Origin: a virus
Taxonomy: Duplodnaviria > Caudoviricetes
Reading direction: 5' to 3' (one strand)
Length of the DNA stretch: 64,000 nt
IMG/VR virus record: IMGVR_UViG_3300028392_002123
Shown: in pieces, positions 1-64,000 of the stretch
Numbering within the stretch: the stretch's first letter is position 1
Layout of the letters: each line of letters opens with the position of its first letter
The notes under the pieces: model-generated
What the model was told of the DNA's origin: nothing
Databases searched by the model: none
What the model saw: only the letters and a program-made list of their open reading frames with translations
Position numbers and translations under genes: made by a program

Positions 1-591
1 TCTACGTGTACCCCATAGGTGTCCGGCACTATTAGTAAATCCTGATAGTATCATACCTAGACTAGATCCCAGTGCTAAAAATAACGGAATGTGCCAATCT
101 ATTAAAGCTGGCAAAATCATTCCTATATACCATATTTTAATACTATGGATTTCTAAAAATTTATAATAAGGAACCATCCATAACTTTTTTGCCAAAGACA
201 CTGACATATTAGGAGTTTCTTTTTCTAATTGCCAACCCATGAAGGCATGCCAAAATCCATTTTGTACTGGACTATGCGGATCTCTAGGCTTGTCAGCATG
301 GCCATGATGAGTTAAATGATATATGCGCCAAGCAATAGGAGTTCCAAATGCACCTAACATGGGCAATACTGCTCCTACCTTCGCCACGGTAGGTCTACAT
401 TTAAATGCTTCGTGTGCAAAATATCTATGTAAGAAAATACCTTCACCTACCACATAATAAAAGAACCAAGAAAATGCTGTAAAGTAGAGCCAATAAAAAT
501 TTGTTTCCGTACATAAAACAACTATAGCTATGGCCGCTAGCACATACTGAACAACAATAGTTTTAAGTGTATAATTTCTAAATGTATTCAT
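1..591 (-). CDS. Membrane fatty acid desaturase (partial, runs off window start)
   Basis: Not in ORF track. Manual translation from ATG 591 gives MNTFRNYTLK...LHRYFAH...HLTHH..HAD..RDPHSP...GHLWG, i.e. desaturase His boxes and TM segments. Confidence 0.85.
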   Translation of the reverse strand, partial: MNTFRNYTLKTIVVQYVLAAIAIVVLCTETNFYWLYFTAFSWFFYYVVGEGIFLHRYFAHEAFKCRPTVAKVGAVLPMLGAFGTPIAWRIYHLTHHGHADKPRDPHSPVQNGFWHAFMGWQLEKETPNMSVSLAKKLWMVPYYKFLEIHSIKIWYIGMILPALIDWHIPLFLALGSSLGMILSGFTNSAGHLWGTRR

Positions 592-1342
592 TATTTTTGT
601 TTTCAAATAGTTTTGTATATATCAAATATACATAGTCTTTATTAAATTTAGAATCGCTGCCATAATTTAAATCATAGGGCCTATCATGATGATTTTTATG
701 CAGGCCTTCACCTGCTCCACCCATTAGTAGACTCATCCAAACAGAAATATTAACTGGGCCTGAGCCATTTTTTCCACCATGCGACCAATAGTTAAAAGAT
801 GTAACTGCTATCAAGTATCTAAGATTTAATAAAGAAAAACTTAGAAAAAACAAATCAGTGTCTATTAGATAAAATACTGCTAAATTTGCAAACCATAGAA
901 GATAAAAATGTTTTTGTACAAACATAACATCTTTATTTTTAAACACATCACTGAGTGGTACTCTAATATTCTCAGGTACATTAAAGTTACCAATTAAACA
1001 ATTCCAAAATCCCAATTTGGGATTATGCGGATCTTGGTCTGAATCAGGATGTTTATGATGCAGTCTATGTCCCGCTACATATTCTACAGGTTTAACTAAT
1101 GCGGTGCAGACTACGCACCACAGCATGAATATACCAACAGGTCTGCTGGGACTGACTAATTTATGTGCCAGCCAACGATGATAAGCAAAGTTGGCAATTT
1201 TAGTTATAATATCAAATACTAAAAATACAACAACGGCCTTTAGTACGGTTCCACCATTGTCGAAATATACAAAAAGGCCGATGAAGGACAACAAACATAA
1301 AATTAAAAATTTAAATATTTGTTGTTGTTTGATAGTAAACAT
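578..1342 (-). CDS. Membrane fatty acid desaturase (delta-9-like)
   Basis: His boxes HRWLAH, HRLHH, HKNHH; DPHNP motif; hydrophobic segments. Confidence 0.9.
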   Translation of the reverse strand: MFTIKQQQIFKFLILCLLSFIGLFVYFDNGGTVLKAVVVFLVFDIITKIANFAYHRWLAHKLVSPSRPVGIFMLWCVVCTALVKPVEYVAGHRLHHKHPDSDQDPHNPKLGFWNCLIGNFNVPENIRVPLSDVFKNKDVMFVQKHFYLLWFANLAVFYLIDTDLFFLSFSLLNLRYLIAVTSFNYWSHGGKNGSGPVNISVWMSLLMGGAGEGLHKNHHDRPYDLNYGSDSKFNKDYVYLIYTKLFENKNNEYI

Positions 1343-1848
1343 TAACTGAGAAGATCTTCATTCCACTCACGATGCCCTTCTCTGAAGGCCATGTTGCTTT
1401 GAGTTTCACGTACTTCAACCCTGTAGCACCATAAACGTTCTGCTTCGCCTGGGCCCCACATTTCGGGAATATATACGCCATTAACATATTTATACAACAT
1501 GTCGCTGAGACCTTCACAGCCTAGTTTAGGTAGTACGACAATCTTAGCCATTTTCTTTTCTTGTAACAGTTTGTATGTCTCCATCTCTGGATCATCTTGT
1601 GCCACAATTAAAGTGTGATCGAATTGATCTTCTAAGATCTTTTTAAGTTCTTTTAGGCCTCCATAATCAGCCGCCCAGTTACGAACGTCCAAGTTATTGG
1701 TACCGAAATAAAACTTCATTGAAAAACTGTAACCATGTATTAGATTACAGTGACTATCAGCCCGCCATTGCCTGTAGGCGCAGGGAAATGCATCGTGATA
1801 TTCTTTTGTTGATGTATACTTGTAGTATACTGGTTGAAAATTTGCCAT
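1342..1848 (-). CDS. queD: 6-carboxy-5,6,7,8-tetrahydropterin synthase / PTPS family
   Basis: HCNLIHGYSF Zn-binding motif, DYGGLK, FDH, E near C-terminus; GGAG SD. Confidence 0.85.
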   Translation of the reverse strand: MANFQPVYYKYTSTKEYHDAFPCAYRQWRADSHCNLIHGYSFSMKFYFGTNNLDVRNWAADYGGLKELKKILEDQFDHTLIVAQDDPEMETYKLLQEKKMAKIVVLPKLGCEGLSDMLYKYVNGVYIPEMWGPGEAERLWCYRVEVRETQSNMAFREGHREWNEDLLS

Positions 1849-1926
1849 TGTTATCTCCTTTAGATTAGCAATGACACGCAGAGTATTTAAAGAGGGATGA
1901 GCGTCGTAAAAGTCCTCTATCTTGCG

Positions 1927-1956
1927 ATTATATACTTATCTCTGTGTGTCTGTCAA
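1927..1956 (-). promoter_or_regulatory. sigma70-type promoter for queD
   Basis: TTGACA-18-TATAAT on minus strand. Confidence 0.7.
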
Positions 1957-1957
1957 G

Positions 1958-2797
1958 TTAAGGTCTACCGATAAGCATAAACCTTTTGTATCCTTTTAAT
2001 TGAAGTTCACCTTCATATAAAACTTCTTTCATTGGGAATTTCTTCTTCATATGATCAACTGTGTGTACACAATTAATATGTTCATCGATGTCAAATAAAT
2101 TATTACTTTGTATAACTACGATGGGATCGGATTCAAGTTCTTTGAAACGTATTTGATTGTACCAGCTATCATCCATGTGTTCTGCACTGGTGTTAATGAT
2201 CAAGTTGGGAAGGAATTTTTCTTCAAAAACTTTTTCCTTTTTAAAATCTTCCACGGGCAAGACATATCCTGTTTTTTGTAAGATAATATCGTTTAAGTCA
2301 GTGCAGACACTTTTGACCTTAAAGTCTGTGAGTTTGTCTAAATTAAAAATATTATCTGAAAAGGTACATGCAGTTCTATCCATGTCGACTATTCTAATTT
2401 TATTATAATCAAATTTAAAATAATCCACTAACTGTCCGAACCAGCCGGCCAATATCAATACGTTTGGTTTATCAAGATTAATTTTACTAAGTTCTGTTGA
2501 TAACCAAATTTTACTTTGTACTTGACCTCGGCTATATGCATCACACAATACTGCACCATCTCCTTGATATCTAAAATATTTGTGAAAGATATCAAGGTGT
2601 TTGTTTGGTGCAAATTTTCTAACAGTACCGATAAACTCTTCCGCACTTCCATCAGATTCTGATTTAATTGTTGGATTATTTGCATAGAGAAGTTTAAGCA
2701 CAAAAAGTATATAATTCCTGGCTTGGTCTTCTTGCATAAAACCAAAGTATTCTTCTAGTCCGTGTAACCAATGTAAAGATCCAGTGCCCGATTCCAT
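1958..2797 (-). CDS. Putative class I SAM-dependent methyltransferase-like protein
   Basis: VLILAGWFG glycine loop, acidic VDMD, INTSAEH. Confidence 0.5.
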   Translation of the reverse strand: MESGTGSLHWLHGLEEYFGFMQEDQARNYILFVLKLLYANNPTIKSESDGSAEEFIGTVRKFAPNKHLDIFHKYFRYQGDGAVLCDAYSRGQVQSKIWLSTELSKINLDKPNVLILAGWFGQLVDYFKFDYNKIRIVDMDRTACTFSDNIFNLDKLTDFKVKSVCTDLNDIILQKTGYVLPVEDFKKEKVFEEKFLPNLIINTSAEHMDDSWYNQIRFKELESDPIVVIQSNNLFDIDEHINCVHTVDHMKKKFPMKEVLYEGELQLKGYKRFMLIGRP

Positions 2798-3363
2798 TAT
2801 TTTCTTTCAGGGTATTTTGTCATATTTAGATTCCTGAAACAACTTTGTAGTGCCACAATCTGACTCCAGCAGTCCCAAGCGGCATGATGCAGTCTAGGAT
2901 TAGGACGTTCATGTTCGATCAAGCCATATACTGTTCTAGCGTCTCGAACTTGCCAATACTTCCAAGGAAATCCTCTGCCCAAATGTTTGCACACTTGTTC
3001 AAGAATAACAATATCAAATGCAGGACCGTTGGCCCACATGTTATCAAAACTTTTACACCATCTATGAAAGTCTAGCATTACCTGTTGAATAGGGTGTCTG
3101 TCATCATCTGTAAATGCTTCAAATTGAACTTCGGGTTTTTGTTGTCCCCACCAAGCCAAAGTGTTATCATCTATATGTGCTTCGGGCCATGTAAAACTAG
3201 CAGGGTCAATTCTACGATAAAATGTATCCATGAGGATCTTATCGCCTTCGTAACTTTCCCTGTCATCACCAAACGGGTCGAAACGAATAGCACCAATGGT
3301 AATTACCACGCTGTTAGGCGTAGTTGCCAATGTTTCGATGTCCAACATGATATCATTGGCCAT
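2797..3363 (-). CDS. DEDD 3'-5' exoribonuclease (Rv2179c-like)
   Basis: MLDIETL, WANGPAFD, RDART, HHAAWD. Confidence 0.8.
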   Translation of the reverse strand: MANDIMLDIETLATTPNSVVITIGAIRFDPFGDDRESYEGDKILMDTFYRRIDPASFTWPEAHIDDNTLAWWGQQKPEVQFEAFTDDDRHPIQQVMLDFHRWCKSFDNMWANGPAFDIVILEQVCKHLGRGFPWKYWQVRDARTVYGLIEHERPNPRLHHAAWDCWSQIVALQSCFRNLNMTKYPERK

Positions 3364-3521
3364 TGCTGTCTTTCTTTTTCAGTGACCAAGTGCCGTCTTT
3401 GTTATCAGTCCATTCTAATACATCGCCCTCTTGCCAACCTGCTTCTTCGAGCATATCTGGGGGAAATGTCAAAATACAGTCTCCGGTTGCAGGGTCTTCT
3501 TCTACATTCAATATCCACGAT

Positions 3522-4034
3522 TTATTCGTCATGTTTGATTACCTCTACTCCACTTTTTTTAAGGAATTTGATACCACTATCATCTCTATAGTCTTCACTA
3601 TAAAATACACGGCTAATACCTGACTGAAAAATAAGTTTACTGCATTCCATACAAGGAGCGTGAGTAACAAATAAATCAGCGCCAAGACCACTGTCATTAG
3701 ACTTCGCCAATTTTGCAATAGCATTTGATTCTGCATGTAATACTTCTGGTTTAGTTTTTAACCCGTAACGAACATTTCGCTGTGCTGTTTCATGCCAACC
3801 TTCAAAAGGATACTGTGTATCAAATTCGTCGGGATCTAACCAGCCTCCGGCACCTTTATCCCAGACTTTATCTTCACAGTTATTTTCCCAGCCTGCAGGC
3901 ATGCCATTGTAGCCCATGCTGATAACTCTGTCGTCTTTGACAATGACTGCGCCCACTTGTAGTCTACGAGCATGACTCATTTTAGCTACTTCGTGGGCAA
4001 TATTGTTATATAGTTTTTGGAATTTAGGCTTCAT
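3522..4034 (-). CDS. dCMP deaminase
   Basis: GYNG, HAESNAI, PCMECSK Zn motifs. Confidence 0.92.
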   Translation of the reverse strand: MKPKFQKLYNNIAHEVAKMSHARRLQVGAVIVKDDRVISMGYNGMPAGWENNCEDKVWDKGAGGWLDPDEFDTQYPFEGWHETAQRNVRYGLKTKPEVLHAESNAIAKLAKSNDSGLGADLFVTHAPCMECSKLIFQSGISRVFYSEDYRDDSGIKFLKKSGVEVIKHDE

Positions 4035-4040
4035 AGCAAG

Positions 4041-4069
4041 ATTGTACTATAAAGCCTTGACGTTGTCAA
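4041..4069 (-). promoter_or_regulatory. sigma70-type promoter, ATG 6 nt after -10 (leaderless)
   Basis: TTGACA-17-TACAAT-N6-ATG(4034). Confidence 0.65.
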
Positions 4070-4072
4070 TAC

Positions 4073-4696
4073 TTACTTAACCAAAGTAACAAGTATGCCA
4101 ACCGGTGTAGTTATAGGATCGCAGTCTACACCAAAATTTTCTTTTACCCAATGATTGGTAAAATGGTTCCATGTGCAATCATATTTGGTACTGAACTGCA
4201 ATAGCTTTTTGTTTTGTTGAATTACTTCAGTGAAGATTGTTGTATGATCTTCAAAGGCGTCATAGCGAGGATACTCGATGCTAAAGCCGCCAACTTGATG
4301 CCACCAAGCAAAGCTGTCTAAGTCCGGACGATAGATCATCATGATCCATGCATCTGGATATTGAGCCTTAATAGCATCTAAGTGATAGGCCCACTCATGA
4401 CTTTTAATAAACTGTGTGCCTTCTTTTACTGGCCATGGTGCATCTACGTTGGTTTGATCTAATTCTGCTGGATATTCCATGCCCCGACCAAAGTAAGTAC
4501 CTGTGTGTCCAGTAAATTTAATTTTATCCGGATTACGTTCTGCATCAATACTTTCCAAATGAGTATTATGCCATTCTCTTTCTTCTTTACGGTCACTGAT
4601 GTTAGCACCTGGCATAGTTTCTAACATTTGAATAATGTAACTCCAGCGACTGCCTATACCTCCGGTACAGAATATTCTTTGAGGTAATTTGCTCAT
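4073..4696 (-). CDS. Hypothetical protein, possible sulfotransferase-like P-loop fold
   Basis: N-terminal TGGIGSRWS; YRPD motif. Confidence 0.4.
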   Translation of the reverse strand: MSKLPQRIFCTGGIGSRWSYIIQMLETMPGANISDRKEEREWHNTHLESIDAERNPDKIKFTGHTGTYFGRGMEYPAELDQTNVDAPWPVKEGTQFIKSHEWAYHLDAIKAQYPDAWIMMIYRPDLDSFAWWHQVGGFSIEYPRYDAFEDHTTIFTEVIQQNKKLLQFSTKYDCTWNHFTNHWVKENFGVDCDPITTPVGILVTLVK

Positions 4697-4697
4697 T

Positions 4698-5573
4698 TTA
4701 TTTCCTAGTTAATTTTTGTTCTGCTAAAATTTGAAACTGCTCGAACTCGTCGGGTTTCATAAAAACAGTATGTTCTGTACCAGGGTAAGCACGATTAACA
4801 ACATCATCTATATATTGCTCATAACCCTTTTCTATAATAGGTACTAAGTCTACGTAGACTTTGCTGTGACGAGGTGTATGTTTTTCATACATCTTAAATA
4901 AGTCTGCTCCAATAATATGCACACCGTCGCCTCGGTTACCCGATCCCAAACTAATAATAGGGATAGGTAGTTTTTCTTGTAGGTACTCGACAACTTCGGA
5001 TGTAACAACTTCTGCCATGATACTAAAACAGCCTGCTTCATAAAAAGCCAACGCATCATCTAGCAATGACATTGCATCAACTGCGGTTTTTCCCTGAGCT
5101 TTAAAACCACTTTGTTGTGCATTACGCATTGGACAAATTCCAATATGTCCTTGCACTGGAATACCAGCACGTATAATTGCCTGTATATTTTTAGCGTGAT
5201 ACTGATTGCCTTCACACTTCATTACTTCTGCGCCGCCACGAGCAACGTACATAGCGGCATTTTCAATAGCCTGTGCTTCGCTGTAGTGATAACTCATGTA
5301 AGGCATGTCTACCATGCGTAGGCCATATTGACTGCCACGCTTGACAGCCTGCGCCATGAACATGACTTCTTCGAAGGTCACAGTTGTTGTGCTTTCGTGT
5401 CCAAATAATACCATACCGCCAGTATCACTGACACAGAGAATATCTATGCCCAAACGATCTGCAATGATAGCATTTTCGTAGTCATAAACAGCCAGTTGAG
5501 TTATCGGCTGTTTATTTTTCTTCTTAGCAAGTAATCGATCTATTGTTACTTTTTTTCTAGTTTCGGTGTTCAT
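4698..5573 (-). CDS. panB: Ketopantoate hydroxymethyltransferase
   Basis: VYD, TVTFEEVMF, DMPYMSY, KCEG, GIPVQGHIG, GFKAQGKT, GAD. Confidence 0.88.
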   Translation of the reverse strand: MNTETRKKVTIDRLLAKKKNKQPITQLAVYDYENAIIADRLGIDILCVSDTGGMVLFGHESTTTVTFEEVMFMAQAVKRGSQYGLRMVDMPYMSYHYSEAQAIENAAMYVARGGAEVMKCEGNQYHAKNIQAIIRAGIPVQGHIGICPMRNAQQSGFKAQGKTAVDAMSLLDDALAFYEAGCFSIMAEVVTSEVVEYLQEKLPIPIISLGSGNRGDGVHIIGADLFKMYEKHTPRHSKVYVDLVPIIEKGYEQYIDDVVNRAYPGTEHTVFMKPDEFEQFQILAEQKLTRK

Positions 5574-5574
5574 T

Positions 5575-6081
5575 TTAACCTTTGAGATAGTCTAGAACGT
5601 CTTCTGGTTTAGTCACGTTGATTTCGGAAAAATCATCTAACGCAAAGTATTCTATGACGCCATTATTTACAACAGCGGACCATCTTTGACTACGCACTCC
5701 TAGACCTTGATAAGTGAAGTCATAGTCTAGACGTGCATTTCTTATAAAGAAACCATCTCCGTCTGCCAAAATAATCAAATCATTGGTGTTTGTTGTTGCT
5801 AAGATTTTCTTTTCAAATTCTTTACAAACAAAAAAGTCTTGGGCATAAATTGCATAAACATGATCAACATACTCCAGCATTTCTTTAGTCATGTTAGCAT
5901 ACATGATAGCCTGTTCGGTGTCCAGTCTACTAAACGGTGCCGGTCCTCCAAAAAATACAACTCGACTATTATCTGTGATATCTTTTAATTTAAGACTGAC
6001 AGCAACACCATCCGAGTTGATCCTATATACTACACCCAAATCTAAGCTTTCGCCGATTTTGGGAAGATTGTCGATATCCAT
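5575..6081 (-). CDS. Peroxiredoxin (Prx5-like) homologue lacking the peroxidatic Cys
   Basis: VVFFGGPAPFSRLD aligns with PGAFTPTC; LADGDG, GLGVRSQRWSAVVNNG. Confidence 0.65.
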   Translation of the reverse strand: MDIDNLPKIGESLDLGVVYRINSDGVAVSLKLKDITDNSRVVFFGGPAPFSRLDTEQAIMYANMTKEMLEYVDHVYAIYAQDFFVCKEFEKKILATTNTNDLIILADGDGFFIRNARLDYDFTYQGLGVRSQRWSAVVNNGVIEYFALDDFSEINVTKPEDVLDYLKG

Positions 6082-6104
6082 ATATTATCTCCTATAGGAT
6101 ATAT

Positions 6105-6779
6105 TTAATCTTTCTTGTCGCCAAATAACTGTAGCAAGCTTAAGAAGATATTGATAAAGTCCAAGTACAATGTCAGCGCACCACACACTTCTGCAGCCGG
6201 ACTGGAGTCAGTACTGACCATCTCACGGATCTGTTGTGTGTCATAGGCAGTCAAGCCCATGAAGATCACAATGGCCAGTGCTGAGATAACCATTTGCATA
6301 ACTGAGCTACCAATAAAGATATTGATAATGCTGGCGATGATAATAGCAATTAGTCCAACAAACATGAACTTGCCTAGACTGTCCAAATCTTTCTTGGTAA
6401 AGTATCCGTAAAAACTCATTGTACCAAATAGAACACTAGCACCCATGAACGCACTAAAGATACTGCTCATTGTATACACAGCAAAGATTACAGCAAAGCT
6501 CAAGCCCATAATAGCCGCAAAACCTGCCAGCAATAGTACCGCAGTTTCTTTTGGCGGATTAGCGTTGAGTGCAATAGTAATACCGAACACGGCCGCAAGC
6601 GGTGCCAGCATCACTACCCAATGCATTGCACCTGTAAAGAAAAACTTGACAAGTTCTGGCGTAGTTCCAACAAAATAACTAACCAACATACTTACCAGTG
6701 TGGCCAGACCCATGTAGCCATAGACACGACCCATGGCTTGATTAATTTCTCCTGCGGAGCGATAAGTTACATATTCCAT
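6105..6779 (-). CDS. yccA: Bax inhibitor-1/YccA family membrane protein
   Basis: Seven TM segments; TAYDTQQI; ALTLYLDFINIFLSLL. Confidence 0.9.
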   Translation of the reverse strand: MEYVTYRSAGEINQAMGRVYGYMGLATLVSMLVSYFVGTTPELVKFFFTGAMHWVVMLAPLAAVFGITIALNANPPKETAVLLLAGFAAIMGLSFAVIFAVYTMSSIFSAFMGASVLFGTMSFYGYFTKKDLDSLGKFMFVGLIAIIIASIINIFIGSSVMQMVISALAIVIFMGLTAYDTQQIREMVSTDSSPAAEVCGALTLYLDFINIFLSLLQLFGDKKD

Positions 6780-6784
6780 TTTGA

Positions 6785-7108
6785 TTACCTTTCAAGTAGA
6801 TTTAATTTATTTTTGATGTCTTTGAATTCCTCGGCTGTGGGTAGCTCGGGTTTCTTTTTTATTATAGTTGGCCAAATTTTACTAAGCTCTGCATTGATTG
6901 CAATATAAGGATGTTGACTGATATCTATGTCAGTGTCAGCAACAATAGCATCTACTGGACACTCCGGCACACATACACCACAGTCAATACATTCGTCTGG
7001 ATCGATTACAAGAAAGTTTGGACCTTCTTTAAAACAATCCACAGGACATACAGACACACAGTCTGTATACTTACATTTAATACACGATTCAGTGACTACG
7101 TATGTCAT
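6785..7108 (-). CDS. fdxA: 7Fe-type ferredoxin
   Basis: [26 protein letters not shown]...[12 protein letters not shown]. Confidence 0.93.
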
Positions 7109-7268
7109 TATTAATATTACCTTCTATTTTTTCGTTATAAATTATTTGTTCTGTAATTTCAACACGGCCGCCACATCTTTGACAGATAACATCAGGTTCC
7201 ATTCGATGTTGATCAAAGGAAGAATAGCATTGTGTACAATGTAGTAGCCATTTAGAGTTTGGTTGCAT
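7089..7268 (-). CDS. Small zinc-ribbon protein
   Basis: CTQC...CQRC; start at 7268 lies 7 nt after TAAATA. Confidence 0.5.
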
Positions 7269-7278
7269 GGTCGAATAT

Positions 7279-7671
7279 TTATCGACGCATACTTGAAATT
7301 TCCTTGGCTTCGTCGTCGGTAAAAATAGGCACAGCATTTGATTTATGCATGGTACCGATACCTTTGACCTTGGTACCTGTGTACACGGGATTGGGTTTAT
7401 AAGTTGCTACACCAACTTCGCCGGTGTTGCGCGAAGGGATATGACTGGTCGATCTTCCCGCAGGTACTTCTAATTTATAAGTCAGCGGTTCAGCCGACAT
7501 AGCACGGCGACGTTTCTTATCTTCGGCATCTACACCCCATTGCTTTTGCAGGGCCTTCCAAGACTCGTCTAATTCTCTAGCTTTGCGGGCTTCGTCGGCA
7601 TTGCGGAATTTGACCTTGCCTTTTTTCTTGCCGTTATAGCTAAGTGCAGGATGATGTAAGTGCATACTCAT
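7279..7671 (-). CDS. Hypothetical phage protein
   Basis: GGAG SD, upstream TTGACA-17-TATAAT (7697-7725); GIGTMHKSNAVP. Confidence 0.7.
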   Translation of the reverse strand: MSMHLHHPALSYNGKKKGKVKFRNADEARKARELDESWKALQKQWGVDAEDKKRRRAMSAEPLTYKLEVPAGRSTSHIPSRNTGEVGVATYKPNPVYTGTKVKGIGTMHKSNAVPIFTDDEAKEISSMRR

Positions 7672-7726
7672 AGATTACTCCAGTAATTATGCTAATATTA
7701 TAATATAAATCTAATTAATTGTCAAG

Positions 7727-7972
7727 TTATTTTGATAGTTGATATATCAAAACAGCTTCGTCTAAGGCCTGTTTTAGTGTGGGATTGGTTTTGGCGGCCC
7801 TGCGAATTTGTCCCCAAAGTTGATCTTCCTTTATCTGTTCATGAAGATCAAAGGCTCTGGGACTTTGGCTGTGAAGTTGGCGTTGATTACTACCGGCTTC
7901 CCTGACATAGATAGTTTCGCCGCCATCTGGACTTTCGTAGATCACTGCTTCGGTAATTTTACTAACCATCAT
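7727..7972 (-). CDS. Hypothetical phage protein
   Basis: Coupled to erpA stop; [10 protein letters not shown]. Confidence 0.65.
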
Positions 7973-8289
7973 ACACTGAATGAACTACCGCAACCGCAAC
8001 TAGTCTGAGCATTGGGATTTTTGATTACAAAATTTGCACCGGCAAAATCTACTACAAAATCAATTTCGGCACCGGTTAAATATTGCATACTCATCGAATC
8101 TACTAAAAATTTTACTCCCTCTTGTTCGATGACAAAATCGTCATCTTCTTGACTAGTTTCAAAAGTAAACCCATAACTCATTCCACTACAGCCTCCGCCT
8201 TGAACAAATATTCTCAGGCCTGTGTTAGGTTCTTCTTCTTCAAGTAAATATTTTACTTGTTTTGCAGTTGCATCGGTAATTGTAATCAT
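7969..8289 (-). CDS. erpA: A-type Fe-S cluster carrier (HesB/IscA/ErpA)
   Basis: [30 protein letters not shown]. Confidence 0.9.
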
Positions 8290-8291
8290 TG

Positions 8292-8846
8292 TTAATTCCT
8301 TTTAAACAACGAGAGGTAATTGGAAAAATCATTTCCCTGAAACCTTATACTAGCACATATCCTATGGCTATTTCCATTAATGGTAACATTATGTGGTACT
8401 GTTGTTTTTACTAAACAAGGTCCGTCGGACCATGCATAGCTTTCTATTAAATCACAGTCTTTTAAATCAAATCCCACGTATGAGTTTGTTCCTGTACGTG
8501 CCGGCCCGTCCCAACTAGGTAAAGATTTTTCTTTATACCAATTCATTGTCCATGGACTATCACAGCGTATCCAATTTATTGCGGCACGGTCGCCTAAATC
8601 ATATGAACCATCAACATGTATAGTCATATAATAAGGTGCAGGAGGGATAACAAAAATTTGTACCTCTCTCAATTTGAGGCCCATGCCTTTATATGATTTA
8701 ACTAATTCTGGTCTAAGAATAGTTTCGTCTTTGTAATATAGTAATTGTCCGTCAGTCTTGAGTGTTAGTTCGGGTGTTAGATCTGGGATAAAAGGCCACG
8801 CTTGCCATTCGGGTATGGAAATTTTATAATGAAGATCATCGCTCAT
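8292..8846 (-). CDS. 2OG-Fe(II) oxygenase/cupin-like protein
   Basis: HVD...PHNV...RICASIRF. Confidence 0.65.
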
Positions 8847-8847
8847 A

Positions 8848-9357
8848 TTACAAATTGTTATCCATGATAAACTCTTTGACTATGTCAAAGGTATATGGAG
8901 GATTGAAACCCAGAGTAAAAACAACACGCGGTTCATTGAAGTTCAAAACTGCATGTTCAGTTTTTGTGTCAATTAGATAATAATGTCGTGGTTTATATTT
9001 TAACTCTTTGATATGATGCAGGTCTTCGCCTGTTTCATATGGTCGTCCCCAAAACGAATGACTGTCCCAGCCTGTCATTAACATATTAATAGCACAGGTT
9101 CTCACAGTATCTTTGTGAAATTTATAGTGCAGATTAGATCCCATTTTAAGAAAAACAGGCGACGTGGATTTTATATCAAATTCGTTATACAGCGCCGCCA
9201 TGACTGGATCACTGCGTATCAACATTTCTGGTAATACCAGTATGTCGAAACTGTATTGATTAAACCATTTAGCATCAGGCATGTCAATACACCCTGCAAT
9301 TTGATCATATATACTGCACGGAGTCTTAAGTTCGTAAAAGCATTCGTTTATTATCAT
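8848..9357 (-). CDS. 2OG-Fe(II) oxygenase/cupin-like protein
   Basis: HKD...EHAV...RVVFTLGF; TAAATA-N5-ATG. Confidence 0.65.
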   Translation of the reverse strand: MIINECFYELKTPCSIYDQIAGCIDMPDAKWFNQYSFDILVLPEMLIRSDPVMAALYNEFDIKSTSPVFLKMGSNLHYKFHKDTVRTCAINMLMTGWDSHSFWGRPYETGEDLHHIKELKYKPRHYYLIDTKTEHAVLNFNEPRVVFTLGFNPPYTFDIVKEFIMDNNL

Positions 9358-9369
9358 TATAATATTTAC

Positions 9370-9951
9370 CTAGTAAGCATCTTGGTAATCTTCTAGTACA
9401 TACCAGCCTAATTTTTTAAGGTCTGCTCGGATCTCATCCGTGACCACCATTTCCGAAACAAATGCCTGTGCTTCTTTATATCTAACTTGCTGTTCTTCTG
9501 TTAGTGCATTAAATTCTTCAGGAGACAATTCGTCATTATTTTTTATACCACTACAGTACCAATCAATGTAGTCGCCCTTTTCCTGCATGTCAGCAATGAT
9601 GCCACCGGCATAGCGCCAGCTGGCACTCCAAGTCTGGCCAGCCAATCTGGGTATGAATTCATTTTTTTGAAAAGTATTATTGCAAATGGCCGCGTAAAGG
9701 TTTTGTGCATAGACGTCGTTGTCGCGAACTTTTTCCAATATCCACGGAGTACTGCGTAGATCATACTCCATGTTATTTTCTTGCCAAGCGGGATCGGCTT
9801 CCCGTTGTTGTTTATCAATATCCCAACTATCGTAATATTCGGCCATGGCCTTGGTGTCCTCGTCATTTTCCGGAGTCCGGCCATCTTCGGCTCGTCGTTT
9901 TAGGAAGTTTTCTTTTTGAAAAGTATTTCTTTGTGGACTGTTTGACAGCAT
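9370..9951 (-). CDS. Hypothetical phage protein
   Basis: Long ORF in gene-dense minus-strand block; YAQNLYAAICN, YIDWYCSG. Confidence 0.7.
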   Translation of the reverse strand: MLSNSPQRNTFQKENFLKRRAEDGRTPENDEDTKAMAEYYDSWDIDKQQREADPAWQENNMEYDLRSTPWILEKVRDNDVYAQNLYAAICNNTFQKNEFIPRLAGQTWSASWRYAGGIIADMQEKGDYIDWYCSGIKNNDELSPEEFNALTEEQQVRYKEAQAFVSEMVVTDEIRADLKKLGWYVLEDYQDAY

Positions 9952-9957
9952 ATTAGT

Positions 9958-10587
9958 CTATATTATGGGTCGAAATTCTGGTTTAATAACCCCTGTCTGC
10001 AACAGCAAGGGACTTTGAAGTTTACTTGGCAATACTACATAGAATCCTTTGTAGTCTTCTTTGAGCTGATCCAATTTTTCCTGAGTATCGATATAGCGAT
10101 CAATATAAAAGTTAATGCGTTTGACTTTTTTATATATTTGTTCTTGCCAAATCTTAATACCTTCCTTGGTACGTGGGCCCTGTGTTATTGAAAAGAAATA
10201 ATAGATACCTTGGTTGATAAATGGATCAAATGCCAAATAGCCCATGTCATTTTCCCAGATATTATTGCTTGCTGGAGTATACCCCGGAGCGGTGTACACA
10301 AACAATAAACAAAAATATGGAACAACTCTAACAGGTTTGCTCCATAATTTATTCAAACTACTGGTTACAACGAACCTAACGATTTTATCATTGTCGATTT
10401 CCGCCGAAATAAAAAAATTTTTATGCGGATCGGATTCTCTGCTGGTCCACCATTTAATGTACCAATCAAAGGTCAAACTCAATCCTTCGGTGGAATATGA
10501 CTTTGATTTTTCAAATAATATTTGATCGAGACATTGCCTAAAAAGTACAATGTCGTTTTCGTCATCAGGGTTTAATAAACGTATCAT
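9958..10587 (-). CDS. Hypothetical protein
   Basis: 209 aa ORF with AGGA SD, following tRNA-fMet. Confidence 0.65.
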   Translation of the reverse strand: MIRLLNPDDENDIVLFRQCLDQILFEKSKSYSTEGLSLTFDWYIKWWTSRESDPHKNFFISAEIDNDKIVRFVVTSSLNKLWSKPVRVVPYFCLLFVYTAPGYTPASNNIWENDMGYLAFDPFINQGIYYFFSITQGPRTKEGIKIWQEQIYKKVKRINFYIDRYIDTQEKLDQLKEDYKGFYVVLPSKLQSPLLLQTGVIKPEFRPII

Positions 10588-10603
10588 TGCTGTCCTATAT
10601 AAT

Positions 10604-10679
10604 TGGTTGCGGGTGAAGGATTCGAACCTCCGTCCTCCAGGTTATGAGCCTGACAGTCTGACCACTGACGTAACCCGCG
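10604..10679 (-). tRNA. tRNA-fMet (CAT), initiator-type
   Basis: C1:A72 mismatch, anticodon stem TCAGG/CCTGG with CAT, TTCGAAT T-loop, CCA. Confidence 0.88.
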
Positions 10680-10688
10680 GTATGCTAT

Positions 10689-11258
10689 TTATAGTAAGCC
10701 TTCTTGCGTTAATATTTGTACAGTACGATCGCTGAGTGCAATCTCTGTGCGTACATTTAACTCAAGCAATTCGTCTTGCAATTTTTGTTTAGATTTTTTT
10801 ACTAAACTGACCAAGATTTTAAAACCTTTGATATCTTCTTCTTGGAAGATACTGGTAGAAACTGTGTTTTCGAAGCCGTAGATACTGCGACTGTCTTCTT
10901 TACGATTTCTAATTTTTGCCAATTTACCTTCGATGTGTGTGGGATCTTCTCGAACTGCCTTGGCCATGAATGCGGTATAACTTTGGATTTGTTTATCCAA
11001 GTGTGCAATGTCTGCCAAGCGCATGTCAACACCCACTTGATTATTGGCCGCACTAGTGGCTTTGCGAATTTCATAGACCGCAGACACCAAAGTGTCTTTA
11101 CGTGCAAGATCTTCTTTGAATTTCATAACTGCTTTGGCTAGTTCTGGTTCAACAGTTTGAAATTCATTGAGACTGACTTCAGTGACCAAATTAATAGACT
11201 TGATCGCGTCATTGATGCTATTTTGCAGTACAGAAGCTTTACGTAAACTAATGTTCAT
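10689..11258 (-). CDS. Hypothetical coiled-coil protein
   Basis: 189 aa helical ORF with AAGGA SD. Confidence 0.7.
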   Translation of the reverse strand: MNISLRKASVLQNSINDAIKSINLVTEVSLNEFQTVEPELAKAVMKFKEDLARKDTLVSAVYEIRKATSAANNQVGVDMRLADIAHLDKQIQSYTAFMAKAVREDPTHIEGKLAKIRNRKEDSRSIYGFENTVSTSIFQEEDIKGFKILVSLVKKSKQKLQDELLELNVRTEIALSDRTVQILTQEGLL

Positions 11259-11267
11259 TTTTATTCC

Positions 11268-11441
11268 TTACTTTTTGTCTTTGTTATTTCGACCGGTGCG
11301 CTGACGACTTTCAGCTTCTGCAATAGCCACATAGCTACGCATAAAAGCACCACGCTTGTGCGGATCACTGATAGTTGATGCCGCCATTTTTACCAAACTA
11401 CCGATTTTAACGGCCTTGGGATCATATCCTCTACATGTCAT
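11268..11441 (-). CDS. Small basic hypothetical protein (57 aa, MTCRGYDPKAVK...)
   Basis: Manual translation; AAGGA SD; downstream of TTGACT-17-TATAAT (11465-11493). Confidence 0.6.
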   Translation of the reverse strand: MTCRGYDPKAVKIGSLVKMAASTISDPHKRGAFMRSYVAIAEAESRQRTGRNNKDKK

Positions 11442-11494
11442 TTTATTTCCTTTAAGTTAACAATATTATACAACAAAATTAAAACAGAGTCAAG

Positions 11495-11778
11495 AAAGCA
11501 AGTAACCAACTGGACAAAAAACAGTGAAATTAATTTCTTAATTTCCAACAAGTCACAATGCACAAAGCACAGAGACTTGTATATGTCTGGTTAGCAAATC
11601 ACAAAGTCGATAAAGTTCGGACCAGTTCACACAAGTGCGGGGCGTTTTCAAGGCGCCTGCCATTGGAGTTATGTTCGTAATCGCATGTAGCGATAACGAG
11701 TGTCAGTTCTCATCTCTTTCTTTTCTCCGGGTAGTTCGCTTTCGCTACTACCAAAACTATAAATCTGTGTTGGTAAAT
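11495..11778 (-). ncRNA. Candidate structured RNA/leader downstream of tRNA-Pro
   Basis: About 280 nt without a long ORF; stems CTGGT..ACCAG, ACAAGTC..GACTTGT, GGTAGT..ACTACC. Confidence 0.4.
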
Positions 11779-11855
11779 TGGTCGGAGTACAAGGATTCGA
11801 ACCTTGGACCCCCTGGTCCCAAACCAGGTGCGCTACCAGACTGCGCCACACTCCG
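11779..11855 (-). tRNA. tRNA-Pro (TGG)
   Basis: Cloverleaf; CCTGG-TT TGG GA-CCAGG; CCA. Confidence 0.93.
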
Positions 11856-11937
11856 AATAAAATCTTGCCTTATTAGAACGGTTAGGCTACCGGTTAAATT
11901 CTCGACTCTAACTGTGATTCAATCTCGGTGGAAAAAA

Positions 11938-12567
11938 TTATTCTAGTCTGCTAAATCCCCATTGACGTTCTTCACACCACCAACAGTGACCGCAGTGGCC
12001 ACTAGTTAGTATAAGATCTTCGCAGGACCTTGTCAAGGGAAATATATCGTCTAATACATTCAATTCCTTATATATACCCGAAATTACTTTTTTATCAACG
12101 TTGATAAAAGGTCTATAATTCCTATTGTTATTCCCTGTGTAAAATGGTTTAATATCATAGGGATTGCGTTCTGATCGAGTACGACTATTATCTGTAAATT
12201 TATCTGTTACTTCTACCGGAGGATTTGCTGTTACCCCTGTGTACAAATAATTTATTTTTCCCGAGTTAAGATCTGCAATACCATGCGTTAACATATTACT
12301 TTCTGTTTGTTCATCGACAAACACAACATGATGATAGACATTATTTCTATTTAACATATCTATACATTTGCCAATTACTTTTAATGCATAATGCGGTGCT
12401 GTTCTACTTTTTGCTTTATTGGCACATGTATAAACATGCACAGCACCTTTTGCATATTTCATTAAAATATACAGCAATATTGAACTGTCGGCTCCTCCGC
12501 TGACACTAACACCGATCGGTCCATCATGAATGTCAATGTTAACATTATTAATTGTCAACGTCTGCAT
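11938..12567 (-). CDS. QueC-like PP-loop ATP pyrophosphatase
   Basis: [10 protein letters not shown]-loop and C-terminal [12 protein letters not shown] Zn motif; start trimmed to MQTLT. Confidence 0.65.
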
Positions 12568-12568
12568 G

Positions 12569-12853
12569 TTATTCTGTTTTATTTGATTCTTCAGCGTCCC
12601 GACGGAACTCATCTTCCATCCACAACATTTTTCGATGCTGATACATTTCTTCGCTGAGTCCGTGCCAGCCGATACACTTGCCTGTTGGGCTACGGCCGCA
12701 ACCACACTTGCCAAATTCTTCTGCGTTTTCTTTTACTCTTACCTGCATAGCCTGTTCCTTATTTTTATTAAAAATTCTGTCCCAATTGGATGCATAAGTT
12801 TCTGCACCAATGCTAAATGGACGAGGTGAGCTACCTTTGCCGCCATCACTCAT
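12569..12853 (-). CDS. CDGSH-like iron-sulfur/zinc finger protein with N-terminal MSDGGKG peptide
   Basis: [15 protein letters not shown] resembles CxCGxS..PxCDGSH; second SD and ATG at MQVR. Confidence 0.55.
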
Positions 12854-13128
12854 AGTAATTCCTCAAAATTGTATAATTACTTATTCATAGATTATACAAT
12901 AGATCCTGCAGGCAGTCAAGCAGTTTTTAACTTTTTTAAATTATCTATTGCCAATTTTACATCATTGACATTGATACATAATCTCTGTGCTATTTCAAAT
13001 GCACTAAGCCTAAGTTCTAAATAGGATCTAATTTCTGCAAGTATAAGACGCGACATACTAATCTCCAGGTATATAATATATAACGCATGAACTTAGTCTG
13101 TCGTTGACAACACACTATAAATATTTTG

Positions 13129-13896
13129 ATGCAAGACTTATTTGATATACTATACACACCCCTGGACTGTCCGCCAATGCCTAAAATAGATGTGGACAAA
13201 CTGGATCTTTGGCAACAAGATCGAGTCAATAATTTTGACAAGAACAAATCAGCAAGCGCGGCCGAACTTCAGTCCAATGCTCGCACTTGGTTTATGAAAA
13301 AATCTTTTTTTCAAGGAGATCAAAATCAATATCCCTGGGATCTATCTATGTTATATTATAATAAAAATAACAGCAACGTGGGATGGTTAGGCGGATTTGA
13401 TAAAGAGTTCCCCGAACTAGTAGAGTATATTAACTCAGCTTTTGGAATACCAGTGCATGAATTTGGCACAGTATTATTACTGCCTGTTAAAAAATCACAT
13501 ACTGGAATATACTGGCATAGAGATGATGATACATCGGGTCTGCGTATGTACATTGAACACGAAGATCCAGTGAACAATACATTAATAATGCGTAGATCTG
13601 TGACCAGAGATAGATGGCCCTTGCCATGGCAGTATGATATTACTAGGCCGTTAAATGGATTTCAAGAAGAAGATTTAACCTGCAACATTGTCAGTAAAAA
13701 TCAATGTTTCTTCCTGAACAATATTAGAGCATTGCATGCCACAGTGACCAAAGCACCTGAGCGCAGAAGATTCACATTGTTGTTTGGCGACAAGTTAAAT
13801 AGAGTCATGCCAAATAGAATTAATCAACTCACCGAAGATTTAATCAAACGTAGTGCTGAAAAATACAAAGAGCAGGCCATACTATGGCCGGTTTAA
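13129..13896 (+). CDS. 2OG-Fe(II) oxygenase/cupin-like protein (paralogue of 40052)
   Basis: WHRD...LHAT...RRFTLLF; TATAAATA-N5-ATG. Confidence 0.65.
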   Translation: MQDLFDILYTPLDCPPMPKIDVDKLDLWQQDRVNNFDKNKSASAAELQSNARTWFMKKSFFQGDQNQYPWDLSMLYYNKNNSNVGWLGGFDKEFPELVEYINSAFGIPVHEFGTVLLLPVKKSHTGIYWHRDDDTSGLRMYIEHEDPVNNTLIMRRSVTRDRWPLPWQYDITRPLNGFQEEDLTCNIVSKNQCFFLNNIRALHATVTKAPERRRFTLLFGDKLNRVMPNRINQLTEDLIKRSAEKYKEQAILWPV

Positions 13897-14090
13897 ACAG
13901 CAGTCAATGCTTGTTTGAGTGCCGCTAACTCTGCGTCAGACATAACTAATTCTAGTTTGTTCTGCTCTGCATCTGGATTACGGGCCCATGCATAAGTTGT
14001 AAAAATTCGAACATGGTTGTCATATGGGGCAACGTTTAATTTACGAACTTCGCAGTACAACTTATAACCTGCTTTGTCACTGATAATCAT
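13893..14090 (-). CDS. Hypothetical protein
   Basis: 65 aa ORF with AGGAG SD. Confidence 0.55.
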   Translation of the reverse strand: MIISDKAGYKLYCEVRKLNVAPYDNHVRIFTTYAWARNPDAEQNKLELVMSDAELAALKQALTAV

Positions 14091-14109
14091 ATCGACTCCT
14101 TTTAAAATA

Positions 14110-14185
14110 TGGCTCCCCGAGCTGGGTTCGAACCAGCGACCAGCGGATTAACAGTCCGTTACTCTACCAACTGAGCTATCAGGGA
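14110..14185 (-). tRNA. tRNA-Asn (GTT)
   Basis: Cloverleaf; CGGA-CT GTT AA-TCCG; CCA. Confidence 0.92.
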
Positions 14186-14191
14186 ATAATT

Positions 14192-14267
14192 TGGTGGAAG
14201 TTGACGGGATCGAACCGCCGACATTCTGCGTGTAAGGCAGACGCTCTACCATCTGAGCTAAACTTCC
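14192..14267 (-). tRNA. tRNA-Val (TAC)
   Basis: Cloverleaf; TCTGC-CT TAC AC-GCAGA; CCA. Confidence 0.93.
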
Positions 14268-14269
14268 TA

Positions 14270-14413
14270 TTATCTTGTAAAATACCTTTTTATCTTGATC
14301 CAGTAGTACCTAACTCCACGTGGAGTTTTGATCCAATCTGCATCAAACCAAAAACCTATTTCTCGGGGCATATTGCCATATGCCTTGTTTAAAGTATCTT
14401 CTTGCTTTGACAT
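14270..14413 (-). CDS. Small hypothetical protein (47 aa) between tRNAs
   Basis: Manual translation MSKQEDTLNKAYG...; AAGGAG SD. Confidence 0.55.
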   Translation of the reverse strand: MSKQEDTLNKAYGNMPREIGFWFDADWIKTPRGVRYYWIKIKRYFTR

Positions 14414-14432
14414 ATATGCTCCTTATAGTAAA

Positions 14433-14508
14433 TGGTGGAGGTGACAGGGATCGAACCCGCGACCTACTGGTTGCAAACCAGTCGCTCTCCCAATTGAGCT
14501 ACACCCCC
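14433..14508 (-). tRNA. tRNA-Ala (TGC)
   Basis: Cloverleaf; G3.U70; ACTGG-TT TGC AA-CCAGT; CCA. Confidence 0.94.
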
Positions 14509-14509
14509 A

Positions 14510-15313
14510 TTAATTTTTAAACTTGGCTAAATTTAACTTAACCAATAATTCTATTGTTCTTGCCGCTGGATCGAGTTCATACCATTTTCTTCCATAGCGA
14601 TAATTCGCAGGATCATCATGATGATTTCGATGCCAAGCATCTCCGTTATTAATATTCAGCATAACCAGTACTAGGCTGTTACTACCTTTATTATTACCTC
14701 CAACAGGTAATAACCATGCAGGAGTGTTATGACCCCATGCGTTAATGCTATGCATCTTGTTGATGGTCAATCCCAACACAGCAATCCAAAATAACAACAA
14801 TTCTGGACTAATAAAATAAAGCGACAATAACCATACTGCATTTATTACCCAACTATATCTTGCAAACCATGCATGAGTAGGGTCCTTGGCTAGATCGGGC
14901 GCATACTGTATTTTAATGGGAGTAAAATACGTACAAAACTGAATCCACAGCCTAGATTTAAAATAAGGACTATGCGGATCACGTTCGGTGTCAGCATGTC
15001 TATGATGTTGTCTATGCACAGCGGCCCAACCTATGCTGGTGCCAACCATGGTAATTGTGAATAAAAATAATCCTAGAATATTCAGATATTTCTTAGGTAC
15101 CCAGGATCTATGCGACCATGCTCTGTGTGCAAAAATAGTAAGATTAATTCCTAGTGCGTATACAGTAATCAACAGTATTGCAATGGAACTAAAATTAAAA
15201 TTATTTGCAATCCAATATACACTGACTATCAAACTAGTGATGCCCACGGTGCTTAACAACCAAGGTTCAATTTTAACTCTGTCTAAGACCATATTATTCT
15301 TTAATGAATACAT
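14510..15313 (-). CDS. Membrane fatty acid desaturase
   Basis: HRAWSH, HRQHH, HRNHH boxes; RDPHSP. Confidence 0.9.
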   Translation of the reverse strand: MYSLKNNMVLDRVKIEPWLLSTVGITSLIVSVYWIANNFNFSSIAILLITVYALGINLTIFAHRAWSHRSWVPKKYLNILGLFLFTITMVGTSIGWAAVHRQHHRHADTERDPHSPYFKSRLWIQFCTYFTPIKIQYAPDLAKDPTHAWFARYSWVINAVWLLSLYFISPELLLFWIAVLGLTINKMHSINAWGHNTPAWLLPVGGNNKGSNSLVLVMLNINNGDAWHRNHHDDPANYRYGRKWYELDPAARTIELLVKLNLAKFKN

Positions 15314-15740
15314 ATTCGTAGTTCACTGTTTCAGTGTTTTCTCTATGTACCACAGCACCATTACGCAAATGAAATTTTCTCGCAGTATCTGTTCTAGGAC
15401 TCAGTGTTATAAATCTACTTATACCGGGTCGAGTTTGTTTTATATGTTTTACTGCATCAAAAATTAACTGTCTACCCGAGCCTGGCTTATAACTCCATAT
15501 GGTGTAGAATACTGCTATATTGGGTTCTTCAGATTCTTCAAACAATTCTAATTCATTGCTGGGAATACTACCCTGATAACTAACACAGGTAATCGCTTTT
15601 GCTTTATGTTCGTCATCACGTAGAACAAAAATATCTTTGTTATTACCCACACGATCCATGTGTGCAATATGTGGTCGTACCGGATCTTCATTTAAATGAA
15701 CGACAAACTTATCGCTGAGATTTTGTACAAGATGCAACAT
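15294..15740 (-). CDS. GNAT-like hypothetical protein
   Basis: FYTIWSYKPGSGRQLI, TLSP, FHLRNGA; start trimmed to MLHL. Confidence 0.45.
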   Translation of the reverse strand: MLHLVQNLSDKFVVHLNEDPVRPHIAHMDRVGNNKDIFVLRDDEHKAKAITCVSYQGSIPSNELELFEESEEPNIAVFYTIWSYKPGSGRQLIFDAVKHIKQTRPGISRFITLSPRTDTARKFHLRNGAVVHRENTETVNYEYVFIKE

Positions 15741-15741
15741 A

Positions 15742-16590
15742 TTAATAATGAATTCCTTCTGTGGGTATACTAGGATCAAATTCGTAATCCTCGGGAAGTT
15801 CAATAACGCTGTTTCTATCTAATAAGTCAATCATTCCTGCACCGGGTATACCTGATATACGTATCTGTCTACGACGACTTGTAACAACAGGCACTCCGTG
15901 ATAAAAATAATCATTGGTTATATAAACGGGATCATCTGCCAATTTATAATTGACCAATTCTTTGCCGTCTAGTGCCCAATACAACGGAACTCCTCCGTTG
16001 GAAATATTAATATTAAGTGTTATAAAACCTTTTGAAAAAACTTTGTTGACACCTGCACTGGACTTTCCATCATAAAGTCCCTTCATATCCCTGTGAATTG
16101 TTGCCATTCCACCAGGATCTAAATGCACACAATGCATCCAAATTATTTTTTCAAAAGGCAATGTATCTTTTATCCATTTAACTATGGCCAAATCTTTAAA
16201 TTCTTCTTTGACATTAAATGTCAAATCAAAACCTTCATTGCGTAAACTAGGCCCTGCGTATTTTCCCATGGTCAATAACAGCGGATCTGTAATTCCTTTT
16301 GCATCTAACTCAACCAAAGAAGCCATCTTCCATGCTCTTCGATTTTTTGTAATTGTTTTATATGTATTAAAGTTTCCAGGTTGTTGCCAACAATCTACTT
16401 CATCATAGGCTGAATCCGGAGCCATTTGCCAAATACTATTTAATTTCTTAGTTGCAGTCAGTCCATCACACGAATTACATATAGTAACTCCTATAGGAGC
16501 AATATATCGGTCGTACTCATCGATGAATGTATCTTGCTGATTTCCAAAGTCTACATTCAATTTGGCAAATGCAAAATTTTTAAAATACAT
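15742..16590 (-). CDS. 2OG-Fe(II) oxygenase/cupin-like protein
   Basis: HRD...YHGV...RRQIRISG. Confidence 0.65.
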   Translation of the reverse strand: MYFKNFAFAKLNVDFGNQQDTFIDEYDRYIAPIGVTICNSCDGLTATKKLNSIWQMAPDSAYDEVDCWQQPGNFNTYKTITKNRRAWKMASLVELDAKGITDPLLLTMGKYAGPSLRNEGFDLTFNVKEEFKDLAIVKWIKDTLPFEKIIWMHCVHLDPGGMATIHRDMKGLYDGKSSAGVNKVFSKGFITLNINISNGGVPLYWALDGKELVNYKLADDPVYITNDYFYHGVPVVTSRRRQIRISGIPGAGMIDLLDRNSVIELPEDYEFDPSIPTEGIHY

Positions 16591-16614
16591 GTTATCGATG
16601 TTCCTGTTATTAGT

Positions 16615-16815
16615 TGTCCAGCTACTCGCACCACACGAGCCCTGAACTGAGCAGTTACTCTGTCCACGTATTTCTTCTTTTGGTAAAGGTTAACGTTCCT
16701 CACCCTAGGCAGTTTTCGGTATCCCATATAGCGGGACCGTAAGGTCAGGTCCTAGTGTACCCCCTAGTCTATCGTTCAAGGGACGCTCTTATTATAACGT
16801 AAAAGAGTAAACCGG
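16615..16815 (-). ncRNA. Candidate multibranch structured RNA downstream of tRNA-Thr
   Basis: Long-range CCCTTGAAC/GTTCAGGG helix enclosing GGACC/GGTCC, CTAG/CTAG and CCCG/TGGG hairpins; CTCGT/GCGAG hairpin. Confidence 0.5.
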
Positions 16816-16821
16816 GTTTCT

Positions 16822-16897
16822 TGGTGCCCCCACCATGATTCGAACACGGGACCTACTGATTACAAATCAGTTGCTCTACCAGCTGAGCTATAAGGGC
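16822..16897 (-). tRNA. tRNA-Thr (TGT)
   Basis: Cloverleaf; ACTGA-TT TGT AA-TCAGT; CCA. Confidence 0.93.
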
Positions 16898-16929
16898 AAT
16901 ATTATTACTTATTTTTGCTATTCAAAATT

Positions 16930-17003
16930 TGGAGCGGGATAGCGGAATCGAACCGCTGACTTGAACTTGGAAGGATCTCGTTTTACCACTAAACTAATCC
17001 CGC
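16930..17003 (-). tRNA. tRNA-Gly (TCC)
   Basis: Cloverleaf; CT TCC AA loop; weak anticodon stem AGATC/GTTCA; CCA. Confidence 0.85.
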
Positions 17004-17014
17004 ACTAAAAGGGA

Positions 17015-17073
17015 GAAACTACGGTTGCAGGACCTAATGCTCTTTCGAGGAAGTATCCAGGCGATGTAGTTTC
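17015..17073 (-). ncRNA. Candidate small structured RNA
   Basis: GAAACTAC/GTAGTTTC closing stem; internal CTC-GAAA-GAG hairpin. Confidence 0.4.
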
Positions 17074-17085
17074 AAATTTGAAACC

Positions 17086-17210
17086 ATATAAAAACTCTCT
17101 GCGGCGCTTGAATCCACGGTAGCCCTGCTCTTCATGGCCGGTCCCGGTACATGGTCGACATTGACCGGTGTTTCGGTGTTCCACTGTAGCTACTACAGAA
17201 AGTTTTTATA
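17086..17210 (-). ncRNA. Candidate structured RNA abutting tRNA-Leu 3' end
   Basis: ATATAAAAACTTTCTG/CAGAGAGTTTTTATAT closing stem with GC-rich interior. Confidence 0.5.
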
Positions 17211-17294
17211 TGGTGCCCCAGAGGAGACTCGAACTCCTACACCTCTCGATAGTGGCTTCTAAGACCACCGCGTCTACCATTCCGCCACCGGGGC
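17211..17294 (-). tRNA. tRNA-Leu (TAG)
   Basis: Class II cloverleaf; GTGGT-CT TAG AA-GCCAC; CCA. Confidence 0.93.
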
Positions 17295-17340
17295 AAATAC
17301 CAACACAAATTTTTAAAGAACAATTTTTCTACAATAACGT

Positions 17341-17369
17341 ATTATACACAGAAACAGATTTACTGTCAA
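17341..17369 (-). promoter_or_regulatory. sigma70 promoter for Leu/Gly/Thr tRNA cluster
   Basis: TTGACA-17-TATAAT. Confidence 0.8.
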
Positions 17370-17476
17370 TAAAACAGAATTATCATTTCTTAAAATAAAA
17401 GTATTACAGTGGAAGTCTACAAAAGAATTATTGTAGCAGTTTATTTATCTCTAGTCAATGACTAATCTTGCCAAAT

Positions 17477-18037
17477 TCAAATTAATCTTTGATTGACCAC
17501 ATCCCAATTGATGATGCGCCAAATATTTTCTAGATACTTTTTCTTGTCAGCTTGATAGTCTAGGGCCCAGGCGTGTTCCCACCAATCAATTAACAGTACA
17601 ATTCTATCTGTGTTGCCTGTGATGCTGTGGTTGGCAATGGTCTGTATACGACCTGCGCGATCTAAAAAGATCCAACCACTGCCCTGTATGGCCATGGCCT
17701 TGGCACTGACTTGATCTTTAAATTCATCAAAGCTTTTAAAATTACGAGTGATAAAGTCCTTGGAATTTCCAGTAGGTTGATTGCCGGACTTGGGTGCTTG
17801 TAGCTGTGGAAAGAATATATTGTGCAAGTCTGCACCATTCTTATTGAACTTGGCGTCACCTTCGCCTGAGTTATAACGATCTACATAGGCCTTGGCCAAG
17901 GTGCCGTAGTGATAGTCTAGGGTAGCTTCGCTCATCACGGGTGCCAAGTCTGTTCTTTTATAGGGCAGTTTGTTAAGGCTAAGAGTCAACTTAGTGCCTT
18001 CAACCACCATGATATATCTTCTAATATCGTATTGCAT
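17477..18037 (-). CDS. Fe/Mn superoxide dismutase
   Basis: TLDYHYG, HNIFF, QGSGW, DWWEHAW. Confidence 0.92.
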   Translation of the reverse strand: MQYDIRRYIMVVEGTKLTLSLNKLPYKRTDLAPVMSEATLDYHYGTLAKAYVDRYNSGEGDAKFNKNGADLHNIFFPQLQAPKSGNQPTGNSKDFITRNFKSFDEFKDQVSAKAMAIQGSGWIFLDRAGRIQTIANHSITGNTDRIVLLIDWWEHAWALDYQADKKKYLENIWRIINWDVVNQRLI

Positions 18038-18042
18038 ATGAT

Positions 18043-18054
18043 TATTTATAAATA
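18043..18054. promoter_or_regulatory. Palindromic bidirectional T4-type late promoter
   Basis: TATTTATAAATA gives TATAAATA on both strands, each followed by 5 nt and ATG. Confidence 0.75.
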
Positions 18055-18059
18055 ATTAC

Positions 18060-18494
18060 ATGAGATACTGGGCAGAATATGTCAAAGCCGGTTGGGAATT
18101 AGTAGTATTAGCACAAGGTACTAACAAAGTCTATTTGGATCAAGACTTGGAAGCATTTCTAGTTCATGTTGTTGCTAGAACATTTGAACGCACAGATCTA
18201 TGGACAGAGCCTGTGGCAATTAAACTAATGACTGCACAGCAGTTACCACAGTATCAAAGACAGATAGCACTGAGAAACATAGGTGAGGAATGTCTGTTCA
18301 TTGACGCTTGGCAGATCAAGCAACCACGTTGGCCAGCACCTAAATACTTTGAAGACATGGGCAAGATTGCCTTTGGCTATGCCAGCGTAGCCACTGACCC
18401 TGCAGATGATTTACTGGATGCTGCCGCGGAAAATTTCACCATGGTAAGTCGTGTGCTTAGATATACCAGAGACTTGTATCTACACAATGTCTAA
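18060..18494 (+). CDS. Hypothetical protein
   Basis: 144 aa ORF from the late promoter. Confidence 0.7.
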   Translation: MRYWAEYVKAGWELVVLAQGTNKVYLDQDLEAFLVHVVARTFERTDLWTEPVAIKLMTAQQLPQYQRQIALRNIGEECLFIDAWQIKQPRWPAPKYFEDMGKIAFGYASVATDPADDLLDAAAENFTMVSRVLRYTRDLYLHNV

Positions 18495-19229
18495 GTAATC
18501 TGATTTTTTATACTGGCTGATCAAGGCCTGCTGTTTGTATTTAGATACACTACGTTCCAGCAAATCATGATATTTTTTAATGTCGATGCCGCATTCATCA
18601 AATATTAAAACTAGTTTTCTAAATTCAGGATTGTACAAACTGCCATGTACTGTTCTCAAATTATTCCAAACAAAAGAATTTGTTTCTTCTAGTCTAGGTA
18701 TAAAAAATCTGTCATTCATTTTGCTGTCTGGTAATTTTTCCGCTGTATAAAGAGTCTGCTGGGGATTGTTGTCAAACAGCATTATTCTAAAACTACTGGG
18801 ATAATCAGTGAATTCAGTTTGATCTCTGTGCGGCCTAACTGGCCGATTACTGGACCACAGCTTTATATGTGGTACCACAGTAAAAGGAAATTCTTCCATG
18901 ACACGTTCCATGAAAAAAGGAAATAGAGTTAAAAACTCTTGTTTTGGATTTGTGGTCCAGTGATCAAATTTATTTGTATTCCCCGTGGGAAACACATCTA
19001 CTACGTCGTAGTTTGTTACACCTATCACAGGACTGGCAATATCGGCCTTGATTTTTTTATTTGGCACAGCATGGTTCGCAAACCATTGATTAATTTCTGG
19101 ATAGTTGTACACCGGCACGGCCAAGGGAACATAAGAATATTCTCCAAAAATTTCCAACTCTGCCAGTCTAGGATATTTTTCCAATTGACGGCTGCGGTTG
19201 ATGGTAAACTGAGATCGTTCTGTGATCAA
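18480..19229 (-). CDS. 2OG-Fe(II) oxygenase/cupin-like protein
   Basis: HRD...VHGS...RKLVLIFD; start uncertain (TTG). Confidence 0.62.
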   Translation of the reverse strand: MITERSQFTINRSRQLEKYPRLAELEIFGEYSYVPLAVPVYNYPEINQWFANHAVPNKKIKADIASPVIGVTNYDVVDVFPTGNTNKFDHWTTNPKQEFLTLFPFFMERVMEEFPFTVVPHIKLWSSNRPVRPHRDQTEFTDYPSSFRIMLFDNNPQQTLYTAEKLPDSKMNDRFFIPRLEETNSFVWNNLRTVHGSLYNPEFRKLVLIFDECGIDIKKYHDLLERSVSKYKQQALISQYKKSDYLDIV

Positions 19230-19230
19230 T

Positions 19231-19437
19231 TTAACTTTTCCATTCGGAGGCCGCGGACCAGGGCTTGAGGCTGTGTTTAGCCATTAAAAATGTGCGCTCA
19301 CCGGGCTGTTTGCATACAGTGATAAACTCTACACCGTCAATATTTTTAACCTGAGTATAATTTTCACAGTACCAAACATCGCCAGTTAGATCGTTTTTTA
19401 ACAATCGTGCTCGCACGGTACTATTGTTTTTCTTCAT
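19231..19437 (-). CDS. Hypothetical protein
   Basis: Start trimmed to MKKNN to avoid tRNA overlap. Confidence 0.55.
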   Translation of the reverse strand: MKKNNSTVRARLLKNDLTGDVWYCENYTQVKNIDGVEFITVCKQPGERTFLMAKHSLKPWSAASEWKS

Positions 19438-19476
19438 AAGATAAGACAGCAATTTATAGTAATTGCCAACTATAAT

Positions 19477-19552
19477 TGGAGCGGGCGAAGAGGTTCGAAC
19501 TCTCGACATTTACCTTGGCAAGGTAATGCTCTACCAACTGAGCTACGCCCGC
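19477..19552 (-). tRNA. tRNA-Gly (GCC)
   Basis: Cloverleaf; TTACC-TT GCC AA-GGTAA; CCA. Confidence 0.94.
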
Positions 19553-19564
19553 ATTTTCATATAT

Positions 19565-19588
19565 GAAAAGATCTTTCGGAGATCTTTC
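19565..19588 (-). terminator. Hairpin, possible terminator or processing signal upstream of tRNA-Gly
   Basis: GAAAGATCT-CCGAA-AGATCTTTTC. Confidence 0.4.
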
Positions 19589-19627
19589 CTGCGATTTATT
19601 TATATTCAATGTCAAATAAATAGATTT

Positions 19628-20272
19628 ATGCATAGTAATAAATTTAAAGAAACATTCTCCATGGAAAATGCAAAGTTGCCCGTGGGTTTTCAGGACTTAG
19701 ACAGTGATCTGGACCAAAAAGAAGTTCAGGAGTTAATTGACTATATCCACACATTAGACTTAGATTTTTTAACCATGGGCCAAGGTACACGTGGTAATCA
19801 TTTTTATGGCAGTACGTTTTTACGATTACCTGACAGGATTCTTTATGAAGATATAATTCCACAGCCAACTTGGGATAGTTTTTGGCGCTGGGCCCAATTA
19901 CCCAAGAATCCAGACCGAGAAAGAATATATGAAGAACTTAAATTTAAGCTAAGGCCAGCAATTACATCAATGTGCGAAAGTTTGTCTAAATTTACCGGTC
20001 GACGACATTTTCCCATGGGCATAGAAATAAACATTATGCCGCCTAATTCTAGAATTGAAACTCATATTGACAAACATCCTCGAGTTGAGGAAACACACAG
20101 AGTTCACTTAGTACTGGAAACTAACCCAGGCGCACGTATGTTCTGTGGACGTGAATCGCGCCACTGTCCGCAGGGCGCTGTGTTTATTTTCAATAATAAA
20201 ATGAGTCATGCTGTGATAAATGGTGACACTGATCGCAGTCATTTAGTTGTGGACTTTTTAACCTATCGTTAA
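19628..20272 (+). CDS. Aspartyl/asparaginyl beta-hydroxylase-like 2OG-Fe(II) oxygenase
   Basis: HIDKH, HRVHLVLETN, NNKMSHAV, RSHLVVD; TAAATA-N5-ATG start at 19628. Confidence 0.75.
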   Translation: MHSNKFKETFSMENAKLPVGFQDLDSDLDQKEVQELIDYIHTLDLDFLTMGQGTRGNHFYGSTFLRLPDRILYEDIIPQPTWDSFWRWAQLPKNPDRERIYEELKFKLRPAITSMCESLSKFTGRRHFPMGIEINIMPPNSRIETHIDKHPRVEETHRVHLVLETNPGARMFCGRESRHCPQGAVFIFNNKMSHAVINGDTDRSHLVVDFLTYR

Positions 20273-20631
20273 TCTGCCTGTCTAGTTAGATAATATTTGC
20301 GTAGCTTTTCTGCGCCAAAGTGTTTGTGCATACTAGCTTCAACAGTGGCAGAATCAAAGGGCTTGCAACTAAAAACGTCTAGATAAATTTGGCCCAGGCC
20401 ATCAACAAAGTGAGCTACAATGCTGGAAGTAACAATGACCTGTACCACAGTGAATCCTGCTTTGTCTGGAAATTCACCGGCAGTATATTCGATTCTGGGT
20501 TCGCCAATGGGTTTCATATCTATGTCCTTGACCAAATTTCGAATCCAAGCGTCTACATTTTTGTAGTCCGACATTAATTCTGCGTTGCAACCGCCACAGT
20601 CAATGATTAGATGATAGCCCCAGTATTCCAT
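20269..20631 (-). CDS. speD: S-adenosylmethionine decarboxylase family proenzyme
   Basis: GYHLIIDC, VIVTSSIVAHF (cleavage-site region), YLDVFSCKPFD. Confidence 0.75.
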   Translation of the reverse strand: MEYWGYHLIIDCGGCNAELMSDYKNVDAWIRNLVKDIDMKPIGEPRIEYTAGEFPDKAGFTVVQVIVTSSIVAHFVDGLGQIYLDVFSCKPFDSATVEASMHKHFGAEKLRKYYLTRQAD

Positions 20632-20717
20632 TTTTATTCCTTTAGTTATGTATGTATATTATAGCACCTCAATTATTTATTGCCTAGGTACTAAATAATC
20701 AAAAGCAAGGAACAAGC

Positions 20718-21341
20718 GTGAGCTACTACATGAAATTAAAATTGCCGGCCGATCCATTTAAATTCGGAGCAGCCAGAGAAAGTCTAAGAAAAATCACCGG
20801 CGGATATAATATTGTCAAACCTGAGGAAATACTCAATGACCAAGTCATGGACACTTTTGCCACGTGGTCATTGACTCCAAAATTTGTCAGCTTGTTTGGC
20901 CGCAACGATCAGGACAGTAAAATAGAAGACCGCATGATACACACTGACGTGGCTATGAATCGCGACGGCGCCACGTGGCGTAAGTTAATATTTGGCATTA
21001 ATTGGGAAATAGAACAAAGCGAAAATATATTTTCTTGGTGGGACATGTCTAAATTAAAAGAATGCTGGCCCGACGAACAGCTCGGTGAATTCAGTAAATA
21101 TAAAATACTAAATGGTATACACTATGTAAATCGAGGATTTTTAGGTATACCTGACCTAGCAGTTAAACTAGATGAAACTGTGATCTCTGGACCCACTGCG
21201 GTGCGTACAGAAATTCCACATATGACCTTGTATACCAGTCCCACTTATAAAAGACTGGGAATCAGTGTAAGATTTGACGAATCTAAATTTAATTCCTGGG
21301 CGGACGTTGTTGAATTATTAAAACCCCATGAGCTATCATAA
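20718..21341 (+). CDS. 2OG-Fe(II) oxygenase/cupin-like protein
   Basis: HTD...PHMT...RLGISVRF; tandem paralogue of the next gene. Confidence 0.65.
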   Translation: MSYYMKLKLPADPFKFGAARESLRKITGGYNIVKPEEILNDQVMDTFATWSLTPKFVSLFGRNDQDSKIEDRMIHTDVAMNRDGATWRKLIFGINWEIEQSENIFSWWDMSKLKECWPDEQLGEFSKYKILNGIHYVNRGFLGIPDLAVKLDETVISGPTAVRTEIPHMTLYTSPTYKRLGISVRFDESKFNSWADVVELLKPHELS

Positions 21342-21972
21342 ATCACTGAACTTGCCGGCCAACCCTATAATAGATTGGTCCGCACTAAAATCTAAATTGC
21401 CAAGAAATGTGGTCATGAGCAATAAAAACTTTGCCGGCAGTTTTTCATTGCTGGACATCAATAAACATCTAACCACAGAAGTTTTAGATACACTTGGCCA
21501 TGCAGGAATTACAGTAACACATTTAGTTGTTTTTTCCAATGGCAAATCTAGGACCAATGATGTAGAAAGAATGATACACAGCGATGTTAAATGGGATAGA
21601 GAAGATAATTCTTGGAAAAGTATACATTGCGGAATTAACTGGGAATTAGAAGGCACAAATTTATGGAAATGGTGGGACATGACTGCATACCCTGCTGTCT
21701 ACCCCACAGGCCCAATGACTCCGGAAAATCATATACTGCATGGCATACACTATGAACGTAGAGGAAGGTCCGGAGTACATCCAAATGCTAGATTAATCGA
21801 ACAGGCTTATATACCCGGTCCTAGTTTGGTACGCACAGATGTGCCGCACAGCACTATATTTGGCAAGGAAGGCTATACTCCCAGAGCAGGTATTAGTCTA
21901 CGAATAGATGAAACTAATATTTCATCCTGGGAAGATGCTGTAGAATTGTTTAAACCTTTGATCAAAGAATGA
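21328..21972 (+). CDS. 2OG-Fe(II) oxygenase/cupin-like protein
   Basis: HSD...PHST...RAGISLRI; shares GINWELE and WWDM with 20718. Confidence 0.65.
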   Translation: MSYHKSLNLPANPIIDWSALKSKLPRNVVMSNKNFAGSFSLLDINKHLTTEVLDTLGHAGITVTHLVVFSNGKSRTNDVERMIHSDVKWDREDNSWKSIHCGINWELEGTNLWKWWDMTAYPAVYPTGPMTPENHILHGIHYERRGRSGVHPNARLIEQAYIPGPSLVRTDVPHSTIFGKEGYTPRAGISLRIDETNISSWEDAVELFKPLIKE

Positions 21973-23453
21973 ATGTAATTTTAGTCAATGGCATCTATGA
22001 CTTGATGCCCAGTAGAAGTCTTGGTCCTTACTTGCTAAGACATGTGTTAGCCAAGAATGGCTATACCTGTCAAGTAATCGATCACTGTCAGGAATTCACA
22101 GCCGACGAACTCTACGCTACTATCAAACACTTTATCACCAAGGACACAGTATGCTTGGGATTCAGTACTACATTCTGGCGCGACATAGAACGTAAGATAT
22201 GGAACAACAATGGCGGCATGCCGCCTAACTTAGACACAGCCAGTCGTAGAATTAAACAGGAATATCCCCATATTAAACTAGTGCTAGGTGGTGCAGGCAT
22301 ACGCAATGTGGGTGCCAAGGTGGATCACGTTGACGCACTGGTAGTGGGTGAAGCCGAAGACCTGTTCATTGAACTCTTAGATCACTGGACCAAAGGCACA
22401 GCAGAACCTCCACGTAAAACAAATACAACAGTGAACAAGCCCTACTACAATCAATGTATAAACAAAGATTATGATGTCAGTACCTGCGACTTTATGTGGA
22501 GTTTCAGCGACGCAATTCTGCCCGGAGAACCCCTGCCCTTGGAAACAGCCAGGGGTTGTATTTTTAAGTGCAAGTTTTGTAGTTATCCGCACTTGGGTAA
22601 AAAGAAAATGGACTACTTAAAACCCATAGAACACATACGCGAACACATGATGCACAACTATGAACGTTGGGGTACACGACACTATATCATGCTGGATGAC
22701 ACATTCAATGACAGTGAACACAAGATAGACACACTCTTGGACATGACTCGTCGATTGCCTTTTAAAATAGGCTATGTTGCTTATATTAGAGCTGACTTGG
22801 TGCATAGATTCAAAGGACAGGCGGAAAAGCTACAGGAGTCCGGACTTGAAAGCTGTTTCTTTGGACTTGAAAGTCTACACCCCCAGGCCAGTCAAGCAGT
22901 GGGCAAGGGCTGGAGTGGTCGACATGCCAGAGAATATATACCGCATTTACTGCACGACATATGGCAGGATAAGGTCAATGTGACCACAGGCTTTATTGCA
23001 GGCCTACCCGGAGAAGACGCTGACAGTTTGCTGGACACACTTAAATGGGTCAATGACAATGGCATCATGACATTCTGGTTGGGCTTGGGTATCAGCAGTC
23101 CTGCCAGCTTGGCCGCAGGCAGCATGGATGGTGTGGCCTTTTACAGTGAGTTTGAACGTAACGCTGACAAATACGGCTATAAATTTGACAGCAAAGGTTG
23201 GTGGTACAATGATCTATGGACACATCATACTGCGGAAAAGTTTGCCATGGAACGGCTTAACTATTATAGAAAACTTAAACGTATTAGCTGTTGGTTCCAT
23301 ATTCAGCTACGTGCCTTTGGCTACACAGACGACGAACTATGGGCCATTGCCGGCAGTCAACTCACACACAATGGCTTTTTAACAGATCAGACATTTCTGG
23401 ACCGCAGAGACAAATACGTGGCTGACTATAAGAAATTGTTGTTGACACTATAA
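21969..23453 (+). CDS. B12-binding radical SAM enzyme
   Basis: N-terminal cobalamin-binding-like domain (LVLGG, GEAED); ETARGCIFKCKFC; DDTFN; FGLES. Confidence 0.88.
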   Translation: MNVILVNGIYDLMPSRSLGPYLLRHVLAKNGYTCQVIDHCQEFTADELYATIKHFITKDTVCLGFSTTFWRDIERKIWNNNGGMPPNLDTASRRIKQEYPHIKLVLGGAGIRNVGAKVDHVDALVVGEAEDLFIELLDHWTKGTAEPPRKTNTTVNKPYYNQCINKDYDVSTCDFMWSFSDAILPGEPLPLETARGCIFKCKFCSYPHLGKKKMDYLKPIEHIREHMMHNYERWGTRHYIMLDDTFNDSEHKIDTLLDMTRRLPFKIGYVAYIRADLVHRFKGQAEKLQESGLESCFFGLESLHPQASQAVGKGWSGRHAREYIPHLLHDIWQDKVNVTTGFIAGLPGEDADSLLDTLKWVNDNGIMTFWLGLGISSPASLAAGSMDGVAFYSEFERNADKYGYKFDSKGWWYNDLWTHHTAEKFAMERLNYYRKLKRISCWFHIQLRAFGYTDDELWAIAGSQLTHNGFLTDQTFLDRRDKYVADYKKLLLTL

Positions 23454-24158
23454 CAAGCCCCTGCGCTGATATAAAGTTTCTAGACTACAGTCCAGGGCCA
23501 AGGCCACAACCAGTCTAAATCCCGGGCGATCAATGTCCAAACAATGAGCACAGTCTGTGCGTAAAAATGCGGCACAGTGGTTCTTATATAAACCATGTTT
23601 TGTTGTTGTAGGTTGGCCTAGGTACTGCCATTTTTCTAGATAGTCCCTGCCCTTGATGGCCAAGTATTGATAATTCCGCACACCTAGATTTTCATGATCC
23701 TGTATGCCCACCAAGGGATGACCAGGCACAACATTTTCCCACCAATGCATGGGATCATCAGGATCATATTCAATGACCACATTAAAGCGTGTTAGCACTG
23801 GCAGTCTGCGTAAAGGGTCCACTTCATCCCATTTATATCCATCAATATGCGGATATCCTGGCTGAGCTTTATTGGCATTATTGCTGAGGAACACGTCGGG
23901 CCCACAGAGTTCACTGCCCACATAATTTCTTTCAATGCCCCAGGTCGCCAAATAGTCACGTAGTTCTTCCAGGGCCCGACTGCCCTGCCATATTATTTTC
24001 TTATTAAAGAATTTGTGTTCTGCGTCTACAGTAGCGTATTTGTCATAGGCAATATACTTGTTGACAAAAGGATAATAATAAATTTGTTTAATCCATTCCA
24101 CTGCTTCAGCACTAAATTTAAAATCGCTGTGGTGATAACAATAATTTAATTCGCTCAT
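23448..24158 (-). CDS. 2OG-Fe(II) oxygenase/cupin-like protein
   Basis: HID...AHCL...RLVVALAL; TAAATA-N5-ATG. Confidence 0.62.
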   Translation of the reverse strand: MSELNYCYHHSDFKFSAEAVEWIKQIYYYPFVNKYIAYDKYATVDAEHKFFNKKIIWQGSRALEELRDYLATWGIERNYVGSELCGPDVFLSNNANKAQPGYPHIDGYKWDEVDPLRRLPVLTRFNVVIEYDPDDPMHWWENVVPGHPLVGIQDHENLGVRNYQYLAIKGRDYLEKWQYLGQPTTTKHGLYKNHCAAFLRTDCAHCLDIDRPGFRLVVALALDCSLETLYQRRGLL

Positions 24159-24188
24159 AGTCGTATTTATTATTCATAAATATTCATT

Positions 24189-25637
24189 ATGCACGTCATA
24201 TTTTTAAACAGTATATACACACAAATTCCGCAAAGAAGTCTTGGTCCGTATTTGCTCAAACATCAATTAGCCAAGAATAATTATCAAAGTCAAGTCATTG
24301 ATTTTTGTCAAGACTGGCATGCTGATCAAATTTTACTGCTATTTAAAAAATTTGCCACAGACAAAACTCTGTGTTTGGCACTGAGCAGTACATTTTGGTT
24401 TGACGAAACACAGACTTATTATACCTATGACAACGGAATTCCGCCCAACATTTATCAAGCCGTTAAATTAATTAAACAACAGTTTCCCCAGGTTAAAATC
24501 GTTTTGGGCGGAGCGCACAGTAGTTATATGCGTTATAGAATAGAAGACGTGGACTGTGTGTTCATTGGAGAAAGCGAAGACACACTGGTAGAAGTGTTGG
24601 ACCATTGGTGCCGGGCCGGCCAAGAACCTGTCAGTGAAATTAATCCCGCCACAGGCAAATTAACATACAGAGATCCAAGGAATAAAAAATATCAAATACA
24701 GACCTGTGATTTTATGTGGCAGGAAGAAGACTGTATTATCAACAAAGAAGCTCTGCCCATGGAAACTGCTAGAGGCTGTATATTTAAATGTAGTTTTTGC
24801 GCTTATCCGCACTTGGGTAAAAAGAAATTCGATTATTTAAAACCCAATGATGCCATTAAAAATTATTTAATTAACAATTATAATCGTTGGCAGACCACTA
24901 GTTATATCATCTTAGATGACACTTTCAATGACAGCGAATATAAAATAGATGGATTTTTAGATATTACTAAAAGCCTGCCTTTTAGCATAGAATACGCGGC
25001 CTATATTAGAGCAGACTTGGTCTATAGGTTTGAAGGCATGGCAGACAAGCTGGCAGAAACAGGCCTGCGTGGAGCTTTCTTTGGCATTGAAAGCCTGCAC
25101 CCCCGGGCCAGTCAGATTGTGGGCAAAGGCTGGAGCGGTAGACATGCTCGTGAGTTTGTGCCCAGACTGGTACATGACACGTGGCAGAATAAGATCACTG
25201 CACATTGTGGATTAATTGTGGGACTGCCCGGAGAAACTCGTGAAGATTTAACTACAAGTTTAACCTGGGCCAATGACAACATGATCAATGTTATTTTCTT
25301 TGGCCTGCAGGTCACTAATAACTTACACGAGCGTAGCTATATCAGTGAATTCGAGCGTAACGCTGACAAATATGGATTTAAATTTGACGAGCATGGAAAA
25401 TGGTATAATGACACGTGGACAAGAAATTCTGTTTTAGAATTCAGCGCACAATTAAATCCTCAGCGCAGGCGCATGAATTATTCGGGATTTAATCACGTGG
25501 CCCTGCACACACTGGGCTATACCAATGAAGAAATAATGAACACACACCAGGATCTACTAGTGCGTAACAGTGAGGAATTTCGTCAGCGTAAACAACAATT
25601 CCTCAGGGCCTATTGGAATAAAATTATCAATTTATAA
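24189..25637 (+). CDS. B12-binding radical SAM enzyme (paralogue of 21969)
   Basis: IVLGG, GESED; ETARGCIFKCSFC; DDTFN; FGIES. Confidence 0.88.
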   Translation: MHVIFLNSIYTQIPQRSLGPYLLKHQLAKNNYQSQVIDFCQDWHADQILLLFKKFATDKTLCLALSSTFWFDETQTYYTYDNGIPPNIYQAVKLIKQQFPQVKIVLGGAHSSYMRYRIEDVDCVFIGESEDTLVEVLDHWCRAGQEPVSEINPATGKLTYRDPRNKKYQIQTCDFMWQEEDCIINKEALPMETARGCIFKCSFCAYPHLGKKKFDYLKPNDAIKNYLINNYNRWQTTSYIILDDTFNDSEYKIDGFLDITKSLPFSIEYAAYIRADLVYRFEGMADKLAETGLRGAFFGIESLHPRASQIVGKGWSGRHAREFVPRLVHDTWQNKITAHCGLIVGLPGETREDLTTSLTWANDNMINVIFFGLQVTNNLHERSYISEFERNADKYGFKFDEHGKWYNDTWTRNSVLEFSAQLNPQRRRMNYSGFNHVALHTLGYTNEEIMNTHQDLLVRNSEEFRQRKQQFLRAYWNKIINL

Positions 25638-25646
25638 ATAACAACA

Positions 25647-26207
25647 ATGATGTATAAAAAATTAATTCTGCCCCGGGATTTAATCACGGAAATTCAAATA
25701 ACTGCCATTGAGGAAATGTCTACATTTGATGTTAATTCTGGACAGCTACATTTCTTAATTAAACCACAGCATGTCATGGGCAAATATTTAAAAATGACCT
25801 ATCCCACTCTGCCCTTTTTATATAATTGTTTATTATTTCATCGTCCCCCTAATTTTCAACAGGCTCTGCACATAGACTGTAACAATGAAGATCCGCCGCA
25901 GTTGATCAACTGTGCCATTAATATACCCCTGCAAAACTGTGACGACAGCTACATGGAATGGTACTCGGGTGCGTATACCACAGAAGTCAATGCCACAGTG
26001 GGTCAGGATGGTAGAACTAGAAAATTCGTTGAACTAGCATGGCAGGGAGAACCCCAGTTAATAGAAAAAACAATAATAGATCAGCCCACGCTGGTACGTG
26101 TTAATCAGCCACATAGAATCAGTTGTATTAGTCGTGTGCGTAGTTTAATTACTTTTAGATTCAGCAAGAATCCTGATTTTGACACAGTGGAAGCTATGAT
26201 GCTTTGA
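25647..26207 (+). CDS. 2OG-Fe(II) oxygenase/cupin-like protein
   Basis: HID...PHRI...RSLITFRF; TATAAATA-N6-ATG. Confidence 0.65.
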   Translation: MMYKKLILPRDLITEIQITAIEEMSTFDVNSGQLHFLIKPQHVMGKYLKMTYPTLPFLYNCLLFHRPPNFQQALHIDCNNEDPPQLINCAINIPLQNCDDSYMEWYSGAYTTEVNATVGQDGRTRKFVELAWQGEPQLIEKTIIDQPTLVRVNQPHRISCISRVRSLITFRFSKNPDFDTVEAMML

Positions 26208-26892
26208 CATCAGCAGGTATTTCTGCAATGCCTGTGATGCGTATTTTTTCCAAGTCAAAAAAGCTACGGGGAATTAAATTCATTTCCTGGGCTCCCCATA
26301 ATAAACGTAGATAAACATCATCTCCACCTAGCTCAGACTTTGAATTTTTCAACATGGGCACAATGCTGAGACAGATTCTGGGTCGGTCCGGTGTGCCATT
26401 TTTCATTTGTACGCTGTGGGGAATTCCTGCGTTTACCACGTAGAGTCCGGACATGTCTAAATGATCTATTTCCATGACGTCCTCGGGAGGAAATGCTAGA
26501 TACTTTGTGCCAGCATTGGTCACTAACTGATGTCGATCTTCAACTCGAACCCTGGGCATGTACCAGCGCATGATATTGTCCGACTCACCTATTACATAGT
26601 TAATTTTAGCAATACAGGGTACAACTCTATGCCCGTCTACGTGTATAAAAGCATCAAAGTCTTCGCCTACACCAGGACGAAAAAATACTTCACTGTGCTT
26701 GACTACCATGCCGCCACGTAGCATCATTTCTTTAAATTGCTCACTGATATATTCGGGATCATATTTGTAGTGTGCAAAAAATGTATAAGGTTGACCTTCT
26801 TTATTCTTAGGAAACGGATAAGTTTCTAATATTGTTTCCTTGCTGGCAGGAGCTATATTTAAAATATTAATGTCTCTATATGTAAATGTCAT
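26194..26892 (-). CDS. 2OG-Fe(II) oxygenase/cupin-like protein
   Basis: HVD...PHSV...RICLSIVP. Confidence 0.65.
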   Translation of the reverse strand: MTFTYRDINILNIAPASKETILETYPFPKNKEGQPYTFFAHYKYDPEYISEQFKEMMLRGGMVVKHSEVFFRPGVGEDFDAFIHVDGHRVVPCIAKINYVIGESDNIMRWYMPRVRVEDRHQLVTNAGTKYLAFPPEDVMEIDHLDMSGLYVVNAGIPHSVQMKNGTPDRPRICLSIVPMLKNSKSELGGDDVYLRLLWGAQEMNLIPRSFFDLEKIRITGIAEIPADVKAS

Positions 26893-27437
26893 TTTAAATA
26901 TCCTTTGAACGTGTCTTCAATTTGATTAAATTTTACTTTTAGGTTGTGTTTATTTAACAGCATAAAACTATAGCAAAGTCTAGGCACGTCAACATTTTCC
27001 ACATTGTGTAACTGTCCAGCATTGACTATGGTAGGCTCTAACAGTGAGCTTTCTGCTACCATTTCCACATCTTCCCTGGCAGCCCACATATAGGGAGTGT
27101 TGATCACTGTCATTTTAAACTGTGCAGAACAGCCGGGTCGAAGCTGCCACCAACGCATAACGCTGGCACCTGGATTAACTATAAAGTTAATTTTAATATG
27201 ATTGTCAATTTGGCGGCCGTCTAAGTGCAGAGCCCAGGGATAGTCGATGTCTGTGGGTTTTTTTAAAAATACTTCGCTGAAGCCAATTTTTAATTCTAAA
27301 CTGGCCAGCCAATCAATAAAATTAACGTCAATTAATTCTCTGTCTAATTTAATTTGTCCGTGTGCAGTGGGAAATTTAACTTCGGGCAGGGACATTTTAA
27401 ATGGCAGCGTTAATTCTCTATAATATATATTTTCCAT
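26889..27437 (-). CDS. 2OG-Fe(II) oxygenase/cupin-like protein
   Basis: HLD...LHNV...RLCYSFML; start trimmed to MENIY. Confidence 0.65.
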   Translation of the reverse strand: MENIYYRELTLPFKMSLPEVKFPTAHGQIKLDRELIDVNFIDWLASLELKIGFSEVFLKKPTDIDYPWALHLDGRQIDNHIKINFIVNPGASVMRWWQLRPGCSAQFKMTVINTPYMWAAREDVEMVAESSLLEPTIVNAGQLHNVENVDVPRLCYSFMLLNKHNLKVKFNQIEDTFKGYLK

Positions 27438-27439
27438 GA

Positions 27440-28219
27440 TTAATTCTTGGCTATCCAAAAGCTTAGATGACAGCGTGTCTGTTCTTCTCTGGGCTGATAC
27501 CAACCCACGCCCACTGACGCCACTGAGTGCATGTAGTCCTTGGTGAATATTTCATAGACCTGACCATCCGCGGGAATATAGTGTCCGACAAAGTCCATGG
27601 GCTGTTGTGCTTCTTCTTGATCAAAGCCTGCTTTCCATTTAAAATTTCTAGCACTGAATAATAGTACGTGCCCGGGGTTGGTCCACAGGGGAATATGAAA
27701 TCTATTTTCCACGGGATCGTCTTTGTGCCAGTAAAGTCCCTGACTGGTACCATTGACTGTTCTATTCTGACAGCGTATGCGTATGGGTGCTTGAAATTTA
27801 TCCTGCATGTAATTGTGCAGTTCTTCCACTATGGTGCCTTTAAATCTAGGCACCAGCTCGGCTAATTGATCATCGGTCATAGCAGGTTCTTCAACGCCCA
27901 CACCGTCAACAACACGACCCCTGCGTCCGGTGCCGCCAAACAACTGTTGATCCAATTCAGTGAATCTAGACAGGTTAGTGGTTAAATTAATATCACCATT
28001 GGTAATTCTGCTGGGATTGACAGCGTTGTAATCATGATGCAGGCTGGCATCACACCAATCCTCTGTGCCCAACTTTTTAAGTTCAACTGTTCTACGCCAG
28101 TGATCAAATCTAATGCCCGCTAGGAATACTCTGTCGCGAACAACTTCGGTTATTTTATTCACGTCCCATTGACTGAGATCTTGTCGTACTTCATAATATT
28201 TTTTAAACAGTGACGTCAT
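27440..28219 (-). CDS. 2OG-Fe(II) oxygenase (Asp/Asn hydroxylase-like)
   Basis: WHKD, RFHIPLWTN, MHSV, RCHL; TATAAATA-N5-ATG. Confidence 0.68.
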   Translation of the reverse strand: MTSLFKKYYEVRQDLSQWDVNKITEVVRDRVFLAGIRFDHWRRTVELKKLGTEDWCDASLHHDYNAVNPSRITNGDINLTTNLSRFTELDQQLFGGTGRRGRVVDGVGVEEPAMTDDQLAELVPRFKGTIVEELHNYMQDKFQAPIRIRCQNRTVNGTSQGLYWHKDDPVENRFHIPLWTNPGHVLLFSARNFKWKAGFDQEEAQQPMDFVGHYIPADGQVYEIFTKDYMHSVASVGVGWYQPREEQTRCHLSFWIAKN

Positions 28220-28266
28220 GAAATTATTTATAGCAAAAATCGTTTATTTTCACTATAAATATTCAC

Positions 28267-29289
28267 ATGCCCACTAGTCCTTATTTACTGCGCTATAGAG
28301 ATCCCGAGGTTAAAGAACCCGAAAATATAGAAACCAACGAATTTATTCAAAGACAGCTGGGCCGTCGCAGTCTGCGTAATTATGATCCACAGCGTAAAAT
28401 ATCCTGGGAACAGCTCAGTTATTTGATCACTGCCGCGCAATGCAGTCCCAATGGCAGTGGCGCACAAAGTTGGAGTGTGATTGCACTGATCACTGACGAA
28501 GAAAAAAGAATATTCCGGGAAGCCGCAGGCTCTGTTCTAGACGGCACAGATCCTTTGAATAGATTAAACTATGATAACTGTAGTGTATTTTTAATTTGGA
28601 TCGCAGACAACTACAAAAATGAACAGGGTATACGCATTGTAGGCAACAAAGAACTTTCTCCAGAAGAATTAAAACTCATGCCCAAGCATATATCTGCTAC
28701 TATATCTGTGCATCCTGTGCCGGGTAGAGATGACATATTATTTGATGTTGAACAGCATGTGCAAAACTTAGATCAAAGTTATTATTCTATTAGAGCCATG
28801 CAGGACTGTATTATTGCCGCACAGACCTTTGTTATGTGTGCTGAAAGTCTGGGCATGGGCACACTATACATGGGCAGTATAGCACATTGTGAACTAGCCA
28901 GTTTTAAAAATACATTAAATTTACCCAATAAAACTTATCCCCTTTTTGGCATGTGCGTGGGCTATGAACTAGCACCAGGCAGTGATCACAACGGCATACA
29001 TATTAATAATGGGCAAAGCGACTTGTACAGAAAGATCAGATATTCCGATGCAGATTATGCAGACTGGCTGATCAAACCTGTGCAACCACAGGATATTGTT
29101 CTGCATCGTGCCAAATATAATAAAGATGTCAAGGCCAGTTTATTCAAATATAATAAAATCATTTATGAATATGTCAGCAGATTAAAATCTCGCCGGGCAA
29201 ATTATTTGGTTAGTAGAGTAGCACAGCGCATTTATAAAGTAGTTGATCAATTGGGCCTAATGATGGCCATGGGTAATCGATGGCGTTGA
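28267..29289 (+). CDS. Nitroreductase family flavoprotein (NfsA-like)
   Basis: RRSLRNY, AQCSPNGSGAQSWS, AESLGMGTLYMG, PLFGMCVGY. Confidence 0.85.
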   Translation: MPTSPYLLRYRDPEVKEPENIETNEFIQRQLGRRSLRNYDPQRKISWEQLSYLITAAQCSPNGSGAQSWSVIALITDEEKRIFREAAGSVLDGTDPLNRLNYDNCSVFLIWIADNYKNEQGIRIVGNKELSPEELKLMPKHISATISVHPVPGRDDILFDVEQHVQNLDQSYYSIRAMQDCIIAAQTFVMCAESLGMGTLYMGSIAHCELASFKNTLNLPNKTYPLFGMCVGYELAPGSDHNGIHINNGQSDLYRKIRYSDADYADWLIKPVQPQDIVLHRAKYNKDVKASLFKYNKIIYEYVSRLKSRRANYLVSRVAQRIYKVVDQLGLMMAMGNRWR

Positions 29290-29320
29290 TCACTAAATAT
29301 TTTAAACAAGTGGAGATACT

Positions 29321-29947
29321 ATGAATTTTGCCGCGGCATATCAAATTATTGGCCGAGTCCCTGACAGTCTATTAGAAAAGGTCAACGAAGAAATTAATCA
29401 TGCACTAACAGATGCTGACTTTAATTACAAAGATAGAAACGTAGAAACCGCAGAACTAAGCTGGCTACGCTTGGACTTTATGCGGCCGCCAGAAGATAAA
29501 AATCGCATGCCATTGTACACTAGTATACTGGCAGTGATCAATCATATCACTGAAAATTATAACATTGATCCATTAAACTCTGTGAGTGTTAGTATGCTCA
29601 AGCCCCTGCAGGTCCTGGATGAGCACACCGATGGCCGCTTTTTACACAGAATTACCAATAGATATTTGGTGCCATTAATGGACAGTGAAGTTAATTATAA
29701 CTATGGTTGGTATGAAAATGAAAAGGTAATCTATCCTTTACGCTATGGCAATATCTATAGAGTTAACAATGCCATTGTTCACAGCGCATTGAATTTGGAA
29801 AATGCCGAAAGATTTAACATATTAATTGACACATGGGAGCCCAGACTCAAGGCCAAATTTAAAGATCATCAAGACTTAATGGCGGCATTAACAGTACTGG
29901 GAGTTAACTATAACTTTGAAAAACGATTGAAAGTGAAACCAAAATGA
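29321..29947 (+). CDS. Asp/Asn beta-hydroxylase-like 2OG-Fe(II) oxygenase
   Basis: HTD...YRVNNAIVHSA...RFNILID. Confidence 0.7.
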   Translation: MNFAAAYQIIGRVPDSLLEKVNEEINHALTDADFNYKDRNVETAELSWLRLDFMRPPEDKNRMPLYTSILAVINHITENYNIDPLNSVSVSMLKPLQVLDEHTDGRFLHRITNRYLVPLMDSEVNYNYGWYENEKVIYPLRYGNIYRVNNAIVHSALNLENAERFNILIDTWEPRLKAKFKDHQDLMAALTVLGVNYNFEKRLKVKPK

Positions 29948-30168
29948 AATTTGAAGAAAGAATTCCAAGAAGCCTAAGTAAAGTAATTACTTGGAGAATT
30001 ATACTATCTATACAGTATTTCGTTATTGGCTATGTAACCATGGGAACCATAGCCAGTGCCCTGGGATTAGTGGGCATTACCACTGTGGTCAACAGTTGTA
30101 TATATTATCTACACGAACGTGCTTGGAATAAATCCAGCTGGGGCAAAAAGGTAGAAGTAGAAGCATGA
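29944..30168 (+). CDS. DUF2061-like small membrane protein
   Basis: RSLSKVITWR...YYLHERAW. Confidence 0.7.
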   Translation: MKFEERIPRSLSKVITWRIILSIQYFVIGYVTMGTIASALGLVGITTVVNSCIYYLHERAWNKSSWGKKVEVEA

Positions 30169-30749
30169 ACTTTGACTTGCCCTACAAGCATATAGGTCCG
30201 GTGCCCCGAGAATTATTGGAGCAGGCCGAGTCAGGAGTCATTGACTTAGAAGCGTCAGGCGCTTATAATTTTAAACACGGCGAATGGCTACGCTTGGACA
30301 GTTATTATAATCCGGATAATCATCAATTATCTGACATCGTGGGCTCGGGCCTAGTAGATCATGTCATGAGTTTCTTTCCCGGTGAAAAGTTGTTTGGGTG
30401 GAGTGTCAGTCATATACCGCCACATCAGCCCGTGATTGATCATGCTGATCGTATGTTTTTTCATAGATTTGCCAAACGTATTATTGTGCCCATCAATGAC
30501 GTGGGCAATAATGTATTAAATTGGCACTGGTCTTGGAATGATACAAGACGTTGTTATTTCTTTGAATACGGAAATATATATAGATTAAACACAGCATGGA
30601 CACATGGTGTTAAAAATTCTTCTAACAAGGTTAGAAGAGCAGTTTATTTTGATGTTATGGAAACTAAATTTTACGATAAATTCATCACACATCCTGACAT
30701 ACTAACAGTTATATTGGCCAATGCTGCCGGAGAGAGATATGTACTTTAA
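30165..30749 (+). CDS. Asp/Asn beta-hydroxylase-like 2OG-Fe(II) oxygenase
   Basis: HAD...YRLNTAWTHGV...RRAVYFD; WLRLD shared with 29321. Confidence 0.7.
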   Translation: MNFDLPYKHIGPVPRELLEQAESGVIDLEASGAYNFKHGEWLRLDSYYNPDNHQLSDIVGSGLVDHVMSFFPGEKLFGWSVSHIPPHQPVIDHADRMFFHRFAKRIIVPINDVGNNVLNWHWSWNDTRRCYFFEYGNIYRLNTAWTHGVKNSSNKVRRAVYFDVMETKFYDKFITHPDILTVILANAAGERYVL

Positions 30750-31338
30750 AAATATTGCAGAAAACGTGGGCATACTGCCCGATTACATGATAAAAGATAT
30801 CATGGCCTATGAAAGTGATATAGAACCAGTTAAAGATTATCGTGCTGTATTAGGTAAAGAAAATTTAATTCAGAATTTTGTTAAAATGTCGCCAGACCTA
30901 CAACGACAAGTAACACAGGTCAGTAGCTATATTTTATCTTTACAACTGCCTATTCTTAAGGAAATGGTCATATATGAAAGTTTATTAGTTAATATTCCCA
31001 CAGTGACCAGTACGATTGTCATGCCCACACGTTATCTATGCAGGGTGGGTGAATTAATTATTGCTCCTTTAAAAGGTGGTTGCGTCATTGAAAGCGAAGA
31101 ATTTCCCAGTAGTGTAGCATTTAAACCAGGCTACTTGTATAGGATTAACAATAGAGTCAACAGTACCTTTATGGCCACACCAGACTTTCTCTGTGTAGCA
31201 TTTAATCTCTTGGACTTTGATCTTAGACGCTACTTGATGCCCCATGATCTAAGAAGCGCATTTATTCGTCGCAAGGACGAACATTTAAATCCCGACGAAG
31301 CTCCAGACAATCCCGGAGTGCCCAAAGATGCGTACTGA
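30739..31338 (+). CDS. Cupin-like paralogue lacking metal ligands
   Basis: GYLYRINNRV matches its neighbours but there is no HxD or distal His. Confidence 0.45.
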   Translation: MYFKNIAENVGILPDYMIKDIMAYESDIEPVKDYRAVLGKENLIQNFVKMSPDLQRQVTQVSSYILSLQLPILKEMVIYESLLVNIPTVTSTIVMPTRYLCRVGELIIAPLKGGCVIESEEFPSSVAFKPGYLYRINNRVNSTFMATPDFLCVAFNLLDFDLRRYLMPHDLRSAFIRRKDEHLNPDEAPDNPGVPKDAY

Positions 31339-32230
31339 ACCTTTGATAGCCAAAAGCGGCCGCGAGTTATCCTGGGGCATACGTATGTATGTTGACAGCT
31401 ACGAAGAACTGGTCAGCATGGGCCGAGAAGAACTGACACGCTTGGTCTATGCTAATAAATTCTTTGCTGTGCGCGGCATGTCAGGCATGACCAAACAACA
31501 GTTCTGGGACTTGTGCAATATGTTCGGCGGAGGCTGTTGGACCAAAGAAGATTACCTTGTGGGCAAAGAACAAAACTTTCCCATAGATGATGATGGCAGT
31601 ACTGATAGAGTATTTGCGTTTTACACTAATCACGGTAATACTGCCAAGGCCATAGGTGATGCTGAAATGAGTTGGCACGTGGATATCCCACTGTGGCCCA
31701 CACACAAAGCTCCTTTACGTGCTTTTTATGCTACTAGTATACCTGACAATCGTTATGGTATCACACGCTTCGCGGATCGTGCCTATGGTTGGCTAACAAT
31801 GACTCCCGAAGAACAAGAAGAAGCTCTTAAGTGGGATTTACTATATCAAAGCTGGTACGAGCCTGGCACTAACCTAACTTGGTTGCCTGTGGTAGATACT
31901 AGTCCTGTGGACGGCAAACCCTATTTACAGTTTACCAGTTTCAGTAACAGCGGCAAAAAATACAGCCACTATGCACATGGCTGGAAAGTACATGGTTGGG
32001 TATTTGGAGCACGTCGCGAGGGTGTGCCCATGAACGCAGACTATGTTAGTTTTCTGCATGAAAAGACCATTGTGGATGATAACATATTTGAAAATGTCTG
32101 GGACGAAGAAGATTTTGTTATCTATACCAATGTACATATGATACATGATAGAACTCCGCTTAAAAGTGAAATACAGACCAAGCCCAGAGAGTTTTATCGT
32201 TTGAACGTTTTTAACAGCTGGCAAAAGTGA
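31328..32230 (+). CDS. TauD/TfdA family 2OG-dependent dioxygenase
   Basis: WHVD, G.TRFAD, W..EDFVIYTN..MIHDR. Confidence 0.82.
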   Translation: MRTEPLIAKSGRELSWGIRMYVDSYEELVSMGREELTRLVYANKFFAVRGMSGMTKQQFWDLCNMFGGGCWTKEDYLVGKEQNFPIDDDGSTDRVFAFYTNHGNTAKAIGDAEMSWHVDIPLWPTHKAPLRAFYATSIPDNRYGITRFADRAYGWLTMTPEEQEEALKWDLLYQSWYEPGTNLTWLPVVDTSPVDGKPYLQFTSFSNSGKKYSHYAHGWKVHGWVFGARREGVPMNADYVSFLHEKTIVDDNIFENVWDEEDFVIYTNVHMIHDRTPLKSEIQTKPREFYRLNVFNSWQK

Positions 32231-32814
32231 AGGTCATTGATTTAATTAAAACACCCATGGAGGGCCTGTGGGCAGACTGTCTGACAGTGATTGCTGACAG
32301 TGAGGATCCCTTAAAAGAAAATTATACCACAATAAACTTTGAAGAGTTTATCAGTTTTCCCTGTGTCGTTGACAGTGATAGAATAGTCTGTTTCAGCGGC
32401 CTGCAATACAACGAACGTAAGTGGGGTCGGGGCATTGCCAGAGCCAGTAGTAGGATGTGGATAGATCCTGCATATAGACATCAAGGTATTACCAAATTCA
32501 CTGGTGGTAGTAAATTTCTCAATACCACTTACTGCCTGCCCTTACAGTTTGCAGAACTTGCGGCCAACAATATTAACAGCGTTTTTATCAGCAGGGAAAG
32601 CAATGTTCGTGCTTTTAAAGAATATTTAAAATTGATTAAGATTAACTGTGGCATGGAATTCGAATTGGAACCGAATTTGTACAATGTCTGTGGGCCACAG
32701 TCTGTGATACCTGTGAGTTGCCAACAATTCGTTGCTGTACACCATAGAAATAAGTCCGCGTCGACTTGGACTGCAAATATGATTAAGTATAAACTTAATG
32801 AATTTATTATTTAA
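32227..32814 (+). CDS. Hypothetical protein, GNAT-like
   Basis: VCFSGL, RASSRMWIDPAYRHQG resembles GNAT motif A. Confidence 0.4.
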   Translation: MKVIDLIKTPMEGLWADCLTVIADSEDPLKENYTTINFEEFISFPCVVDSDRIVCFSGLQYNERKWGRGIARASSRMWIDPAYRHQGITKFTGGSKFLNTTYCLPLQFAELAANNINSVFISRESNVRAFKEYLKLIKINCGMEFELEPNLYNVCGPQSVIPVSCQQFVAVHHRNKSASTWTANMIKYKLNEFII

Positions 32815-32822
32815 ATAACTGT

Positions 32823-33731
32823 ATGAACATGGGAAATATTAAAGGCTACTACGAAGATGATCCTTCAAGGGTATTTAGAACCGGTATGATGGATCTACTT
32901 ACTTTTGAAGTACAAGGATGCACGAGGCCGGCACAGACACTCAAAGAAGAATTGATGCTAGCGGCCAGTGATATATACAATACTGTACCTGATATACACA
33001 TAGCACTATCCGGTGGTTGGGAAAGTAACGTATGTCTGCATACTTTTATGGAAGCAGGATATAAACCCCGGGTAATGATTCTGGAGTTTCCCCGGGGACT
33101 CAATGACTTTGACACAGATCCTGCCAAAGAAGCTTGCCGTAGATATGGCATTACTCCTACCATCGTACCTGTTGACATGTCCTTTCTAGACTTTATCAAA
33201 AACGCTGTAGTACCTGTGGTAGAAAAATATCAAACATATACTTTTTTTCAAAGTTTGTTTGCTTATTACTTGGAAAAAACAAAAATCAACTGCTTGCTAG
33301 TAGATAAAGTAGATCTGCGCCGCGATCTAAATCCTAATGGTCAGTGGAGTTTTATACGCAGTGAAGTAGCTACATGGACTGATCGATTCAACACACTCAA
33401 CGAAAATAAAGTATTGATGAATTTTTATTGTCACAGTCCCGAAGCCATGCTGGCCTATTTAGAACTGCCCACTATAGTCGACTTGATGAATCATCCTAAA
33501 AATGGTAAGCTAAGTCTACAAAGTCTCAAACATAAGATCTATCTAGAAGGCGGATACAATATTCCATTGTTTACACGAACTGTCAGCACTGATAAGATCA
33601 TTGGCGTAACAGCGGCCTGCGAAGAAAAGATTAAAAAAGACATTGGTTGGAAAACTAGGATAGGCTACGTAGAGTATCCTAAAATTGTTCAAGCATTAAA
33701 AAGTGAAGGTGGAAAATGGCAATACATTTAA
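32823..33731 (+). CDS. PP-loop (adenine nucleotide alpha-hydrolase) superfamily protein
   Basis: IALSGGWES variant loop; TAAATA-N5-ATG. Confidence 0.6.
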   Translation: MNMGNIKGYYEDDPSRVFRTGMMDLLTFEVQGCTRPAQTLKEELMLAASDIYNTVPDIHIALSGGWESNVCLHTFMEAGYKPRVMILEFPRGLNDFDTDPAKEACRRYGITPTIVPVDMSFLDFIKNAVVPVVEKYQTYTFFQSLFAYYLEKTKINCLLVDKVDLRRDLNPNGQWSFIRSEVATWTDRFNTLNENKVLMNFYCHSPEAMLAYLELPTIVDLMNHPKNGKLSLQSLKHKIYLEGGYNIPLFTRTVSTDKIIGVTAACEEKIKKDIGWKTRIGYVEYPKIVQALKSEGGKWQYI

Positions 33732-34327
33732 GAAGATTGGTAACAGAAGACTTGGCCGTTATAGAATCTATGGCCAAAGAAAAATTAGTAATGACCAATA
33801 CTAAAAGTTTTGTATTTGAAGAAAACGGTGTTGCTGTGTTCAAATACTTTGTCTTACCAGATTCAATCTATGGCGCAGAAAAAATGCGCTGTTATGGTTA
33901 CTTTGAAGATGATAAATTATTGGCTGTATTGGGTTTGAGAACATTTGATCAATTCCCCAGTTGGATCCTTAGCTTTATTGTCACTAGTAACGACTGTAAA
34001 AATAGCATTGACTGTATTAAATCACTGCTAGAGTACACCATAGAAGAACAGGAAAAACTGGGATTCTATCAATGGTTTACAGTGAGTAAATTGGAAAAGT
34101 TTGAGGTTTGGCAAAAACTATTTAAAAAGGCCAGACAGAAATACCATCACTATGTCTATGCAAGAATCCCAGCTAATACCATGCCTAAATGGTTGAGTCA
34201 CTTGAGCTTTAGCCGCGGAAAATTGTTTCCTTACGATATAAATATCAGCATGTACATGGCTAAGAGTTTGTGTACTTCGGACGGCGACGACTCGGATGTC
34301 GACGAACGTGACATAGACTTTTTATGA
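33716..34327 (+). CDS. Hypothetical protein, GNAT-like
   Basis: YGYFEDDKLLAVLG, WILSFIV. Confidence 0.4.
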   Translation: MAIHLRRLVTEDLAVIESMAKEKLVMTNTKSFVFEENGVAVFKYFVLPDSIYGAEKMRCYGYFEDDKLLAVLGLRTFDQFPSWILSFIVTSNDCKNSIDCIKSLLEYTIEEQEKLGFYQWFTVSKLEKFEVWQKLFKKARQKYHHYVYARIPANTMPKWLSHLSFSRGKLFPYDINISMYMAKSLCTSDGDDSDVDERDIDFL

Positions 34328-35184
34328 ACGAACAAGAACCAATTAAACTAAACAATTTTTTATATTTTGTGCTGTATCCAGCACACTTAGCTGCCTTATT
34401 AGGTATTTTTGTATTTCCATTCTACTTTGATTTTGGTATTAAACATGTTGTATGTTTACTGCTAGGATGGGTACTATTAGCAGGCATAGGTAGTGCTATT
34501 ACCTTACACAGAGTTGTCAGTCACAGAGCATTAGAACCGCGCCGTGGTTTTAAACCTGTTATGCTGTGGCTGGCCAGTTTGTGTTTACAGGGAAGTCCTT
34601 TGGGTTGGGCCAGTATACATAGAGGCGCACATCATAGACATGCTGACACAGACAGAGATCCGCATACTCCGCAAAAAGGTTTTTGGTACAGCTATCATGG
34701 TTGGCTCTATGACTGGGCAAATTATTATAATTTTAGATTCAGTGTGGACTTGATCAGAGATCCCATGCACATGTGGTTCGCACAGCACTACACTAAGATC
34801 ATTGCTGTAACTTATATAATCGTGGGATTAATCGACTGGCAAGTTCTTTTATTCATGTTTATTATTCCTGCTGTTTACAGCCTGCATCAAGAAAGCTGTG
34901 TAAACTATTTCTGTCACTTGCCTAATAAAGGTTATAGGAACTTTGAAACCAAAGATGACAGCAACAATAGATCAGTTATGGCCTTGTTAGTTTGGGGTCA
35001 AGCTTGGCACAACAATCATCATGCCAAGGCCAGTGCCTACGACTTTGGCACCACTGTTAGTGGTCGTATTGACGAATTTGATCCCACATTATTGTTAGTA
35101 CCTTTACTAGCAACCAAAGAAAGTAGACAACGTATATTTAAAGCGAGAGAAGATGCAACTACAATTCCGAACACTAATAATTAA
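34324..35184 (+). CDS. Membrane fatty acid desaturase
   Basis: LHRVVSH, HRGAHH, RDPHTP, WHNNHH. Confidence 0.9.
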   Translation: MNEQEPIKLNNFLYFVLYPAHLAALLGIFVFPFYFDFGIKHVVCLLLGWVLLAGIGSAITLHRVVSHRALEPRRGFKPVMLWLASLCLQGSPLGWASIHRGAHHRHADTDRDPHTPQKGFWYSYHGWLYDWANYYNFRFSVDLIRDPMHMWFAQHYTKIIAVTYIIVGLIDWQVLLFMFIIPAVYSLHQESCVNYFCHLPNKGYRNFETKDDSNNRSVMALLVWGQAWHNNHHAKASAYDFGTTVSGRIDEFDPTLLLVPLLATKESRQRIFKAREDATTIPNTNN

Positions 35185-35701
35185 TCCTGATAATTGGATT
35201 ATTGGTGAGCATACTAACAAAGATGCTATGATATGGGCGATATCAGATCGTCCTTGGTATAATCTTAGAACTTATACTATTAAAGATGAATTTTCTTTGC
35301 CCGCACAGTTAAAAACCAATAGCTGGACGCAGGTAGAAATTAATAGGGAAAACACTTGCCCACAGGATGTGCTGAGAGAAATTAAATTAATCGAAGCTAG
35401 AATTAAATTCTGTGCGGAGTTATACTATCGCTTACAAATAGCACAGGAAAATCTAGGACTCAGCATGACTAATTTTACCTTGGTGCAATTACATGAATAT
35501 CTCGTCAGCAAAGGACTAGTTGAAGGAGAAGCCAATCCAGATGCCAGCATACAGTACGAAAACAAACTGAGATTATTACAAGATTTAAACAACATCAAAA
35601 ATCAAGTTGTTGCTTCTTTAATGTCTGCGGCAACCATTGAAGATTTTGCTCAAACAAGAGCACTCATGGAACGCCTATTCTTCACTAACATATTACTATG
35701 A
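35153..35701 (+). CDS. Hypothetical helical partner of PP-loop enzyme
   Basis: Coupled to the next gene; C-terminal SAATIEDF resembles 54095. Confidence 0.6.
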   Translation: MQLQFRTLIINPDNWIIGEHTNKDAMIWAISDRPWYNLRTYTIKDEFSLPAQLKTNSWTQVEINRENTCPQDVLREIKLIEARIKFCAELYYRLQIAQENLGLSMTNFTLVQLHEYLVSKGLVEGEANPDASIQYENKLRLLQDLNNIKNQVVASLMSAATIEDFAQTRALMERLFFTNILL

Positions 35702-36735
35702 ATTTAATTTACTATCATCCGATTGCATTACCCGTAGAACAAAAAGGCATATTTCATGCCTGTGTTAATCCACTAATTTCTGTCATGGATAGAACTGATA
35801 ATCGTTGGCCCGCAAAGCTAGACTATGTCAATTTATTCCCCATGCCCGCGGTATCGGCGGATCCAACACCTAACTTCATGGACACCAGCATAGCCAGGAT
35901 AAAAGAATTAACCGAGCATGATCAACATGTTAATCTACTGTGGAGCGGTGGCATTGACAGCACGTTTATCATGACCATGATGATTGACTTGGGCATTGCT
36001 GATCAACTGTTCAATGAAGGTAGATTGACCATTGGTTTAAATCAGGACAGTATCAAAGAGAATCCAGTGTTCTATGAAAAGTTTATCAAAGCACGTTATA
36101 TGAAATGTGTGGTGCAGGCCAATCATATTTTAATTAATCCCAAACCCGATCAAGTTATTATCACAGGCGAAATGGCCGACAACTTGGTAGGTAGTTTAAC
36201 TATGAAAAGTTGTGTAGATTTTTACAACGACTTCAGTGTTGTTCATAAACCATATGCCCAGGCCATTGATTGGATGACACGCAATTTAAAAAAGCCTGAA
36301 TACAAGGATAATCTGCAAAAGTTTTTAGAAAGTGCTATTGCTAAAAGTCCAGTTGAATTGACCACATGCCATGATCTACTTTGGTATTTGAACTTCAATT
36401 ATAAATGGCAAGCAGTTAACTTTAGAATTGTCAGCCATTGTCGGGATCAAAACACTGGAAATTTATTGATTAAAAACTTAAAACATTTCTTTAACACTGA
36501 CAGTTTTCAACAATGGAGTCTCAAAGAAGGACACTATTTTGAAGGCAGTAATTGGGGAGATTATAAAAAGGTCATGAAGAAACAAATCTATCAAGTTACC
36601 AGCGACTTAGAATATTTTAAGAACAAGACCAAACATCCTAGTTTGCCTGCATTGCTACGCTATAAAGATACCTTTGACTTTATCTACGAAGACAATGGCA
36701 GTTACGTGTTTACTAAAAAACAGATTCAATCATGA
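35698..36735 (+). CDS. Asparagine synthase-like PP-loop enzyme
   Basis: LLWSGGIDST, ITGEMADNL, WYLNFNYKWQ, FQQWS, YKKVMK. Confidence 0.7.
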   Translation: MNLIYYHPIALPVEQKGIFHACVNPLISVMDRTDNRWPAKLDYVNLFPMPAVSADPTPNFMDTSIARIKELTEHDQHVNLLWSGGIDSTFIMTMMIDLGIADQLFNEGRLTIGLNQDSIKENPVFYEKFIKARYMKCVVQANHILINPKPDQVIITGEMADNLVGSLTMKSCVDFYNDFSVVHKPYAQAIDWMTRNLKKPEYKDNLQKFLESAIAKSPVELTTCHDLLWYLNFNYKWQAVNFRIVSHCRDQNTGNLLIKNLKHFFNTDSFQQWSLKEGHYFEGSNWGDYKKVMKKQIYQVTSDLEYFKNKTKHPSLPALLRYKDTFDFIYEDNGSYVFTKKQIQS

Positions 36736-37643
36736 ACTTTGGCATAGAAGAAACCACAGGCAAGTTCTACGTAGAACATGTTAGCTGTAGTCGTCAACCT
36801 GGCACACTTCGCGAAGAAAGCGATCGTCGTGCCAGAGAGATTTATTCTAACAATAATAAAGTAATGCTGTGCCTCAGCAGTGGCCTAGACAGTCAAATAG
36901 CATTACACAGTTTTCTCAGTCAGGGCATACCTGTTGAATGTGCCTTTTTACGCTTGGGAGGATTCAACGACAATGAATATGAAAACTTACAAGTATTGGA
37001 AAAGAAATACGGATTTAAAAGTCATGTCATTGAACTAGATCCCAATGCTCGCAGAGAAGAATTAGAAGCACTGAGTCCAGTACTGGACGCACATTTAAAT
37101 CACTGCATACAACATCTATTCGTCAAAGAGCTACCCCGAGACTATGACATTGTACAAGTACTGCATGATCCATGGTTGGTAACTAGAAAAGATACTGCAC
37201 AACACTATGTTTATCAAAGTTATTATGATCCAGAGATAGCTCGCTATCGTGCATTGTCTGCCATACCCGATCGCACAGGTCGTATAGAAATGTTTGGCAA
37301 CAGCAGTGAATATTTTGTCAGCAGTATCAATGACGAATTATTTCACTACTTTCTTAAGAGTTGGGTTTACTATGATGGCAATGGTTTCAAGCTCTACGAC
37401 CTCAAAGTCAATGACGTTCTGCGCTATGAATACTATATCAAACCCATGCTGTATGCCAAGCACTGGGGCGATGAACTAATTTACTTTCCCAAGTTCTCGG
37501 GCTATGAAAACATTGATTGGCTCTACAAAAGTGTACGTAAAATACAAAAAGAAAAACAATGCTTTATGCTCTGGCAGGATTTGATCAAACACTATCTTGC
37601 TTGTACGGGTACTAGTAAAAGATTCTACGAAGTTAAATTTTAG
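36732..37643 (+). CDS. PP-loop superfamily protein (paralogue of 46835)
   Basis: LCLSSGLDSQ, YYIKPM, YFPK. Confidence 0.62.
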   Translation: MNFGIEETTGKFYVEHVSCSRQPGTLREESDRRAREIYSNNNKVMLCLSSGLDSQIALHSFLSQGIPVECAFLRLGGFNDNEYENLQVLEKKYGFKSHVIELDPNARREELEALSPVLDAHLNHCIQHLFVKELPRDYDIVQVLHDPWLVTRKDTAQHYVYQSYYDPEIARYRALSAIPDRTGRIEMFGNSSEYFVSSINDELFHYFLKSWVYYDGNGFKLYDLKVNDVLRYEYYIKPMLYAKHWGDELIYFPKFSGYENIDWLYKSVRKIQKEKQCFMLWQDLIKHYLACTGTSKRFYEVKF

Positions 37644-37647
37644 TCAT

Positions 37648-37673
37648 AAAAAAAGGACCTTTCGGTCCTTTTT
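37648..37673. terminator. Bidirectional intrinsic terminator
   Basis: A7-GGACC-TTTC-GGTCC-T5. Confidence 0.8.
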
Positions 37674-37687
37674 AAATAAGTAGTTAT

Positions 37688-37885
37688 ATGATTACTGTAG
37701 AACAAGCTATTCGAGATATGTACCAGCAGTTAGGCGGGCAACCGTATGCACAGCGTTTTTATTCCACTACAGTACGAGAGTTTACAGCCAGTCACTTTCA
37801 TGTCAAAAAGAACTTTGAAACCGACACGATGTTGACTGGCAAACAACAAGAGTTTGTCCATGATAAATGTCAAACAAAAGGATAA
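37688..37885 (+). CDS. Small hypothetical protein
   Basis: 65 aa ORF after TAAATA. Confidence 0.4.
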   Translation: MITVEQAIRDMYQQLGGQPYAQRFYSTTVREFTASHFHVKKNFETDTMLTGKQQEFVHDKCQTKG

Positions 37886-37889
37886 CGTT

Positions 37890-37943
37890 ATGTATTCAAC
37901 ACAAGAAGAATGCCCAATCTGCGGCGGCAATCATAAAAAATAA
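37890..37943 (+). CDS. 17-aa micro-ORF MYSTQEECPICGGNHKK
   Basis: AAGGA SD 7 nt upstream; CxxC. Confidence 0.35.
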   Translation: MYSTQEECPICGGNHKK

Positions 37944-37947
37944 TAAA

Positions 37948-38151
37948 TTATTCTTTGATAATTTTTATCAATTTAATTAGATCCCTGCGAATAGCATATT
38001 CTGTAGAACCAACACGAATATGCAAACAACCCCGATTTTTTCTTAATACTGTTAACAGTCTATCGGGCACAATGCCCAAAGACTTTAGTCTTTCATGATC
38101 AACTGAAATGATTCGACATTGTTGATTTGGTTTTAAATCATCTATGTTCAT
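37948..38151 (-). CDS. feoA: FeoA-family SH3-like protein
   Basis: RLKSLGI, IRVGSTEYAIRR. Confidence 0.72.
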   Translation of the reverse strand: MNIDDLKPNQQCRIISVDHERLKSLGIVPDRLLTVLRKNRGCLHIRVGSTEYAIRRDLIKLIKIIKE

Positions 38152-38154
38152 ATA

Positions 38155-38231
38155 TGGCGCGGTGGACGGGACTCGAACCCGCGACCCTCGGCGTGACAGG
38201 CCGATACTCTAACCAACTGAGCTACCACCGC
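38155..38231 (-). tRNA. tRNA-Asp (GTC)
   Basis: Cloverleaf; TCGGC-CT GTC AC-GCCGA; CCA. Confidence 0.94.
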
Positions 38232-38859
38232 TAATCTTCTTAACTCTAACTAAATCCAGACTGGGATTACACACTGGAATTCTAGCGTATTTAATATAAA
38301 AATTCTTTAATAATTCTAACTCTATGTCCTTGCACAAACTAGGATGCATGGGCAAGTATGCTTGATAACATTTATCAATTAACTTAGCATCAAAGTTTTC
38401 TTTAAACGCAGTACCACAACCATAGGGACTAAGTCTATTATTTCTAATAGTTCCTTTAAAGTCTGTGCGTCTGCCTAACATACAATTACGTGTTACTGCT
38501 CTACTTTCACCAATGTAAATAACCTGTTCAGATAAAAAATCTGCAGGTCCCGGGGGAACAGTATCTTCAAATAGTCCATATATATAACAACCTGGATGTG
38601 CTTTGTCAAAGCCCCAGGTCCTGGACCAAGGTTCGTCTATGTGATGCCAAGCTGTAAAATTTTTAAAGTCTGGCCTTACAGTAGTTTTTAGTTGTGTGAC
38701 AAAATATTCAACGCCACTTAACTCAGCACACTTCCGTAGGCTATAAGCCAATTGTTCTATGTTAGAATCTTTGAATATATCATAGAGTTGGTCTTCGGTT
38801 AATCCGTGATTACCTGATCCCATTCTAATATTTTTAGCAAGTATCTGTGCGGCGTTCAT
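38209..38859 (-). CDS. GIY-YIG-like nuclease-fold protein
   Basis: GCYIYGL...VIYIGES...R...E motifs; 3' end overlaps tRNA-Asp. Confidence 0.45.
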   Translation of the reverse strand: MNAAQILAKNIRMGSGNHGLTEDQLYDIFKDSNIEQLAYSLRKCAELSGVEYFVTQLKTTVRPDFKNFTAWHHIDEPWSRTWGFDKAHPGCYIYGLFEDTVPPGPADFLSEQVIYIGESRAVTRNCMLGRRTDFKGTIRNNRLSPYGCGTAFKENFDAKLIDKCYQAYLPMHPSLCKDIELELLKNFYIKYARIPVCNPSLDLVRVKKISGGSSVG

Positions 38860-38868
38860 TGTTATAAT

Positions 38869-38946
38869 TGGAGCAACGGGTAGGATTTGAACCTACGGTT
38901 TTAGGGATTTGCAATCCCTTGCATTGGGCCACTCTGCCACCGTTGC
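38869..38946 (-). tRNA. tRNA-Cys (GCA)
   Basis: Cloverleaf; AGGGA-TT GCA AA-TCCCT; U73; CCA. Confidence 0.92.
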
Positions 38947-38951
38947 ATTGT

Positions 38952-39026
38952 TGGTACTCGATAGGGGAATCGAACCCCTCTTTCCGGCGTGAAAGGCCAG
39001 CGTCCTAACCGATAGACGAATCGAGC
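38952..39026 (-). tRNA. tRNA-Glu (TTC)
   Basis: Cloverleaf; CTGGC-CT TTC AC-GCCGG; CCA. Confidence 0.92.
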
Positions 39027-39043
39027 AATGATATTATTTTACA

Positions 39044-39694
39044 TTAAATGTTTGACTGTGTCAACTGATATTTTGCAATTAGATTATCAATTAATTCTTT
39101 TTTTGGTTCAGTGTGAAATTGATACCAGATGTGTAATCTTCTATGACCTTTGGGAACATGGATATCATGCTGTATCGCTGTTTGTATCAGCACCGGAGTA
39201 CTGGTAATAGGTTGATGTACAGTCAATGATTCTGTGTCGTTTCTAAATTTCCAAAGACATTCCGGAGTTGTTTCCACAGCAATGTGTACACGAAAGGGAG
39301 TGTGATTATCCACGTGCCAGTTAAGATTTACATTAGCATGATCTTTGTATAATAAACTTGATCTTGCTCTAGGCGGCCCTATTTCTAAGTATTCTGAAAA
39401 TAACTTTCCCAGCTGTTGAATATAAGATCCCTGCAATGATCTGGGCCAATGCACTAAATCTCTGTCATCTTCTCCTGTGGCCAGTATATGTCTACTATGA
39501 GGATTAAATTTACGTTGTCCACTGTATTTTGTAAAACTGAAATTGTCGTTGTTAAGATCTTCTAGTTGACAAGTTAGACCGCAGTCTATGCCAATCTGTG
39601 GTTTAACTATGTTATAAATCTCTTGTCGAACTTTATCAACATCAACATTAATATCTACTAAGGGGATATAAAATTGATCTAATAGTGTATGCAT
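39044..39694 (-). CDS. 2OG-Fe(II) oxygenase (Asp/Asn hydroxylase-like)
   Basis: WHVD, RVHIAVET, QHDI, RRLHIWY; TATAAATA-N5-ATG. Confidence 0.68.
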   Translation of the reverse strand: MHTLLDQFYIPLVDINVDVDKVRQEIYNIVKPQIGIDCGLTCQLEDLNNDNFSFTKYSGQRKFNPHSRHILATGEDDRDLVHWPRSLQGSYIQQLGKLFSEYLEIGPPRARSSLLYKDHANVNLNWHVDNHTPFRVHIAVETTPECLWKFRNDTESLTVHQPITSTPVLIQTAIQHDIHVPKGHRRLHIWYQFHTEPKKELIDNLIAKYQLTQSNI

Positions 39695-39707
39695 GGTGAT
39701 ATTTATA

Positions 39708-39782
39708 TGGCCGGTCCGGAGAGATTCGAACTCCCGACAGCTGGTTTCGAAGACCAGAACTCTTCCACTGAGCTACGGACCG
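39708..39782 (-). tRNA. tRNA-Arg (TCG)
   Basis: Cloverleaf; CTGGT-CT TCG AA-ACCAG; CCA. Confidence 0.92.
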
Positions 39783-39831
39783 TACGACTTATGTTGTATA
39801 TATCAATGACCAGTTATCTTTAAATAAGTGT

Positions 39832-40026
39832 ATGACTAGAACTCTTTCAATTTACGTTAATAATATATTTTGGAAAGCCATTACCATAGATGTTGCTCCA
39901 AATAATTCATACCCACTGGGCCCTATACTAGAAATGGTTAATACTGCACGAGCCAACGGCGTTTTCAATGATTACGAAGTTAGTCCGGATCATTTTAACA
40001 TACGTGTTGCGCTGTCGCATAATTAA
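39832..40026 (+). CDS. Small hypothetical protein
   Basis: TAAATA-N5-ATG. Confidence 0.55.
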   Translation: MTRTLSIYVNNIFWKAITIDVAPNNSYPLGPILEMVNTARANGVFNDYEVSPDHFNIRVALSHN

Positions 40027-40051
40027 TAAGATCTAACTGTTAAATACTTGT

Positions 40052-40771
40052 ATGTTAACAGATGTAATTTATACTCCAGTGGATCCACTGGAACCTATGC
40101 CAGAAGTTGATCCTAAAAAATTTCACCAATGGATCAAAGACAATTATCCTAAAACAGCAGTCTATAGGGACATAATAATTAATAAAGGACGAACTGCATC
40201 AGGCAGGGTAGAAAATTATCCATGGGATTTAACAGTGGGTTATATGGCCAGTATGGGGTGGGTGGGCACCTTTAAAAATGAATGGCCTGAGCTAGCAGAC
40301 TGGATTCCACGAGCATGGGGCATTGATATCACAGATATTGGTGTTATTATATTTTTACCTACAAGAGAACAACAATTAGGCACAGCATTTTGGCATAATG
40401 ATGCAGATCTGCATGGCCTTAGATTTTATATAGAATTTGAAGATCCAGAAAACAATACGTTGTTAATGAGAAGAACTAAAATCAAACACGAAGTTAAACC
40501 TATATATGATTATCCATTGGATACAGAAAAATATTTACAAAAAGAAATTTTAACTTGTAATATATCAAAAAGGAATCAGGTATTCTTTTTAAACAACACA
40601 TTGTCTGCTCATGCTGTACATACCAATGTACCAGGCAAGGTACGCATAGCATGTTTCATATCAATTAATACATCTAGGAATAAAAAAGTTTCTGACATTG
40701 TCTGTCCTATAATAGAACGTAGTGCAGAAAAGTATAAAGATTATTCTTTATATTGGAAACCAGAAGAGTAA
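40052..40771 (+). CDS. 2OG-Fe(II) oxygenase/cupin-like protein (paralogue of 13129)
   Basis: WHND...AHAV...RIAC; YPWDL and EDP.NNTL.MRR shared; TAAATA-N5-ATG. Confidence 0.65.
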   Translation: MLTDVIYTPVDPLEPMPEVDPKKFHQWIKDNYPKTAVYRDIIINKGRTASGRVENYPWDLTVGYMASMGWVGTFKNEWPELADWIPRAWGIDITDIGVIIFLPTREQQLGTAFWHNDADLHGLRFYIEFEDPENNTLLMRRTKIKHEVKPIYDYPLDTEKYLQKEILTCNISKRNQVFFLNNTLSAHAVHTNVPGKVRIACFISINTSRNKKVSDIVCPIIERSAEKYKDYSLYWKPEE

Positions 40772-40786
40772 GCCCCGAAGGGCTTA
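40769..40786. terminator. Hairpin between convergent genes
   Basis: TAAGCCC-CGAA-GGGCTTA. Confidence 0.55.
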
Positions 40787-41386
40787 CATGGTAGGTCCGT
40801 TGCCATTGCGAAAGCCTACACTTCCACCTTCTGCTTCAATACGTGCAATAACGTCTTCAAATAAGATAGGTGCAAAGTCAGTTTGCTCCACGCAGACACA
40901 GTGATAGCGCACATCGGGTTCGTCGCTGTATAAGATTTCTCCTGTACGTGCGTCAACACCACGAGCCTTCTTCACGCGATTGGCATGAGTGTGTCCGTGA
41001 ATGTTAACACCAAAGCGACCCATTGAGTCCGAGTGTAACGGAATATGGCTTAAGATCATTCCGTTCATAACATGGTATGCTCGTAATTCTCTAAAGTACT
41101 GCCTATACTCGTCATCACGGAAGATGTCGTGGTTACCGCGGATTAAGACCTTGTCGCCGTTTAAGCGACTCATGATGCTTAAAGCCTTGCGGTTAATAAC
41201 AACGTCACCTAAGTGGTAGACCTTATCAGTGGGCTTTACCCGTTCGTTCCACGCCTTAACCATAGCTTCGTCCATTTCCTCAGGACTATCCCATGGGCGT
41301 AACTTAGTAACACCATCGTTACGTGTGAAGCGGCAGACGCCGGTATGTCCGAAATGCGTGTCGCTAACTAAAAATACACTAGGCAT
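40784..41386 (-). CDS. Calcineurin-like metallophosphoesterase
   Basis: SDTHFGH, LGDV, GNHD, SHIP, HGHTH. Confidence 0.9.
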   Translation of the reverse strand: MPSVFLVSDTHFGHTGVCRFTRNDGVTKLRPWDSPEEMDEAMVKAWNERVKPTDKVYHLGDVVINRKALSIMSRLNGDKVLIRGNHDIFRDDEYRQYFRELRAYHVMNGMILSHIPLHSDSMGRFGVNIHGHTHANRVKKARGVDARTGEILYSDEPDVRYHCVCVEQTDFAPILFEDVIARIEAEGGSVGFRNGNGPTM

Positions 41387-41408
41387 CTTGCCCTCCTTTT
41401 AAAATTAT

Positions 41409-41437
41409 ATTATACACTATTATGACTTTGATGTCAA
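41409..41437 (-). promoter_or_regulatory. sigma70 promoter
   Basis: TTGACA-17-TATAAT. Confidence 0.75.
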
Positions 41438-41441
41438 TTAT

Positions 41442-41517
41442 TGGTACCAAGAGTCGGAATCGAACCGACCACACACGGATTTTCAATCCGTTGCTCTACC
41501 TACTGAGCTATCTTGGC
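41442..41517 (-). tRNA. tRNA-Phe (GAA)
   Basis: Cloverleaf; ACGGA-TT GAA AA-TCCGT; CCA. Confidence 0.94.
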
Positions 41518-41526
41518 ATTATTGAA

Positions 41527-41738
41527 TTTGTAAGTAGTTGCTCCATCGTTATAGCAACCATTCACCCATGTATATAAAGCCGGCTGGGACTCGGTACGTC
41601 ACTTGGGATACTAGTCCAGTTAGCAACCAATCTGCGGAGATCTTCCGATCTCCCGGGAGTTGAACCCGTCCCCTTTTACTATTTTGGTAGTTCGAACTTA
41701 CCTAGATAGCGTGACATTCTCTTGCTGACACTTACAAA
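41527..41738 (-). ncRNA. Candidate ~210-nt structured RNA between tRNA-Ser and tRNA-Phe
   Basis: TTTGTAAGT/ACTTACAAA closing stem; internal GGG-TTCAACT-CCC T-arm-like element; GGAGATC/GATCTCC hairpin. Confidence 0.55.
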
Positions 41739-41741
41739 ACT

Positions 41742-41831
41742 TGGCGGAAGCGGTGAGATTCGAACTCACGGCCCACTTTCGTGAACGACGGTTTTCAAGA
41801 CCGTTGCCATAGACCACTCGGCCACACTTCC
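41742..41831 (-). tRNA. tRNA-Ser (TGA)
   Basis: Class II cloverleaf; ACGGT-CT TGA AA-ACCGT; CCA. Confidence 0.93.
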
Positions 41832-41836
41832 TGATT

Positions 41837-41910
41837 TGGCGTCCCGCCAGGGACTCGAACCCCGACCAACGGTTTTGGAGACCGTTATGCTGCCATTACA
41901 CCAGCGAGAC
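41837..41910 (-). tRNA. tRNA-Trp (CCA)
   Basis: Cloverleaf; ACGGT-CT CCA AA-ACCGT; CCA. Confidence 0.92.
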
Positions 41911-41916
41911 ATTAAT

Positions 41917-42008
41917 TGGTACCCCCGGCGGGAATCGAACCCACATGAACCAATTATCTGTTGCTTACGGGATATAAATCCGCCGTTTTACCGTTAAACT
42001 ACAGGGGC
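41917..42008 (-). tRNA. Atypical tRNA, apparent anticodon TAT (Ile-like), long variable region
   Basis: Acceptor GCCCCTG/CGGGGGT, D arm GTTT/AAAC, T arm GTGGG-TTCGATT-CCCGC, CCA; irregular anticodon arm GCGGATTTATATCCCGT. Confidence 0.7.
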
Positions 42009-42013
42009 ATATT

Positions 42014-42090
42014 TGGTGCCGCAACCTGGACTCGAACCAGGGACCTTTCGCTTATCAAGCGAATGCTCTAACCAACTGAGCTATTGAGGC
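42014..42090 (-). tRNA. tRNA-Ile (GAT)
   Basis: Cloverleaf; TTCGC-TT GAT AA-GCGAA; CCA. Confidence 0.92.
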
Positions 42091-42099
42091 AATATAAAC

Positions 42100-42175
42100 T
42101 GGGGTGAAGGATGGGACTCGAACCCACAACAACTGGAATCACAATCCAGGGCTCTACCATTGAGCTACCGACACC
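42100..42175 (-). tRNA. tRNA-His (GTG)
   Basis: G-1/C73; CTGGA-TT GTG AT-TCCAG; two acceptor mismatches; CCA. Confidence 0.88.
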
Positions 42176-42192
42176 AAAAGATAAATAATTTT

Positions 42193-42768
42193 ATGTACTG
42201 TTTCCACTTAAACTTAGATCTAGCACCTTTTAAATTTAAATTTAACTATAAAGATTACTTGCCTCCATTTGGAAAAACAAGTAATGTAGTTAAATTTAAT
42301 CTCGTCGACATAAATCCAGAACTTGTAGAATTATTAGCCGAGCGCAATATAAAAATTGGCTGGGCTGAAATGTTTATTAAACATCCTCATATGACAGTAA
42401 ATGAACAAATACACATCGATGAATTTCGAGGAGACTTTGTTAAATTAAATTGGGTCTGGGGAGGAACCGGAAGCACTATGAGATGGTTCCGAGAACTTGA
42501 TCCTGCAAAAAAATTAACACCATCAAGCAATCAAATCAACAGTCCTTATCTAGGATTCAGTATCAATGATGTTGTTCTAGAACATGAAGAAGCACTTAGT
42601 GGACCGTGTATAATACAAGTTGGTGTTCCACATAATGTTGTCATGGGCACTGATATGAGATGGGCATTGAGTTTTGTATTATTGGATATCACTGGTAATA
42701 CCAGTGCTCGACGAAGATTATCAATGCCACAAGCTTTGGAAAACCTAAGCAATCTACGCAAAGCATAA
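42193..42768 (+). CDS. 2OG-Fe(II) oxygenase/cupin-like protein
   Basis: HID...PHNV...RWALSFVL; start trimmed to TAAATA-N5-ATG at 42193. Confidence 0.65.
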   Translation: MYCFHLNLDLAPFKFKFNYKDYLPPFGKTSNVVKFNLVDINPELVELLAERNIKIGWAEMFIKHPHMTVNEQIHIDEFRGDFVKLNWVWGGTGSTMRWFRELDPAKKLTPSSNQINSPYLGFSINDVVLEHEEALSGPCIIQVGVPHNVVMGTDMRWALSFVLLDITGNTSARRRLSMPQALENLSNLRKA

Positions 42769-42955
42769 ACTTCCGTATAATTAACGATATGCTTTTTCTT
42801 ATTAAGTAATTTAATAAGGAAAAACACTATGCGTAGAAAAAAATGGATTGACAGAGTATCAGATATCTATCAATCAACAAAGCGAATTAATAGAAGAAGA
42901 AACTAAAAGTATACGAGCTCAAGAAAGAAAATCTTTCCTAGCTAGAACGTTCAAA

Positions 42956-43030
42956 TGGTGGTGATAGTTGGATTTGAACCAACGACCGGCCGCGTATGAA
43001 GCGGATGCACTACCACTGTGCTATATCACC
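42956..43030 (-). tRNA. tRNA-Met (CAT), elongator-type (Ile2 not excluded)
   Basis: Cloverleaf; CCGC-TT CAT AC-GCGG; paired 1:72; CCA. Confidence 0.85.
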
Positions 43031-43034
43031 ATAA

Positions 43035-43183
43035 GGCGGGAGCCCAACTATCCGGGTGGCCCGGCCTTGCTGGATTGTCTCGAATAGTCAAGTCAACTAA
43101 ACTACAACCATACTATAGTGTCACCGCAGTTAACCCTACTGTGGCTAGGTTGGCAAGGACTCAAAACTATCGTCTATCCCAAA
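43035..43183 (-). ncRNA. Candidate ~150-nt structured RNA between tRNA-Arg and tRNA-Met
   Basis: CCTTGC/GCAAGG long-range helix; CCGGG/CCCGG hairpin; no credible ORF. Confidence 0.45.
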
Positions 43184-43185
43184 AC

Positions 43186-43263
43186 TGGCACCCATGGAAG
43201 GATTCGAACCTCCGACTCCCTGCTTCGTAGGCAAGTACTCTAGTCCAACTGAGTTACACGGGT
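43186..43263 (-). tRNA. tRNA-Arg (ACG)
   Basis: Cloverleaf; CTTGC-CT ACG AA-GCAGG; CCA. Confidence 0.92.
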
Positions 43264-43266
43264 ATA

Positions 43267-43342
43267 TGGTAGGACGTACTGGATTCGAACCAGTGACCAA
43301 TGGATTAAAAGTCCACTGCTCTACCAACTGAGCTAACGTCCC
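43267..43342 (-). tRNA. tRNA-Lys (TTT)
   Basis: Cloverleaf; GTGGA-CT TTT AA-TCCAT; CCA. Confidence 0.93.
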
Positions 43343-43347
43343 GTAAC

Positions 43348-43421
43348 TGGCACCCGGAGTAAGAATCGAACTTACAATAGCAGAGTCAAAGTCTGTTGTG
43401 TTACCACTACACTATCCGGGA
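43348..43421 (-). tRNA. tRNA-Gln (TTG)
   Basis: Cloverleaf; CAGA-CT TTG AC-TCTG; CCA. Confidence 0.9.
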
Positions 43422-43428
43422 ATTAATA

Positions 43429-43504
43429 TGGTACTCCGTGGGGGAATCGAACCCCTCGTTTGCGCCTTGAAAGGGCACCGTCCTAACCGTTAGACGAACG
43501 GAGC
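43429..43504 (-). tRNA. tRNA-Glu (TTC), second copy
   Basis: Cloverleaf; GTGCC-CT TTC AA-GGCGC; CCA. Confidence 0.9.
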
Positions 43505-43509
43505 AAAAT

Positions 43510-43595
43510 TGGTGGAGGCGGATGGATTCGAACCACCGCGCTTTTTACAGAACAGATTTACAGTCTGCCGCCTTCAGCCACTCGGCCACACCTCC
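43510..43595 (-). tRNA. tRNA-Tyr (GTA)
   Basis: Class II cloverleaf; GCAGA-CT GTA AA-TCTGT; CCA. Confidence 0.93.
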
Positions 43596-43597
43596 AT

Positions 43598-43790
43598 AAC
43601 ACACTCTTTCGAATGTGTGTATTAAAGCACACTAGCCGCTCTGTTTCTTCTGTATGCCTACAGATTGTATCCATTCGTCTAATATGCTTTAATACGCTGT
43701 AATTTTTCATCTCACAAAAGAGACTCTATCCTACAGGCCGCCCGTTTCCCCATGTTTTAAGTGCGGGGTGAGCCCTCGTTGCTCCACACT
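43598..43790 (-). ncRNA. Candidate structured RNA(s) between attenuator terminator and first tRNA
   Basis: 17-bp stem GTATTAAAGCATATTAG/CTAGTGTGCTTTAATAC with CTGTA/TACAG inner hairpin; CCCC/GGGG hairpin with possible pseudoknot. Confidence 0.5.
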
Positions 43791-43792
43791 AT

Positions 43793-43829
43793 AAAAACAA
43801 AAACCCTGGAGTTTTTAGTTCCAGGGTCC
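43793..43829 (-). terminator. Intrinsic terminator of tRNA-array leader (attenuator)
   Basis: ACCCTGGA-ACTAAAAAC-TCCAGGGT followed by TTTTGTTTTT. Confidence 0.85.
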
Positions 43830-43860
43830 TTGAAGTTTTGAAATGTATTAAGTTGTTTAC

Positions 43861-43971
43861 TTAACCATCCCATCCCTCCCGGACCCTGATATTAATCTCG
43901 CGGTCAAAGCAAAGCATTGACCAATATATGGAATGCTGTGAGCTAAGATTAAAAAGTTTGTTGTTCATCAT
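43861..43971 (-). CDS. Putative 36-aa leader peptide MMNNKLFNLSSQHSIYWSMLCFDREINIRVREGWDG
   Basis: Manual translation; ATG 7 nt after the -10 box; contains the antiterminator arm CAGGGTCC. Confidence 0.65.
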   Translation of the reverse strand: MMNNKLFNLSSQHSIYWSMLCFDREINIRVREGWDG

Positions 43972-43978
43972 AGTGTGT

Positions 43979-44007
43979 ATTATACAGTTATTTATCTTTT
44001 ATGTCAA
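43979..44007 (-). promoter_or_regulatory. Consensus sigma70 promoter of main tRNA array
   Basis: TTGACA-17-TATAAT. Confidence 0.85.
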
Positions 44008-44030
44008 TTAAATCTTTAATTTTGGTAAAA

Positions 44031-44675
44031 TTACTTGACAAAATTTACTTCTATTTTTTGTTTTGGAAAAGTGATGTAGTTGAAGTTTTCATTGACTTGA
44101 TGCTGTGTGCGTTGTTTGTTTGGATCAGGAAATCCAATACCCAGTAACAATAGCACTCCGCCTTCAGTGCCCAGAACTTTTTGTACTTTTGGGCCGTCGA
44201 AACAACCGCAGTAGCCAGTGGAATAGCCTAGCAAGTTCGCTGTAAGGTTCAAGTATCCAGATGCAATGCCCAAGGAGACTTCTCTGTCATTGTACAAAGC
44301 GTCGGGCACTCTTTCGTTGTCTTTTTCTAACCATGCCATTTGATCATTGCGATGTACACCTTCGTGTAAAACTGGTGTGACCATTTGATCTTCAAAAACC
44401 ACTAACAAATTTGCCAATGTTTGTGTGTTTGTTTCGACAATATTTTTTTCCCTGTTAACTGTAAATCCATTGGTTAACCCATGTATAGTTTCAATGATAT
44501 TTCTGTTAGTTATGAAATGACACTTATAGTAAGCTACGTTTTGTTTACTGGGACATTGTGTAACTGCTGATACTAGTGTATCTAGATCTGCTTGCGGAAT
44601 AGACTTAGTCAAATCCCAATTACGTTGGCAATGTTGACTTTTTTCAATTATGGTTTCGATGTCATTGTTTGTCAT
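44031..44675 (-). CDS. Nitroreductase family protein
   Basis: CQRNWD, CPSKQN, ANLLGYSTGYCGCF, LLLGIGF. Confidence 0.8.
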   Translation of the reverse strand: MTNNDIETIIEKSQHCQRNWDLTKSIPQADLDTLVSAVTQCPSKQNVAYYKCHFITNRNIIETIHGLTNGFTVNREKNIVETNTQTLANLLVVFEDQMVTPVLHEGVHRNDQMAWLEKDNERVPDALYNDREVSLGIASGYLNLTANLLGYSTGYCGCFDGPKVQKVLGTEGGVLLLLGIGFPDPNKQRTQHQVNENFNYITFPKQKIEVNFVK

Positions 44676-44686
44676 TGTATCTCCTA

Positions 44687-45604
44687 TTAACTAATATCTA
44701 ATTTGTTATTTACAATGAAGGACATCAAAGATTTATTAGATCTCAGCACCGTATTAGTCATCGATGATTCGGTGGATCCCACCGGCATCAGTCCTAGATT
44801 AAATACAGTTTCTTTAAATTCTTTATTTTTAAAAACACTGATTGCATCACTGACAATTTTTTCTTTCATTGATTTACTCATTGATTTGGCTACCACTAAG
44901 CAAATATAACTTTGGTAAGGAAAAGATTCTTTAAAATATTTGTCCCACGTAAGTATGTTATCTCCCATGTCGTGGCTGGCAAATAATATACTAACACGGC
45001 TGTCTCCGATAAAAGGTTTGACACTTGAATAGTTGCCAAATGTACAGTCTACTTGCCCTGCTAGAACATCCATGGCGCCTTTATTACCTCCACTGGGATA
45101 AGGAACGATAATGTGTTTTCCCTGAGCACGTACAAACAATGCTTCAGTGGCAATATGTTCTGAGCTACCATAGCCGTTGACTGCAAAACTTAGAGATTTT
45201 TTTGTGTTTAAAAACTCGTTGAACGTTGTGATACCCAGACCAGCTCTGCAAGCTAACAAATTAGGAAGTACAGCCACTGTTCCTAAAATTTCTAAATCTC
45301 GTTCAGTGTCGTATTCTAAGTCTTTATAATTTAAAGTGTTAGTGACATAAATCTGTGGCATAGTGGCCATGAGCACACTTTCACCTTTGAGTACTTGTTT
45401 CATTGCCAGTCTGCCGGCCGCACCCGGACGATTCATAACAATATAATCTTCTATTGAGAGATTCTTGACTATCAGTCTAGTAATTCTATCACTGGGACCG
45501 CCAGGAGCATGATGCACAGTATACTCAATAATCGATGCAGGCTTTGCACAGACAGAGAAAATTACCAGTGATATCACTAGTAAAAATTTAATTGTATTCT
45601 TCAT
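44687..45604 (-). CDS. Bug/TctC tripartite tricarboxylate transporter substrate-binding protein
   Basis: Signal peptide; APGGPSDRITR, NRPGAAG, GYGSSEH, VPYPSGG, DVLAGQVD. Confidence 0.85.
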   Translation of the reverse strand: MKNTIKFLLVISLVIFSVCAKPASIIEYTVHHAPGGPSDRITRLIVKNLSIEDYIVMNRPGAAGRLAMKQVLKGESVLMATMPQIYVTNTLNYKDLEYDTERDLEILGTVAVLPNLLACRAGLGITTFNEFLNTKKSLSFAVNGYGSSEHIATEALFVRAQGKHIIVPYPSGGNKGAMDVLAGQVDCTFGNYSSVKPFIGDSRVSILFASHDMGDNILTWDKYFKESFPYQSYICLVVAKSMSKSMKEKIVSDAISVFKNKEFKETVFNLGLMPVGSTESSMTNTVLRSNKSLMSFIVNNKLDIS

Positions 45605-45627
45605 ATATCTACTTATAAGCCAAGGCC

Positions 45628-46788
45628 TTAAGTTGCATACTGCGGCAACAGGCCTGGTATTGGACCTAAGTCATAAAACTTATGGAAATGTTTTAAACCA
45701 TCCCCGCTGTCATTGACAAAATCAGACAAGGTAGTATTGACATATTCAATGCCCTCTCTCCAAATATTAACAGCCTTTGTGTGGGAGTATCCGTCTTTGA
45801 ACCATAAATCGAATTCACTGTACCAGTCTGATGTAGATTTATCTGCTTGCCACCAATTGGTATCCCATGTTGAATATATCACACTTCTTAGCACTCGTTC
45901 GTGAATCAAACGAACTTTTTCATGTGTGATGTTGGGTGCATACCAGTGTTCTTGCATGTGAGGATTGGCCGCCAAATATTTTTTAATTACATGCCCCTGC
46001 TTTATCAATAAAGGAACACAGTCGGGGCTCCAATAAAAGAATTCAGCCATGGCATTTGGATATTCTCTAAAATGCTCAGCTACTGTATTTTGATTAGCGG
46101 CACGATCTACAAAGCGCATCAATAGTTTACCATCGGCAATGGCTACCCTGGGTTTTTCAATGCCGATTATCATGCATATCTTTTTATCTTTATCGAATTG
46201 TTTTCTCACGTCTGCTAGAGCCAGATAATTGAAACGTGTGGCACCTGCAGGATTTATACCTTCGCGTTTGGTAAGAACCCAACTAGCATCTCCAGTGCCT
46301 TCCATAAAATCAAATAAATGATCACTTAGGTCAGCCACAGTAATTTTTGTTTTAGGTATCAGCGGTGCAATCTCTTTTAACCTAGGCATAGTCTGCAGAT
46401 AGTGTTCTGCACCAGCGTTTTTTGCATCCATGTTTGCAGGATTTAAATCGATGAACTGTTTACTGGCTTTTTCAAAATGATTAACAACTATTTCATCTAC
46501 GTGCAGGCCTTGACGCACAAAGCTCATTAGAATATTGTTACTGTCTGCTCCGCCACTATAACTTATCATAACATAGTCATATCGTTCTCGTAGCTGTCGA
46601 GCTCGTCGATTATATAGTTCATCCAATGATTCTTCGGGCTCAACAGCCCAGTTATAAGAATCGAATACTCTGTCATTAAAAATCCAATTAACTGGTTTAT
46701 TAACTTGAGTACTATGTAGACATGCTAAAATTTTTGAAGTGAATTCTTTGCCATCGCAGACATAGAATCCTAACTCTCTGTTGATCAT
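45628..46788 (-). CDS. PP-loop superfamily protein
   Basis: ISYSGGADSNN, IGIEKP, EFFYWSPD. Confidence 0.65.
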   Translation of the reverse strand: MINRELGFYVCDGKEFTSKILACLHSTQVNKPVNWIFNDRVFDSYNWAVEPEESLDELYNRRARQLRERYDYVMISYSGGADSNNILMSFVRQGLHVDEIVVNHFEKASKQFIDLNPANMDAKNAGAEHYLQTMPRLKEIAPLIPKTKITVADLSDHLFDFMEGTGDASWVLTKREGINPAGATRFNYLALADVRKQFDKDKKICMIIGIEKPRVAIADGKLLMRFVDRAANQNTVAEHFREYPNAMAEFFYWSPDCVPLLIKQGHVIKKYLAANPHMQEHWYAPNITHEKVRLIHERVLRSVIYSTWDTNWWQADKSTSDWYSEFDLWFKDGYSHTKAVNIWREGIEYVNTTLSDFVNDSGDGLKHFHKFYDLGPIPGLLPQYAT

Positions 46789-46834
46789 TGATTGTTCTCG
46801 GTAAATATTTTGCTACAATATTTAGTGAGCTATA

Positions 46835-47773
46835 ATGAAATCTGGATTTGAAAATAACAAGTTTTACGTCGAATATACCAGCCCTGGCCGGAAGATTGGT
46901 AATATGCGCGAAGAGCTTGATCTAGCGGTTAAAACAATTTCCGATTCTAGTGGCGACAAGTTACTGTTAGGTCTTAGCAGTGGCTTGGACAGTCAAGTAA
47001 TACTACACAGTCTACACGAACAAGGTTTGCCATATACCTGTGCATTTTTATACATGCCAGGATACAATGATCATGAATACAACAATGTAAAAGTTTTGGA
47101 AAAGAAATATGGTTTCAATGCATTGATAGCTGAAATCGATCCTGCCAAAGAAAAAGATGAAGTATTAGACCAAGCCTATTCTCAGCACATACTTCCCAAT
47201 CATTTCATGCATAAAAAGTTTTTATCATTGTTGCCCGCGGACATGGATTACTTGAACGGTATCGAAGGACCCGACATTGTGATGAATGAAGAATCTGGTA
47301 AAAGATATATCATGGAGGCCCATTGGAATTTTGAAAATACTAGACTAAGAACATTGCGTAGCTTAGATAGGTCAGGCAAAGTATTAAACATTGATCGTAA
47401 CGAAACCAGTGAAGCGTTCTTACTCAGTATAATCAACGATGCTGTATTCAGAGGTTATATCAACAGTATTCGTTATATTTTACACAATGACCTTGTTGAC
47501 GGATCAGGTAAAAAGCCGGGCATTATATTCAACTACAATTATTATATCAAACCCATCATCATGGGAAGATACTGGGGTCATGAGCTATTGTATTTCCCAA
47601 AATCTATGGGCGTGGAAAAAATAGATTGGATTATGAACTGTCCCATTAAAAGTACATATAGTCGAGATGTTGTTCACACTGAATATTATACTCTGAGAAA
47701 ATTCTTGTTACAAGATAAAGTAGATGTACTGAGAATGGAAGACAAATTGCCTACATCAGAGGCCCACAGTTAA
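46835..47773 (+). CDS. PP-loop superfamily protein (paralogue of 36732)
   Basis: LGLSSGLDSQ, YYIKPI, YFPK. Confidence 0.62.
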   Translation: MKSGFENNKFYVEYTSPGRKIGNMREELDLAVKTISDSSGDKLLLGLSSGLDSQVILHSLHEQGLPYTCAFLYMPGYNDHEYNNVKVLEKKYGFNALIAEIDPAKEKDEVLDQAYSQHILPNHFMHKKFLSLLPADMDYLNGIEGPDIVMNEESGKRYIMEAHWNFENTRLRTLRSLDRSGKVLNIDRNETSEAFLLSIINDAVFRGYINSIRYILHNDLVDGSGKKPGIIFNYNYYIKPIIMGRYWGHELLYFPKSMGVEKIDWIMNCPIKSTYSRDVVHTEYYTLRKFLLQDKVDVLRMEDKLPTSEAHS

Positions 47774-48688
47774 TTCTTCTACAATCTGTTTAACTGGTTT
47801 AATACTAGTAATATGATCTATTGCACCACCAGCAAAGACGTGTCCTTCGTTGGGACTTTGAATACCTTTTGCTAGTCCGTATGTATTATTTTCTATGTCA
47901 AGAGCAGTTTTACTAAACAAAAAACCACTTTGGTTTGCTGTTCCTATTTTTACAGTTTCCGAGTAGGATGATTCTAACATTTTCTTTTTAGTTTCCAGCG
48001 ACACAACTGATTCTTCCGACACCGCAAAAACTGTGCCGAGACTGACAATATTCGCACCTGCAGAAAGATGTTCTTTTATTCCCTGACTGTCATATATTCC
48101 GCCTTGTGCTATAATAATCCAATTTGGTTTTAACAAACGTAAAGCACGTATAGCTTCTACTAGATCAAATGTTGTCGAAGAAACTCTACCTGCACCTTTA
48201 TCACCTTTGAGTATGATACCATCTAAGGAATTCATAACATTTGAATTTTTATTCAAATGTTCGATCACAGTTTCAAATGAAAGGAATTTACCTAGTACCT
48301 TAGTTCCATTTTCTTGAACTTGTTTTAATAATCTAGGAAAACGTGGATCTGTGACAAAGTAGTTGTCAAACATTTCTATGTACGCTGGCTTTAACTCTAA
48401 GATAATTTTAAATGTTTCTGTGGAATCAGTGAAAATAGGTGTGTTAAGTCCTAGTATAAAATCCGAATCACCTACTTTGTTTATATAGTATGTTAGATGT
48501 TCTCTTAGAACTTTTGGATCGTATATAAAAGTAGATCCTGTTTGAACAGTATGATTAAATGTAACAAAACTGGGATAACATCCTGTTTCTTTGACTGCCA
48601 GTGCCAACTTGACGTTGGACACAGTGGTCATCCCGGAACAGATAATGGGATACTTAGAATTAAAATTATTTTGATGATCTGTGTACAT
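47756..48688 (-). CDS. Nitronate monooxygenase / FabK-like FMN oxidoreductase
   Basis: PIICSGM, GAGRVS, IAQGGIYD, GANIVSLGTVF, GHVFAG. Confidence 0.78.
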   Translation of the reverse strand: MYTDHQNNFNSKYPIICSGMTTVSNVKLALAVKETGCYPSFVTFNHTVQTGSTFIYDPKVLREHLTYYINKVGDSDFILGLNTPIFTDSTETFKIILELKPAYIEMFDNYFVTDPRFPRLLKQVQENGTKVLGKFLSFETVIEHLNKNSNVMNSLDGIILKGDKGAGRVSSTTFDLVEAIRALRLLKPNWIIIAQGGIYDSQGIKEHLSAGANIVSLGTVFAVSEESVVSLETKKKMLESSYSETVKIGTANQSGFLFSKTALDIENNTYGLAKGIQSPNEGHVFAGGAIDHITSIKPVKQIVEELTVGL

Positions 48689-48724
48689 ATGAAAATATTT
48701 ATAGCACACTATCATCTATAATAT

Positions 48725-48801
<77 letters not shown>

Positions 48802-48809
48802 ATTTAAAT

Positions 48810-49019
48810 TTATTTGTTAGGTCTAATCTTTAAGAGATAGTCTCGGCCAACATGGCCTTCTTCGACTTCTCTTAGAGCTGTAACTGTTTTACTAGGACTA
48901 GGTTTAACCATTGGTGTTGCACCGGCGTACAATTCTCTAACTCGTAACGAAGCTACTAGAACTAAATCAAATCTATTTCCAATTTGCTCGACTGCTTTTT
49001 CACTTGTAATTCTTGCCAT
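48810..49019 (-). CDS. rpoZ: RNA polymerase omega subunit homologue
   Basis: [30 protein letters not shown]...TALREVEEG. Confidence 0.9.
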
Positions 49020-49038
49020 GATAAACCTTATTAAAAAA

Positions 49039-49298
49039 ATGCTCTGGCATCCCTCGGCGGTAATTATAGTGTATCAGAAATTTCGTCAAGTTGCCCCAAC
49101 TAGTCTATTCATCACCTCCACCTCCACCCGCTTCCCGACAGGAACCGTTCTCGTATTGCCAACGCCGGTTAGGTTGAACCGCACATACATCCATGTTCTA
49201 TCATGGCCTCTGTGTGAAACTTTTCGTTTCAGAACCACCCGTGTGTGTCATCACACTTCTCATCGTCTGGGTCAGACTATCCAGTGACGCTGGAACGT
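49039..49298 (-). ncRNA. Candidate ~260-nt structured RNA between tRNA-Ser and rpoZ
   Basis: Closing helix GTTC-CA-GCGTC/GATGC-CA-GAGC; internal TCTG/CAGA, GTGTG/CACAC and TGAAAC/GTTTCA hairpins. Confidence 0.55.
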
Positions 49299-49300
49299 TT

Positions 49301-49388
49301 TGGCGGAGCATGTAGGAATCGAACCTACTCACCCATTGCTGAATGACAGATTAGCAATCTGTTGCCTTAACCGGTCGGCCAATGCTCC
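49301..49388 (-). tRNA. tRNA-Ser (GCT)
   Basis: Class II cloverleaf; ACAGA-TT GCT AA-TCTGT; CCA. Confidence 0.93.
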
Positions 49389-49395
49389 TTAAACT

Positions 49396-49479
49396 TGGTG
49401 CGAGAGGCGGGACTCGAACCCGCATGCCTTTCGACGGGAGATTTTAAGTCTCCTGAGTATACCATTTCTCCACTCTCGC
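49396..49479 (-). tRNA. tRNA-Leu (TAA)
   Basis: Class II cloverleaf; GGAGA-CT TAA AA-TCTCC; CCA. Confidence 0.93.
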
Positions 49480-49546
49480 AATAAAACTATTATAACAGGT
49501 TATTTATATGTTGTCTACTTCTTTTTTTATTTAATTTAAAATAATT

Positions 49547-49624
49547 TGGTGGGCCCCCGGAGAGTCGAACTCCGCACCAATGGATTATGAGTCCACTGCT
49601 CTAACCAACATGAGCTAGAGGCCC
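49547..49624 (-). tRNA. tRNA-Ile2 (CAT, lysidine-type)
   Basis: Cloverleaf; GTGGA-CT CAT AA-TCCAT; GGGCCTC acceptor resembles bacterial Ile2; CCA. Confidence 0.8.
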
Positions 49625-49631
49625 GTAACTT

Positions 49632-50018
49632 TTATGCTACGAGATTTGCAATCATTTTATAATGATTCCAAGCTTCTCGCACACTTTCATTATCTGTAAC
49701 AGGACTTGGTGCAATGTCATACCAAGTGTCTACTAGTCGATGATTCCTTATCCATTTGTCTGCACCAACAGCCCTGGGTTGATGTAATTTTCCATCATTG
49801 AAAAGATTAGTGGCCAACGCTTTGGCATCTTCAATGCTGTGATCACTAAAGTCATATGTCGAATAAGGCGGATTGTAATAGTACTCAAAGACTACATCCA
49901 TTAACCTATCCACAGTAGGACACATTGTATTACTTACAATGAAAAGCACTTCATCATAAGAAACATCTTTGTCTAAAATGCTTTTAATGCATTTACCTAA
50001 GCTAGTTCCGATTTTCAT
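49632..50018 (-). CDS. Hypothetical phage protein
   Basis: 128 aa ORF in minus-strand block. Confidence 0.7.
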   Translation of the reverse strand: MKIGTSLGKCIKSILDKDVSYDEVLFIVSNTMCPTVDRLMDVVFEYYYNPPYSTYDFSDHSIEDAKALATNLFNDGKLHQPRAVGADKWIRNHRLVDTWYDIAPSPVTDNESVREAWNHYKMIANLVA

Positions 50019-50194
50019 TTGTATTTGTATGTTTTAGTGTCAACAAGAATAACCACGCCTGCAAATAAAAACATGCAACCGTGTGCGGTGTTTCCAATAA
50101 GCAAAGAGTTGATTCCAGAAATAATATTAAGTCCGCTTATTGTATAACCGATTGATTTACGATTATTGTTAAACCATTCGAAAAATTTACTCAT
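50015..50194 (-). CDS. Small membrane protein (59 aa)
   Basis: Manual translation MSKFFEWFNNNRK...; ATGA overlaps at both ends. Confidence 0.55.
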   Translation of the reverse strand: MSKFFEWFNNNRKSIGYTISGLNIISGINSLLIGNTAHGCMFLFAGVVILVDTKTYKYK

Positions 50195-50379
50195 TCGATT
50201 TCCTTTTCTAATTCATGCGATTGAAGTACCATGTCCACCATACTGCTATGGCAAGTAGGACAAAACGCCACTGGTAGTATACCAAAGTAACCTAGTACGC
50301 CGCCTTCGTCTTCGGTAAATTCACAACTGCATACATTACATTTATGCACGTCACCCACATGATCAAAGCCCTTAATCAT
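50191..50379 (-). CDS. Small zinc-finger protein
   Basis: CNVC...CPTC. Confidence 0.6.
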   Translation of the reverse strand: MIKGFDHVGDVHKCNVCSCEFTEDEGGVLGYFGILPVAFCPTCHSSMVDMVLQSHELEKEIE

Positions 50380-50699
50380 ACTGATACTCCGAACTCTGCT
50401 TCCAGTTCTTCATCACTGTAAAAGAATCCCTGGCCACGATCATATTTGTTCATAGACAATTGGTCAAATGTTTCTCCGTCATAAAACTTCTTAATTACCA
50501 TTCGCCATCGTTCTTCGGGATAATCGACAAGTTCAAATTCATCAATCCGGCCGTAGCCATCGTAGGTACCTGTAATGCGATCTCCGTTTTTAAACAGTAC
50601 TACCACCTTGCTGGCAAACGCCCATGATGTATTTACAACTGCGGTATCGGCCATCACCGGCTTGTCTGATTTAGCGCAACGCCAACTAAAAAATCCCAT
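50376..50699 (-). CDS. Hypothetical phage protein
   Basis: MGFFSW, GTYDGYG. Confidence 0.7.
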   Translation of the reverse strand: MGFFSWRCAKSDKPVMADTAVVNTSWAFASKVVVLFKNGDRITGTYDGYGRIDEFELVDYPEERWRMVIKKFYDGETFDQLSMNKYDRGQGFFYSDEELEAEFGVSV

Positions 50700-50836
50700 T
50701 ACTTAACTCCTAAATATTTTTCAAGATACTGCAATTATAAAGATAATAACTGCCGCGATTGGATGTCCTAAGATTAAAGCCATCATTGCAAGAATAGTAC
50801 TATAGAAGGCTTTATCATCTGACATGTTTTACTCAC

Positions 50837-51232
50837 TTATAACAAAATAGGTTCATGAACAGGAGTACCCTTAAGAATCAGCATAACTTCATCCTCTTGA
50901 GAAAATACCAGTTTATACTTTTCTAAAATTGTTCTACGAGCTGTATCATCGGCCTTGGTCCACGCCTTAACTCGTTCATAGGAGCCATAACACTCTGCTG
51001 GCACATGATCATTTATCCAACCTGCCAAAGCCTTAAATGCTCGAACAGTATTACTAGGATGACTACTTGCCATGGCTCCTAGGAAATCATTGGCCAAGAC
51101 AGCAGTAAAACAGCTACCTGGAGACCATCCAAAAATCAAGTAGTTATACATGGGATGGGCAAACTCTTTGTCCACTTCCCATTCGGCAAATGTATGCAGA
51201 ATTCGATTTCGACTATGTTCTGAGATTTTCAT
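50837..51232 (-). CDS. Hypothetical phage protein
   Basis: 131 aa ORF; PGSCFTAVLANDF. Confidence 0.7.
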   Translation of the reverse strand: MKISEHSRNRILHTFAEWEVDKEFAHPMYNYLIFGWSPGSCFTAVLANDFLGAMASSHPSNTVRAFKALAGWINDHVPAECYGSYERVKAWTKADDTARRTILEKYKLVFSQEDEVMLILKGTPVHEPILL

Positions 51233-51426
51233 TTAACTAGATTTTCTTTTATACTAAATTCATAGCCGCCCATGCTACCTGCATAAGTTCCTTGTTTGTA
51301 TATCAGCTTGATCCTTACGGTGTTGACTGCTACATCCATAAAAGATTTTTCTTTAAAACTTAACACATGACATTGTACTTTCTTTCCGTTGTCTGTGCAA
51401 GTAAGAGTAAGTTCTTTATCAATCAT
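51229..51426 (-). CDS. Hypothetical protein
   Basis: Coupled small ORF. Confidence 0.6.
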   Translation of the reverse strand: MIDKELTLTCTDNGKKVQCHVLSFKEKSFMDVAVNTVRIKLIYKQGTYAGSMGGYEFSIKENLVK

Positions 51427-51886
51427 TTTCGTCCTCGTTTTCCCAAGATTCTTGATTGTCTGCTACACCAAATGCATCATCGATCTCTTCGGGAATCTGT
51501 TCTCTTGTTTCTGCAGATGTGGCCGGAATTTCGTAGCAGTCGTCGACACCATCGATAAACCTACCACAAAAATTTGCTCCAGGTTCATAGTACATTGCAT
51601 CTACCTTGATGCCTTGTTCTTGGGCAGATTCGTATGCAGAAATAGGCGGACTCCATGCACTATTAAAATAGAAACTAATCCACTCATCACCTTCTTCCCG
51701 AACTTCTGCATTTACTTCCCACTTTGTACCCCAGTTGGCTACATTCCAATCGTACCAGTTATCTTCCTCTGAAGCAGGCCGGGGAGCCAGGACACCCAGT
51801 ATGTTACCATCAGGTGCATCTTTAAGTTTTTTAATCTGTTCTTTGCTACCATAAAATGTAGCAACATTATCACACCAATTTGGCAT
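51419..51886 (-). CDS. Api92/YubB ferredoxin-like domain protein
   Basis: MPNWCDN, WYDWNVANWGTKW, FNSAWSPP, YYEPG. Confidence 0.75.
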   Translation of the reverse strand: MPNWCDNVATFYGSKEQIKKLKDAPDGNILGVLAPRPASEEDNWYDWNVANWGTKWEVNAEVREEGDEWISFYFNSAWSPPISAYESAQEQGIKVDAMYYEPGANFCGRFIDGVDDCYEIPATSAETREQIPEEIDDAFGVADNQESWENEDEND

Positions 51887-51895
51887 ATCGATTCC

Positions 51896-52561
51896 TCAAA
51901 CTCTTTTAACACGGGTCAGCCAAGTTTCTTTGGCACCAGTGCGATTGTTAATTTCTTGTTTCTTAACAGCGCCTTTGACACGAATTTTTTCTCCCACAGG
52001 AAAAACGCTGGCATCGTGCGCTGTGGTAAATTTGATAACATTCATTCCGTCTGTTGCAGTATTGATATAGATATTATAGTTTCTACTGTAAATACTGTCA
52101 ATAAGTTCGACTGCCAATTCCTGTTTACTGCCAACAGCACCGATATATTCGCTGGTTGATGCCAGCGTCTGTTGCTTTTCGGTTTTAGCTTCTTTGATTA
52201 GATCTTTACGATATGTTTTTGGCAATGCGGCCATGCAGGCCACATCAAATTTTGACACTTCTTCTTTGGCCACAATATTAGCAATGGTATCCAAGAAACC
52301 ATTTTGTGTTCCGCCAGTAAGGGTTCGGAAAAGCAGGCCTTTAAAATGTTCGGCTAACTTAGCGCCAAATTCTTTGTCTTCTGGTTGAATCAATTCGGGT
52401 TCAGCCAAAAGCTGGTAGGCAATAACTTTGTTAAAAGTAAATTGAGTTGAAGAATATGAGTTTTGATTGTAATATTCTTGCAGATTGACTCGATCTGCAC
52501 CACAGACAGCGGCCCAGGCAAGTTCAATGGGATATGTGGTTTGTTTAAGATTGGAAGGCAT
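51896..52561 (-). CDS. Hypothetical protein with possible C-terminal OB fold
   Basis: VKGAVKK...ETWLTRVK; promoter at 52596-52624. Confidence 0.6.
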   Translation of the reverse strand: MPSNLKQTTYPIELAWAAVCGADRVNLQEYYNQNSYSSTQFTFNKVIAYQLLAEPELIQPEDKEFGAKLAEHFKGLLFRTLTGGTQNGFLDTIANIVAKEEVSKFDVACMAALPKTYRKDLIKEAKTEKQQTLASTSEYIGAVGSKQELAVELIDSIYSRNYNIYINTATDGMNVIKFTTAHDASVFPVGEKIRVKGAVKKQEINNRTGAKETWLTRVKRV

Positions 52562-52595
52562 TAAAAAATCCCCGCTTGTTAACTACAGTACAAGT

Positions 52596-52624
52596 ATTAT
52601 AGCACGACGGGGATTTTCTGTCAA
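52596..52624 (-). promoter_or_regulatory. sigma70 early promoter
   Basis: TTGACA-17-TATAAT. Confidence 0.75.
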
Positions 52625-52639
52625 TTATTGACTATTTTA

Positions 52640-52945
52640 TCAAACTGTAGCAGTTGTCTGCACCATAGTGATACCATTAGCGGCATTGTATGCGTTGCGA
52701 GACTCGCGTTGTGCTACGATGACTGGATCATTGCTGAATGTGTTAAATTCAGCTTCAGATATCCATGTCCATACAATGTTCAATGATAAGCCGTCTGGGC
52801 TAACTTCTGTTACAATATCACTGATTTTACCAGTATTTTTATAAGTCTCTAGTACGTGTTGAACATAAGCGTCTGGAACAACAGACATATGAAACACTAC
52901 AAAAGCATCTGGTCTTGTAAATACATTTTTAACTTGAAAGCTCAT
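52640..52945 (-). CDS. Small hypothetical protein downstream of PP-loop module
   Basis: 101 aa; TAAATA upstream and AAGGGG SD. Confidence 0.65.
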   Translation of the reverse strand: MSFQVKNVFTRPDAFVVFHMSVVPDAYVQHVLETYKNTGKISDIVTEVSPDGLSLNIVWTWISEAEFNTFSNDPVIVAQRESRNAYNAANGITMVQTTATV

Positions 52946-52973
52946 TTTATTTCCCCTTAAGGTCTAAGTACAA

Positions 52974-54098
52974 TTATTTATCTAAAAAGTCATTATCAGC
53001 TGTATAAAAGCTCATAACATCTATGTCGTTATAAAGTATGAAATCACTGTCTAATGCTATGGTTCTTCTTTTCAATGCCATTACTTTGTCCAAACTGAGT
53101 TTCTTTAATTTTGCCATGTATTCTTGCCCAATTAATTTCGAAACATACTGTTTGGCAGTCCACTTGTATGTATCAAATGTCTGCAAGTTTTTAGGTTCTT
53201 TATTGTTCATTGACCATAATTGAAAATCTATACTGTCAAAAAATGGAATAACTGAGTAATTTTCTCTGGTAGATAACGCATACGTTCTATCTTGTATATT
53301 GTTATAAGTATGTATTCTATATTTTACGTTCACCCATTTACAAGCGAAACCATACCACCATGTCATGGTCCAATAGGTTTTTTCTTCTGAAGGACAAGTG
53401 GACATTAATTTCATAAAAGCCGAAGCCCATTTTCTAGCAGATCTAGGAGAGAAACCGGAATATTTTGTAAACATATCATATAAAAATTCTTCGTCAACTA
53501 TAAAGTCGGATAAATCTTTACCAGTTACCTGCGACAGTTCGTTGACTGCTTTTAACAAGATCATGTTACCGTACAGTTGGTCGTTGAGTTCGCCATTGAT
53601 ATAAATTGTATCGGCTTTTAATGTAGCCAAATCAAATTCTTTGCTGTTAACCACATTAAAATTTGGCCGAATAAATTTTTCCCACATCCAAGGATTTTCA
53701 ATTATTGATTCATTGCTCATCATGATGTTTAATTTTTTACTGGCTTGGTCAATACCCATATAGTTAATAAAACTAGTTAACATCACACTACTGTCTATGC
53801 CACCGCTGTACATTAAATTTATTTTTTTATCTTCGCTTTGATTTACCAAGTCCTTTACACGACTCATAGCGGCTTCTTCATAGGTTATGTTAGTGTCAAT
53901 ATACGCGGGTAATTTACACTCATCTGGAATATAAATTTCAAAAGGAAATTTTACTGCACCAGATCTATCTCCAATACAGGTAAAATTATCAGTGAATTTT
54001 TTACCGAATAATTCTAAAAAATCAGTGACATCGTTTTTACCGATCTGTTTGTCCTGCATTAAGACATACATAGTATCGTACATTAATATTTTTTTCAA
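52974..54098 (-). CDS. Asparagine synthase-like PP-loop enzyme (paralogue of 35698)
   Basis: LMYSGGIDSS, INGELNDQL, WWYGFACKW, FQLWS, YKWTAK. Confidence 0.7.
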   Translation of the reverse strand: MKKILMYDTMYVLMQDKQIGKNDVTDFLELFGKKFTDNFTCIGDRSGAVKFPFEIYIPDECKLPAYIDTNITYEEAAMSRVKDLVNQSEDKKINLMYSGGIDSSVMLTSFINYMGIDQASKKLNIMMSNESIIENPWMWEKFIRPNFNVVNSKEFDLATLKADTIYINGELNDQLYGNMILLKAVNELSQVTGKDLSDFIVDEEFLYDMFTKYSGFSPRSARKWASAFMKLMSTCPSEEKTYWTMTWWYGFACKWVNVKYRIHTYNNIQDRTYALSTRENYSVIPFFDSIDFQLWSMNNKEPKNLQTFDTYKWTAKQYVSKLIGQEYMAKLKKLSLDKVMALKRRTIALDSDFILYNDIDVMSFYTADNDFLDK

Positions 54099-54718
54099 GA
54101 TGCTCTTCCCATTAGTCTAAACCTAATTTGTTCAACCATTTTTAGTATATCTTCACGAGTGTTGGCCGCGTTAATTTCTTTTATTAAACTATCCACATGT
54201 CCTTGTGTTTTAAGAATAGAGTACTTTCTACTTTCTACTTTAAGTCTAATTTCTTTTTCCGCATCAGCTACAGGCAAGCTAACACAAGATGCATATTCGA
54301 TTAGCATGTTTTCATTAGTCAATGCTTCTTCTAATACATGAACCGCTTCTTGATTTATAAAATTATCTTGGAAGTATCCGTAAAGGGTAGCATCTGCAAC
54401 AAGATATAAAAATGTAAACATTCCTTTTCTTCCAACTGCCAATGATTTTCTTTTTTTATAATCAAGGGATAGTTGGTCGTCTGGTATAACTGTAGGACTG
54501 CCATCATTGAGTCTTATACTAACTTCATCAAATTTTCTCCAATTATCTCTACTCCAAATAACTGCTGATTGAAATTTTATTGAATTGTCACTTAATGTTT
54601 CAACTTTGGAGTCTAGAATTCCAATGGCTGTGGCTTGAGCGACTCTGTAATCTCGAGTTGATGTTAAAATACAATCCTCTATAGGATCGATTACAAAGTA
54701 TCTTATTCCGGTATCCAT
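54095..54718 (-). CDS. Hypothetical helical partner of PP-loop enzyme
   Basis: Start trimmed to MDTG (GGAG SD); C-terminal INAANTREDI. Confidence 0.62.
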   Translation of the reverse strand: MDTGIRYFVIDPIEDCILTSTRDYRVAQATAIGILDSKVETLSDNSIKFQSAVIWSRDNWRKFDEVSIRLNDGSPTVIPDDQLSLDYKKRKSLAVGRKGMFTFLYLVADATLYGYFQDNFINQEAVHVLEEALTNENMLIEYASCVSLPVADAEKEIRLKVESRKYSILKTQGHVDSLIKEINAANTREDILKMVEQIRFRLMGRAS

Positions 54719-54730
54719 TTTGTCTCCAAT

Positions 54731-54755
54731 AAAAAAGGACACTTACGTGTCCTTT
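54731..54755 (-). terminator. Intrinsic terminator overlapped by late-promoter start site
   Basis: AAAGGACAC-GTAA-GTGTCC followed by T6; TAAATA at 54757-54762. Confidence 0.7.
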
Positions 54756-54774
54756 ATATTTAAGAGTAGTTATC

Positions 54775-55113
54775 TTATTTTTGCACTTGACAAACAGTGG
54801 CTAATTGCTCTGCTTGATAAAAACAGGCCTGCCTATGTTGCCAATCTCCACCAAATGTATGCCAGCAATTATCAATCCTAGATTGATAGATGTATTGGTC
54901 AACATAACAAGATCTTACCGGAGCAGAAACAACTTGTTGTTGATATACCATCGAGGAGCTAGGTGCTGGTTGGACCATTATCTGCGGCTGTCGATTTTTT
55001 CCAATTTCGTAGCCGATAACTCCGCCGATTATTGACGGTGCTAGCCAACTTTGGGCCTGTGCGACCGCTGACAATGACAACACTACTGCGCCAAATAAAA
55101 AACGTTTTGACAT
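54775..55113 (-). CDS. Secreted hypothetical protein with glycine-zipper-like segment
   Basis: Signal peptide; IIGGVIGYEIG; AAGGAG SD. Confidence 0.6.
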   Translation of the reverse strand: MSKRFLFGAVVLSLSAVAQAQSWLAPSIIGGVIGYEIGKNRQPQIMVQPAPSSSMVYQQQVVSAPVRSCYVDQYIYQSRIDNCWHTFGGDWQHRQACFYQAEQLATVCQVQK

Positions 55114-55114
55114 C

Positions 55115-55441
55115 TTAGATCTCCTTGACATGTTTACAAGCACCACGAAAAGTAAAACCAGGGCAGGTGCAGGTCTTGGTTTCGGCGTCGACAAAGTAAC
55201 TGTTGCCTTTACTACCTTTTATTTCGACTAGGTTGCTTTTAACTTTTATTTTGAATAAATGATTATCTGCTTTTGTAAAGGAGCGGCCGCGCTTGTCCAG
55301 CGTCAGGGGAGTTTTAAAGTAAAATGGTTCACCTTGACCAAACTTAATATAAGCAACGGCCTTTGAACCATCAAACAAATAGATGTGGTTCGACTGAGTG
55401 GGCGTGTCTTTCCACTTGGTAGTTTCTTGCAGGGCTTCCAT
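55115..55441 (-). CDS. SWIM zinc-finger protein
   Basis: CTCPGF..RGACKH. Confidence 0.78.
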   Translation of the reverse strand: MEALQETTKWKDTPTQSNHIYLFDGSKAVAYIKFGQGEPFYFKTPLTLDKRGRSFTKADNHLFKIKVKSNLVEIKGSKGNSYFVDAETKTCTCPGFTFRGACKHVKEI

Positions 55442-55463
55442 ATCTTTCCTTTACTATGCTTAT

Positions 55464-55492
55464 AGTATAGCATCAACAGGATTTTGTGTCAA
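55464..55492 (-). promoter_or_regulatory. sigma70 early promoter
   Basis: TTGACA-17-TATACT. Confidence 0.7.
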
Positions 55493-56025
55493 TTTTCGGC
55501 GAATTTTTCCGAACCATTGGCTAATTTAATAGCGTCCCGCAGAGCTTCTTCTACCAATTGGTTTAATGTAATATCTCGCTCATGGGCAATTTTCATAAAC
55601 TGAAACAGAGTTGGATCATCTAACTCCAAAGGCATCGATACCCTAGTGTCATAATCCTCGCCTGCAGAAATAGCTAGGCACTTTTGAATAAAGTCATCGT
55701 CAACTTCCAAATCTGTATACTCAACATCGTCCCATGCTTCATTCAAATTAACATCGCGCAAGAACGCTTCTTCCTTATGCTTCTTACGTTTGTTTTCAGC
55801 TATCATACGATAAGCACGATCATTGGTATAGTCACACACAGTAACTTCGTAGACCTTTTGTGTCTTGGTACTGAATATGATACTGAAACTATATCCATCT
55901 GCGCCGTGGACACCATTCCACGAATCCAAGCAGTAGGCATTGGGTCCATAGCAACTCCAACCATAATCACTACCCTCAGTAATCTTATAGTCAACCAATT
56001 CCATCCATTCTTTCATCGTAATCAT
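55489..56025 (-). CDS. Hypothetical protein with C-terminal ribbon-helix-helix-like segment
   Basis: AHERDITLNQLVEEAL. Confidence 0.6.
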   Translation of the reverse strand: MITMKEWMELVDYKITEGSDYGWSCYGPNAYCLDSWNGVHGADGYSFSIIFSTKTQKVYEVTVCDYTNDRAYRMIAENKRKKHKEEAFLRDVNLNEAWDDVEYTDLEVDDDFIQKCLAISAGEDYDTRVSMPLELDDPTLFQFMKIAHERDITLNQLVEEALRDAIKLANGSEKFAEN

Positions 56026-56034
56026 TTTATATCC

Positions 56035-56889
56035 TTAAATTTCAATTAAAATATTTGGGTTCCAGCCACTGTTTTCACTGTAGCCATCACTTTCGTAACC
56101 ACGTGGGTTACATACAACTCTTGTCTCGCCGATCATGTAATCAAACGGATGATGAGTGTGTCCATGTGTCCATAGCACAATCTGTGGGTGATCCAAAATG
56201 AACTCACTTAGATCACTGTGGTATCCACCATTCATCAAAGTATCATGTGCATACATTGGATGCATACTTTGCAAACTTGGTGTGTGATGCCCAACTACTA
56301 CACACTTCTTATCCTTGTGTTCCTGTACAATCAGTTTGATGTAGGCAAGAGTCTTGTCGTGACGAATAGCAACATCCAACGCACTCATAGTAGCATAGTT
56401 TCTCTTATCGTTGCGGATGATACGAAAGTCGTTCATCATACCTTCAATGGCATGCATGGTAAGTGGATCACGCTTGTTCATGTTAGTCCAAAGTGTTCCG
56501 CCAACAAACACAACATCATCGATGATCTTAGTGTCTTGTTCCAACATGTAGACGTTAGGAAACTTGGCACATTCTTCACGCATGTAATCGATAGCACCGT
56601 AAAACTTACCGTGATAGAATTCGTGATTGCCCATGATGTAGATAACATGCGGGAACTGAAAACTACAACGCTTCAAAAAGTCTCTGTAGGCCTGTGCTTT
56701 ACGTTGTCTACGTCCAAGGCTCTCCAAGTTGATGTTAGTGTACATGCCATAGTCCATCTCAGGATGGTCGTGTAGATCCTGGGCAACCATAATGTCGCCA
56801 CCGAGAATCAGTACATCATAGTCTTGATCGTTTTGAATGTTTATGTCACTGAACTCTAAGTGTAGGTCACTGACTAGTTTTATTTTCAT
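56035..56889 (-). CDS. Calcineurin-like metallophosphoesterase
   Basis: SDLHLEF, GGDI, GNHEFY, GHHTP, HGHTH, NPRGY. Confidence 0.9.
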   Translation of the reverse strand: MKIKLVSDLHLEFSDINIQNDQDYDVLILGGDIMVAQDLHDHPEMDYGMYTNINLESLGRRQRKAQAYRDFLKRCSFQFPHVIYIMGNHEFYHGKFYGAIDYMREECAKFPNVYMLEQDTKIIDDVVFVGGTLWTNMNKRDPLTMHAIEGMMNDFRIIRNDKRNYATMSALDVAIRHDKTLAYIKLIVQEHKDKKCVVVGHHTPSLQSMHPMYAHDTLMNGGYHSDLSEFILDHPQIVLWTHGHTHHPFDYMIGETRVVCNPRGYESDGYSENSGWNPNILIEI

Positions 56890-57110
56890 TGTTTAATTTT
56901 TTCTATCAAACGTTTATGATACCACTCTTCTTCACCTGCAAATTGCGGGCATCTTTCCAAGGCATCTTCTAAAAAGAATTTTATTTCAACTAAGTCTTTT
57001 TTGATATTATGGGCAGTGAAACCATCATTGTATGGACTTGCACATTCCATGGCCATAGTTCTTAACTGACTCATAATATGGGCCGGATCCCAAGACTTTT
57101 TAAAACCCAT
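56886..57110 (-). CDS. Hypothetical protein
   Basis: Coupled small ORF. Confidence 0.6.
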   Translation of the reverse strand: MGFKKSWDPAHIMSQLRTMAMECASPYNDGFTAHNIKKDLVEIKFFLEDALERCPQFAGEEEWYHKRLIEKIKQ

Positions 57111-57286
57111 TATCGAGCTTCTGGTTGTTGTAGGCGTACACGTTTTACCTTACCTTGGTTAGTTTTAATTTCCGCAGAGCGGTCTTGCAACCAACTCTCT
57201 TTCTCAGCTTCAGCCTTAGCGGCTTGGAAGTCTTGAAAAGTTTTACGAAATTTACCACAAGTAACAGTCCAAGTAGTTCCTGACAT
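57110..57286 (-). CDS. Small hypothetical protein (58 aa)
   Basis: Manual translation MSGTTWTVTCGKF...; AAGG SD; promoter at 57321-57350. Confidence 0.55.
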   Translation of the reverse strand: MSGTTWTVTCGKFRKTFQDFQAAKAEAEKESWLQDRSAEIKTNQGKVKRVRLQQPEAR

Positions 57287-57359
57287 TTTAATTACCTTTT
57301 AAAGTTGAAAATACAGCTAGATTATAACACAGATTTAAGTGAGCTGTCAACACTTAAAT

Positions 57360-57701
57360 TTACCGATTTCTTATCAAATCCATGAAGACTGCTTTACCGA
57401 GTTCTTCGGCAAAATCTTCTTGACTGGTAATAATGGTAAGGTTTCGATTATGGCGATCATGTTTTTCATCGTAGAAACTGCTTTCTACTACATAGCCGCC
57501 GGTGGCAGTATGTACAGTAAAATTAACCTGTTGTCTATCACCGCCTAGAATTTGAGAATTCCTTGACATTGAGCTAGAAGCTAATACAGCATTTTTATGC
57601 ATAGAATAGTCCGTTGATACATAATGATTTCCATCGTCTTCTTGATGGGTGGCAGAATTTGCCAACCACCTAGCAATGCGAATACGTAATTTTTCTTTCA
57701 T
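57360..57701 (-). CDS. Hypothetical phage protein
   Basis: 113 aa ORF. Confidence 0.65.
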   Translation of the reverse strand: MKEKLRIRIARWLANSATHQEDDGNHYVSTDYSMHKNAVLASSSMSRNSQILGGDRQQVNFTVHTATGGYVVESSFYDEKHDRHNRNLTIITSQEDFAEELGKAVFMDLIRNR

Positions 57702-57704
57702 GGT

Positions 57705-58151
57705 CTAATTATACTCTTTTATGTCAATTATGTCAAGATTTAATGTTTCCTCATATGCTCGATATATTTCATTTTTATCCATATCGTGCTGATGATATCC
57801 CTGTAACAATGTATTCAAATAATATTGATCTGGTGTTCTAAGTGGATAATATTCTCGCATATAATAAATCATAGCAGTAATTACGGCGCCTTCATAGACA
57901 ACATCTACCATTTTCTTTTCATAATAATAAGGAAAGCCTTCTAGGGAATCTAAACTACGTTCGCACATTTCTGTAATTTCCCACAGCGCACATTCCATTG
58001 CTCCGTTTTCATAATACTCGGCATCGGCGTGTGTTTTAAATGTAAGTATATGGTCATCTAACCAAACCTTACCCAAACTCACAGCATTAGGGCATCGTCG
58101 TGCCATACTACCTAAATTGGTATTCATTCCATAAGCAAGATAAAATTTCAT
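57705..58151 (-). CDS. Gamma-glutamylcyclotransferase (AIG2-like)
   Basis: YLAYGMN, ARRCP, LDSLEGFP.YY. Confidence 0.8.
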   Translation of the reverse strand: MKFYLAYGMNTNLGSMARRCPNAVSLGKVWLDDHILTFKTHADAEYYENGAMECALWEITEMCERSLDSLEGFPYYYEKKMVDVVYEGAVITAMIYYMREYYPLRTPDQYYLNTLLQGYHQHDMDKNEIYRAYEETLNLDIIDIKEYN

Positions 58152-58197
58152 TCTATTCCTAAATAATCAATGATACCCACGCAGGTGATGGCATACA

Positions 58198-58512
58198 TTA
58201 TATTTTATATTCCTCGGCAAACTCTTTAGACATTACAATATTACGGTCTGGAAAACGTTTAACACAATGCTGTTTAAGTTCTTCTATGTTACGGCCCTGT
58301 GCTACAAACATATCGGTGTCAGCCTCGAAGAGGTAGATCATATCTCCATGTTTTTCCGGCTTAACAAAAATAAAGTGCTTTACAACTTTTTCTATTTCTT
58401 TATTCAGTTCTTCGTGACGATACTCGAGAAACTTCATTACAAATGACATCAAAATCCTGCCTATCAACCAACCGATAAAAGCATATAGTAAGAAATCTAA
58501 AAATTCTGTCAT
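58198..58512 (-). CDS. Hypothetical protein with N-terminal TM segment
   Basis: Start trimmed to MTEFL. Confidence 0.6.
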   Translation of the reverse strand: MTEFLDFLLYAFIGWLIGRILMSFVMKFLEYRHEELNKEIEKVVKHFIFVKPEKHGDMIYLFEADTDMFVAQGRNIEELKQHCVKRFPDRNIVMSKEFAEEYKI

Positions 58513-58513
58513 A

Positions 58514-59101
58514 TTACCTTTTTGCAATAACTTGGTCAGCCAAACCATATGCCACAGCTTGATCTGCATTCATAAAATAATCACGCTCCATGTCTGCTTT
58601 GAGCTCATCGAAGGTCTTGCCCACACTATTATGATTAACGTAAATTTGTGTGAGATTTTTTTTCATTTCAAGAATTTCTCGAACATGAATTTCCATGTCA
58701 GTGGCTTGACCGCCGGCGCCACCGCTGGGTTGATGAATCATGTGTCTTGCGTTGGGAAGGATAAATCGTTTTCCCGCCGCTCCTGCTTGGGCAAGTAAAC
58801 TACCCATCGAGCAGGCCTGCCCCATAACATAGGTGGATACATCTGGTCGGATAAACTGCATTGTATCATATATGGCCATACCGGCTGTGACACTACCACC
58901 TGGGCTATTAATAAACATTGTAATATCTCTGCCAGCATCTTCACTCTCCAAGAAAAGAAGTTGACCAACAATCAAGTTAGCCATTTGATCATGCACTTCG
59001 CCTTCTAGTAGAATAACGCGGTCACGCATTAAACGACTATACAAATCCATGGCACGTTCACCATTGCCGGTGCGTTCCAAAACCATTGGTACCAAACTCA
59101 T
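58514..59101 (-). CDS. clpP: ATP-dependent Clp protease proteolytic subunit
   Basis: [32 protein letters not shown]. Confidence 0.95.
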
Positions 59102-59359
59102 TTAATTTCCTTTAATTGTATCAAACAGACCATCACGCTGTTTTTTATATTCTTTATAATTCTTCATAAGGACATCTACTATCCACCATTTACCTAACCA
59201 GAAAAAGATAATAGTCCAACCAACAGCACAGGCAATTATATCATAAGGTTTGTTTAAAGCAAGACTAACGACATTTAGGATCATGGCAATAATAAAACTA
59301 CGTTGCCATAGTTCCCAATTACGCCATACCCACGATATATAACCAAATAAATTTTTCAT
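59102..59359 (-). CDS. Small membrane protein
   Basis: Two TM segments. Confidence 0.65.
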   Translation of the reverse strand: MKNLFGYISWVWRNWELWQRSFIIAMILNVVSLALNKPYDIIACAVGWTIIFFWLGKWWIVDVLMKNYKEYKKQRDGLFDTIKGN

Positions 59360-59363
59360 AATA

Positions 59364-59558
59364 TTATTTAATAGACTTTAAATCAAAAACAAAGTTATCC
59401 CTGCGATCTAATTCTACTGCAAGGCATTCTTTATAAATTTCATCATTGGTTCCACTGCTCAACAAACTTTTATAAAGTTCAAATTCTTCTTTTAACATAC
59501 TTGTAGGTTTGGCCCGCATAGTATCTTGAATGTTTTTGATGTATACTTCGAAGCTCAT
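59364..59558 (-). CDS. Hypothetical protein
   Basis: Coupled small ORF. Confidence 0.55.
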   Translation of the reverse strand: MSFEVYIKNIQDTMRAKPTSMLKEEFELYKSLLSSGTNDEIYKECLAVELDRRDNFVFDLKSIK

Positions 59559-59806
59559 TCTTCATCCTTTAATTGATTTTTAAAAAATTCAAGTTGGTCA
59601 ATCAAGTCTTGGCAACCTTGTTTATTCATGGTAAGTGTACTGTAACCCATCTTGAAAACCATGTGTGTGTTCTCAGCAGTGGGTCCAATACTATACATAG
59701 CTTCGGGTATGCTCTGTTTCGGTGACTCACTATAAGGAGAAGACACCTTCTCAGGAAATTGAACTACATTAGAGTAGTCGCGTTTTTTAAAAAAATCAAA
59801 TATCAT
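59555..59806 (-). CDS. Hypothetical protein
   Basis: Coupled small ORF. Confidence 0.6.
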   Translation of the reverse strand: MIFDFFKKRDYSNVVQFPEKVSSPYSESPKQSIPEAMYSIGPTAENTHMVFKMGYSTLTMNKQGCQDLIDQLEFFKNQLKDEE

Positions 59807-60018
59807 TATTCAACTCCGAAATGTTTATAAATTCTGTCGCCAATACGATATCCCAATTCTGACTGTTCATTTTTATCAAACAACTCAGCACATTCCCGCA
59901 CAATCAACTCGGCGAACTTTTCCACATCAATCACATAAATGTTTGTGCGGTCATCATTTAATTCTTCCTCTGTGTTAGGGCCAGCCTGTTCAGCAAGTTC
60001 TCTAATCTTCTCGTTCAT
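59806..60018 (-). CDS. MNE(K/R)IRELAEQAG-family small protein
   Basis: Tandem paralogue of 60015. Confidence 0.65.
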   Translation of the reverse strand: MNEKIRELAEQAGPNTEEELNDDRTNIYVIDVEKFAELIVRECAELFDKNEQSELGYRIGDRIYKHFGVE

Positions 60019-60230
60019 TCTTCAACTCCGAAAACTGAAATTTTCTTAACCATATCACCTAACCGTAGTTCCACAGATAAACGACGCTCGTTTCCGTTAA
60101 ACATTCCGTCGCTAACTACAGCCGTATTAGCAATTTCATTAAACAATAACTCGGCGAAATATTCGATAGATTCTTCATCTTTGTTTAAGAATCCAGCCTG
60201 TTCAGCAAGTTCTCTAATTCGTTCGTTCAT
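60015..60230 (-). CDS. MNE(K/R)IRELAEQAG-family small protein
   Basis: Shares N-terminal 13 aa and C-terminal FGVE with 59806. Confidence 0.65.
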   Translation of the reverse strand: MNERIRELAEQAGFLNKDEESIEYFAELLFNEIANTAVVSDGMFNGNERRLSVELRLGDMVKKISVFGVEE

Positions 60231-60511
60231 ACAACCTCTAACATATTAGCAGGAACTCGGAACAACACTGAACCCGTGTCAACTGTGATAAACTTGACAG
60301 CAATCTTACGAACTGTGCCTTTATAAGTTATACCATTGCGGTTGCTGGTAAACTTAACAGCCTGTCCCAACGAAATGCTTCGCTTAACTTGTTTCTGTAG
60401 TTGGGCGCGATTCCATTTGATAGCATCAATCATGCTATTAAGTTCTGTGTCAGACCAAGTGCCAAACATAATGGACTGGTTGATTTGTTGAATAGTTGAA
60501 AGTTTTTCCAT
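60227..60511 (-). CDS. Hypothetical phage protein
   Basis: 94 aa, SH3-like C-terminus. Confidence 0.65.
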   Translation of the reverse strand: MEKLSTIQQINQSIMFGTWSDTELNSMIDAIKWNRAQLQKQVKRSISLGQAVKFTSNRNGITYKGTVRKIAVKFITVDTGSVLFRVPANMLEVV

Positions 60512-60513
60512 GA

Positions 60514-60888
60514 TTAAGCAACCTTCTTAAAATAACCATAGGGCAAGCCCTGGGTAAAACAAAAATACTCCGAGTCGCCATTGGCACCTTCAGCATCCAT
60601 CAACCATGCAATCACTCGGTCACGGTTAGTGCTGGTGTGCATAAGATTAGCCACACGATCTTCAAACGCCACAACGGCACGAGCTTCGGACTCTAACTGC
60701 TCTTTATAGTTGGCTTCGATAGTCCGGCCCAACTGAACGAACTCACGTTCAAAGTCTGCTTCTGTCCAGCTGGTAGTATCAATACCGCGGGGACGAACAC
60801 CGTAGGCATCCTTGTACATATCCCAGTAGGTGCAGGCATACTGTTCCAGAGTAGTCATCTCTTCCCAGCTTTTGAAGTCTTCGCTCAT
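60514..60888 (-). CDS. Hypothetical phage protein
   Basis: YWDMYKDAYGVRPR; promoter TTGACA-17-TATAAT at 60919-60947. Confidence 0.72.
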   Translation of the reverse strand: MSEDFKSWEEMTTLEQYACTYWDMYKDAYGVRPRGIDTTSWTEADFEREFVQLGRTIEANYKEQLESEARAVVAFEDRVANLMHTSTNRDRVIAWLMDAEGANGDSEYFCFTQGLPYGYFKKVA

Positions 60889-60943
60889 GTAGAACCTCTT
60901 TTTGTTTACAATACAAGTATTATAGCAAAGTTACCAATTTCTG

Positions 60944-61177
60944 TCAATTAAATGATTTATATAAACCAACGACACATACTGCAATGGCTACAACATTGAC
61001 TAACATCTGTGGTTTATTTGCAACACGATATGCCCACAATGCATAGCACAATCCGCCTAGTAAACCACAGACTGGATCTAGTCCTAGTTCCCTAAAAAAG
61101 TTCATTAACACATACATCGTAAGGATGAAAAATGTGCCTACCCACTGTATAATATCGTTTACTTTTTCTTTGTTCAT
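60944..61177 (-). CDS. Small membrane protein
   Basis: Three TM segments; ATG 6 nt after TTGACA-17-TATAAT (61184-61212). Confidence 0.65.
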   Translation of the reverse strand: MNKEKVNDIIQWVGTFFILTMYVLMNFFRELGLDPVCGLLGGLCYALWAYRVANKPQMLVNVVAIAVCVVGLYKSFN

Positions 61178-61228
61178 GTACTTATTATACAGCCACAGTG
61201 AATTTCTGTCAATTATTGGGAATTTCTG

Positions 61229-61420
61229 TTAAATCCACTTGTGCCCGTGTTGTAATCGCCACATAAAAGCATCTTCGTCATTGAAAAATTCCACCATCCA
61301 GCCGCGTGGTTCCTCTTCAGTCCATGCAAAATTAAATTCAGTTAACGGCTCGAGACCCATGGCTATCAAGTCGCGTTCGATAATTTTAAAGTCCCAACGA
61401 TTTAAAATAAATTTCGTCAC
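61229..61420 (-). CDS. Small protein of tandem family (F.D..DA..F.L)
   Basis: C-terminus EFFNDEDAFMWRLQH. Confidence 0.6.
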   Translation of the reverse strand: MTKFILNRWDFKIIERDLIAMGLEPLTEFNFAWTEEEPRGWMVEFFNDEDAFMWRLQHGHKWI

Positions 61421-61441
61421 GTACTATTTACTAGTACTATG

Positions 61442-61660
61442 TTATAGGTCGTGTTTTAGTCTAAAAATTAACGCATATTCTTGATTATAAAACATCAAGA
61501 CAACTTTTGGTTCTTCGATCAAGTGTCCATTAATAGGATCATGTCTTGCCTGCATATAATAAAAATCAAAGTCCTTGCCTGTTTCCATTCCATCGTCTCG
61601 AATATTTTGTACTATTGGAAGAACCTCACGAGCATTGGTTTTTATTTCTATTTTAATCAT
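61442..61660 (-). CDS. Small protein of tandem family
   Basis: C-terminus FYNQEYALIFRLKH. Confidence 0.6.
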   Translation of the reverse strand: MIKIEIKTNAREVLPIVQNIRDDGMETGKDFDFYYMQARHDPINGHLIEEPKVVLMFYNQEYALIFRLKHDL

Positions 61661-61919
61661 TGAACATAAGATTGAATATCAATATTTCCTGCTCGTCCGA
61701 TATTGAAACTGTGTACATTGGATCGCCACTGTTGAATCTGTGAGTATATTCAGCACTAGGGCAATGTTGGTCCATCCACTGTTCAAATTCATGATCATCG
61801 TCGGGGTAAACCCAGCAAGTCCAACCTCGTGGTAAAATTATTTCTCCAAAAATATTACCTGGATTGATAGGAGTTATTCCATCGTGAAATTCTAAATGAT
61901 GTACTTTAGTCATGACCAT
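61653..61919 (-). CDS. Small protein of tandem family
   Basis: C-terminus ISDEQEILIFNLMF. Confidence 0.6.
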   Translation of the reverse strand: MVMTKVHHLEFHDGITPINPGNIFGEIILPRGWTCWVYPDDDHEFEQWMDQHCPSAEYTHRFNSGDPMYTVSISDEQEILIFNLMFND

Positions 61920-62092
61920 CTTAACGTAAACATCATGGCATCTTTTTCATCACTAAAAAAATAATCAATTTTTGAATGGTCGTATGTATTATATCCATCC
62001 TGATGTAAATCATTAGAAATATAACTTGGACAATGTTCTTTAGCCCAATCTAACGGAGCCCAAACTGGATCGTAGGGTAAGGTAACTGTCAC
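61910..62092 (-). CDS. Small protein of tandem family
   Basis: C-terminus FFSDEKDAMMFTLRWS. Confidence 0.65.
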   Translation of the reverse strand: MTVTLPYDPVWAPLDWAKEHCPSYISNDLHQDGYNTYDHSKIDYFFSDEKDAMMFTLRWS

Positions 62093-62457
62093 TTGCCGAA
62101 CCTTAATACTACCATCATATACAGTTCTTCACTGATGTCAAACATATTTCGATGCACCGTCCACTTGTCATCAATATGTTCATACCAAGAATTGTTTTCA
62201 ACGCTGTTCTCTCGAATCCACACGGACACTTCCTTGCGACAAGTGATGGTGTGCCAAATCTTGCCATCTACTTCTGCACTACTGATAATTTTACATTTAG
62301 GTTGCTGTTGCTCTTGCATATCCTGCCATTGATGAAGATATTGACTAATTGTACTTTTACCCGTTTGTCTGCCTGTAAGTTGAACCACACCACGGCGTTT
62401 AAATTTTGTTAAGTTATCAAATATCTGTTGTTGAAAAGGTTCTAATTTCATGACCAT
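62089..62457 (-). CDS. Small protein of tandem family with N-terminal GRQTGKS
   Basis: C-terminus ISEELYMMVVLRFG. Confidence 0.6.
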   Translation of the reverse strand: MVMKLEPFQQQIFDNLTKFKRRGVVQLTGRQTGKSTISQYLHQWQDMQEQQQPKCKIISSAEVDGKIWHTITCRKEVSVWIRENSVENNSWYEHIDDKWTVHRNMFDISEELYMMVVLRFGK

Positions 62458-62663
62458 CTCAACGCAAATATCATAGCATCTTCTTGTTCACGAAAGTAAA
62501 AATGTGTACAGTTAGATTGATAAACAACATTCCACCGACCTTTGAATGTGCCTAGCTGTTCTCCCAACCATATTTCTATGTCAGTAATAGACGTAGTAAA
62601 TTCTTTCTCACCGACCTTGATCTTATAAGGCCACAATTCTTTCTTTAAAACTCTCATGACCAT
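62448..62663 (-). CDS. Small protein of tandem family
   Basis: C-terminus FREQEDAMIFALRWS. Confidence 0.65.
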   Translation of the reverse strand: MVMRVLKKELWPYKIKVGEKEFTTSITDIEIWLGEQLGTFKGRWNVVYQSNCTHFYFREQEDAMIFALRWS

Positions 62664-62977
62664 TTCAGTGTAAACATAGCCGCTTCATCTAGACTTCGCA
62701 GATAAATTCTAAATTTATAATCGTCTATAATCCACGACCAATTTGGATTTTTATCTTTTACTTCGGGATGAAGCTCGGGACTACGTTCTAATTTGGAACT
62801 ATGATATCTATTTGCTTCTCTGCTAGGTCCCCATTGTTCCCAGCACCACACACGAACTGCAAAGAAATATTCTTTAGCATCCTCTGTTAAATAATTGCTG
62901 GGTTTAAAATCAACAAAATACTGCCACTTGTCGTGACCAGTAAATCGTCGATCTAATTTACGAACTTTAATTTTCAT
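62654..62977 (-). CDS. Small protein of tandem family
   Basis: C-terminus LRSLDEAAMFTLKWS. Confidence 0.65.
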   Translation of the reverse strand: MKIKVRKLDRRFTGHDKWQYFVDFKPSNYLTEDAKEYFFAVRVWCWEQWGPSREANRYHSSKLERSPELHPEVKDKNPNWSWIIDDYKFRIYLRSLDEAAMFTLKWS

Positions 62978-63194
62978 ATTTTAGTTTATACATAAAAATA
63001 AATTCTTCGGCACTTTTAATGTCAGGAAATAACCACATGTTATAAGACTTCCTAGTTGCACCAGAATCGTTTACAATCTCAACAAGATCTTCTTGATCAC
63101 GCCATGCAGACATGTCCAGCAACTCTTCAACTTCTAAAATACATCTGCCGTTATTTTTTGGTATTATCTTCATCGTAGGCCAACTTTGCCACAA
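62967..63194 (-). CDS. Small protein of tandem family
   Basis: C-terminus FPDIKSAEEFIFMYKLKY; real start probably MKII. Confidence 0.55.
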   Translation of the reverse strand: MWQSWPTMKIIPKNNGRCILEVEELLDMSAWRDQEDLVEIVNDSGATRKSYNMWLFPDIKSAEEFIFMYKLKYEN

Positions 63195-63630
63195 ACATAA
63201 AATGATCGTAGGCTTGTTTAACTGCTTCGTGCTTCATTAATTTATCTGCTTCTTCCTGCATGGCTTTGACACCTTCCTCGGCAATTTCTCTGGCACTGGG
63301 AAGTTCTATATAGTAGCGATCGTCGTCGAATGACTTGGACAAGGCCTTCCAAGCCTTTTGTTGTTTCTCGGTAATAGGTTTGCGATGCGGACGCATTTCA
63401 CTGGCCTGGACTACTGCCTTGCTGATGACATCTTCGGCAACACGGCCCGCGGCAATCATAGCCGCATAATTAGGTTCGATGTTAAACCTGCGACTAGACC
63501 CGCCTGGATAGCACATAACCAAATGATTACCTTTGGGAAAACTATCTAGGTAGTCGTTGTCATACTCAGCCACAGGCACGTATCTGCGACCAACTTTTTC
63601 ATAGTAAATTTTTTTTGTCATAGTAATCAA
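63151..63630 (-). CDS. Hypothetical phage protein
   Basis: KIYYEKVGRRYVPV; 159 aa. Confidence 0.7.
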   Translation of the reverse strand: MITMTKKIYYEKVGRRYVPVAEYDNDYLDSFPKGNHLVMCYPGGSSRRFNIEPNYAAMIAAGRVAEDVISKAVVQASEMRPHRKPITEKQQKAWKALSKSFDDDRYYIELPSAREIAEEGVKAMQEEADKLMKHEAVKQAYDHFMFVAKLAYDEDNTKK

Positions 63631-63636
63631 AATTTA

Positions 63637-63885
63637 TCAGTTAAGGATACGTTTATCTTCCGGTAAATCATGGTCATCGAATTCAACTAAAAAGGGCAAT
63701 AGCTTGCCAAGCTCTTCGGGATCGAGACTGTCTAAATCTATAGGCGTCGACTGTTCTAGTGCTTCTCCACTTTCTAACAGCCTTGTAATTTCCTTGACAA
63801 ATTCATCTAGTTCTTCTTGTGTACCTTCGAAGTTGTCAAAACAACCTGGGGCAAAAACAATTTCAGGTTTAGTTTTATCAGTCAT
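63637..63885 (-). CDS. Acidic hypothetical protein
   Basis: FAPGCFDNFEG; AAGGAG SD. Confidence 0.7.
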   Translation of the reverse strand: MTDKTKPEIVFAPGCFDNFEGTQEELDEFVKEITRLLESGEALEQSTPIDLDSLDPEELGKLLPFLVEFDDHDLPEDKRILN

Positions 63886-64000
63886 TAGATATCTCCTTCA
63901 TAGTTTTTAGGCACAATTAAACCACTGTCCAATGTAACGCCGTTAATTGTATGGGCTTCATTTTCATCATAGGTCCAACCCAAGACTTTCATCATTTTGT

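Follow-up and report, generated by a model that had tools for sequence, protein, structure and literature searches.

About 20 small Fe(II)/2OG-type oxygenase genes lie within 35 kb (8.3-42.8 kb) of a 340-kb uncultured freshwater phage, a T4-like jumbo phage. On the joint reading, which we consider probable, their products are proteins of the DSBH Fe(II)/2OG superfamily that form an old, inherited set and likely serve as tailoring hydroxylases late in infection. The array comprises at least five oxygenase families, whose divergence is such that standard profile libraries fail to recognise most of the members. Dioxygenase arrays are already known from phages: the marine cyanophage Syn9 has a tandem run of ten dioxygenase genes that represent no fewer than five families and have been interpreted as tailoring a secondary metabolite or a peptide (PMC2938197). 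In contrast to such cyanophage arrays, the array described here is larger (about 20 genes) and built from other families. Coordinates refer to the window, the whole 64,000-nucleotide stretch of phage DNA that was analysed, and genes are named by their first coordinate.

Motif, conservation and fold of the oxygenase families

The original prediction rested on HxD, a distal His and a basic residue, all of which are found in the translations of its 18 ORFs. In 17 ORFs the basic residue (Arg or Arg/Lys) lies at +9 to +13 after the distal His and starts a hydrophobic stretch; the exception is ORF 27440, with a conserved Arg at +18 (H231...R249). Searched as a regular expression, the bare motif also occurs in 6-10% of shuffled window ORFs and in 5-9 of the 71 non-candidate ORFs. 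Given how common it is by chance, the motif alone is weak evidence, and the claim is carried instead by conservation and fold. The ATG starts originally assigned at 13129, 19628 and 42193 are the plausible ones; longer ORFs with TTG starts at 19463 and 42160 overlap tRNA genes.

The largest family, group A, is PHD/P4H-like; seven genes belong to it, and 8848, 23448 and 15742 are related to it more distantly. Its family alignment (the A2 profile) includes 8292..8846 (minus strand; H77-x-D79, H152, R162) and gives its best match with 20718..21341 (plus; E 1.5e-88), whose tandem paralogue is 21328..21972 (plus; BLASTP E 1e-40 to 20718). The others are 25647..26207 (plus; A2 profile E 4.6e-33), which directly follows radical-SAM gene 24189 and has its own ATAAATA box, 26194..26892 (minus; E 1.4e-35), 26889..27437 (minus), on which the group's fold was modelled, and 42193..42768 (plus; E 7e-35), which sits inside the tRNA array between tRNA-His and tRNA-Met, behind an ATAAATA box. 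None of the four motif residues (H, D, H, R) varies across the 49 homologues in the A2 alignment. The AlphaFold2 model of 26889 (pLDDT 90.9, pTM 0.88) places H72 and D74 in strand 71-74 and H145 in strand 144-148, while strand 154-163 begins with R154; from these strand positions in the predicted model, the four motif residues would be expected to cluster in space. Nearly all of the top 50 chains found by VIA-align with this model are 2OG oxygenases or relatives in fold (e.g. vaccinia C16), at Z 7-9.2, scores of 8-9 being middling. In the AlphaFold DB an Fe2OG dioxygenase entry (TM 0.62) and prolyl 4-hydroxylase entries are among the top matches. Foldseek against the PDB returned weak matches only, the best being a non-2OG cupin, YjgK (E 7.6e-4, TM ~0.4).

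Group B, which is proline-hydroxylase-like, consists of 13129..13896 (plus; E 7e-77 to the group B profile, A4), 18480..19229 (minus; A4 profile E 4e-62) and 40052..40771 (plus; H115-x-D117, H187, R198). The first, whose ATG has an ATAAATA box 5 nt upstream, is a paralogue of 40052 (BLASTP E 9e-49), whereas 18480 represents a divergent subfamily with an invariant distal His and an HxD (H134-R-D136) whose placement varies with the alignment used. All 53 group B homologues have the distal His and carry either Arg or Lys at the basic position. The group's fold was modelled on 40052 with AlphaFold2 (pLDDT 94.5, pTM 0.90), and its best VIA-align match is proline 3-hydroxylase (1e5r, Z 11.5, 167 residues aligned); proline cis-4-hydroxylase (4p7x) also matches at Z 10.1, and 2OG oxygenases make up almost the whole of the top 50. 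With structure prediction, the check proposed originally, VIA-align thus returned almost exclusively 2OG oxygenases for groups A and B, and for these ten ORFs the reading of the motif as the DSBH triad and 2OG-binding Arg is backed by fold prediction and fold search.

For other ORFs the same reading is supported by Pfam (19628, 29321 and the TauD gene) or by profile links and invariant residues (15742). The AspH-like set comprises 19628, 29321 and 30165, probably 27440 and 39044, and a dead copy. Pfam Asp_Arg_Hydrox (PF05118; cut-off 22.6 bits) recognises 19628..20272 (plus; E 4e-12, 46.7 bits) and 29321..29947 (plus; 25.8 bits). Among 20 AspH-like sequences the H, D and H never vary and 19 retain the Arg; for 19628, H, D, R and H are constant in 20 sequences, and for 29321 all 16 sequences share H102, D104, H154 and R164. 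The paralogue of 29321, 30165..30749 (plus; BLASTP E 1e-24), is joined with 19628 and 29321 by an iterated HMM, and all of its 17 sequences have H93, D95, H147 and R157. All three paralogue pairs recognised at the outset (13129/40052, 20718/21328 and 29321/30165) are therefore real. Absent from the original list is the triad-less paralogue 30721..31338 (plus), which matches the AspH-like profile over 139 columns (hhalign probability 92%, E 6.6e-7) and whose 7-member family has no conserved His. The assignment of 31328..32230 (plus) to the TauD/TfdA family also holds, at 35.2 bits against a Pfam TauD cut-off of 27 (E 1.7e-8); its orthologues are ~65% identical.

The separate family of 15742..16590 (minus; H166-x-D168, H231, R240) has 39 homologues among 1.84 billion representatives, with R117, H166, D168, D227, H231 and R240 invariant in the 29 that were aligned. 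By hhalign it reaches up to 72% probability against member families of group A and 23% against group B, both in register. When each family was profiled by hhalign against all 90 window ORFs, the best non-self matches above noise were candidates or 30721, with the sole exception of a 26-column stretch of ORF 35153 against group A, and the catalytic residues are in register across the inter-family alignments.

Four singletons, 8848, 23448, 27440 and 39044, have in-register profile matches as well, so that the DSBH reading extends to them, though more weakly. The 3-sequence family of 8848..9357 (minus; H81-x-D83, H135, R144), a probable distant relative of group A, matches that group (32%, E 5e-4) in an alignment of 153 columns that keeps HxD, N, H and R in register, and it outranks every non-candidate ORF; Pfam, PHROG and NCBIfam gave no match to it. 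The gene that separates the two radical-SAM genes, 23448..24158 (minus; H104-x-D106, H205, R215), probably encodes a DSBH oxygenase; it is the top non-member of the 90 ORFs against group A (44-56%, E 1e-4 to 2.4e-4, ~135 columns), with HxD, an N-containing strand, WW, H and R in register, and is kept in relatives at 72-82% identity. A probable AspH-like oxygenase with a long N-terminal extension, 27440..28219 (minus; H165-x-D167, R173, H175, H231, R249), is preceded by an ATAAATA box and had no library match. As a single sequence it is the top non-member of the 90 ORFs against the AspH-like profile (39.6%, E 3e-4, 70 columns), whereas its family profile matches the AspH-like catalytic region more weakly (6%). 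Finally, 39044..39694 (minus; H127-x-D129, R136, H138, H176/179, R184-185), a possible AspH-like orphan, is flanked by tRNA-Glu and tRNA-Arg and preceded by an ATAAATA box. Its sole homologue found is a 98% identical copy, and it ranks second among non-members in the single-sequence run against the AspH-like profile (12%, E 2.5e-3, 73 columns in register).

It is possible, if on the unlikely side, that in some of these singletons the motif is coincidental and the proteins are not active 2OG oxygenases. The chance rate of the motif in ORFs, the lack of any Pfam, NCBIfam, PHROG or PDB sequence match for all four, their hhalign probabilities of just 12-56% and the precedent of a dead copy in 30721 would all fit such a coincidence. 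However, HxD, His and Arg are in register in all four, three are among the top-ranked non-members against a verified family profile, joined by 8848 only through its 3-sequence family profile, and the triad is kept in all available orthologues of 8848, 23448 and 27440, although the Arg of 8848 varies among its three sequences.

Genomic neighbourhood and possible substrates

The divergent operons that hold the oxygenase genes also encode B12 radical-SAM methyltransferases, PP-loop enzymes, a GNAT, nitroreductases and di-iron desaturase-like enzymes. Two B12-binding radical-SAM paralogues (21969-23453 and 24189-25637, together 21969..25637, plus; Pfam Radical_SAM and B12-binding), 48% identical to each other, are flanked by oxygenase genes, the first overlapping the 3' end of 21328 by 4 nt. 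NCBIfam gives both of them sub-threshold matches only, to lipid, P-methyl and RiPP C-methyltransferase families. Also present are iron-support genes, namely an IscA-like A-type Fe-S cluster carrier adjoining 8292 (7969..8289, minus; Pfam Fe-S_biosyn E 1.3e-20), an Fe/Mn superoxide dismutase (17477..18037, minus; Sod_Fe_C E 3.8e-25, and Sod_Fe_N) and a FeoA-domain protein for ferrous iron handling (37948..38151, minus; FeoA E 2e-11). Of the 22 ATAAATA heptamers, 12 precede a long ORF at a distance of 5-7 nt from its ATG; seven of these 12 ORFs are candidates. The boxes resemble T4 late promoters.

By analogy with the superfamily, HxD...H of each active copy would ligate Fe(II), and the Arg that opens the last core strand would anchor 2OG by its C5 carboxylate; decarboxylation of 2OG with O2 would then yield an Fe(IV)-oxo species that hydroxylates or otherwise oxidises a C-H bond. 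Their most likely role would be that of regiospecific tailoring hydroxylases in one or a few multi-step pathways that run late in infection, with small molecules, peptides or lipids as substrates; a role of this kind has been proposed for cyanophage dioxygenase arrays. The radical-SAM, PP-loop, GNAT, nitroreductase and desaturase neighbours point more to such a multi-enzyme pathway than to hydroxylation of tRNA or virion proteins. The pathway is suggested by analogy, a scaffold gene or precursor for it not having been found. The eight copies outside the 19.6-32.2 kb island are scattered singly among tRNA genes, an arrangement that speaks against a single pathway.

The original prediction proposed many protein or RNA substrates. 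In the protein version of this idea, each copy would hydroxylate a different virion or host protein, by prolyl, asparaginyl, lysyl or ribosomal-protein hydroxylation. Group A does resemble PHD2, P4H, OGFOD1 and NO66-type enzymes about as well as small-molecule enzymes, the protein hydroxylase AspH belongs to PF05118, and the late-promoter-like boxes would time expression to virion assembly. Nevertheless, we regard this as unlikely, given that the best matches of group B are free-amino-acid hydroxylases, that the genes lie far from the structural genes and amid metabolic-type enzymes, and that a head-targeting linker present elsewhere in the genome is found on none of the oxygenases.

Membrane or envelope lipids are quite unlikely substrates, although one can picture acyl chains or lipid moieties being hydroxylated, desaturated and methylated together with the desaturase-like and B12 radical-SAM enzymes. 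The window holds three FA_desaturase paralogues, with more in relatives, and LpxO and OlsC, which hydroxylate lipid A and ornithine lipids, also belong to PF05118. The best, sub-threshold NCBIfam match of both radical-SAM genes is a "lipid biosynthesis B12-binding/radical SAM protein", but its scores are far under the cut-off (81 vs 360 bits), RiPP and P-methylase families score nearly equally, and a lipid-specific partner was not identified.

That the enzymes modify or repair nucleic acids in the manner of AlkB, TET or JBP, with phage tRNAs or modified DNA as substrates, is very unlikely. The window contains 29 tRNA genes with the oxygenase genes interspersed, the eight scattered copies included, the fold matches include ALKBH and TET structures (Z 7-8.8), and phage T-dioxygenases have been published (PMC13229309). 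However, nucleic-acid enzymes never come first among the fold matches, and Pfam 2OG-FeII_Oxy_2/AlkB or TET-JBP was returned for none of the candidates at E up to 1. Moreover, T4-like phages are known to gather unrelated cargo in their tRNA regions, which are hot spots for it (PMC3037559), so the adjacency of oxygenase and tRNA genes may mean nothing.

Inheritance and selection

The same gene order is found in the related phages L001, L005, L009, L013 and L014, and the 235-kb record of one relative holds eight group A and four PF05118 matches. Gene-wide dN/dS, for pairs with dS < 1, is 0.09-0.22 in group A against 0.03-0.11 in neighbouring genes, and group A proteins evolve about three times faster than those of neighbours. 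Orthologues of group A are 49-56% identical (49-55% for 20718 in L001, L005, L009 and L013), those of neighbours 65-86%. Judged from these sequence comparisons, the oxygenase genes are under purifying selection and inherited in synteny; with paralogues within the array at 20-35% identity as well, the set appears old and inherited.

This does not support the original suggestion of diversifying selection against a host barrier, and an arms race that drives the expansion, by positive selection or through decoy copies, is highly improbable: the lower identity of group A orthologues and the two divergent loci described below would suit it, but gene-wide dN/dS is low, the catalytic residues are invariant, orthologues are one-to-one and syntenic, and the paralogues are ancient with no recent bursts. 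The two loci are 25647 and 26194, whose orthologues are deeply diverged alleles (~47-53%) while flanking genes are mostly 74-97% identical among relatives. Such deep allelic replacement in two group A members means that some diversification at single loci is possible.

Predicted oxygenase families of the window

The original prediction named 18 small ORFs, called here by their start coordinates, as 2OG-Fe(II)-type oxygenases. When translated, all 18 contain an HxD motif with a His further on, followed by an Arg at the start of a hydrophobic stretch, as claimed; the spacing from His to Arg is 9-13 residues in 17 of them and 18 residues in 27440. The starts originally proposed at 13129, 19628 and 42193 are preferable to those of the longest ORFs; two of the latter extend into tRNA genes. 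The motif alone is cheap, however, as the HxD-H-R regular expression matches 6-10% of shuffled ORFs, which served as a chance control, and 5-9 of the 71 other ORFs in the window. The oxygenase assignment therefore needs conservation and fold. Both can be brought to bear here, and the DSBH reading is supported by fold prediction and fold search for two of the groups described below (A and B) and by Pfam for 19628, 29321 and 31328. We consider it likely that the window carries an array of Fe(II)/2OG oxygenases as first described, with 19 intact-looking genes of predicted enzymes and one dead copy (30721).

All-against-all BLASTP together with profile searches sorted the ORFs into several sets. 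Group A comprises seven ORFs (8292, 20718, 21328, 25647, 26194, 26889 and 42193) that are mutually 18-34% identical, and group B comprises 13129, 18480 and 40052. An iterated HMM joined 19628, 29321 and 30165 into an AspH-like set, and 8848, 15742, 23448, 27440 and 39044 were left as singletons. The paralogue pairs 13129/40052, 20718/21328 and 29321/30165, already recognized in the original prediction, are real (BLASTP E-values of 9e-49, 1e-40 and 1e-24, respectively), and 31328 is indeed of the TauD family: it exceeds the Pfam PF02668 cut-off of 27 bits with a score of 35.2 bits (E 1.7e-8), and the match spans positions 21-265 of the 267-position profile. Sixteen of the 18 ORFs had no match in Pfam, NCBIfam or PHROGs. 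Profile-profile comparison of group A, group B and the AspH-like set stayed at noise level, so that a common origin of the three rests on fold and not on sequence. The HxD...H triad is invariant in 49 sequences of group A, 29 of the 15742 family and 20 of the AspH-like set. The basic residue on the last core strand is likewise invariant in group A (R154) and the 15742 family (R240), and an Arg is kept in 19 of the 20 AspH-like sequences.

For group A, the paralogue profile drew 43 matching proteins from a set of 5.8 billion, all of them unnamed and free of Pfam domains. F, H, D, N, W, H and R are invariant throughout the 49-sequence alignment, and a Ser four residues past the Arg is nearly so. 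The AlphaFold2 model of 26889 (pLDDT 90.9, pTM 0.88) is mostly beta, with strand 71-74 holding the HxD, strand 144-148 the distal His and R154 at the start of strand 154-163, a modelled placement that is the one expected of a DSBH oxygenase. A Foldseek search of the PDB with this model gave weak cupin/DSBH matches only, and a search of PDB sequences with the group A profile gave nothing relevant. With VIA-align against 48,161 chains, the top 50 are almost only 2OG oxygenases (Z 7-9.2), including hydroxylases, ALKBH, PHD2, P4H, KanJ and AspH, and the AlphaFold database returned entries named "Fe2OG dioxygenase" and "prolyl 4-hydroxylase" with TM scores up to 0.62. Group A is equidistant from enzymes acting on proteins, nucleic acids and small molecules. 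It resembles the PHD/P4H-type prolyl hydroxylases and small bacterial Fe2OG dioxygenase-domain proteins in its compact core of about 180 residues, and its His-to-Arg spacing of +9 is also that of PHD2. In contrast to PHD/P4H enzymes, it returns no Pfam P4H or 2OG-FeII_Oxy model, reaches VIA-align Z scores of only 7-9, and has an invariant Asn and Trp of its own (N85 and W97 in 26889).

Group B gave a still more confident model (40052, pLDDT 94.5), and here too nearly all of the top 50 structural matches are 2OG oxygenases; the predicted fold of both groups is accordingly of DSBH type. The best VIA-align matches of group B are proline 3-hydroxylase (1e5r, Z 11.5) and proline cis-4-hydroxylase (4p7x, Z 10.1), and names in the AlphaFold database include aspartyl/asparaginyl/proline hydroxylase domains. 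This group is nearest to the free-amino-acid hydroxylases. It shares with 1e5r and 4p7x the order HxD...H...R on a DSBH core, with 167-171 residues aligned. However, sequence identity to them is only 8-10%, group B matches no Pfam family, and it has features of its own, namely conserved helices at the N-terminus and a C-terminal helix in which an RSAEKYK motif is conserved. All 53 unnamed homologues found by search keep the distal His, two Asn and, at +11, an R/K; the R/K is at position 198 in 53 of 53 sequences and opens modelled strand 198-205. HxD is present in every sequence, and MAFFT sets it in two registers for two subfamilies. In 17 of the 53 sequences, those of the 18480 subfamily, HxD lies 8 alignment columns past a conserved Trp instead of directly after it, while a three-sequence alignment restores a common register with a 5-residue insert; the choice of register in this subfamily decides the position of the metal site.

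No model of Pfam (at E-values up to 1), NCBIfam or PHROGs matched any member of groups A and B, and their 96 metagenomic homologues are all devoid of precomputed Pfam domains. Both groups are predicted by fold to belong to the superfamily while standing outside any curated family. Together with the 15742 family, this makes three oxygenase families that current libraries do not recognize. The 15742 family has 39 relatives among 1.84 billion representatives, and R117, H166, D168, D227, H231 and R240 are invariant in the 29 aligned sequences, which gave single stray matches only against Pfam. Its profile scores up to 72% hhalign probability against families of group A members and 23% against group B, with the catalytic residues in register. 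Sequence searches of the PDB with the 23448, 27440 and 15742 profiles, and with 39044 alone, found nothing relevant.

For the singletons we built an empirical null, in which the 90 ORFs of the window, with orthologues where these were found, were compared with four deep profiles. The first non-members recovered by the group A profile are 23448 (44%, E 2.4e-4, 135 columns) and 8848 (32%, E 5e-4, 153 columns), whereas the rest of the 90 stay at or below 3%. With the 15742 family profile, the twelve best non-self matches among the 90 are all oxygenase candidates. The AspH-like profile retrieves 27440 (39.6%) and 39044 (11.8%) as its first non-members when run against single sequences, and 30721 (92%) when run against family profiles. 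The singleton alignments are in register, matching HxD, His and Arg each with its counterpart. These profile links support DSBH membership of 8848, 15742, 23448, 27440, 39044 and 30721 as candidates. The weakest case is 39044, an orphan whose sole homologue found is a 98% identical copy.

Within the AspH-like set, Pfam PF05118 (Asp_Arg_Hydrox, cut-off 22.6 bits) matches 19628 with 46.7 bits and 29321 with 25.8 bits; 30165, 27440, 39044 and 30721 taken alone fall below the cut-off, and 30165 and 30721 are linked to the set by profile searches. Like the PF05118 proteins AspH, LpxO and OlsC, the copies have HxD followed 8-12 residues on by a conserved Arg, often as R-x-H, a 2OG-contacting feature of AspH. 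Unlike AspH, they are far smaller and lack TPR and membrane domains; in addition, 27440 and 39044 are short of PF05118 significance, and 30721 departs from that family in having no triad. This triad-less paralogue (30721-31338, + strand) lies between 30165 and the TauD gene and matches the AspH-like profile with E 6.6e-7 over 139 columns. None of the His residues in its family is conserved. It is nevertheless kept in six relatives with a dN/dS of about 0.1, apparently under purifying selection, and this makes a non-catalytic partner likelier than a decaying gene. Judged from these sequences, 30721 is thus probably such a partner.

Relatives, selection and gene organization

The array is inherited as an ordered block. 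Contigs that bear homologues share the order AspH-like gene, AdoMet decarboxylase, group A, radical SAM, 23448 orthologue and radical SAM, followed by group A genes, the 27440 orthologue, the AspH-like pair, the dead copy and TauD; the 235-kb record of one relative has eight group A and four PF05118 matches. Identity of the relatives to the window is 75-86% for the radical-SAM genes, 72-82% for 23448, 66-74% for 27440, about 71% for 29321, about 65% for TauD and 49-56% for group A. The IMG/VR search found only one relative, and a scan of one JGI metagenome added one locus. Megablast and tblastn searches of 50,697 phage records with the island, a radical-SAM gene, one group A member and one group B member gave no matches, and cluster look-ups returned only "hypothetical protein".

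The original prediction had offered diversifying selection against a host barrier as one explanation for so many copies. The selection data do not support this gene-wide. Gene-wide dN/dS, taken from relative-to-relative pairs with dS below 1 because window-to-relative pairs are saturated, is 0.09-0.22 in group A compared with 0.03-0.11 in the other genes, indicating that selection is purifying everywhere and looser in group A. Orthologues of the adjacent genes 25647 and 26194 at five loci of otherwise closely related phages (L001, L005, L009, L013 and L014) fall into two or three deeply diverged alleles. Sequences of different types share 44-55% identity and those of one type 79-95%, against about 74-97% in the flanking genes. 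From these identities, it looks like replacement of a two-gene cassette.

The window contains 22 ATAAATA heptamers, 15 of which have an ATG 3-7 nt downstream. In 12 of the 15, the ATG opens an ORF of 144-482 residues and the heptamer stands 5-7 nt ahead of it, at 13129 (+), 18037 (-), 18060 (+), 19628 (+), 24158 (-), 24189 (+), 25647 (+), 28219 (-), 28267 (+), 39694 (-), 42193 (+) and 48688 (-). Seven of these 12 ORFs are oxygenase candidates; among the remaining five are radical-SAM gene 24189, nitroreductase 28267 and the superoxide dismutase. This distance leaves no space for a Shine-Dalgarno sequence, and the boxes look like T4-type late promoters that would give leaderless or nearly leaderless mRNA. 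Divergent pairs occur at 18037/18060, 24158/24189 and 28219/28267. To the left of 28219 there follow three oxygenase genes (27440, 26889 and 26194), one abutting and one overlapping the next, and to the right from 28267 the nitroreductase, then 29321, a 74-residue DUF2061 membrane protein wedged between 29321 and 30165 (29944-30168, + strand; Pfam E 6.5e-13), 30165, 30721, TauD and more. Elsewhere, 21328 and radical-SAM gene 21969 share 4 nt. This organization fits late, co-ordinated expression, with the timing drawn by analogy from the T4-like boxes.

Neighbouring genes and possible function

The genes around the oxygenases are cargo, set in a window of 38-41% G+C with 29 tRNA genes and short ORFs packed on both strands. 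In the protein collection searched, proteins of the window itself are assigned to a contig of 340,548 bp. Inside the oxygenase island lie two B12-binding radical-SAM paralogues (21969-23453 and 24189-25637, both +), whose best NCBIfam matches, all sub-threshold, are lipid, P-methyl and RiPP C-methyltransferases. Two further paralogue families carry SGG-x-DS or SG-x-DS motifs without a Pfam match and look, by these motifs, like PP-loop ATPases: one at 32823-33731, 36732-37643, 45628-46788 and 46835-47773, the other at 35698-36735 and 52974-54098. With the QueC-like gene (11938-12714), the window would have seven PP-loop-type genes. Three paralogues resemble di-iron fatty-acid desaturases (578-1342, -; 14510-15313, -; 34324-35184, +), and at one related locus (L002, 1854-10011) five such paralogues stand in a row beside a group B oxygenase, a Rieske protein and an ATP-grasp enzyme. 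The cargo also includes two nitroreductases, a GNAT, an AdoMet decarboxylase and QueC- and QueD-like genes. The head-targeting VAEG linker occurs in none of the window ORFs.

Following the chemistry of the superfamily, each enzyme would bind Fe(II) on its triad and hold 2OG by its Arg; oxidative decarboxylation of 2OG would then yield a ferryl species that oxidizes a C-H bond. As to what is oxidized, we tentatively favor a multi-step pathway that tailors a small molecule, peptide or lipid over hydroxylation of virion proteins or tRNA, at somewhat less than even probability. The tailoring reading is suggested by the gene company, namely the B12 radical-SAM, PP-loop, GNAT, nitroreductase and desaturase-like genes, and ATP-grasp in the relatives. 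It is rather unlikely, but conceivable, that the approximately 20 oxygenases, two B12 radical-SAM methyltransferases, six PP-loop enzymes, GNAT, nitroreductases and three desaturase-like proteins form one oxidative factory. Such a factory would be phage-borne, iron-provisioned and late-expressed, and would build or hypermodify a single complex product, for example a heavily hydroxylated and C-methylated peptide or lipid. Since the factory would lack its own scaffold synthase, the phage would be re-tailoring a host molecule, and, if true, this would be on a scale not known for any virus.

Comparison with known phage arrays

Multi-copy 2OG-Fe(II) oxygenases are among the commonest and least understood cargo of aquatic T4-like phages, and we found no assigned substrate in the studies consulted. 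One to five such genes occur in 14 of 16 cyanomyoviruses (Sullivan et al. 2010; PMC3037559), and S-SZBM1 has nine dioxygenase copies (PMC9146016). Synechococcus phage Syn9 has ten tandem dioxygenases of at least five families beside two tryptophan halogenases, and tailoring of a secondary metabolite or peptide was proposed for that array (Iyer, Abhiman, de Souza and Aravind 2010; PMC2938197). The array described here is of the same kind, unusually large and with other partners. As in Syn9 gp43-gp54, many small, mutually distant DSBH genes of several families are present; as in the arrays of T4-like cyanophages, they are clustered in an accessory, tRNA-rich region of a T4-like aquatic phage and adjoined by other tailoring enzymes. 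In contrast to these arrays, the genome is freshwater and of jumbo size, the copies number about 20, the largest set we found, instead of the 9-10 of the published cases consulted, and as partners B12 radical-SAM, PP-loop, desaturase and nitroreductase genes take the place of the tryptophan halogenases of Syn9. Comparison of Syn9 gp40-gp61 with four window profiles gave at best 13% in hhalign and E 0.006 in hmmsearch; as far as these methods see, the two arrays are analogous and not orthologous.

Given that most copies are missed by Pfam, PHROGs and NCBIfam, library-based surveys probably undercount such genes badly. Alignments are now at hand for three families without a curated model (A, B and 15742), with confident models for groups A and B, and the tight pairing with B12 radical-SAM genes and the adjoining iron-handling genes offer an experimental handle.

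Pelagiphages carry eight non-orthologous kinds of 2OG-Fe(II) oxygenase, often beside ferrochelatase (Wittmers et al. 2022; PMC9599517). The HTVC023P-type pelagiphages resemble the window in having several non-orthologous oxygenases near one another together with an iron-related helper, although they are podoviruses with the eight families spread across the group, whereas here about 20 genes are in one genome. The helper differs as well: ferrochelatase there, and here an IscA-like Fe-S carrier (7969-8289, -), an Fe/Mn superoxide dismutase (17477-18037, -) and a 67-residue FeoA-domain protein (37948-38151, -), whose position among the oxygenases parallels that of the pelagiphage ferrochelatase.

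Follow-up and report, generated by a model that had tools for sequence, protein, structure and literature searches.

In a 64-kb window (the whole stretch of 64,000 nucleotides that was analyzed, 39% GC) from an uncultured freshwater jumbo phage, about 15 late transcription units appear to have their promoter box fused to the AUG of the first cistron, which would be leaderless and free of a Shine-Dalgarno (SD) sequence. We put the probability of this reading at roughly three in four.

In the proposed mechanism, TAAATA (in its fuller form A/T-ATAAATA) would serve as a -10-like late-promoter box without a -35 element, recognized by the host RNA polymerase in complex with a gp55-like sigma factor of the phage. 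About 15 transcription units of the window have a box that ends 5 or occasionally 6 nt ahead of the start codon; there, transcription would begin at the A of the AUG or within one or two bases of it, making the first cistron a leaderless message, translated with no SD. A further group of late units would place the same box ahead of a 14-35 nt leader carrying an SD, and downstream cistrons would depend on an SD or on stop-start coupling. Judged from T4 and E. coli geometry, an RNA 5' end at the AUG and leaderless translation are the most likely outcome; the host polymerase may differ.

Spacing of boxes and start codons in the window

TAAATA occurs 77 times in the window, and an ATG follows after exactly 5 nt (N5) in 17 cases. 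The ATG rate at offsets 10-60 predicts 1.4 (binomial P = 5e-14), and 100 dinucleotide-preserving shuffles of the window gave a mean of 2.16 (sd 1.68, maximum 9), so that the spacer count proposed as a check in the initial annotation places N5 far above chance. The full box TATAAATA is present 13 times, 8 of them with an ATG at N5. Fourteen of the 17 matches are real gene starts, none with an SD; the other three (1481, 13807, 34250) are not gene starts. Gene and SD calls come from our own simple ORF and 4-mer script, which finds 13 window gene starts with a box at N5 and 2 at N6. The sites are as follows.

9355..9368, minus strand: TAAATA-N5-ATG, starting a 169-aa gene (8848-9357); upstream same-strand stop 12 nt away
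13116..13131, plus strand: TATAAATA-N5-ATG, starting a 255-aa gene (13129-13896); upstream neighbor on the opposite strand
18035..18062, both strands: two TATAAATA boxes back to back as a palindrome in a 22-nt gap, with a divergent ATG at N5 from each, between a SOD-like gene (17477-18037, minus) and a 144-aa gene (18060-18494, plus)
19617..19630, plus strand: ATAAATA-N5-ATG, starting an Asp/Asn beta-hydroxylase-like gene (19628-20272); an opposite-strand tRNA-Gly lies 75 nt away
24156..24191, divergent pair in a 30-nt gap: TAAATA-N5-ATG for gene 23448-24158 (minus) and TAAATA-N6-ATG for a B12-radical-SAM gene (24189-25637, plus)
25633..25649, plus strand: TATAAATA-N6-ATG, starting a 186-aa gene (25647-26207)
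28217..28269, divergent pair in a 47-nt gap: TATAAATA-N5-ATG for gene 27440-28219 (minus) and TATAAATA-N5-ATG for a nitroreductase-like gene (28267-29289, plus)
29300..29323, plus strand: contrasting case, gene 29321-29947, with CTAAATA at N21 and the SD GTGGAG
32812..32825, plus strand: TAAATA-N5-ATG, an internal promoter starting a 302-aa gene (32823-33731); upstream stop 8 nt away
39692..39707, minus strand: TATAAATA-N5-ATG, starting a 216-aa gene (39044-39694); a tRNA-Arg ends 13 nt before
39821..39834, plus strand: TAAATA-N5-ATG, starting a 64-aa gene (39832-40026)
40041..40054, plus strand: TAAATA-N5-ATG, starting a 239-aa gene (40052-40771)
42182..42195, plus strand: ATAAATA-N5-ATG, starting a 191-aa gene (42193-42768); opposite-strand tRNA-His 18 nt off
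45602..45617, minus strand: variant TATAAGTA-N5-ATG, starting a TctC-like gene (44687-45604)
59357..59370, minus strand: TAAATA-N5-ATG, 85-aa gene (59102-59359) in the early block

The 13 N5 sites listed in the initial annotation were all recovered at their positions and strands, each ATG being the first of a real ORF, as were the variant at 45604(-), the N6 sites at 24189 and 25647 and the N7 sites at 7268 and 48688. The absence of SDs holds as well, since no N5 or N6 gene of the window has an SD 4-mer. The start at 59359(-) is additional to that list and is ambiguous because an upstream stop lies only 4 nt before it. The box-N5-ATG rule corrects the starts of 19628 and 42193, whose longer ORF calls overrun tRNA genes.

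Start-site signatures and gene context

The window was compared with G001, a 77%-identical relative that is 66% complete, with 80 related contigs and with cultured phages, among them the Pelagibacter phage HTVC008M. Among 69 N5 genes the base at -1 is T in 71% and C in 25% (pyrimidine 96%); among 360 SD-led genes it is A in 49%, T in 29%, C in 11% and G in 11% (pyrimidine 40%; Fisher P = 1e-19). Transcription start sites follow a rule of pyrimidine at -1 and purine at +1, and the composition at N5 genes fits it. When the 69 N5 sites are pooled with 75 leadered sites, TAAATA is invariant, A is favored just before it, the sequence farther upstream is flat and there is no conserved -35 element. 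The triplet at N5 is ATG in 12 cases in the window, 19 in G001 and 11 in HTVC008M, with GTG and TTG appearing only as singletons at noise level. N5 genes have weaker structure over the 40 nt that begin at the AUG (mean -1.9 vs -3.1 kcal/mol, P = 4e-6), a difference for which their lower GC (0.32 vs 0.35) partly accounts.

Divergent junctions account for ten of the 17 N5 sites, the gaps measuring 18-75 nt and, in one case, 275 nt; gaps this short leave no space for a second promoter and a leader. The other seven lie 4-25 nt downstream of a same-strand gene or tRNA, and at 32823, 59359 and 9357 the box overlaps or abuts the upstream stop codon. Such sites would suit a reading in which the late promoters are real but the ATGs are translated mainly from transcripts reading through from upstream, by termination-reinitiation or by SD-independent 30S binding at an AU-rich site, the N5 spacing being a product of genome compaction that makes the promoter overlap the junction, and not of a leaderless design. 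We consider this improbable, because the ten divergent sites have no upstream same-strand transcript, and compaction by itself would neither hold the spacing to exactly 5 nor impose a pyrimidine at -1 or exclude GTG and TTG.

Two spacing classes and the use of SD sequences

Box spacing is bimodal. In 430 non-redundant gene starts from the 80 contigs, a box is found at N4-6 in 41 genes, none with an SD, and at N14-35 in 51 genes, 40 of which have one, with almost no boxes at N10-14. The same division of spacing and SD use is seen in the window, in G001 and in HTVC008M. The short class peaks sharply at N5, with 6, 16 and 4 genes at N4, N5 and N6 in G001 and 9, 29 and 3 in the 80 contigs. Within the window an SD 4-mer precedes 0 of the 15 N5/N6 genes vs about 45% of the others, and the exclusion of SDs from the fused class (0/41 in the contigs, 0/15 in the window) has a Fisher P of 6e-10.

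The genes of the two classes do not support two further proposals of the initial annotation. It had suggested that leaderless translation could continue after a shut-off of SD-dependent host initiation. Cistrons farther down the same late operons (29321, 30165, 33716) carry SDs, as do the 40 of 51 N14-35 genes, a leadered class that in G001 includes the portal, tail fibre and endolysin; SD-dependent initiation must therefore operate late. It had also described a late program of enzymes, and the N5 class in G001 includes virion structural proteins, so the fused box is not specific to enzyme genes.

Early promoters fused to start codons

Four sigma70-type promoters in the window are also fused to start codons.

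4032..4069, minus strand: TTGACA-17-TACAAT, ATG 6 nt on; dCMP-deaminase-like gene (3522-4034), no SD
43969..44007, minus strand: TTGACA-17-TATAAT, ATG 7 nt on; 36-codon ORF preceding a tRNA array
57699..57736, minus strand: TTGACA-17-TATAAT, ATG 6 nt on; 113-aa gene (57360-57701), no SD
61175..61212, minus strand: TTGACA-17-TATAAT, ATG 6 nt on; 77-aa gene (60944-61177), no SD

Three of them, belonging to the ATGs at 4034, 43971 and 61177 and 6-7 nt away from these, had been reported previously and are present; the one at 57701(-) is new. The relative G001 retains TATAAT-N6-ATG at the gene corresponding to 61177(-). These four early fusions bear on the original description of the leaderless messages as late: a late class fits the data, but a restriction to late genes does not.

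Conservation of the fused sites

Fused sites in G001 span 235 kb, with a roughly fourfold higher density in the tRNA/cargo region. The G001 orthologues of 19628 and 25647 have their boxes likewise at N5 and N6, that of 39832 has it at N4, and the divergent pair 24158/24189 is preserved as N5 and N4. For this pair protein identity runs from residue 1 with mainly third-position changes, and the DNA upstream has diverged. More generally, coding conservation begins at the fused ATGs; of the 30 nt preceding them, 12-24 positions differ, the box excepted. Spacing varies from N4 to N7 among some orthologues, which implies that some messages would have 1-2 nt leaders or starts within the ATG, unless the start site shifts. 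A change of class is seen at 29321, where the 70%-identical G001 orthologue has TATAAATA-N5-ATG and no SD; the two proteins align from residue 1 despite the switch between N21 with an SD and N5.

The SOD-like gene is common to more than 597 viral contigs, and in the 80 that were examined its orthologues have mostly kept ATAAATA-N4/5-ATG. Where this gene opens a unit it has the N4/5 box, and where it is internal it has an SD.

A gp55-like sigma factor in a relative and comparison with T4

G001 encodes a gp55-like sigma factor (phrog_234, E = 5.5e-24) that is closest to those of PA5oct and RaK2-type jumbo phages; no gp55-family sigma was found within the 64-kb window. Searches of the 66%-complete G001 for gp33 and gp45 (phrog_254, phrog_223, PF02916) found neither, and a tblastn search with the HTVC008M proteins gave no match in the window or G001.

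To our knowledge, every late message in textbook T4 late transcription has a leader and a ribosome-binding site. In our script-based calls for T4, a box lies at N12-40 of 32 gene starts, 28 of which have an SD, and at N4-6 of none, unlike the window with its 15 at N5-6. The likenesses to T4, in which TATAAATA lies at -13 to -6 and is served by the gp55 sigma, the gp33 co-activator and the gp45 clamp, are the box itself, the lack of a conserved -35, the preference for T then A five and six nucleotides beyond the box, and the location of boxes before structural and lysis genes (in G001 and HTVC008M). Judged by its sequence, the window box is a T4-type late promoter. In T4 the box extends from its first T, at -13, to -6 (PMC2988020), which with N5 spacing would put the A of the ATG at +1; this supports the initial assignment of the box as a T4 late promoter with this predicted start point.

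Translation signals, too, typically stand a short and constant distance from the start codon, and UAAAUA could instead act in the RNA, as an SD substitute through, for example, a contact with S1 or the ribosome. This is quite unlikely: the same box stands 14-35 nt, at variable distance, before genes that have SDs, it is the gp55 promoter consensus and a relative encodes gp55, divergent gaps of 22-30 nt would leave no promoter to make the RNA, and the pyrimidine rule at -1 is a signature of transcription. Less likely still is cleavage of longer transcripts by an endonuclease at the motif, leaving the AUG as the 5' end. For T4 late boxes, 5' ends mapped by primer extension cannot alone separate initiation from processing (PMC2988020), but the analysis turned up no candidate nuclease, the motif matches the promoter consensus exactly, and the 22-nt divergent gaps leave no other promoter. 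Chance in AT-rich intergenic DNA, suggested by the 39% GC of the window and by T4's own 10 TAAATA-N5-ATG matches vs 5 expected, has almost no probability and is refuted by the shuffles, none of which reached 17, by the binomial test, by the location of 14 of 17 matches at gene starts vs none at N4-6 in T4, and by the conservation of sites, that of the SOD-like gene included, while their flanks diverge.

Other phages and leaderless systems

Fusion of the late promoter to the start codon is shared with two cultured Pelagibacter phages of the Kyanoviridae, HTVC008M and Mosig, which belong to a separate lineage, have genomes of about 145 kb and infect a marine SAR11 host. TAAATA-N5-ATG is enriched in HTVC008M (14 vs 4 in the control, P = 1.4e-5) and in Mosig (11 vs 3). 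The N5 genes of HTVC008M, at their annotated starts, include structural genes (baseplate, tail-tube cap, head closure, DNA end protector, tail completion) and cargo genes (2OG oxygenase, CsgF, cyclase), and the phage has both gp55 and gp33. Cyanomyoviruses, whose late promoters are NATAAATA (PMC2984593), and other cultured gp55 phages share the box seen in the window and the sigma family found in its relative G001. There was no N5 enrichment in S-PM2, Syn9, P-SSM2, P-SSM3, S-RSM4, KVP40, phiM19, PA5oct, Phosso, Atu_ph07, Vibrio 2.275.O or RaK2, and the signal in Melnitz is weak (5 vs 3). We found no paper describing a fused late promoter-ATG design, nor one mentioning promoter-ATG fusion for HTVC008M or Mosig.

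The classical leaderless messages of phages, lambda cI from PRM and P2 gene V, come from single regulatory genes read by host sigma70. As in these, the window genes have a -10 element fixed a few bases before the AUG, no SD and a required AUG, and the four sigma70-fused early genes are exactly of the classical type. The late genes differ in that they form a whole class of units under a presumed phage late sigma, and the phage makes use of strong SDs as well. Poxvirus late promoters offer an analogy only, from a eukaryotic virus: their TAAATG initiator, used by the virus's own polymerase, overlaps the start codon, so that a late-promoter core is fused to the ATG, and their mRNAs gain a slipped poly(A) leader, whereas nothing in the window phage suggests slippage. 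Among bacteria, leaderless mRNAs are abundant in mycobacteria (PMC4633059).

Implications

The fusion occurs in two distant gp55 lineages, the PA5oct/RaK2-related freshwater jumbo clade and the SAR11 pelagimyophages, and is absent from their cultured relatives infecting enteric, Pseudomonas, Vibrio, rhizobial and cyanobacterial hosts. One tentative and rather doubtful interpretation is that it is an adaptation linked to the host and not a trait of a lineage. If so, late and some early messages would form a separate translational class, tuned to hosts whose ribosomes readily start on a 5'-terminal AUG. Such a class may be modulated by phage ribosome factors; HTVC008M encodes bS21.

If leaderless translation is confirmed, T4-type phages would gain a second mode of expression, a leaderless late class that in relatives includes virion genes. 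The box-N5-ATG rule would then pin start codons in annotation, and the late promoters within divergent gaps of 22-47 nt would be of a kind that promoter-finding programs built to expect a leader would overlook or discard. A testable system is provided by two cultured phages with the same design, HTVC008M and Mosig, which grow on Pelagibacter ubique HTCC1062. A large uncultured clade of freshwater phages, with the fused box at the SOD-like gene in most of the 80 contigs, would join its late promoter directly to the start codon.

TAAATA boxes and start codons in the window

An ATG lies exactly five nucleotides downstream (N5) of 17 of the 77 TAAATA sites on the two strands of the window. Other offsets are rare: N6 has 3, N7 has 5, and the rest have 0 to 4 each. 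A chance origin of the pattern is rejected, since dinucleotide-preserving shuffles of the window averaged 2.16 matches at N5 and never exceeded 9, and the binomial probability given the local ATG rate is 5e-14. All the sites listed by the initial annotation were found at the positions described. Fourteen of the 17 matches are first ATGs of real ORFs, namely the 13 of the initial annotation and 59359(-); those at 1481, 13807 and 34250 do not coincide with a gene start. If the N6 sites at 24189 and 25647 and a TATAAGTA variant at 45604 are counted, the design accounts for about 16 of about 113 genes. None of these has a Shine-Dalgarno (SD) 4-mer, versus about 45% of the other genes in the window, and no SD-led alternative start was found downstream within the N5 genes. 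Genes and SDs were called with a simple custom ORF script; several longest-ORF calls (e.g. 19463/19526 and 42160) extended into tRNA genes, which the box-N5-ATG rule corrected.

Ten of the 17 late-type sites are at divergent junctions or beside opposite-strand tRNAs, in gaps that measure 18-75 nt in all but one case (275 nt). These short divergent gaps have no room for a second promoter and leader. The other seven sites are 4-25 nt behind a same-strand gene or tRNA, where read-through followed by reinitiation is possible as an additional route. The site at 59359, with a 4-nt gap in an early block, is the least convincing.

Selected features of the window
18035-18062, both strands: the extreme case among the divergent gaps, a palindromic overlapping TATAAATA pair that takes up a gap of 22 nt, with one of two divergent ATGs 5 nt after each box
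46789-46834: 46-nt divergent gap between a 386-aa gene (45628-46788, minus) and a 312-aa gene (46835-47773, plus), with a TAAATA box per strand at N27-30 and only weak SD-like sequences; may be a back-to-back pair of promoters with leaders
34239-34252: in-frame TATAAATA-N5-ATG within the GNAT-like gene, with 25 codons left to the stop, conserved in a relative (stretch L001, about 20626-20639); may act as an internal late promoter of the following genes or be no more than conserved coding sequence
37650-37690, plus: GC-rich hairpin with a T-run behind it, resembling an intrinsic terminator, at the end of a long plus-strand late operon; directly after it, TAAATA-N9-ATG of a 65-codon ORF without SD
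20718-37643: 17-kb island of tailoring-type enzymes within late units

Gene content and relatives

DNA of the window (64 kb, GC 39%) is present in freshwater metagenomes; a search of RNA data sets for 18001-28000 and 27400-29300 listed no match. The 29 tRNA genes of the window are confined to the minus strand and form several arrays at 10604-49624, with small ORFs and plus-strand late units interspersed. Small minus-strand genes form two blocks with TTGACA-17-TATAAT promoters and strong AAGGAG-like SDs. These early-type blocks are separated by a cargo region with enzyme genes on both strands, encoding SOD-like, nitroreductase-like, TauD-like, GNAT-like, NMO-like and TctC-like proteins, two Asp/Asn-hydroxylase-like cupins and two B12-binding radical-SAM proteins. 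The 17-kb island comprises the radical-SAM pair, which are paralogs, nitroreductase-like, TauD-like and GNAT-like genes, two Asp/Asn-hydroxylase-like cupins and a QueC-like gene; no scaffold enzyme was recognized among its genes. For its first unit, GTG 20718 is the probable start codon, preceded by CTAAATA at N20 and the SD AAGGA.

Searches of cultured phages returned no matches to 8 kb of the window (megablast) or to a 494-aa protein (tblastn). No viral relatives of the nitroreductase-like gene were found, and a search for the host, made with the TctC-like sequence, gave no match in bacterial genomes. The genome-wide test was run on G001, a 235-kb IMG/VR contig that is 66% complete and is the best available relative, with 77% identity between its radical-SAM protein and that of the window.

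Spacing classes

Gene starts in G001 (N4, 6; N5, 16; N6, 4) have the same peak as the window, as do those of HTVC008M, a cultured SAR11 (Pelagibacter) phage (N5, 11). Spacing was also analyzed in a pool of 430 non-redundant gene starts, drawn from 80 viral contigs in which the SOD-like gene of the window (17477-18037, minus; Fe/Mn-type) is present. Uncultured viral contigs with this gene are very numerous, at least 597 in IMG/VR with 54-83% protein identity; among cultured phages, its closest homologs belong to PA5oct-type Pseudomonas jumbo phages (39%) and to Vibrio phage 2.275.O.

Box position and SD in the 80-contig pool
Box at N4-6: 41 genes, 0 with SD
Box at N14-35: 51 genes, 40 with SD
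No box: 338 genes, 127 with SD

Offsets 10-14 are almost empty in the pool, and the N14-35 class surely includes some chance matches. Such bimodal spacing is what would be expected of one promoter with two uses, either fused to the AUG or placed before a leader that holds an SD. T4 differs in having 0 boxes at N4-6 of gene starts; its boxes are at N12-40 in 32 starts, 28 of them with an SD.

Comparison of orthologs

ATAAATA-N4/5-ATG is retained at the SOD-like gene in the majority of the 80 contigs, while spacer and flanks vary; where the gene is an internal cistron, an SD is present and the box is absent. Orthologs in the window and G001 likewise retain the design while their spacers drift.

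Spacing at orthologous starts
24158: window N5, G001 N5
24189: window N6, G001 N4
25647: window N6, G001 N6
39832: window N5, G001 N4
19628: window N5, G001 N5

Amino-acid conservation between the window and G001 starts at these ATGs, and well-aligned pairs have mostly third-position changes; in the 30 nt upstream, 12-24 positions differ. The clearest natural experiment is the gene at 29321-29947, which in the window has CTAAATA at N21 and the SD GTGGAG. Its ortholog in G001 has TATAAATA-N5-ATG and no SD, and the two proteins align from residue 1 with 70% identity.

The box as a probable late promoter

The 8-bp T4 late box has its first T at -13 (Geiduschek and Kassavetis, PMC2988020). It therefore spans -13 to -6 and +1 is the sixth base after it, so that N5 spacing puts the A of the ATG at +1. 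After the box of T4 late promoters, the fifth position is T in 59% and the sixth is A in 59%. In 69 pooled N5 genes the base at -1 is T in 71%, C in 25%, A in 3% and G in 1%, versus A in 49%, T in 29%, C in 11% and G in 11% of 360 SD-led genes (Fisher P = 1e-19). Bacterial RNA polymerase prefers a pyrimidine at -1 and a purine at +1, a preference that the bias in N5 genes matches.

Leaderless initiation requires a 5'-AUG. The ORF-opening triplet at N5 is ATG in 12 cases in the window, 19 in G001 and 11 in HTVC008M, with GTG and TTG at noise level, and this fits the requirement. The first 40 nt from the AUG are predicted to fold less stably in N5 genes than in SD-led genes (-1.9 vs -3.1 kcal/mol, P = 4e-6), which is partly due to slightly lower GC. 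From these sequence signatures we infer that RNA 5' ends would lie at the ATG and that translation would be leaderless.

Reading the box purely as a translation signal is rejected, because the same box also precedes SD-bearing genes at a longer distance. In G001 it is found 17-28 nt before SD-bearing portal, tail, tail-fibre, endolysin and radical-SAM genes, and genes that have it at N5 include those of two virion structural proteins and of several HNH/homing endonucleases. Pooled sites lack -35-like conservation upstream of the box. A gp55-family sigma (phrog_234, E = 5.5e-24) is encoded at 212727-213290 of G001, the relative being the only source in which gp55 was confirmed. Its closest cultured relatives are in PA5oct (53% identity), Phosso, Atu_ph07 and RaK2-type jumbo phages, not in Kyanoviridae. 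Neither gp33, gp45 nor bS21 was found in the window or in the 66% of the genome covered by G001. Judged by sequence, the TAAATA box is a predicted T4-type late promoter.

At four ATGs that lack an SD (4034, 43971, 57701 and 61177), a perfect or near-perfect TTGACA-17-TATAAT/TACAAT promoter ends 6-7 nt upstream, so the leaderless design extends beyond the late class. The ortholog of 61177 in G001 keeps TATAAT-N6-ATG. About 11 other early sigma70-type promoters have leaders of 22-37 nt with an SD. An early candidate for leaderless expression is the dCMP-deaminase-like gene at 3522-4034 (minus; nucleotide metabolism), in which 6 nt separate the end of the -10 element from the ATG.

The initial annotation inferred leaderless translation for much of the late enzyme programme, by a route that could outlast a shut-off of SD-dependent host initiation. 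Such persistence does not agree with the data: an SD precedes later cistrons of the same late operons (29321, 30165 and 33716) and, in relatives, the genes for portal, tail fibre and endolysin, the late products most evidently made in abundance. Virion genes of relatives share the design, which is thus not specific to enzymes.

Distribution among cultured phages

Enrichment was assessed as the count of TAAATA-N5-ATG versus a reversed-pattern control. The pattern is not enriched in T4, S-PM2, Syn9, KVP40, P-SSM3, P-SSM2, phiM19, S-RSM4 or Vibrio 2.275.O. Nor is it enriched in PA5oct, Phosso, Atu_ph07 or RaK2, the phages with which the sigma of G001 groups. It is enriched in HTVC008M (14 vs 4, P = 1.4e-5) and in Mosig, also a SAR11 phage (11 vs 3). 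Melnitz, with a weak signal (5 vs 3), counts among the phages without enrichment; the paper describing it lists 15 late promoters found with TATAAAT. The N5 ATGs of HTVC008M are annotated starts of tape-measure-like, DNA end protector, head closure, tail-tube cap, two baseplate wedge and tail completion proteins, and of a 2OG oxygenase, CsgF and a cyclase. HTVC008M also has a bS21 gene (91237-91392; PF01165, E = 4.8e-19); a tie between bS21 and the initiation mode is speculation.

Full-text literature searches, including cyanophage, gp55, T4-like and SAR11 work, found no paper describing promoter-fused late genes. T4-type late promoters and leaderless mRNAs are each known; their systematic fusion is new. 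The present analysis adds the -1 pyrimidine test, the N21-plus-SD versus N5 natural experiment, the palindromic 22-nt double promoter and the survey of cultured phages. The trait thus occurs in two distant gp55 lineages, the SAR11 phages and the clade of the window, and their cultured cousins lack it. This distribution hints at a possible link to host or habitat, and the survey points to the SAR11 phages as systems in which the design could be tested.

Follow-up and report, generated by a model that had tools for sequence, protein, structure and literature searches.

A conserved enzyme island in a T4-like jumbo phage

A 64,000-nucleotide stretch of the viral contig IMGVR_UViG_3300028392_002123 (hereafter the window) encodes a 17-kb island of approximately 22 oxidizing, methylating, and amide-forming enzymes that represents a real and conserved pathway. 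The island belongs to a ~340-kb freshwater T4-like jumbo phage, in which it forms a conserved accessory operon set, and it contains a four-gene core composed of an NadE-like PP-loop enzyme (PP-loop B), a GNAT acyltransferase, an SCD-type membrane acyl desaturase, and an asparagine-synthetase-like PP-loop enzyme (PP-loop A). Giant T4-like phages of lakes, and of other habitats as judged from sampled contigs, devote at least 5% of their genome to this enzyme set. We tentatively propose that the island enzymes tailor a membrane-bound lipid of acyl or acyl-amide type in the infected cell, a reading that is possible while falling short of even chances.

The contiguous block of tailoring enzymes described in the original prediction is confirmed: all 22 ORFs are present between positions 20718 and 37643, where they had been placed, and family assignments from Pfam, motifs, structural models, and hhalign comparisons agree with its enzymatic character. 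The products are two B12-radical SAM (rSAM) enzymes, nine small HxD...H oxygenases with one ligand-less paralogue, a TauD-family protein, a nitroreductase, a DUF2061 protein, an SCD-type membrane desaturase, three PP-loop enzymes, one confirmed and one probable GNAT, and one protein of no known kind (genes are named here by their first coordinate). The island lies antisense within the phage tRNA array, and the minus strand encodes four of its genes (23448, 26194, 26889, and 27440), which corrects an earlier reading. ORF coordinates reveal start/stop overlaps between island genes, as expected of translational coupling, and the remaining intergenic gaps are only 30-86 nt long. For most of the island oxygenases, PP-loop enzymes, and GNATs there is no matching family in Pfam or PHROGs; searches of PHROGs returned no match for ten small proteins (nine oxygenase-like proteins and the GNAT-like 32227) and none for the core proteins, with the exception of a QueC-like match for 36732.

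As had been claimed, the Pfam families of the 22 products include no PKS, NRPS, or glycosyltransferase, and no scaffold of the kind that defines a secondary-metabolite cluster (PKS, NRPS, terpene synthase, or precursor peptide) was found among their Pfam matches. The claimed lack of an obvious precursor peptide holds as well, since the gaps leave no room for a precursor gene and no small ORF is conserved. We considered a RiPP precursor and rejected it because of these short gaps; the sole extra small ORF (37688-37885) lies past the terminator and has no orthologue in the relatives described below.

The enzyme repertoire is not limited to the block. Elsewhere in the window we detected three further desaturases, five further oxygenases of island families, a second nitroreductase, two PP-loop paralogues with one additional weaker match, and speD. 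The same enzyme families are spread over at least 54 kb of the window, amid tRNAs and redox genes that include SOD. Just outside the block is a gene for an AspH-like Fe/2OG oxygenase (19661..20272, plus strand; PF05118, 4e-12) with a conserved HxD...H motif and an orthologue in the relative G001; the long ORF that begins at 19463 overlaps tRNA-Gly, which leaves the actual start of this gene uncertain. The speD gene (S-adenosylmethionine decarboxylase; 20269..20631, minus strand; PF02675, 7e-16) diverges from the operon start and is found at the same position with 82-85% identity in all three relatives described below.

Transcription signals

A TAAATA box lies 11-27 nt ahead of the start of 8 of the 22 island genes, and of the 13 exact TATAAATA sites found across the window, 10 fall just upstream of a gene or tRNA. 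The T4-late-type box that precedes the core cassette is located at 32812..32817 on the plus strand; similar boxes occur on the same strand at 20692, 24177, 25635, 28256, and 29294, and on the minus strand at 24164-24169 and 28225-28232. The positions of the T4-type boxes are conserved in relatives, and that of 32823, at -8 to -14, is kept in four genomes. A gp55-like sigma factor is encoded by G001, and the close relative also has a Gp23 gene. From the boxes and this sigma factor we infer that the island operons are probably transcribed from T4-late-type promoters and expressed late. The anticipated terminator at the end of the block (37648) corresponds to a strong 10-bp hairpin between an A-tract and a U-tract at 37650-37673, readable on both strands (-13.2 kcal/mol, z = -4.4), and the gene overlaps and promoter boxes are in keeping with the coupling and TAAATA promoters that had been noted.

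Conservation and distribution

The block is syntenic in three related phage contigs of ~315-360 kb (G001, L008, and L012), with protein identities of 36-85%. Independent shuffling of the genes among relatives, which the original prediction named as evidence that would count against it, was not seen; order and content are conserved in all three contigs, and its view of a coherent, uncharacterized phage enzyme system is upheld. The core cassette is more widely distributed among uncultured giant phages, being present in 35 of 80 sampled IMG/VR loci that fall into 30 groups at 95% and 9 groups at 60% PP-loop A identity and display four gene arrangements. One of the arrangements adds B12-rSAM, TauD, and AspH-like genes to the core; in L042-L044, from a very distant phage, such genes and one for a 32227-like protein are collinear with it. 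The core of distant phages lies beside thyX, with no tRNA within 21 kb. Among 50,697 deposited phage genomes, megablast with the block and tblastn with the first rSAM gene yielded no match, while PP-loop A had one marginal match and the desaturase three weak ones.

The core cassette

PP-loop B (32823..33731, plus strand) is an ATP pyrophosphatase of the NadE/QueC/GMP-synthase-like type with an SGGxxS motif. In the present phage the core also includes its paralogue, PP-loop B2 (36732..37643, plus strand; PHROG 1550, QueC-like, 3.7e-7), which is 72-74% identical in G001 and L008; the profile of this family matches NadE (3fiu, 2.4e-6). The GNAT acyltransferase (33716..34327, plus strand; model pLDDT 86) adopts the GNAT fold, with TM-scores up to 0.64 (query) and 0.79 (target) and Foldseek matches (1e-8 to 1e-7) to SpeG, MnaT, RimI, and phosphinothricin acetyltransferase. 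With respect to the canonical acyl-CoA-binding Q/RxxGxG/A motif, the family consensus carries a variant HExxGxN segment, the Pfam Acetyltransf_4 score (21.9 bits) is below the cut-off of 24.3, and a profile search against PDB sequences gave no match.

The best-conserved core member is the integral-membrane SCD-type desaturase (34324..35184, plus strand), which has an FA_desaturase domain (PF00487, 8e-18, 65.5 bits), three His boxes, hydrophobic helices, and a match to SCD1 (4ymk, 6e-13); it is delta-9-like by class, and its delta-9 regiospecificity on acyl-CoA or acyl-lipid is a prediction. It is followed in the present phage by a conserved 182-aa protein (35153..35701, plus strand) with no Pfam or PHROG match, which has 57-58% identity in all three relatives and weak relatives in four other loci (L014, L018, L025, and L027).

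PP-loop A (35698..36735, plus strand) is a predicted adenylating amide ligase that resembles a stand-alone asparagine synthetase C-domain. Its SGGIDS and GEMADN motifs are invariant or almost so, and its AlphaFold model (pLDDT 94) matches the PP-loop synthetase domain of asparagine synthetases. The 345-aa protein lacks the N-terminal Ntn glutaminase domain, with the model aligning only to the C-terminal domains of AsnB-class enzymes, and the amine donor would therefore be free ammonia or another amine. Bacterial homologues of PP-loop A occur beside a cupin gene, whose product is unrelated to any phage HxD family (hhalign probability <1%), and beside genes for proteins of 127, 177, and 199 aa, for which comparison with the 182-aa protein and four other families revealed no relationship.

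A variable shell of oxygenases and radical SAM enzymes

The shell that surrounds the core varies and consists of Fe/2OG hydroxylases, which are of AspH/LpxO type, of TauD type, or from a virus-specific DSBH family, and of one or two B12-rSAM enzymes, joined in the present phage only by the nitroreductase and the DUF2061 membrane protein. The group-A oxygenases begin with tandem paralogues (20718-21341 and 21328-21972, plus strand; 34% mutual identity) in which the triad H75/D77/H168 is invariant and which hhalign ties to 25647, 26194, and 26889. A further group-A enzyme (25647..26207, plus strand), the only oxygenase whose fold was checked, has a double-stranded beta-helix, with its Atlas model reaching TM-scores of 0.6-0.73 to 2OG-FeII_Oxy_3 and PF05118 clusters; its family adjoins PP-loop A in 26 distant phage loci. 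On the minus strand, a trio of oxygenase-like genes with invariant triads (26194-26892, 26889-27503, and 27440-28219) includes the paralogues 26194 and 26889; 26889 has an orthologue in each of the three relatives, whereas those of 26194 and 27440 were detected in G001 and L012. The accessory oxygenase-like gene 23448..24158 (minus strand), which has no Pfam or PHROG match, shares H104/D106/H205 with its G001 orthologue and is missing from L008 and L012.

The AspH-like trio (29321-29947, 30165-30749, and the ligand-less 30721-31338, plus strand) keeps its order in all four genomes. The PF05118 gathering cut-off of 22.6 is exceeded by 29321 (25.8) and by 19463, just outside the block (46.7), whereas 30165 belongs to PF05118 through paralogy only and 30721 is tied to the 29321 family with an hhalign probability of 81%; against the PDB, the AspH-like profile retrieved only proline 3-hydroxylase (E 0.037). 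The HxD...H triad is invariant across orthologues of 20718, 23448, 25647, 26194, 26889, 27440, 29321, and 30165, as well as in TauD and 19463; it is present in 21328 and absent from 30721. Between the first two AspH-like genes lies the DUF2061 gene (29944-30168, plus strand; PF09834), which, like the nitroreductase-family flavoenzyme (28267..29289, plus strand; PF00881, 1.1e-20; NfsA-like, 5.5e-20), is missing from all three relatives. The TauD-family oxygenase (31328..32230, plus strand; PF02668, 1.7e-8) has moved upstream of the rSAM gene in L008 and is linked to the core in L042-L044. It is followed by a probable GNAT-like protein (32227..32814, plus strand) with only weak Pfam (Acetyltransf_7, E 0.1) and language-model matches, in which every named Atlas feature match is a GNAT cluster; this family accompanies the core in L014, L043, and L044.

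The two B12-binding rSAM enzymes (21969..23453, with Pfam Radical_SAM at 5.5e-13 and B12-binding at 7.6e-4, and 24189..25637, both plus strand) are paralogues with 48% identity. Both translations contain the CxxxCxxC [4Fe-4S] motif and score well above the PF04055 (Radical_SAM) cut-off of 29.5 (49.9 and 48.4 bits); for the N-terminal B12-binding domain expected of class B radical SAM enzymes, their PF02310 scores of 31.1 and 19.8 bits fall slightly and clearly short, respectively, of the cut-off of 32.1, and precomputed PF02310 matches are found on many homologues. The first has 610 metagenomic homologues. The best NCBIfam match of both is TIGR04072, a lipid-biosynthesis B12-rSAM family, with a best score of 81.5 bits against a cut-off of 360, and by the curated NCBIfam cut-offs neither is a member of the TIGR04072, PhpK, or RiPP C-methylase subfamilies; a PDB sequence search with the rSAM gene gave no match. 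Related genomes contain one or two copies, and a homologue stands alone in L010, a 165-kb T4-like phage.

This variability raises the question of whether, as in T4-like cyano- and pelagimyophages, a hypervariable region has accreted independent auxiliary metabolic genes, such that only the core is a unit and each shell enzyme acts on a host substrate of its own. The scatter of island families over at least 54 kb among tRNAs, SOD, and the second nitroreductase is consistent with accretion, as are the absence of the nitroreductase and DUF2061 from three of three relatives and of 23448 from two, the mobility of TauD, the one or two rSAM copies, the lone rSAM homologue of L010, and the occurrence of AspH, stearoyl-CoA desaturase, speH, and rSAM cassettes as separate auxiliary genes in pelagimyophages (PMC7029224). 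However, gene order has survived 36-85% protein divergence together with start/stop overlaps, the AspH-like trio has the same order in four genomes with its inactive paralogue included, and in the very distant L042-L044 the core is accompanied collinearly by rSAM, TauD, and AspH-like genes; we consider accretion unlikely.

Candidate substrates and products

A lipophilic substrate is indicated because the best-conserved core member is an integral-membrane acyl desaturase. Lipids are further suggested by the homology of this enzyme to the acyl-CoA desaturase SCD1 and its hydrophobic helices, by the three additional desaturase paralogues in the window, and by the lipid-biosynthesis family that is the best NCBIfam match of both rSAM genes. 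The bacterial PF05118 members LpxO and OlsC are lipid acyl chain hydroxylases. Viral delta-9 desaturases have been found to act on C16 chains (PMC5776448). Judging from the invariant PP-loop, GExxD, and HxD...H motifs, the PP-loop and oxygenase enzymes are probably catalytically competent. In the infected cell, the enzymes would work jointly on an acyl substrate associated with membranes. A double bond would be placed in an acyl chain by the desaturase, the GNAT would N-acylate an amine, the PP-loop enzymes would adenylate carboxylates and convert them to amides, and the oxygenases and rSAM enzymes would hydroxylate and C-methylate unactivated carbons. The product may be an acyl-amide or aminolipid-like membrane lipid, tailored as the phage remodels the host envelope.

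Several observations weigh against lipid tailoring. Genes for an acyl carrier protein, an acyl-CoA ligase, or an OlsA/PlsC-type acyltransferase are absent from the block; the GNAT is nearest to small-amine acetyltransferases (SpeG, MnaT) rather than OlsB-type N-acyltransferases; and every NCBIfam match is far below its cut-off. B12-rSAM enzymes require low oxygen, whereas the desaturase and 2OG enzymes require O2. Some shell enzymes may act independently, because an rSAM homologue occurs alone in L010 and the accessory genes vary. It is more doubtful still, although conceivable, that a widespread and hitherto undescribed jumbo-phage pathway makes or rebuilds acyl-amide (aminolipid-like) membrane lipids, using stand-alone amide ligases of the Asn-synthetase-like and NadE-like kinds together with a GNAT and an SCD-type desaturase, with products that would be diversified by lineage-specific Fe/2OG hydroxylases and B12-rSAM C-methylases. 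If true, viruses would encode a toolkit for lipid tailoring of a size for which the only other examples are natural-product clusters of bacteria. Identification of the product would show what such phages alter in their hosts and would give functions to several large protein families confined to viruses and to the widespread bacterial PP-loop/cupin gene pair; new chemistry for amide formation, C-H hydroxylation, and C-methylation could also come to light.

The Asn-synthetase-like ligase could instead be the bond-forming scaffold enzyme for a diffusible small molecule (an amide, beta-lactam-like, or polyamine-derived compound), as in thienamycin and clavam pathways, with the scaffold product then tailored by the 2OG, B12-rSAM, and GNAT enzymes. 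The structural neighbors of PP-loop A include carbapenam synthetase, beta-lactam synthetase, and the hydroxyamidotransferase TsnB9, but at TM-scores of 0.3-0.4, the generic level for the AsnB fold. The B12-rSAM, 2OG oxygenase, GNAT, and AsnB-like set parallels ThnK/L/P, ThnG/Q, ThnF, and ThnM, respectively, the GNAT is similar to SpeG and to amino-acid N-acyltransferases, and speD is conserved at the island edge. Set against this, no crotonase-type or other scaffold enzyme appears among the Pfam matches, no transporter gene was recognized within the block, and the best-conserved partner is a membrane acyl desaturase; we consider such a product distinctly unlikely.

Decoration of a pre-existing macromolecule, as envisaged in the original prediction, would involve virion or tail-fiber proteins (RiPP-like C-methylation and hydroxylation), phage tRNAs, or DNA. 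The combination of B12-rSAM C-methylases and Asp/Asn hydroxylases recalls proteusin tailoring, the island lies within a tRNA array in four of four related genomes, and PP-loop B weakly resembles tRNA- or nucleotide-modifying PP-loop enzymes. Distant PP-loop A homologues (~28% identity) directly follow a tail-fiber gene in prophages of Xanthomonas, Comamonas, Undibacterium, and Ralstonia, and pelagimyophage rSAM cassettes lie within a host-recognition cluster (PMC7029224). The expected linkage to tail-fiber genes was not seen, however: no tail-fiber or structural gene was identified beside the island in the window or the three relatives, whose neighboring and remaining genes are partly annotated. 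The 30-86-nt gaps contain no precursor-sized conserved ORF, thyX neighbors the core in distant phages, where the nearest 21 kb contain no tRNA, and an integral-membrane desaturase has no obvious role on protein, tRNA, or DNA. The idea of a coherent conserved phage system thus stands, while the macromolecular target is improbable given the lack of an identified tail-fiber neighbor and a desaturase that suggests a lipophilic substrate.

Comparison with known systems

Thienamycin- and proteusin-type tailoring sets have the same mix of enzyme superfamilies (B12-rSAM C-methylases, 2OG oxygenases, GNAT), but no crotonase/CarB, precursor peptide, or epimerase was recognized in the island, whose core has a membrane desaturase at its center and whose proteins match no specific subfamily model. 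PP-loop A shares SGGxDS, GExxD, and the synthetase-domain fold with the AsnB class (AsnB, beta-lactam synthetase, carbapenam synthetase, and TsnB9), and differs in its 345-aa length, its lack of an N-terminal glutaminase domain, and an identity of only 10-14%. The Ols/Lpx pathways of bacteria, which tailor aminolipids and lipid A (the N-acyltransferase OlsB, the PF05118 hydroxylases OlsC/LpxO, and OlsD/OlsE), likewise direct an enzyme of acyltransferase fold, hydroxylases of PF05118 type, and di-iron enzymes of the membrane at acyl chains; in contrast, they are not known to include PP-loop amide ligases or B12-rSAM enzymes, and the island has no homologue of OlsA or OlsB, its GNAT being SpeG/MnaT-like.

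The auxiliary regions of cyano- and pelagimyophages (vFAD, AspH-like, speD/speH, and rSAM cassettes) share with the island a T4-like lineage, evident from the Gp23 and gp55-like genes of a close relative, together with an SCD-type desaturase, PF05118 oxygenases, speD, and a location in a plastic genome region (PMC5776448, PMC7029224). The genes that neighbor the viral desaturase are not described in those two studies. In the island, by comparison, the desaturase sits in a conserved cassette whose other members are a GNAT and two or three PP-loop ligases, to which ~11 oxygenases and the B12-rSAM enzymes are added in coupled operons.

Conservation of the island in related phages

Among deposited phages, no DNA-level match to the island (20718-37643) was found; homologs of its B12-binding radical SAM (rSAM) genes numbered 610 in metagenomes. 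The original prediction had proposed synteny in relatives as a check, and the island indeed recurs, with its gene order almost unchanged and once more within a tRNA array, at 36-85% protein identity in three large contigs: G001 (235 kb, estimated 66% complete), L008 (360 kb), and L012 (315 kb). The nitroreductase and DUF2061 genes are missing from all three and gene 23448 from both L008 and L012; L008 also has a single rSAM gene, with TauD upstream of it. A 165-kb T4-like contig carries an rSAM homolog (42% identical) standing alone. We also noted a 69-kb contig with the curli genes CsgF/CsgG (L013:4083-11324) in which two rSAM homologs flank a nitroreductase and a 26889-like oxygenase, indicating that rSAM and nitroreductase are linked in another lineage too. 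The island is best filed as a conserved phage pathway, a variant among the auxiliary-gene islands of T4-like phages.

Protein families encoded in the island

The island lies between tRNA-Gly (19477-19552) and tRNA-Asp (38155-38231) and is mostly antisense to the tRNA array; all 29 tRNA genes of the window, which has a G + C content of ~39%, are on the minus strand. Among its 22 ORFs (18 plus strand, four minus strand), Pfam assigns two B12-binding rSAM proteins, which are paralogs with 48% identity, together with a nitroreductase, one Asp_Arg_Hydrox protein, DUF2061, TauD (31328), and FA_desaturase; speD (20269-20631, minus strand) and another Asp_Arg_Hydrox gene sit just upstream. No Pfam or PHROG family was found for the other small island proteins, among whose orthologs an HxD...H triad is invariant. 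Profile-profile comparison placed part of these in two groups, one of 20718, 21328, 25647, 26194, and 26889 and the other of 29321, 30165, and the ligand-less 30721, and the Atlas model of 25647 has a 2OG-oxygenase fold.

PP-loop A (35698) has an invariant SGGIDS motif, and its model (pLDDT 94) matches Asn-synthetase-class C-domains, scoring a TM of 0.87 against a stand-alone “asparagine synthetase domain” cluster; among solved structures, its best matches are TsnB9, ASNS, carbapenam synthetase, and beta-lactam synthetase. The profile of PP-loop B and B2 (32823/36732) matched NadE at 2.4e-6; the model of 33716 is a GNAT fold closest to SpeG, MnaT, and RimI, 32227 is only probably a GNAT, and the desaturase is homologous to SCD1. 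A small metabolite, such as an amide or a beta-lactam-like or polyamine compound, is an unlikely product of the island. Pfam assignments, HxD...H triads, the PP-loop motif, model and profile, and the GNAT model together bear out the enzyme set originally proposed, and the intact catalytic motifs suggest that the enzymes are probably active.

A core cassette with recurrent partners

A PP-loop A profile recovered at least 478 IMG/VR contigs, from which 80 loci were fetched. In 35 of these, PP-loop B, GNAT, desaturase, and PP-loop A occur within about 5 kb; by PP-loop A identity these loci form 30 groups at 95% and nine at 60%. Four arrangements were observed. The cassette is collinear as in the window in L014 and L018, and collinear without the 182-aa gene (35153-35701 in the window) in L015-L017 and L022. 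In the third arrangement, a 25647-like oxygenase gene followed by PP-loop A faces desaturase-GNAT-PP-loop B, with thyX and an HNH gene between the facing halves in the one Pfam-annotated locus (L032). In the fourth, L044 encodes, all collinear, thyX, 32227-like, SDR-like, 27440-like, AspH-like (PF05118), TauD, PP-loop B, GNAT, desaturase, B12-rSAM, a 206-aa protein, and PP-loop A; L043 retains this order for most of the genes, and so does L042, except that its set lacks the 32227-like gene. The core therefore forms a unit to which at least the rSAM, TauD, AspH-like, and 32227-like genes have been recruited repeatedly. CheckV completeness estimates imply carrier genomes of roughly 330-430 kb, and one carrier contig has a clear Gp23 gene.

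Zaragoza-Solas et al. listed AspH, stearoyl-CoA desaturase, speH, and rSAM cassettes individually among the auxiliary genes (PMC7029224). We consider it rather doubtful that the island genes are independent auxiliary genes. Roitman et al. described viral desaturases without their neighboring genes (PMC5776448), and a full-text literature search for phages combining an asparagine synthase, a fatty acid desaturase, a dioxygenase, and an acetyltransferase found no paper. Separately, more distant viral contigs (L065, L066, L070, L072, and L087) carry same-strand clusters of three or four PP-loop A-like paralogs with no desaturase.

Operon signals and putative late promoters

Most plus-strand island genes are joined through start/stop overlaps, in line with the translational coupling originally predicted, and the expected terminator was recovered at the island end as a hairpin (-13.2 kcal/mol, z = -4.4) with an A tract and a U tract at its flanks. 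TAAATA lies 11-27 nt ahead of the gene start in eight of the 22 genes, and 10 of the window's 13 exact TATAAATA sites are directly upstream of a gene or tRNA. Ahead of the core cassette, the position of the box (-8 to -14) is conserved among four genomes despite divergence of the flanking sequence, and the genes of a close relative include one for a late sigma factor resembling T4 gp55 and one for a Gp23 capsid protein; it is therefore reasonable to read the boxes as putative T4-late-type promoters.

At several TATAAATA boxes, just 3-6 nt separate the end of the box from an ATG, leaving no space for a Shine-Dalgarno sequence (25633-25640, 13116-13123, 18043-18054, 28254-28261, and, on the minus strand, 28225-28232 and 39700-39707); if these are T4-type late promoters, the downstream mRNAs would have little or no leader. 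Minus-strand boxes also lie directly upstream of tRNA-Met (box 10686-10693; tRNA 10604-10679), tRNA-Gly (19597-19604; 19477-19552), and tRNA-Leu (49501-49508; 49396-49479), and parts of the tRNA array may thus share a late-type promoter. Within this array, the ARAGORN-predicted tRNA-Ile(tat) (41917-42008, minus strand) is unusually long for a tRNA-Ile at 92 nt, and one of the window's three tRNA-Met(cat) genes could be a lysidine-type tRNA-Ile.

Related genes outside the island

HMMs of the island families, run over the rest of the window, detected FA_desaturase paralogs at 1-606, 578-1342, and 14510-15313 (all minus strand), so that three of the four desaturases in these 64 kb lie outside the block. 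Further matches were oxygenases at 8292, 18480, 19463, 39044, and 42160, a 36732-like PP-loop gene (46835-47773, plus strand, E 1.6e-78), a PP-loop A-like gene (52974-54098, minus strand, E 1e-21), and a weaker PP-loop match (45628-46788, minus strand). Interspersed with the tRNAs, all on the minus strand, are a second nitroreductase (44031-44675), an Fe/Mn superoxide dismutase (17477-18037), a TctC-type tricarboxylate-binding protein (44687-45604), an NMO/IMPDH-like oxidoreductase (47756-48715), and a metallophosphoesterase (40784-41386). The single contiguous block first described thus stands as a 22-gene operon set, but it does not delimit the enzyme repertoire, as its desaturase, oxygenase, PP-loop, and nitroreductase families continue beyond it.

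A candidate lipid product

We tentatively favor a tailored membrane acyl or acyl-amide lipid as the product, because the integral-membrane acyl desaturase is the sole constant and best-conserved partner of the ligases and because the rSAM, PF05118, and viral desaturase evidence points the same way. The top family of both rSAM genes, although sub-threshold, is lipid-biosynthesis B12-rSAM, and lipid acyl chains are the hydroxylation substrates of LpxO and OlsC, two bacterial members of PF05118. For viral delta-9 desaturases, activity on C16 chains has been shown (PMC5776448). Against this reading, no acyl carrier protein, OlsA or OlsB homolog was found in the block, the GNAT resembles small-amine acetyltransferases, and O2-requiring enzymes share one operon with O2-sensitive rSAM enzymes.

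Bacterial and prophage homologs of PP-loop A

Homologs of PP-loop A, about 30% identical, occur in many bacterial phyla. Desaturase or rSAM relatives accompany them only in Bdellovibrio-type loci and one Burkholderiales MAG, and a PP-loop B relative in a few loci of candidate-phyla and Bdellovibrionales genomes. In 49 of 80 bacterial loci (L094-L173), a cupin gene lies close by on the same strand, often with a 4-nt overlap; this pair of a stand-alone Asn-synthetase-like PP-loop protein and an HxH-type cupin spans many phyla (e.g., L148:7935-9703 and L094:6888-8906), and all database records of its proteins are annotated “hypothetical” or generically. A 127-aa protein sits between the two in Flavobacteriia. 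The cupin was compared with the phage oxygenases and is unrelated to them.

In prophages of Xanthomonas, Comamonas, Undibacterium, and Ralstonia (L149:5059-12011, L117, L121, L123, and L126), the pair follows Baseplate_J and a tail-fiber gene. These neighbors are the only hint of a virion target. The original prediction of a late system decorating a pre-existing macromolecule holds in part, as a conserved phage pathway; a macromolecule target is the least probable of the readings considered. The prophage order is Baseplate_J, a tail-fiber N-terminal-domain gene, a 199-aa protein, the PP-loop protein, a 177-aa protein, and the cupin, with two extra minus-strand genes in L149 between the PP-loop gene and the 177-aa/cupin genes.
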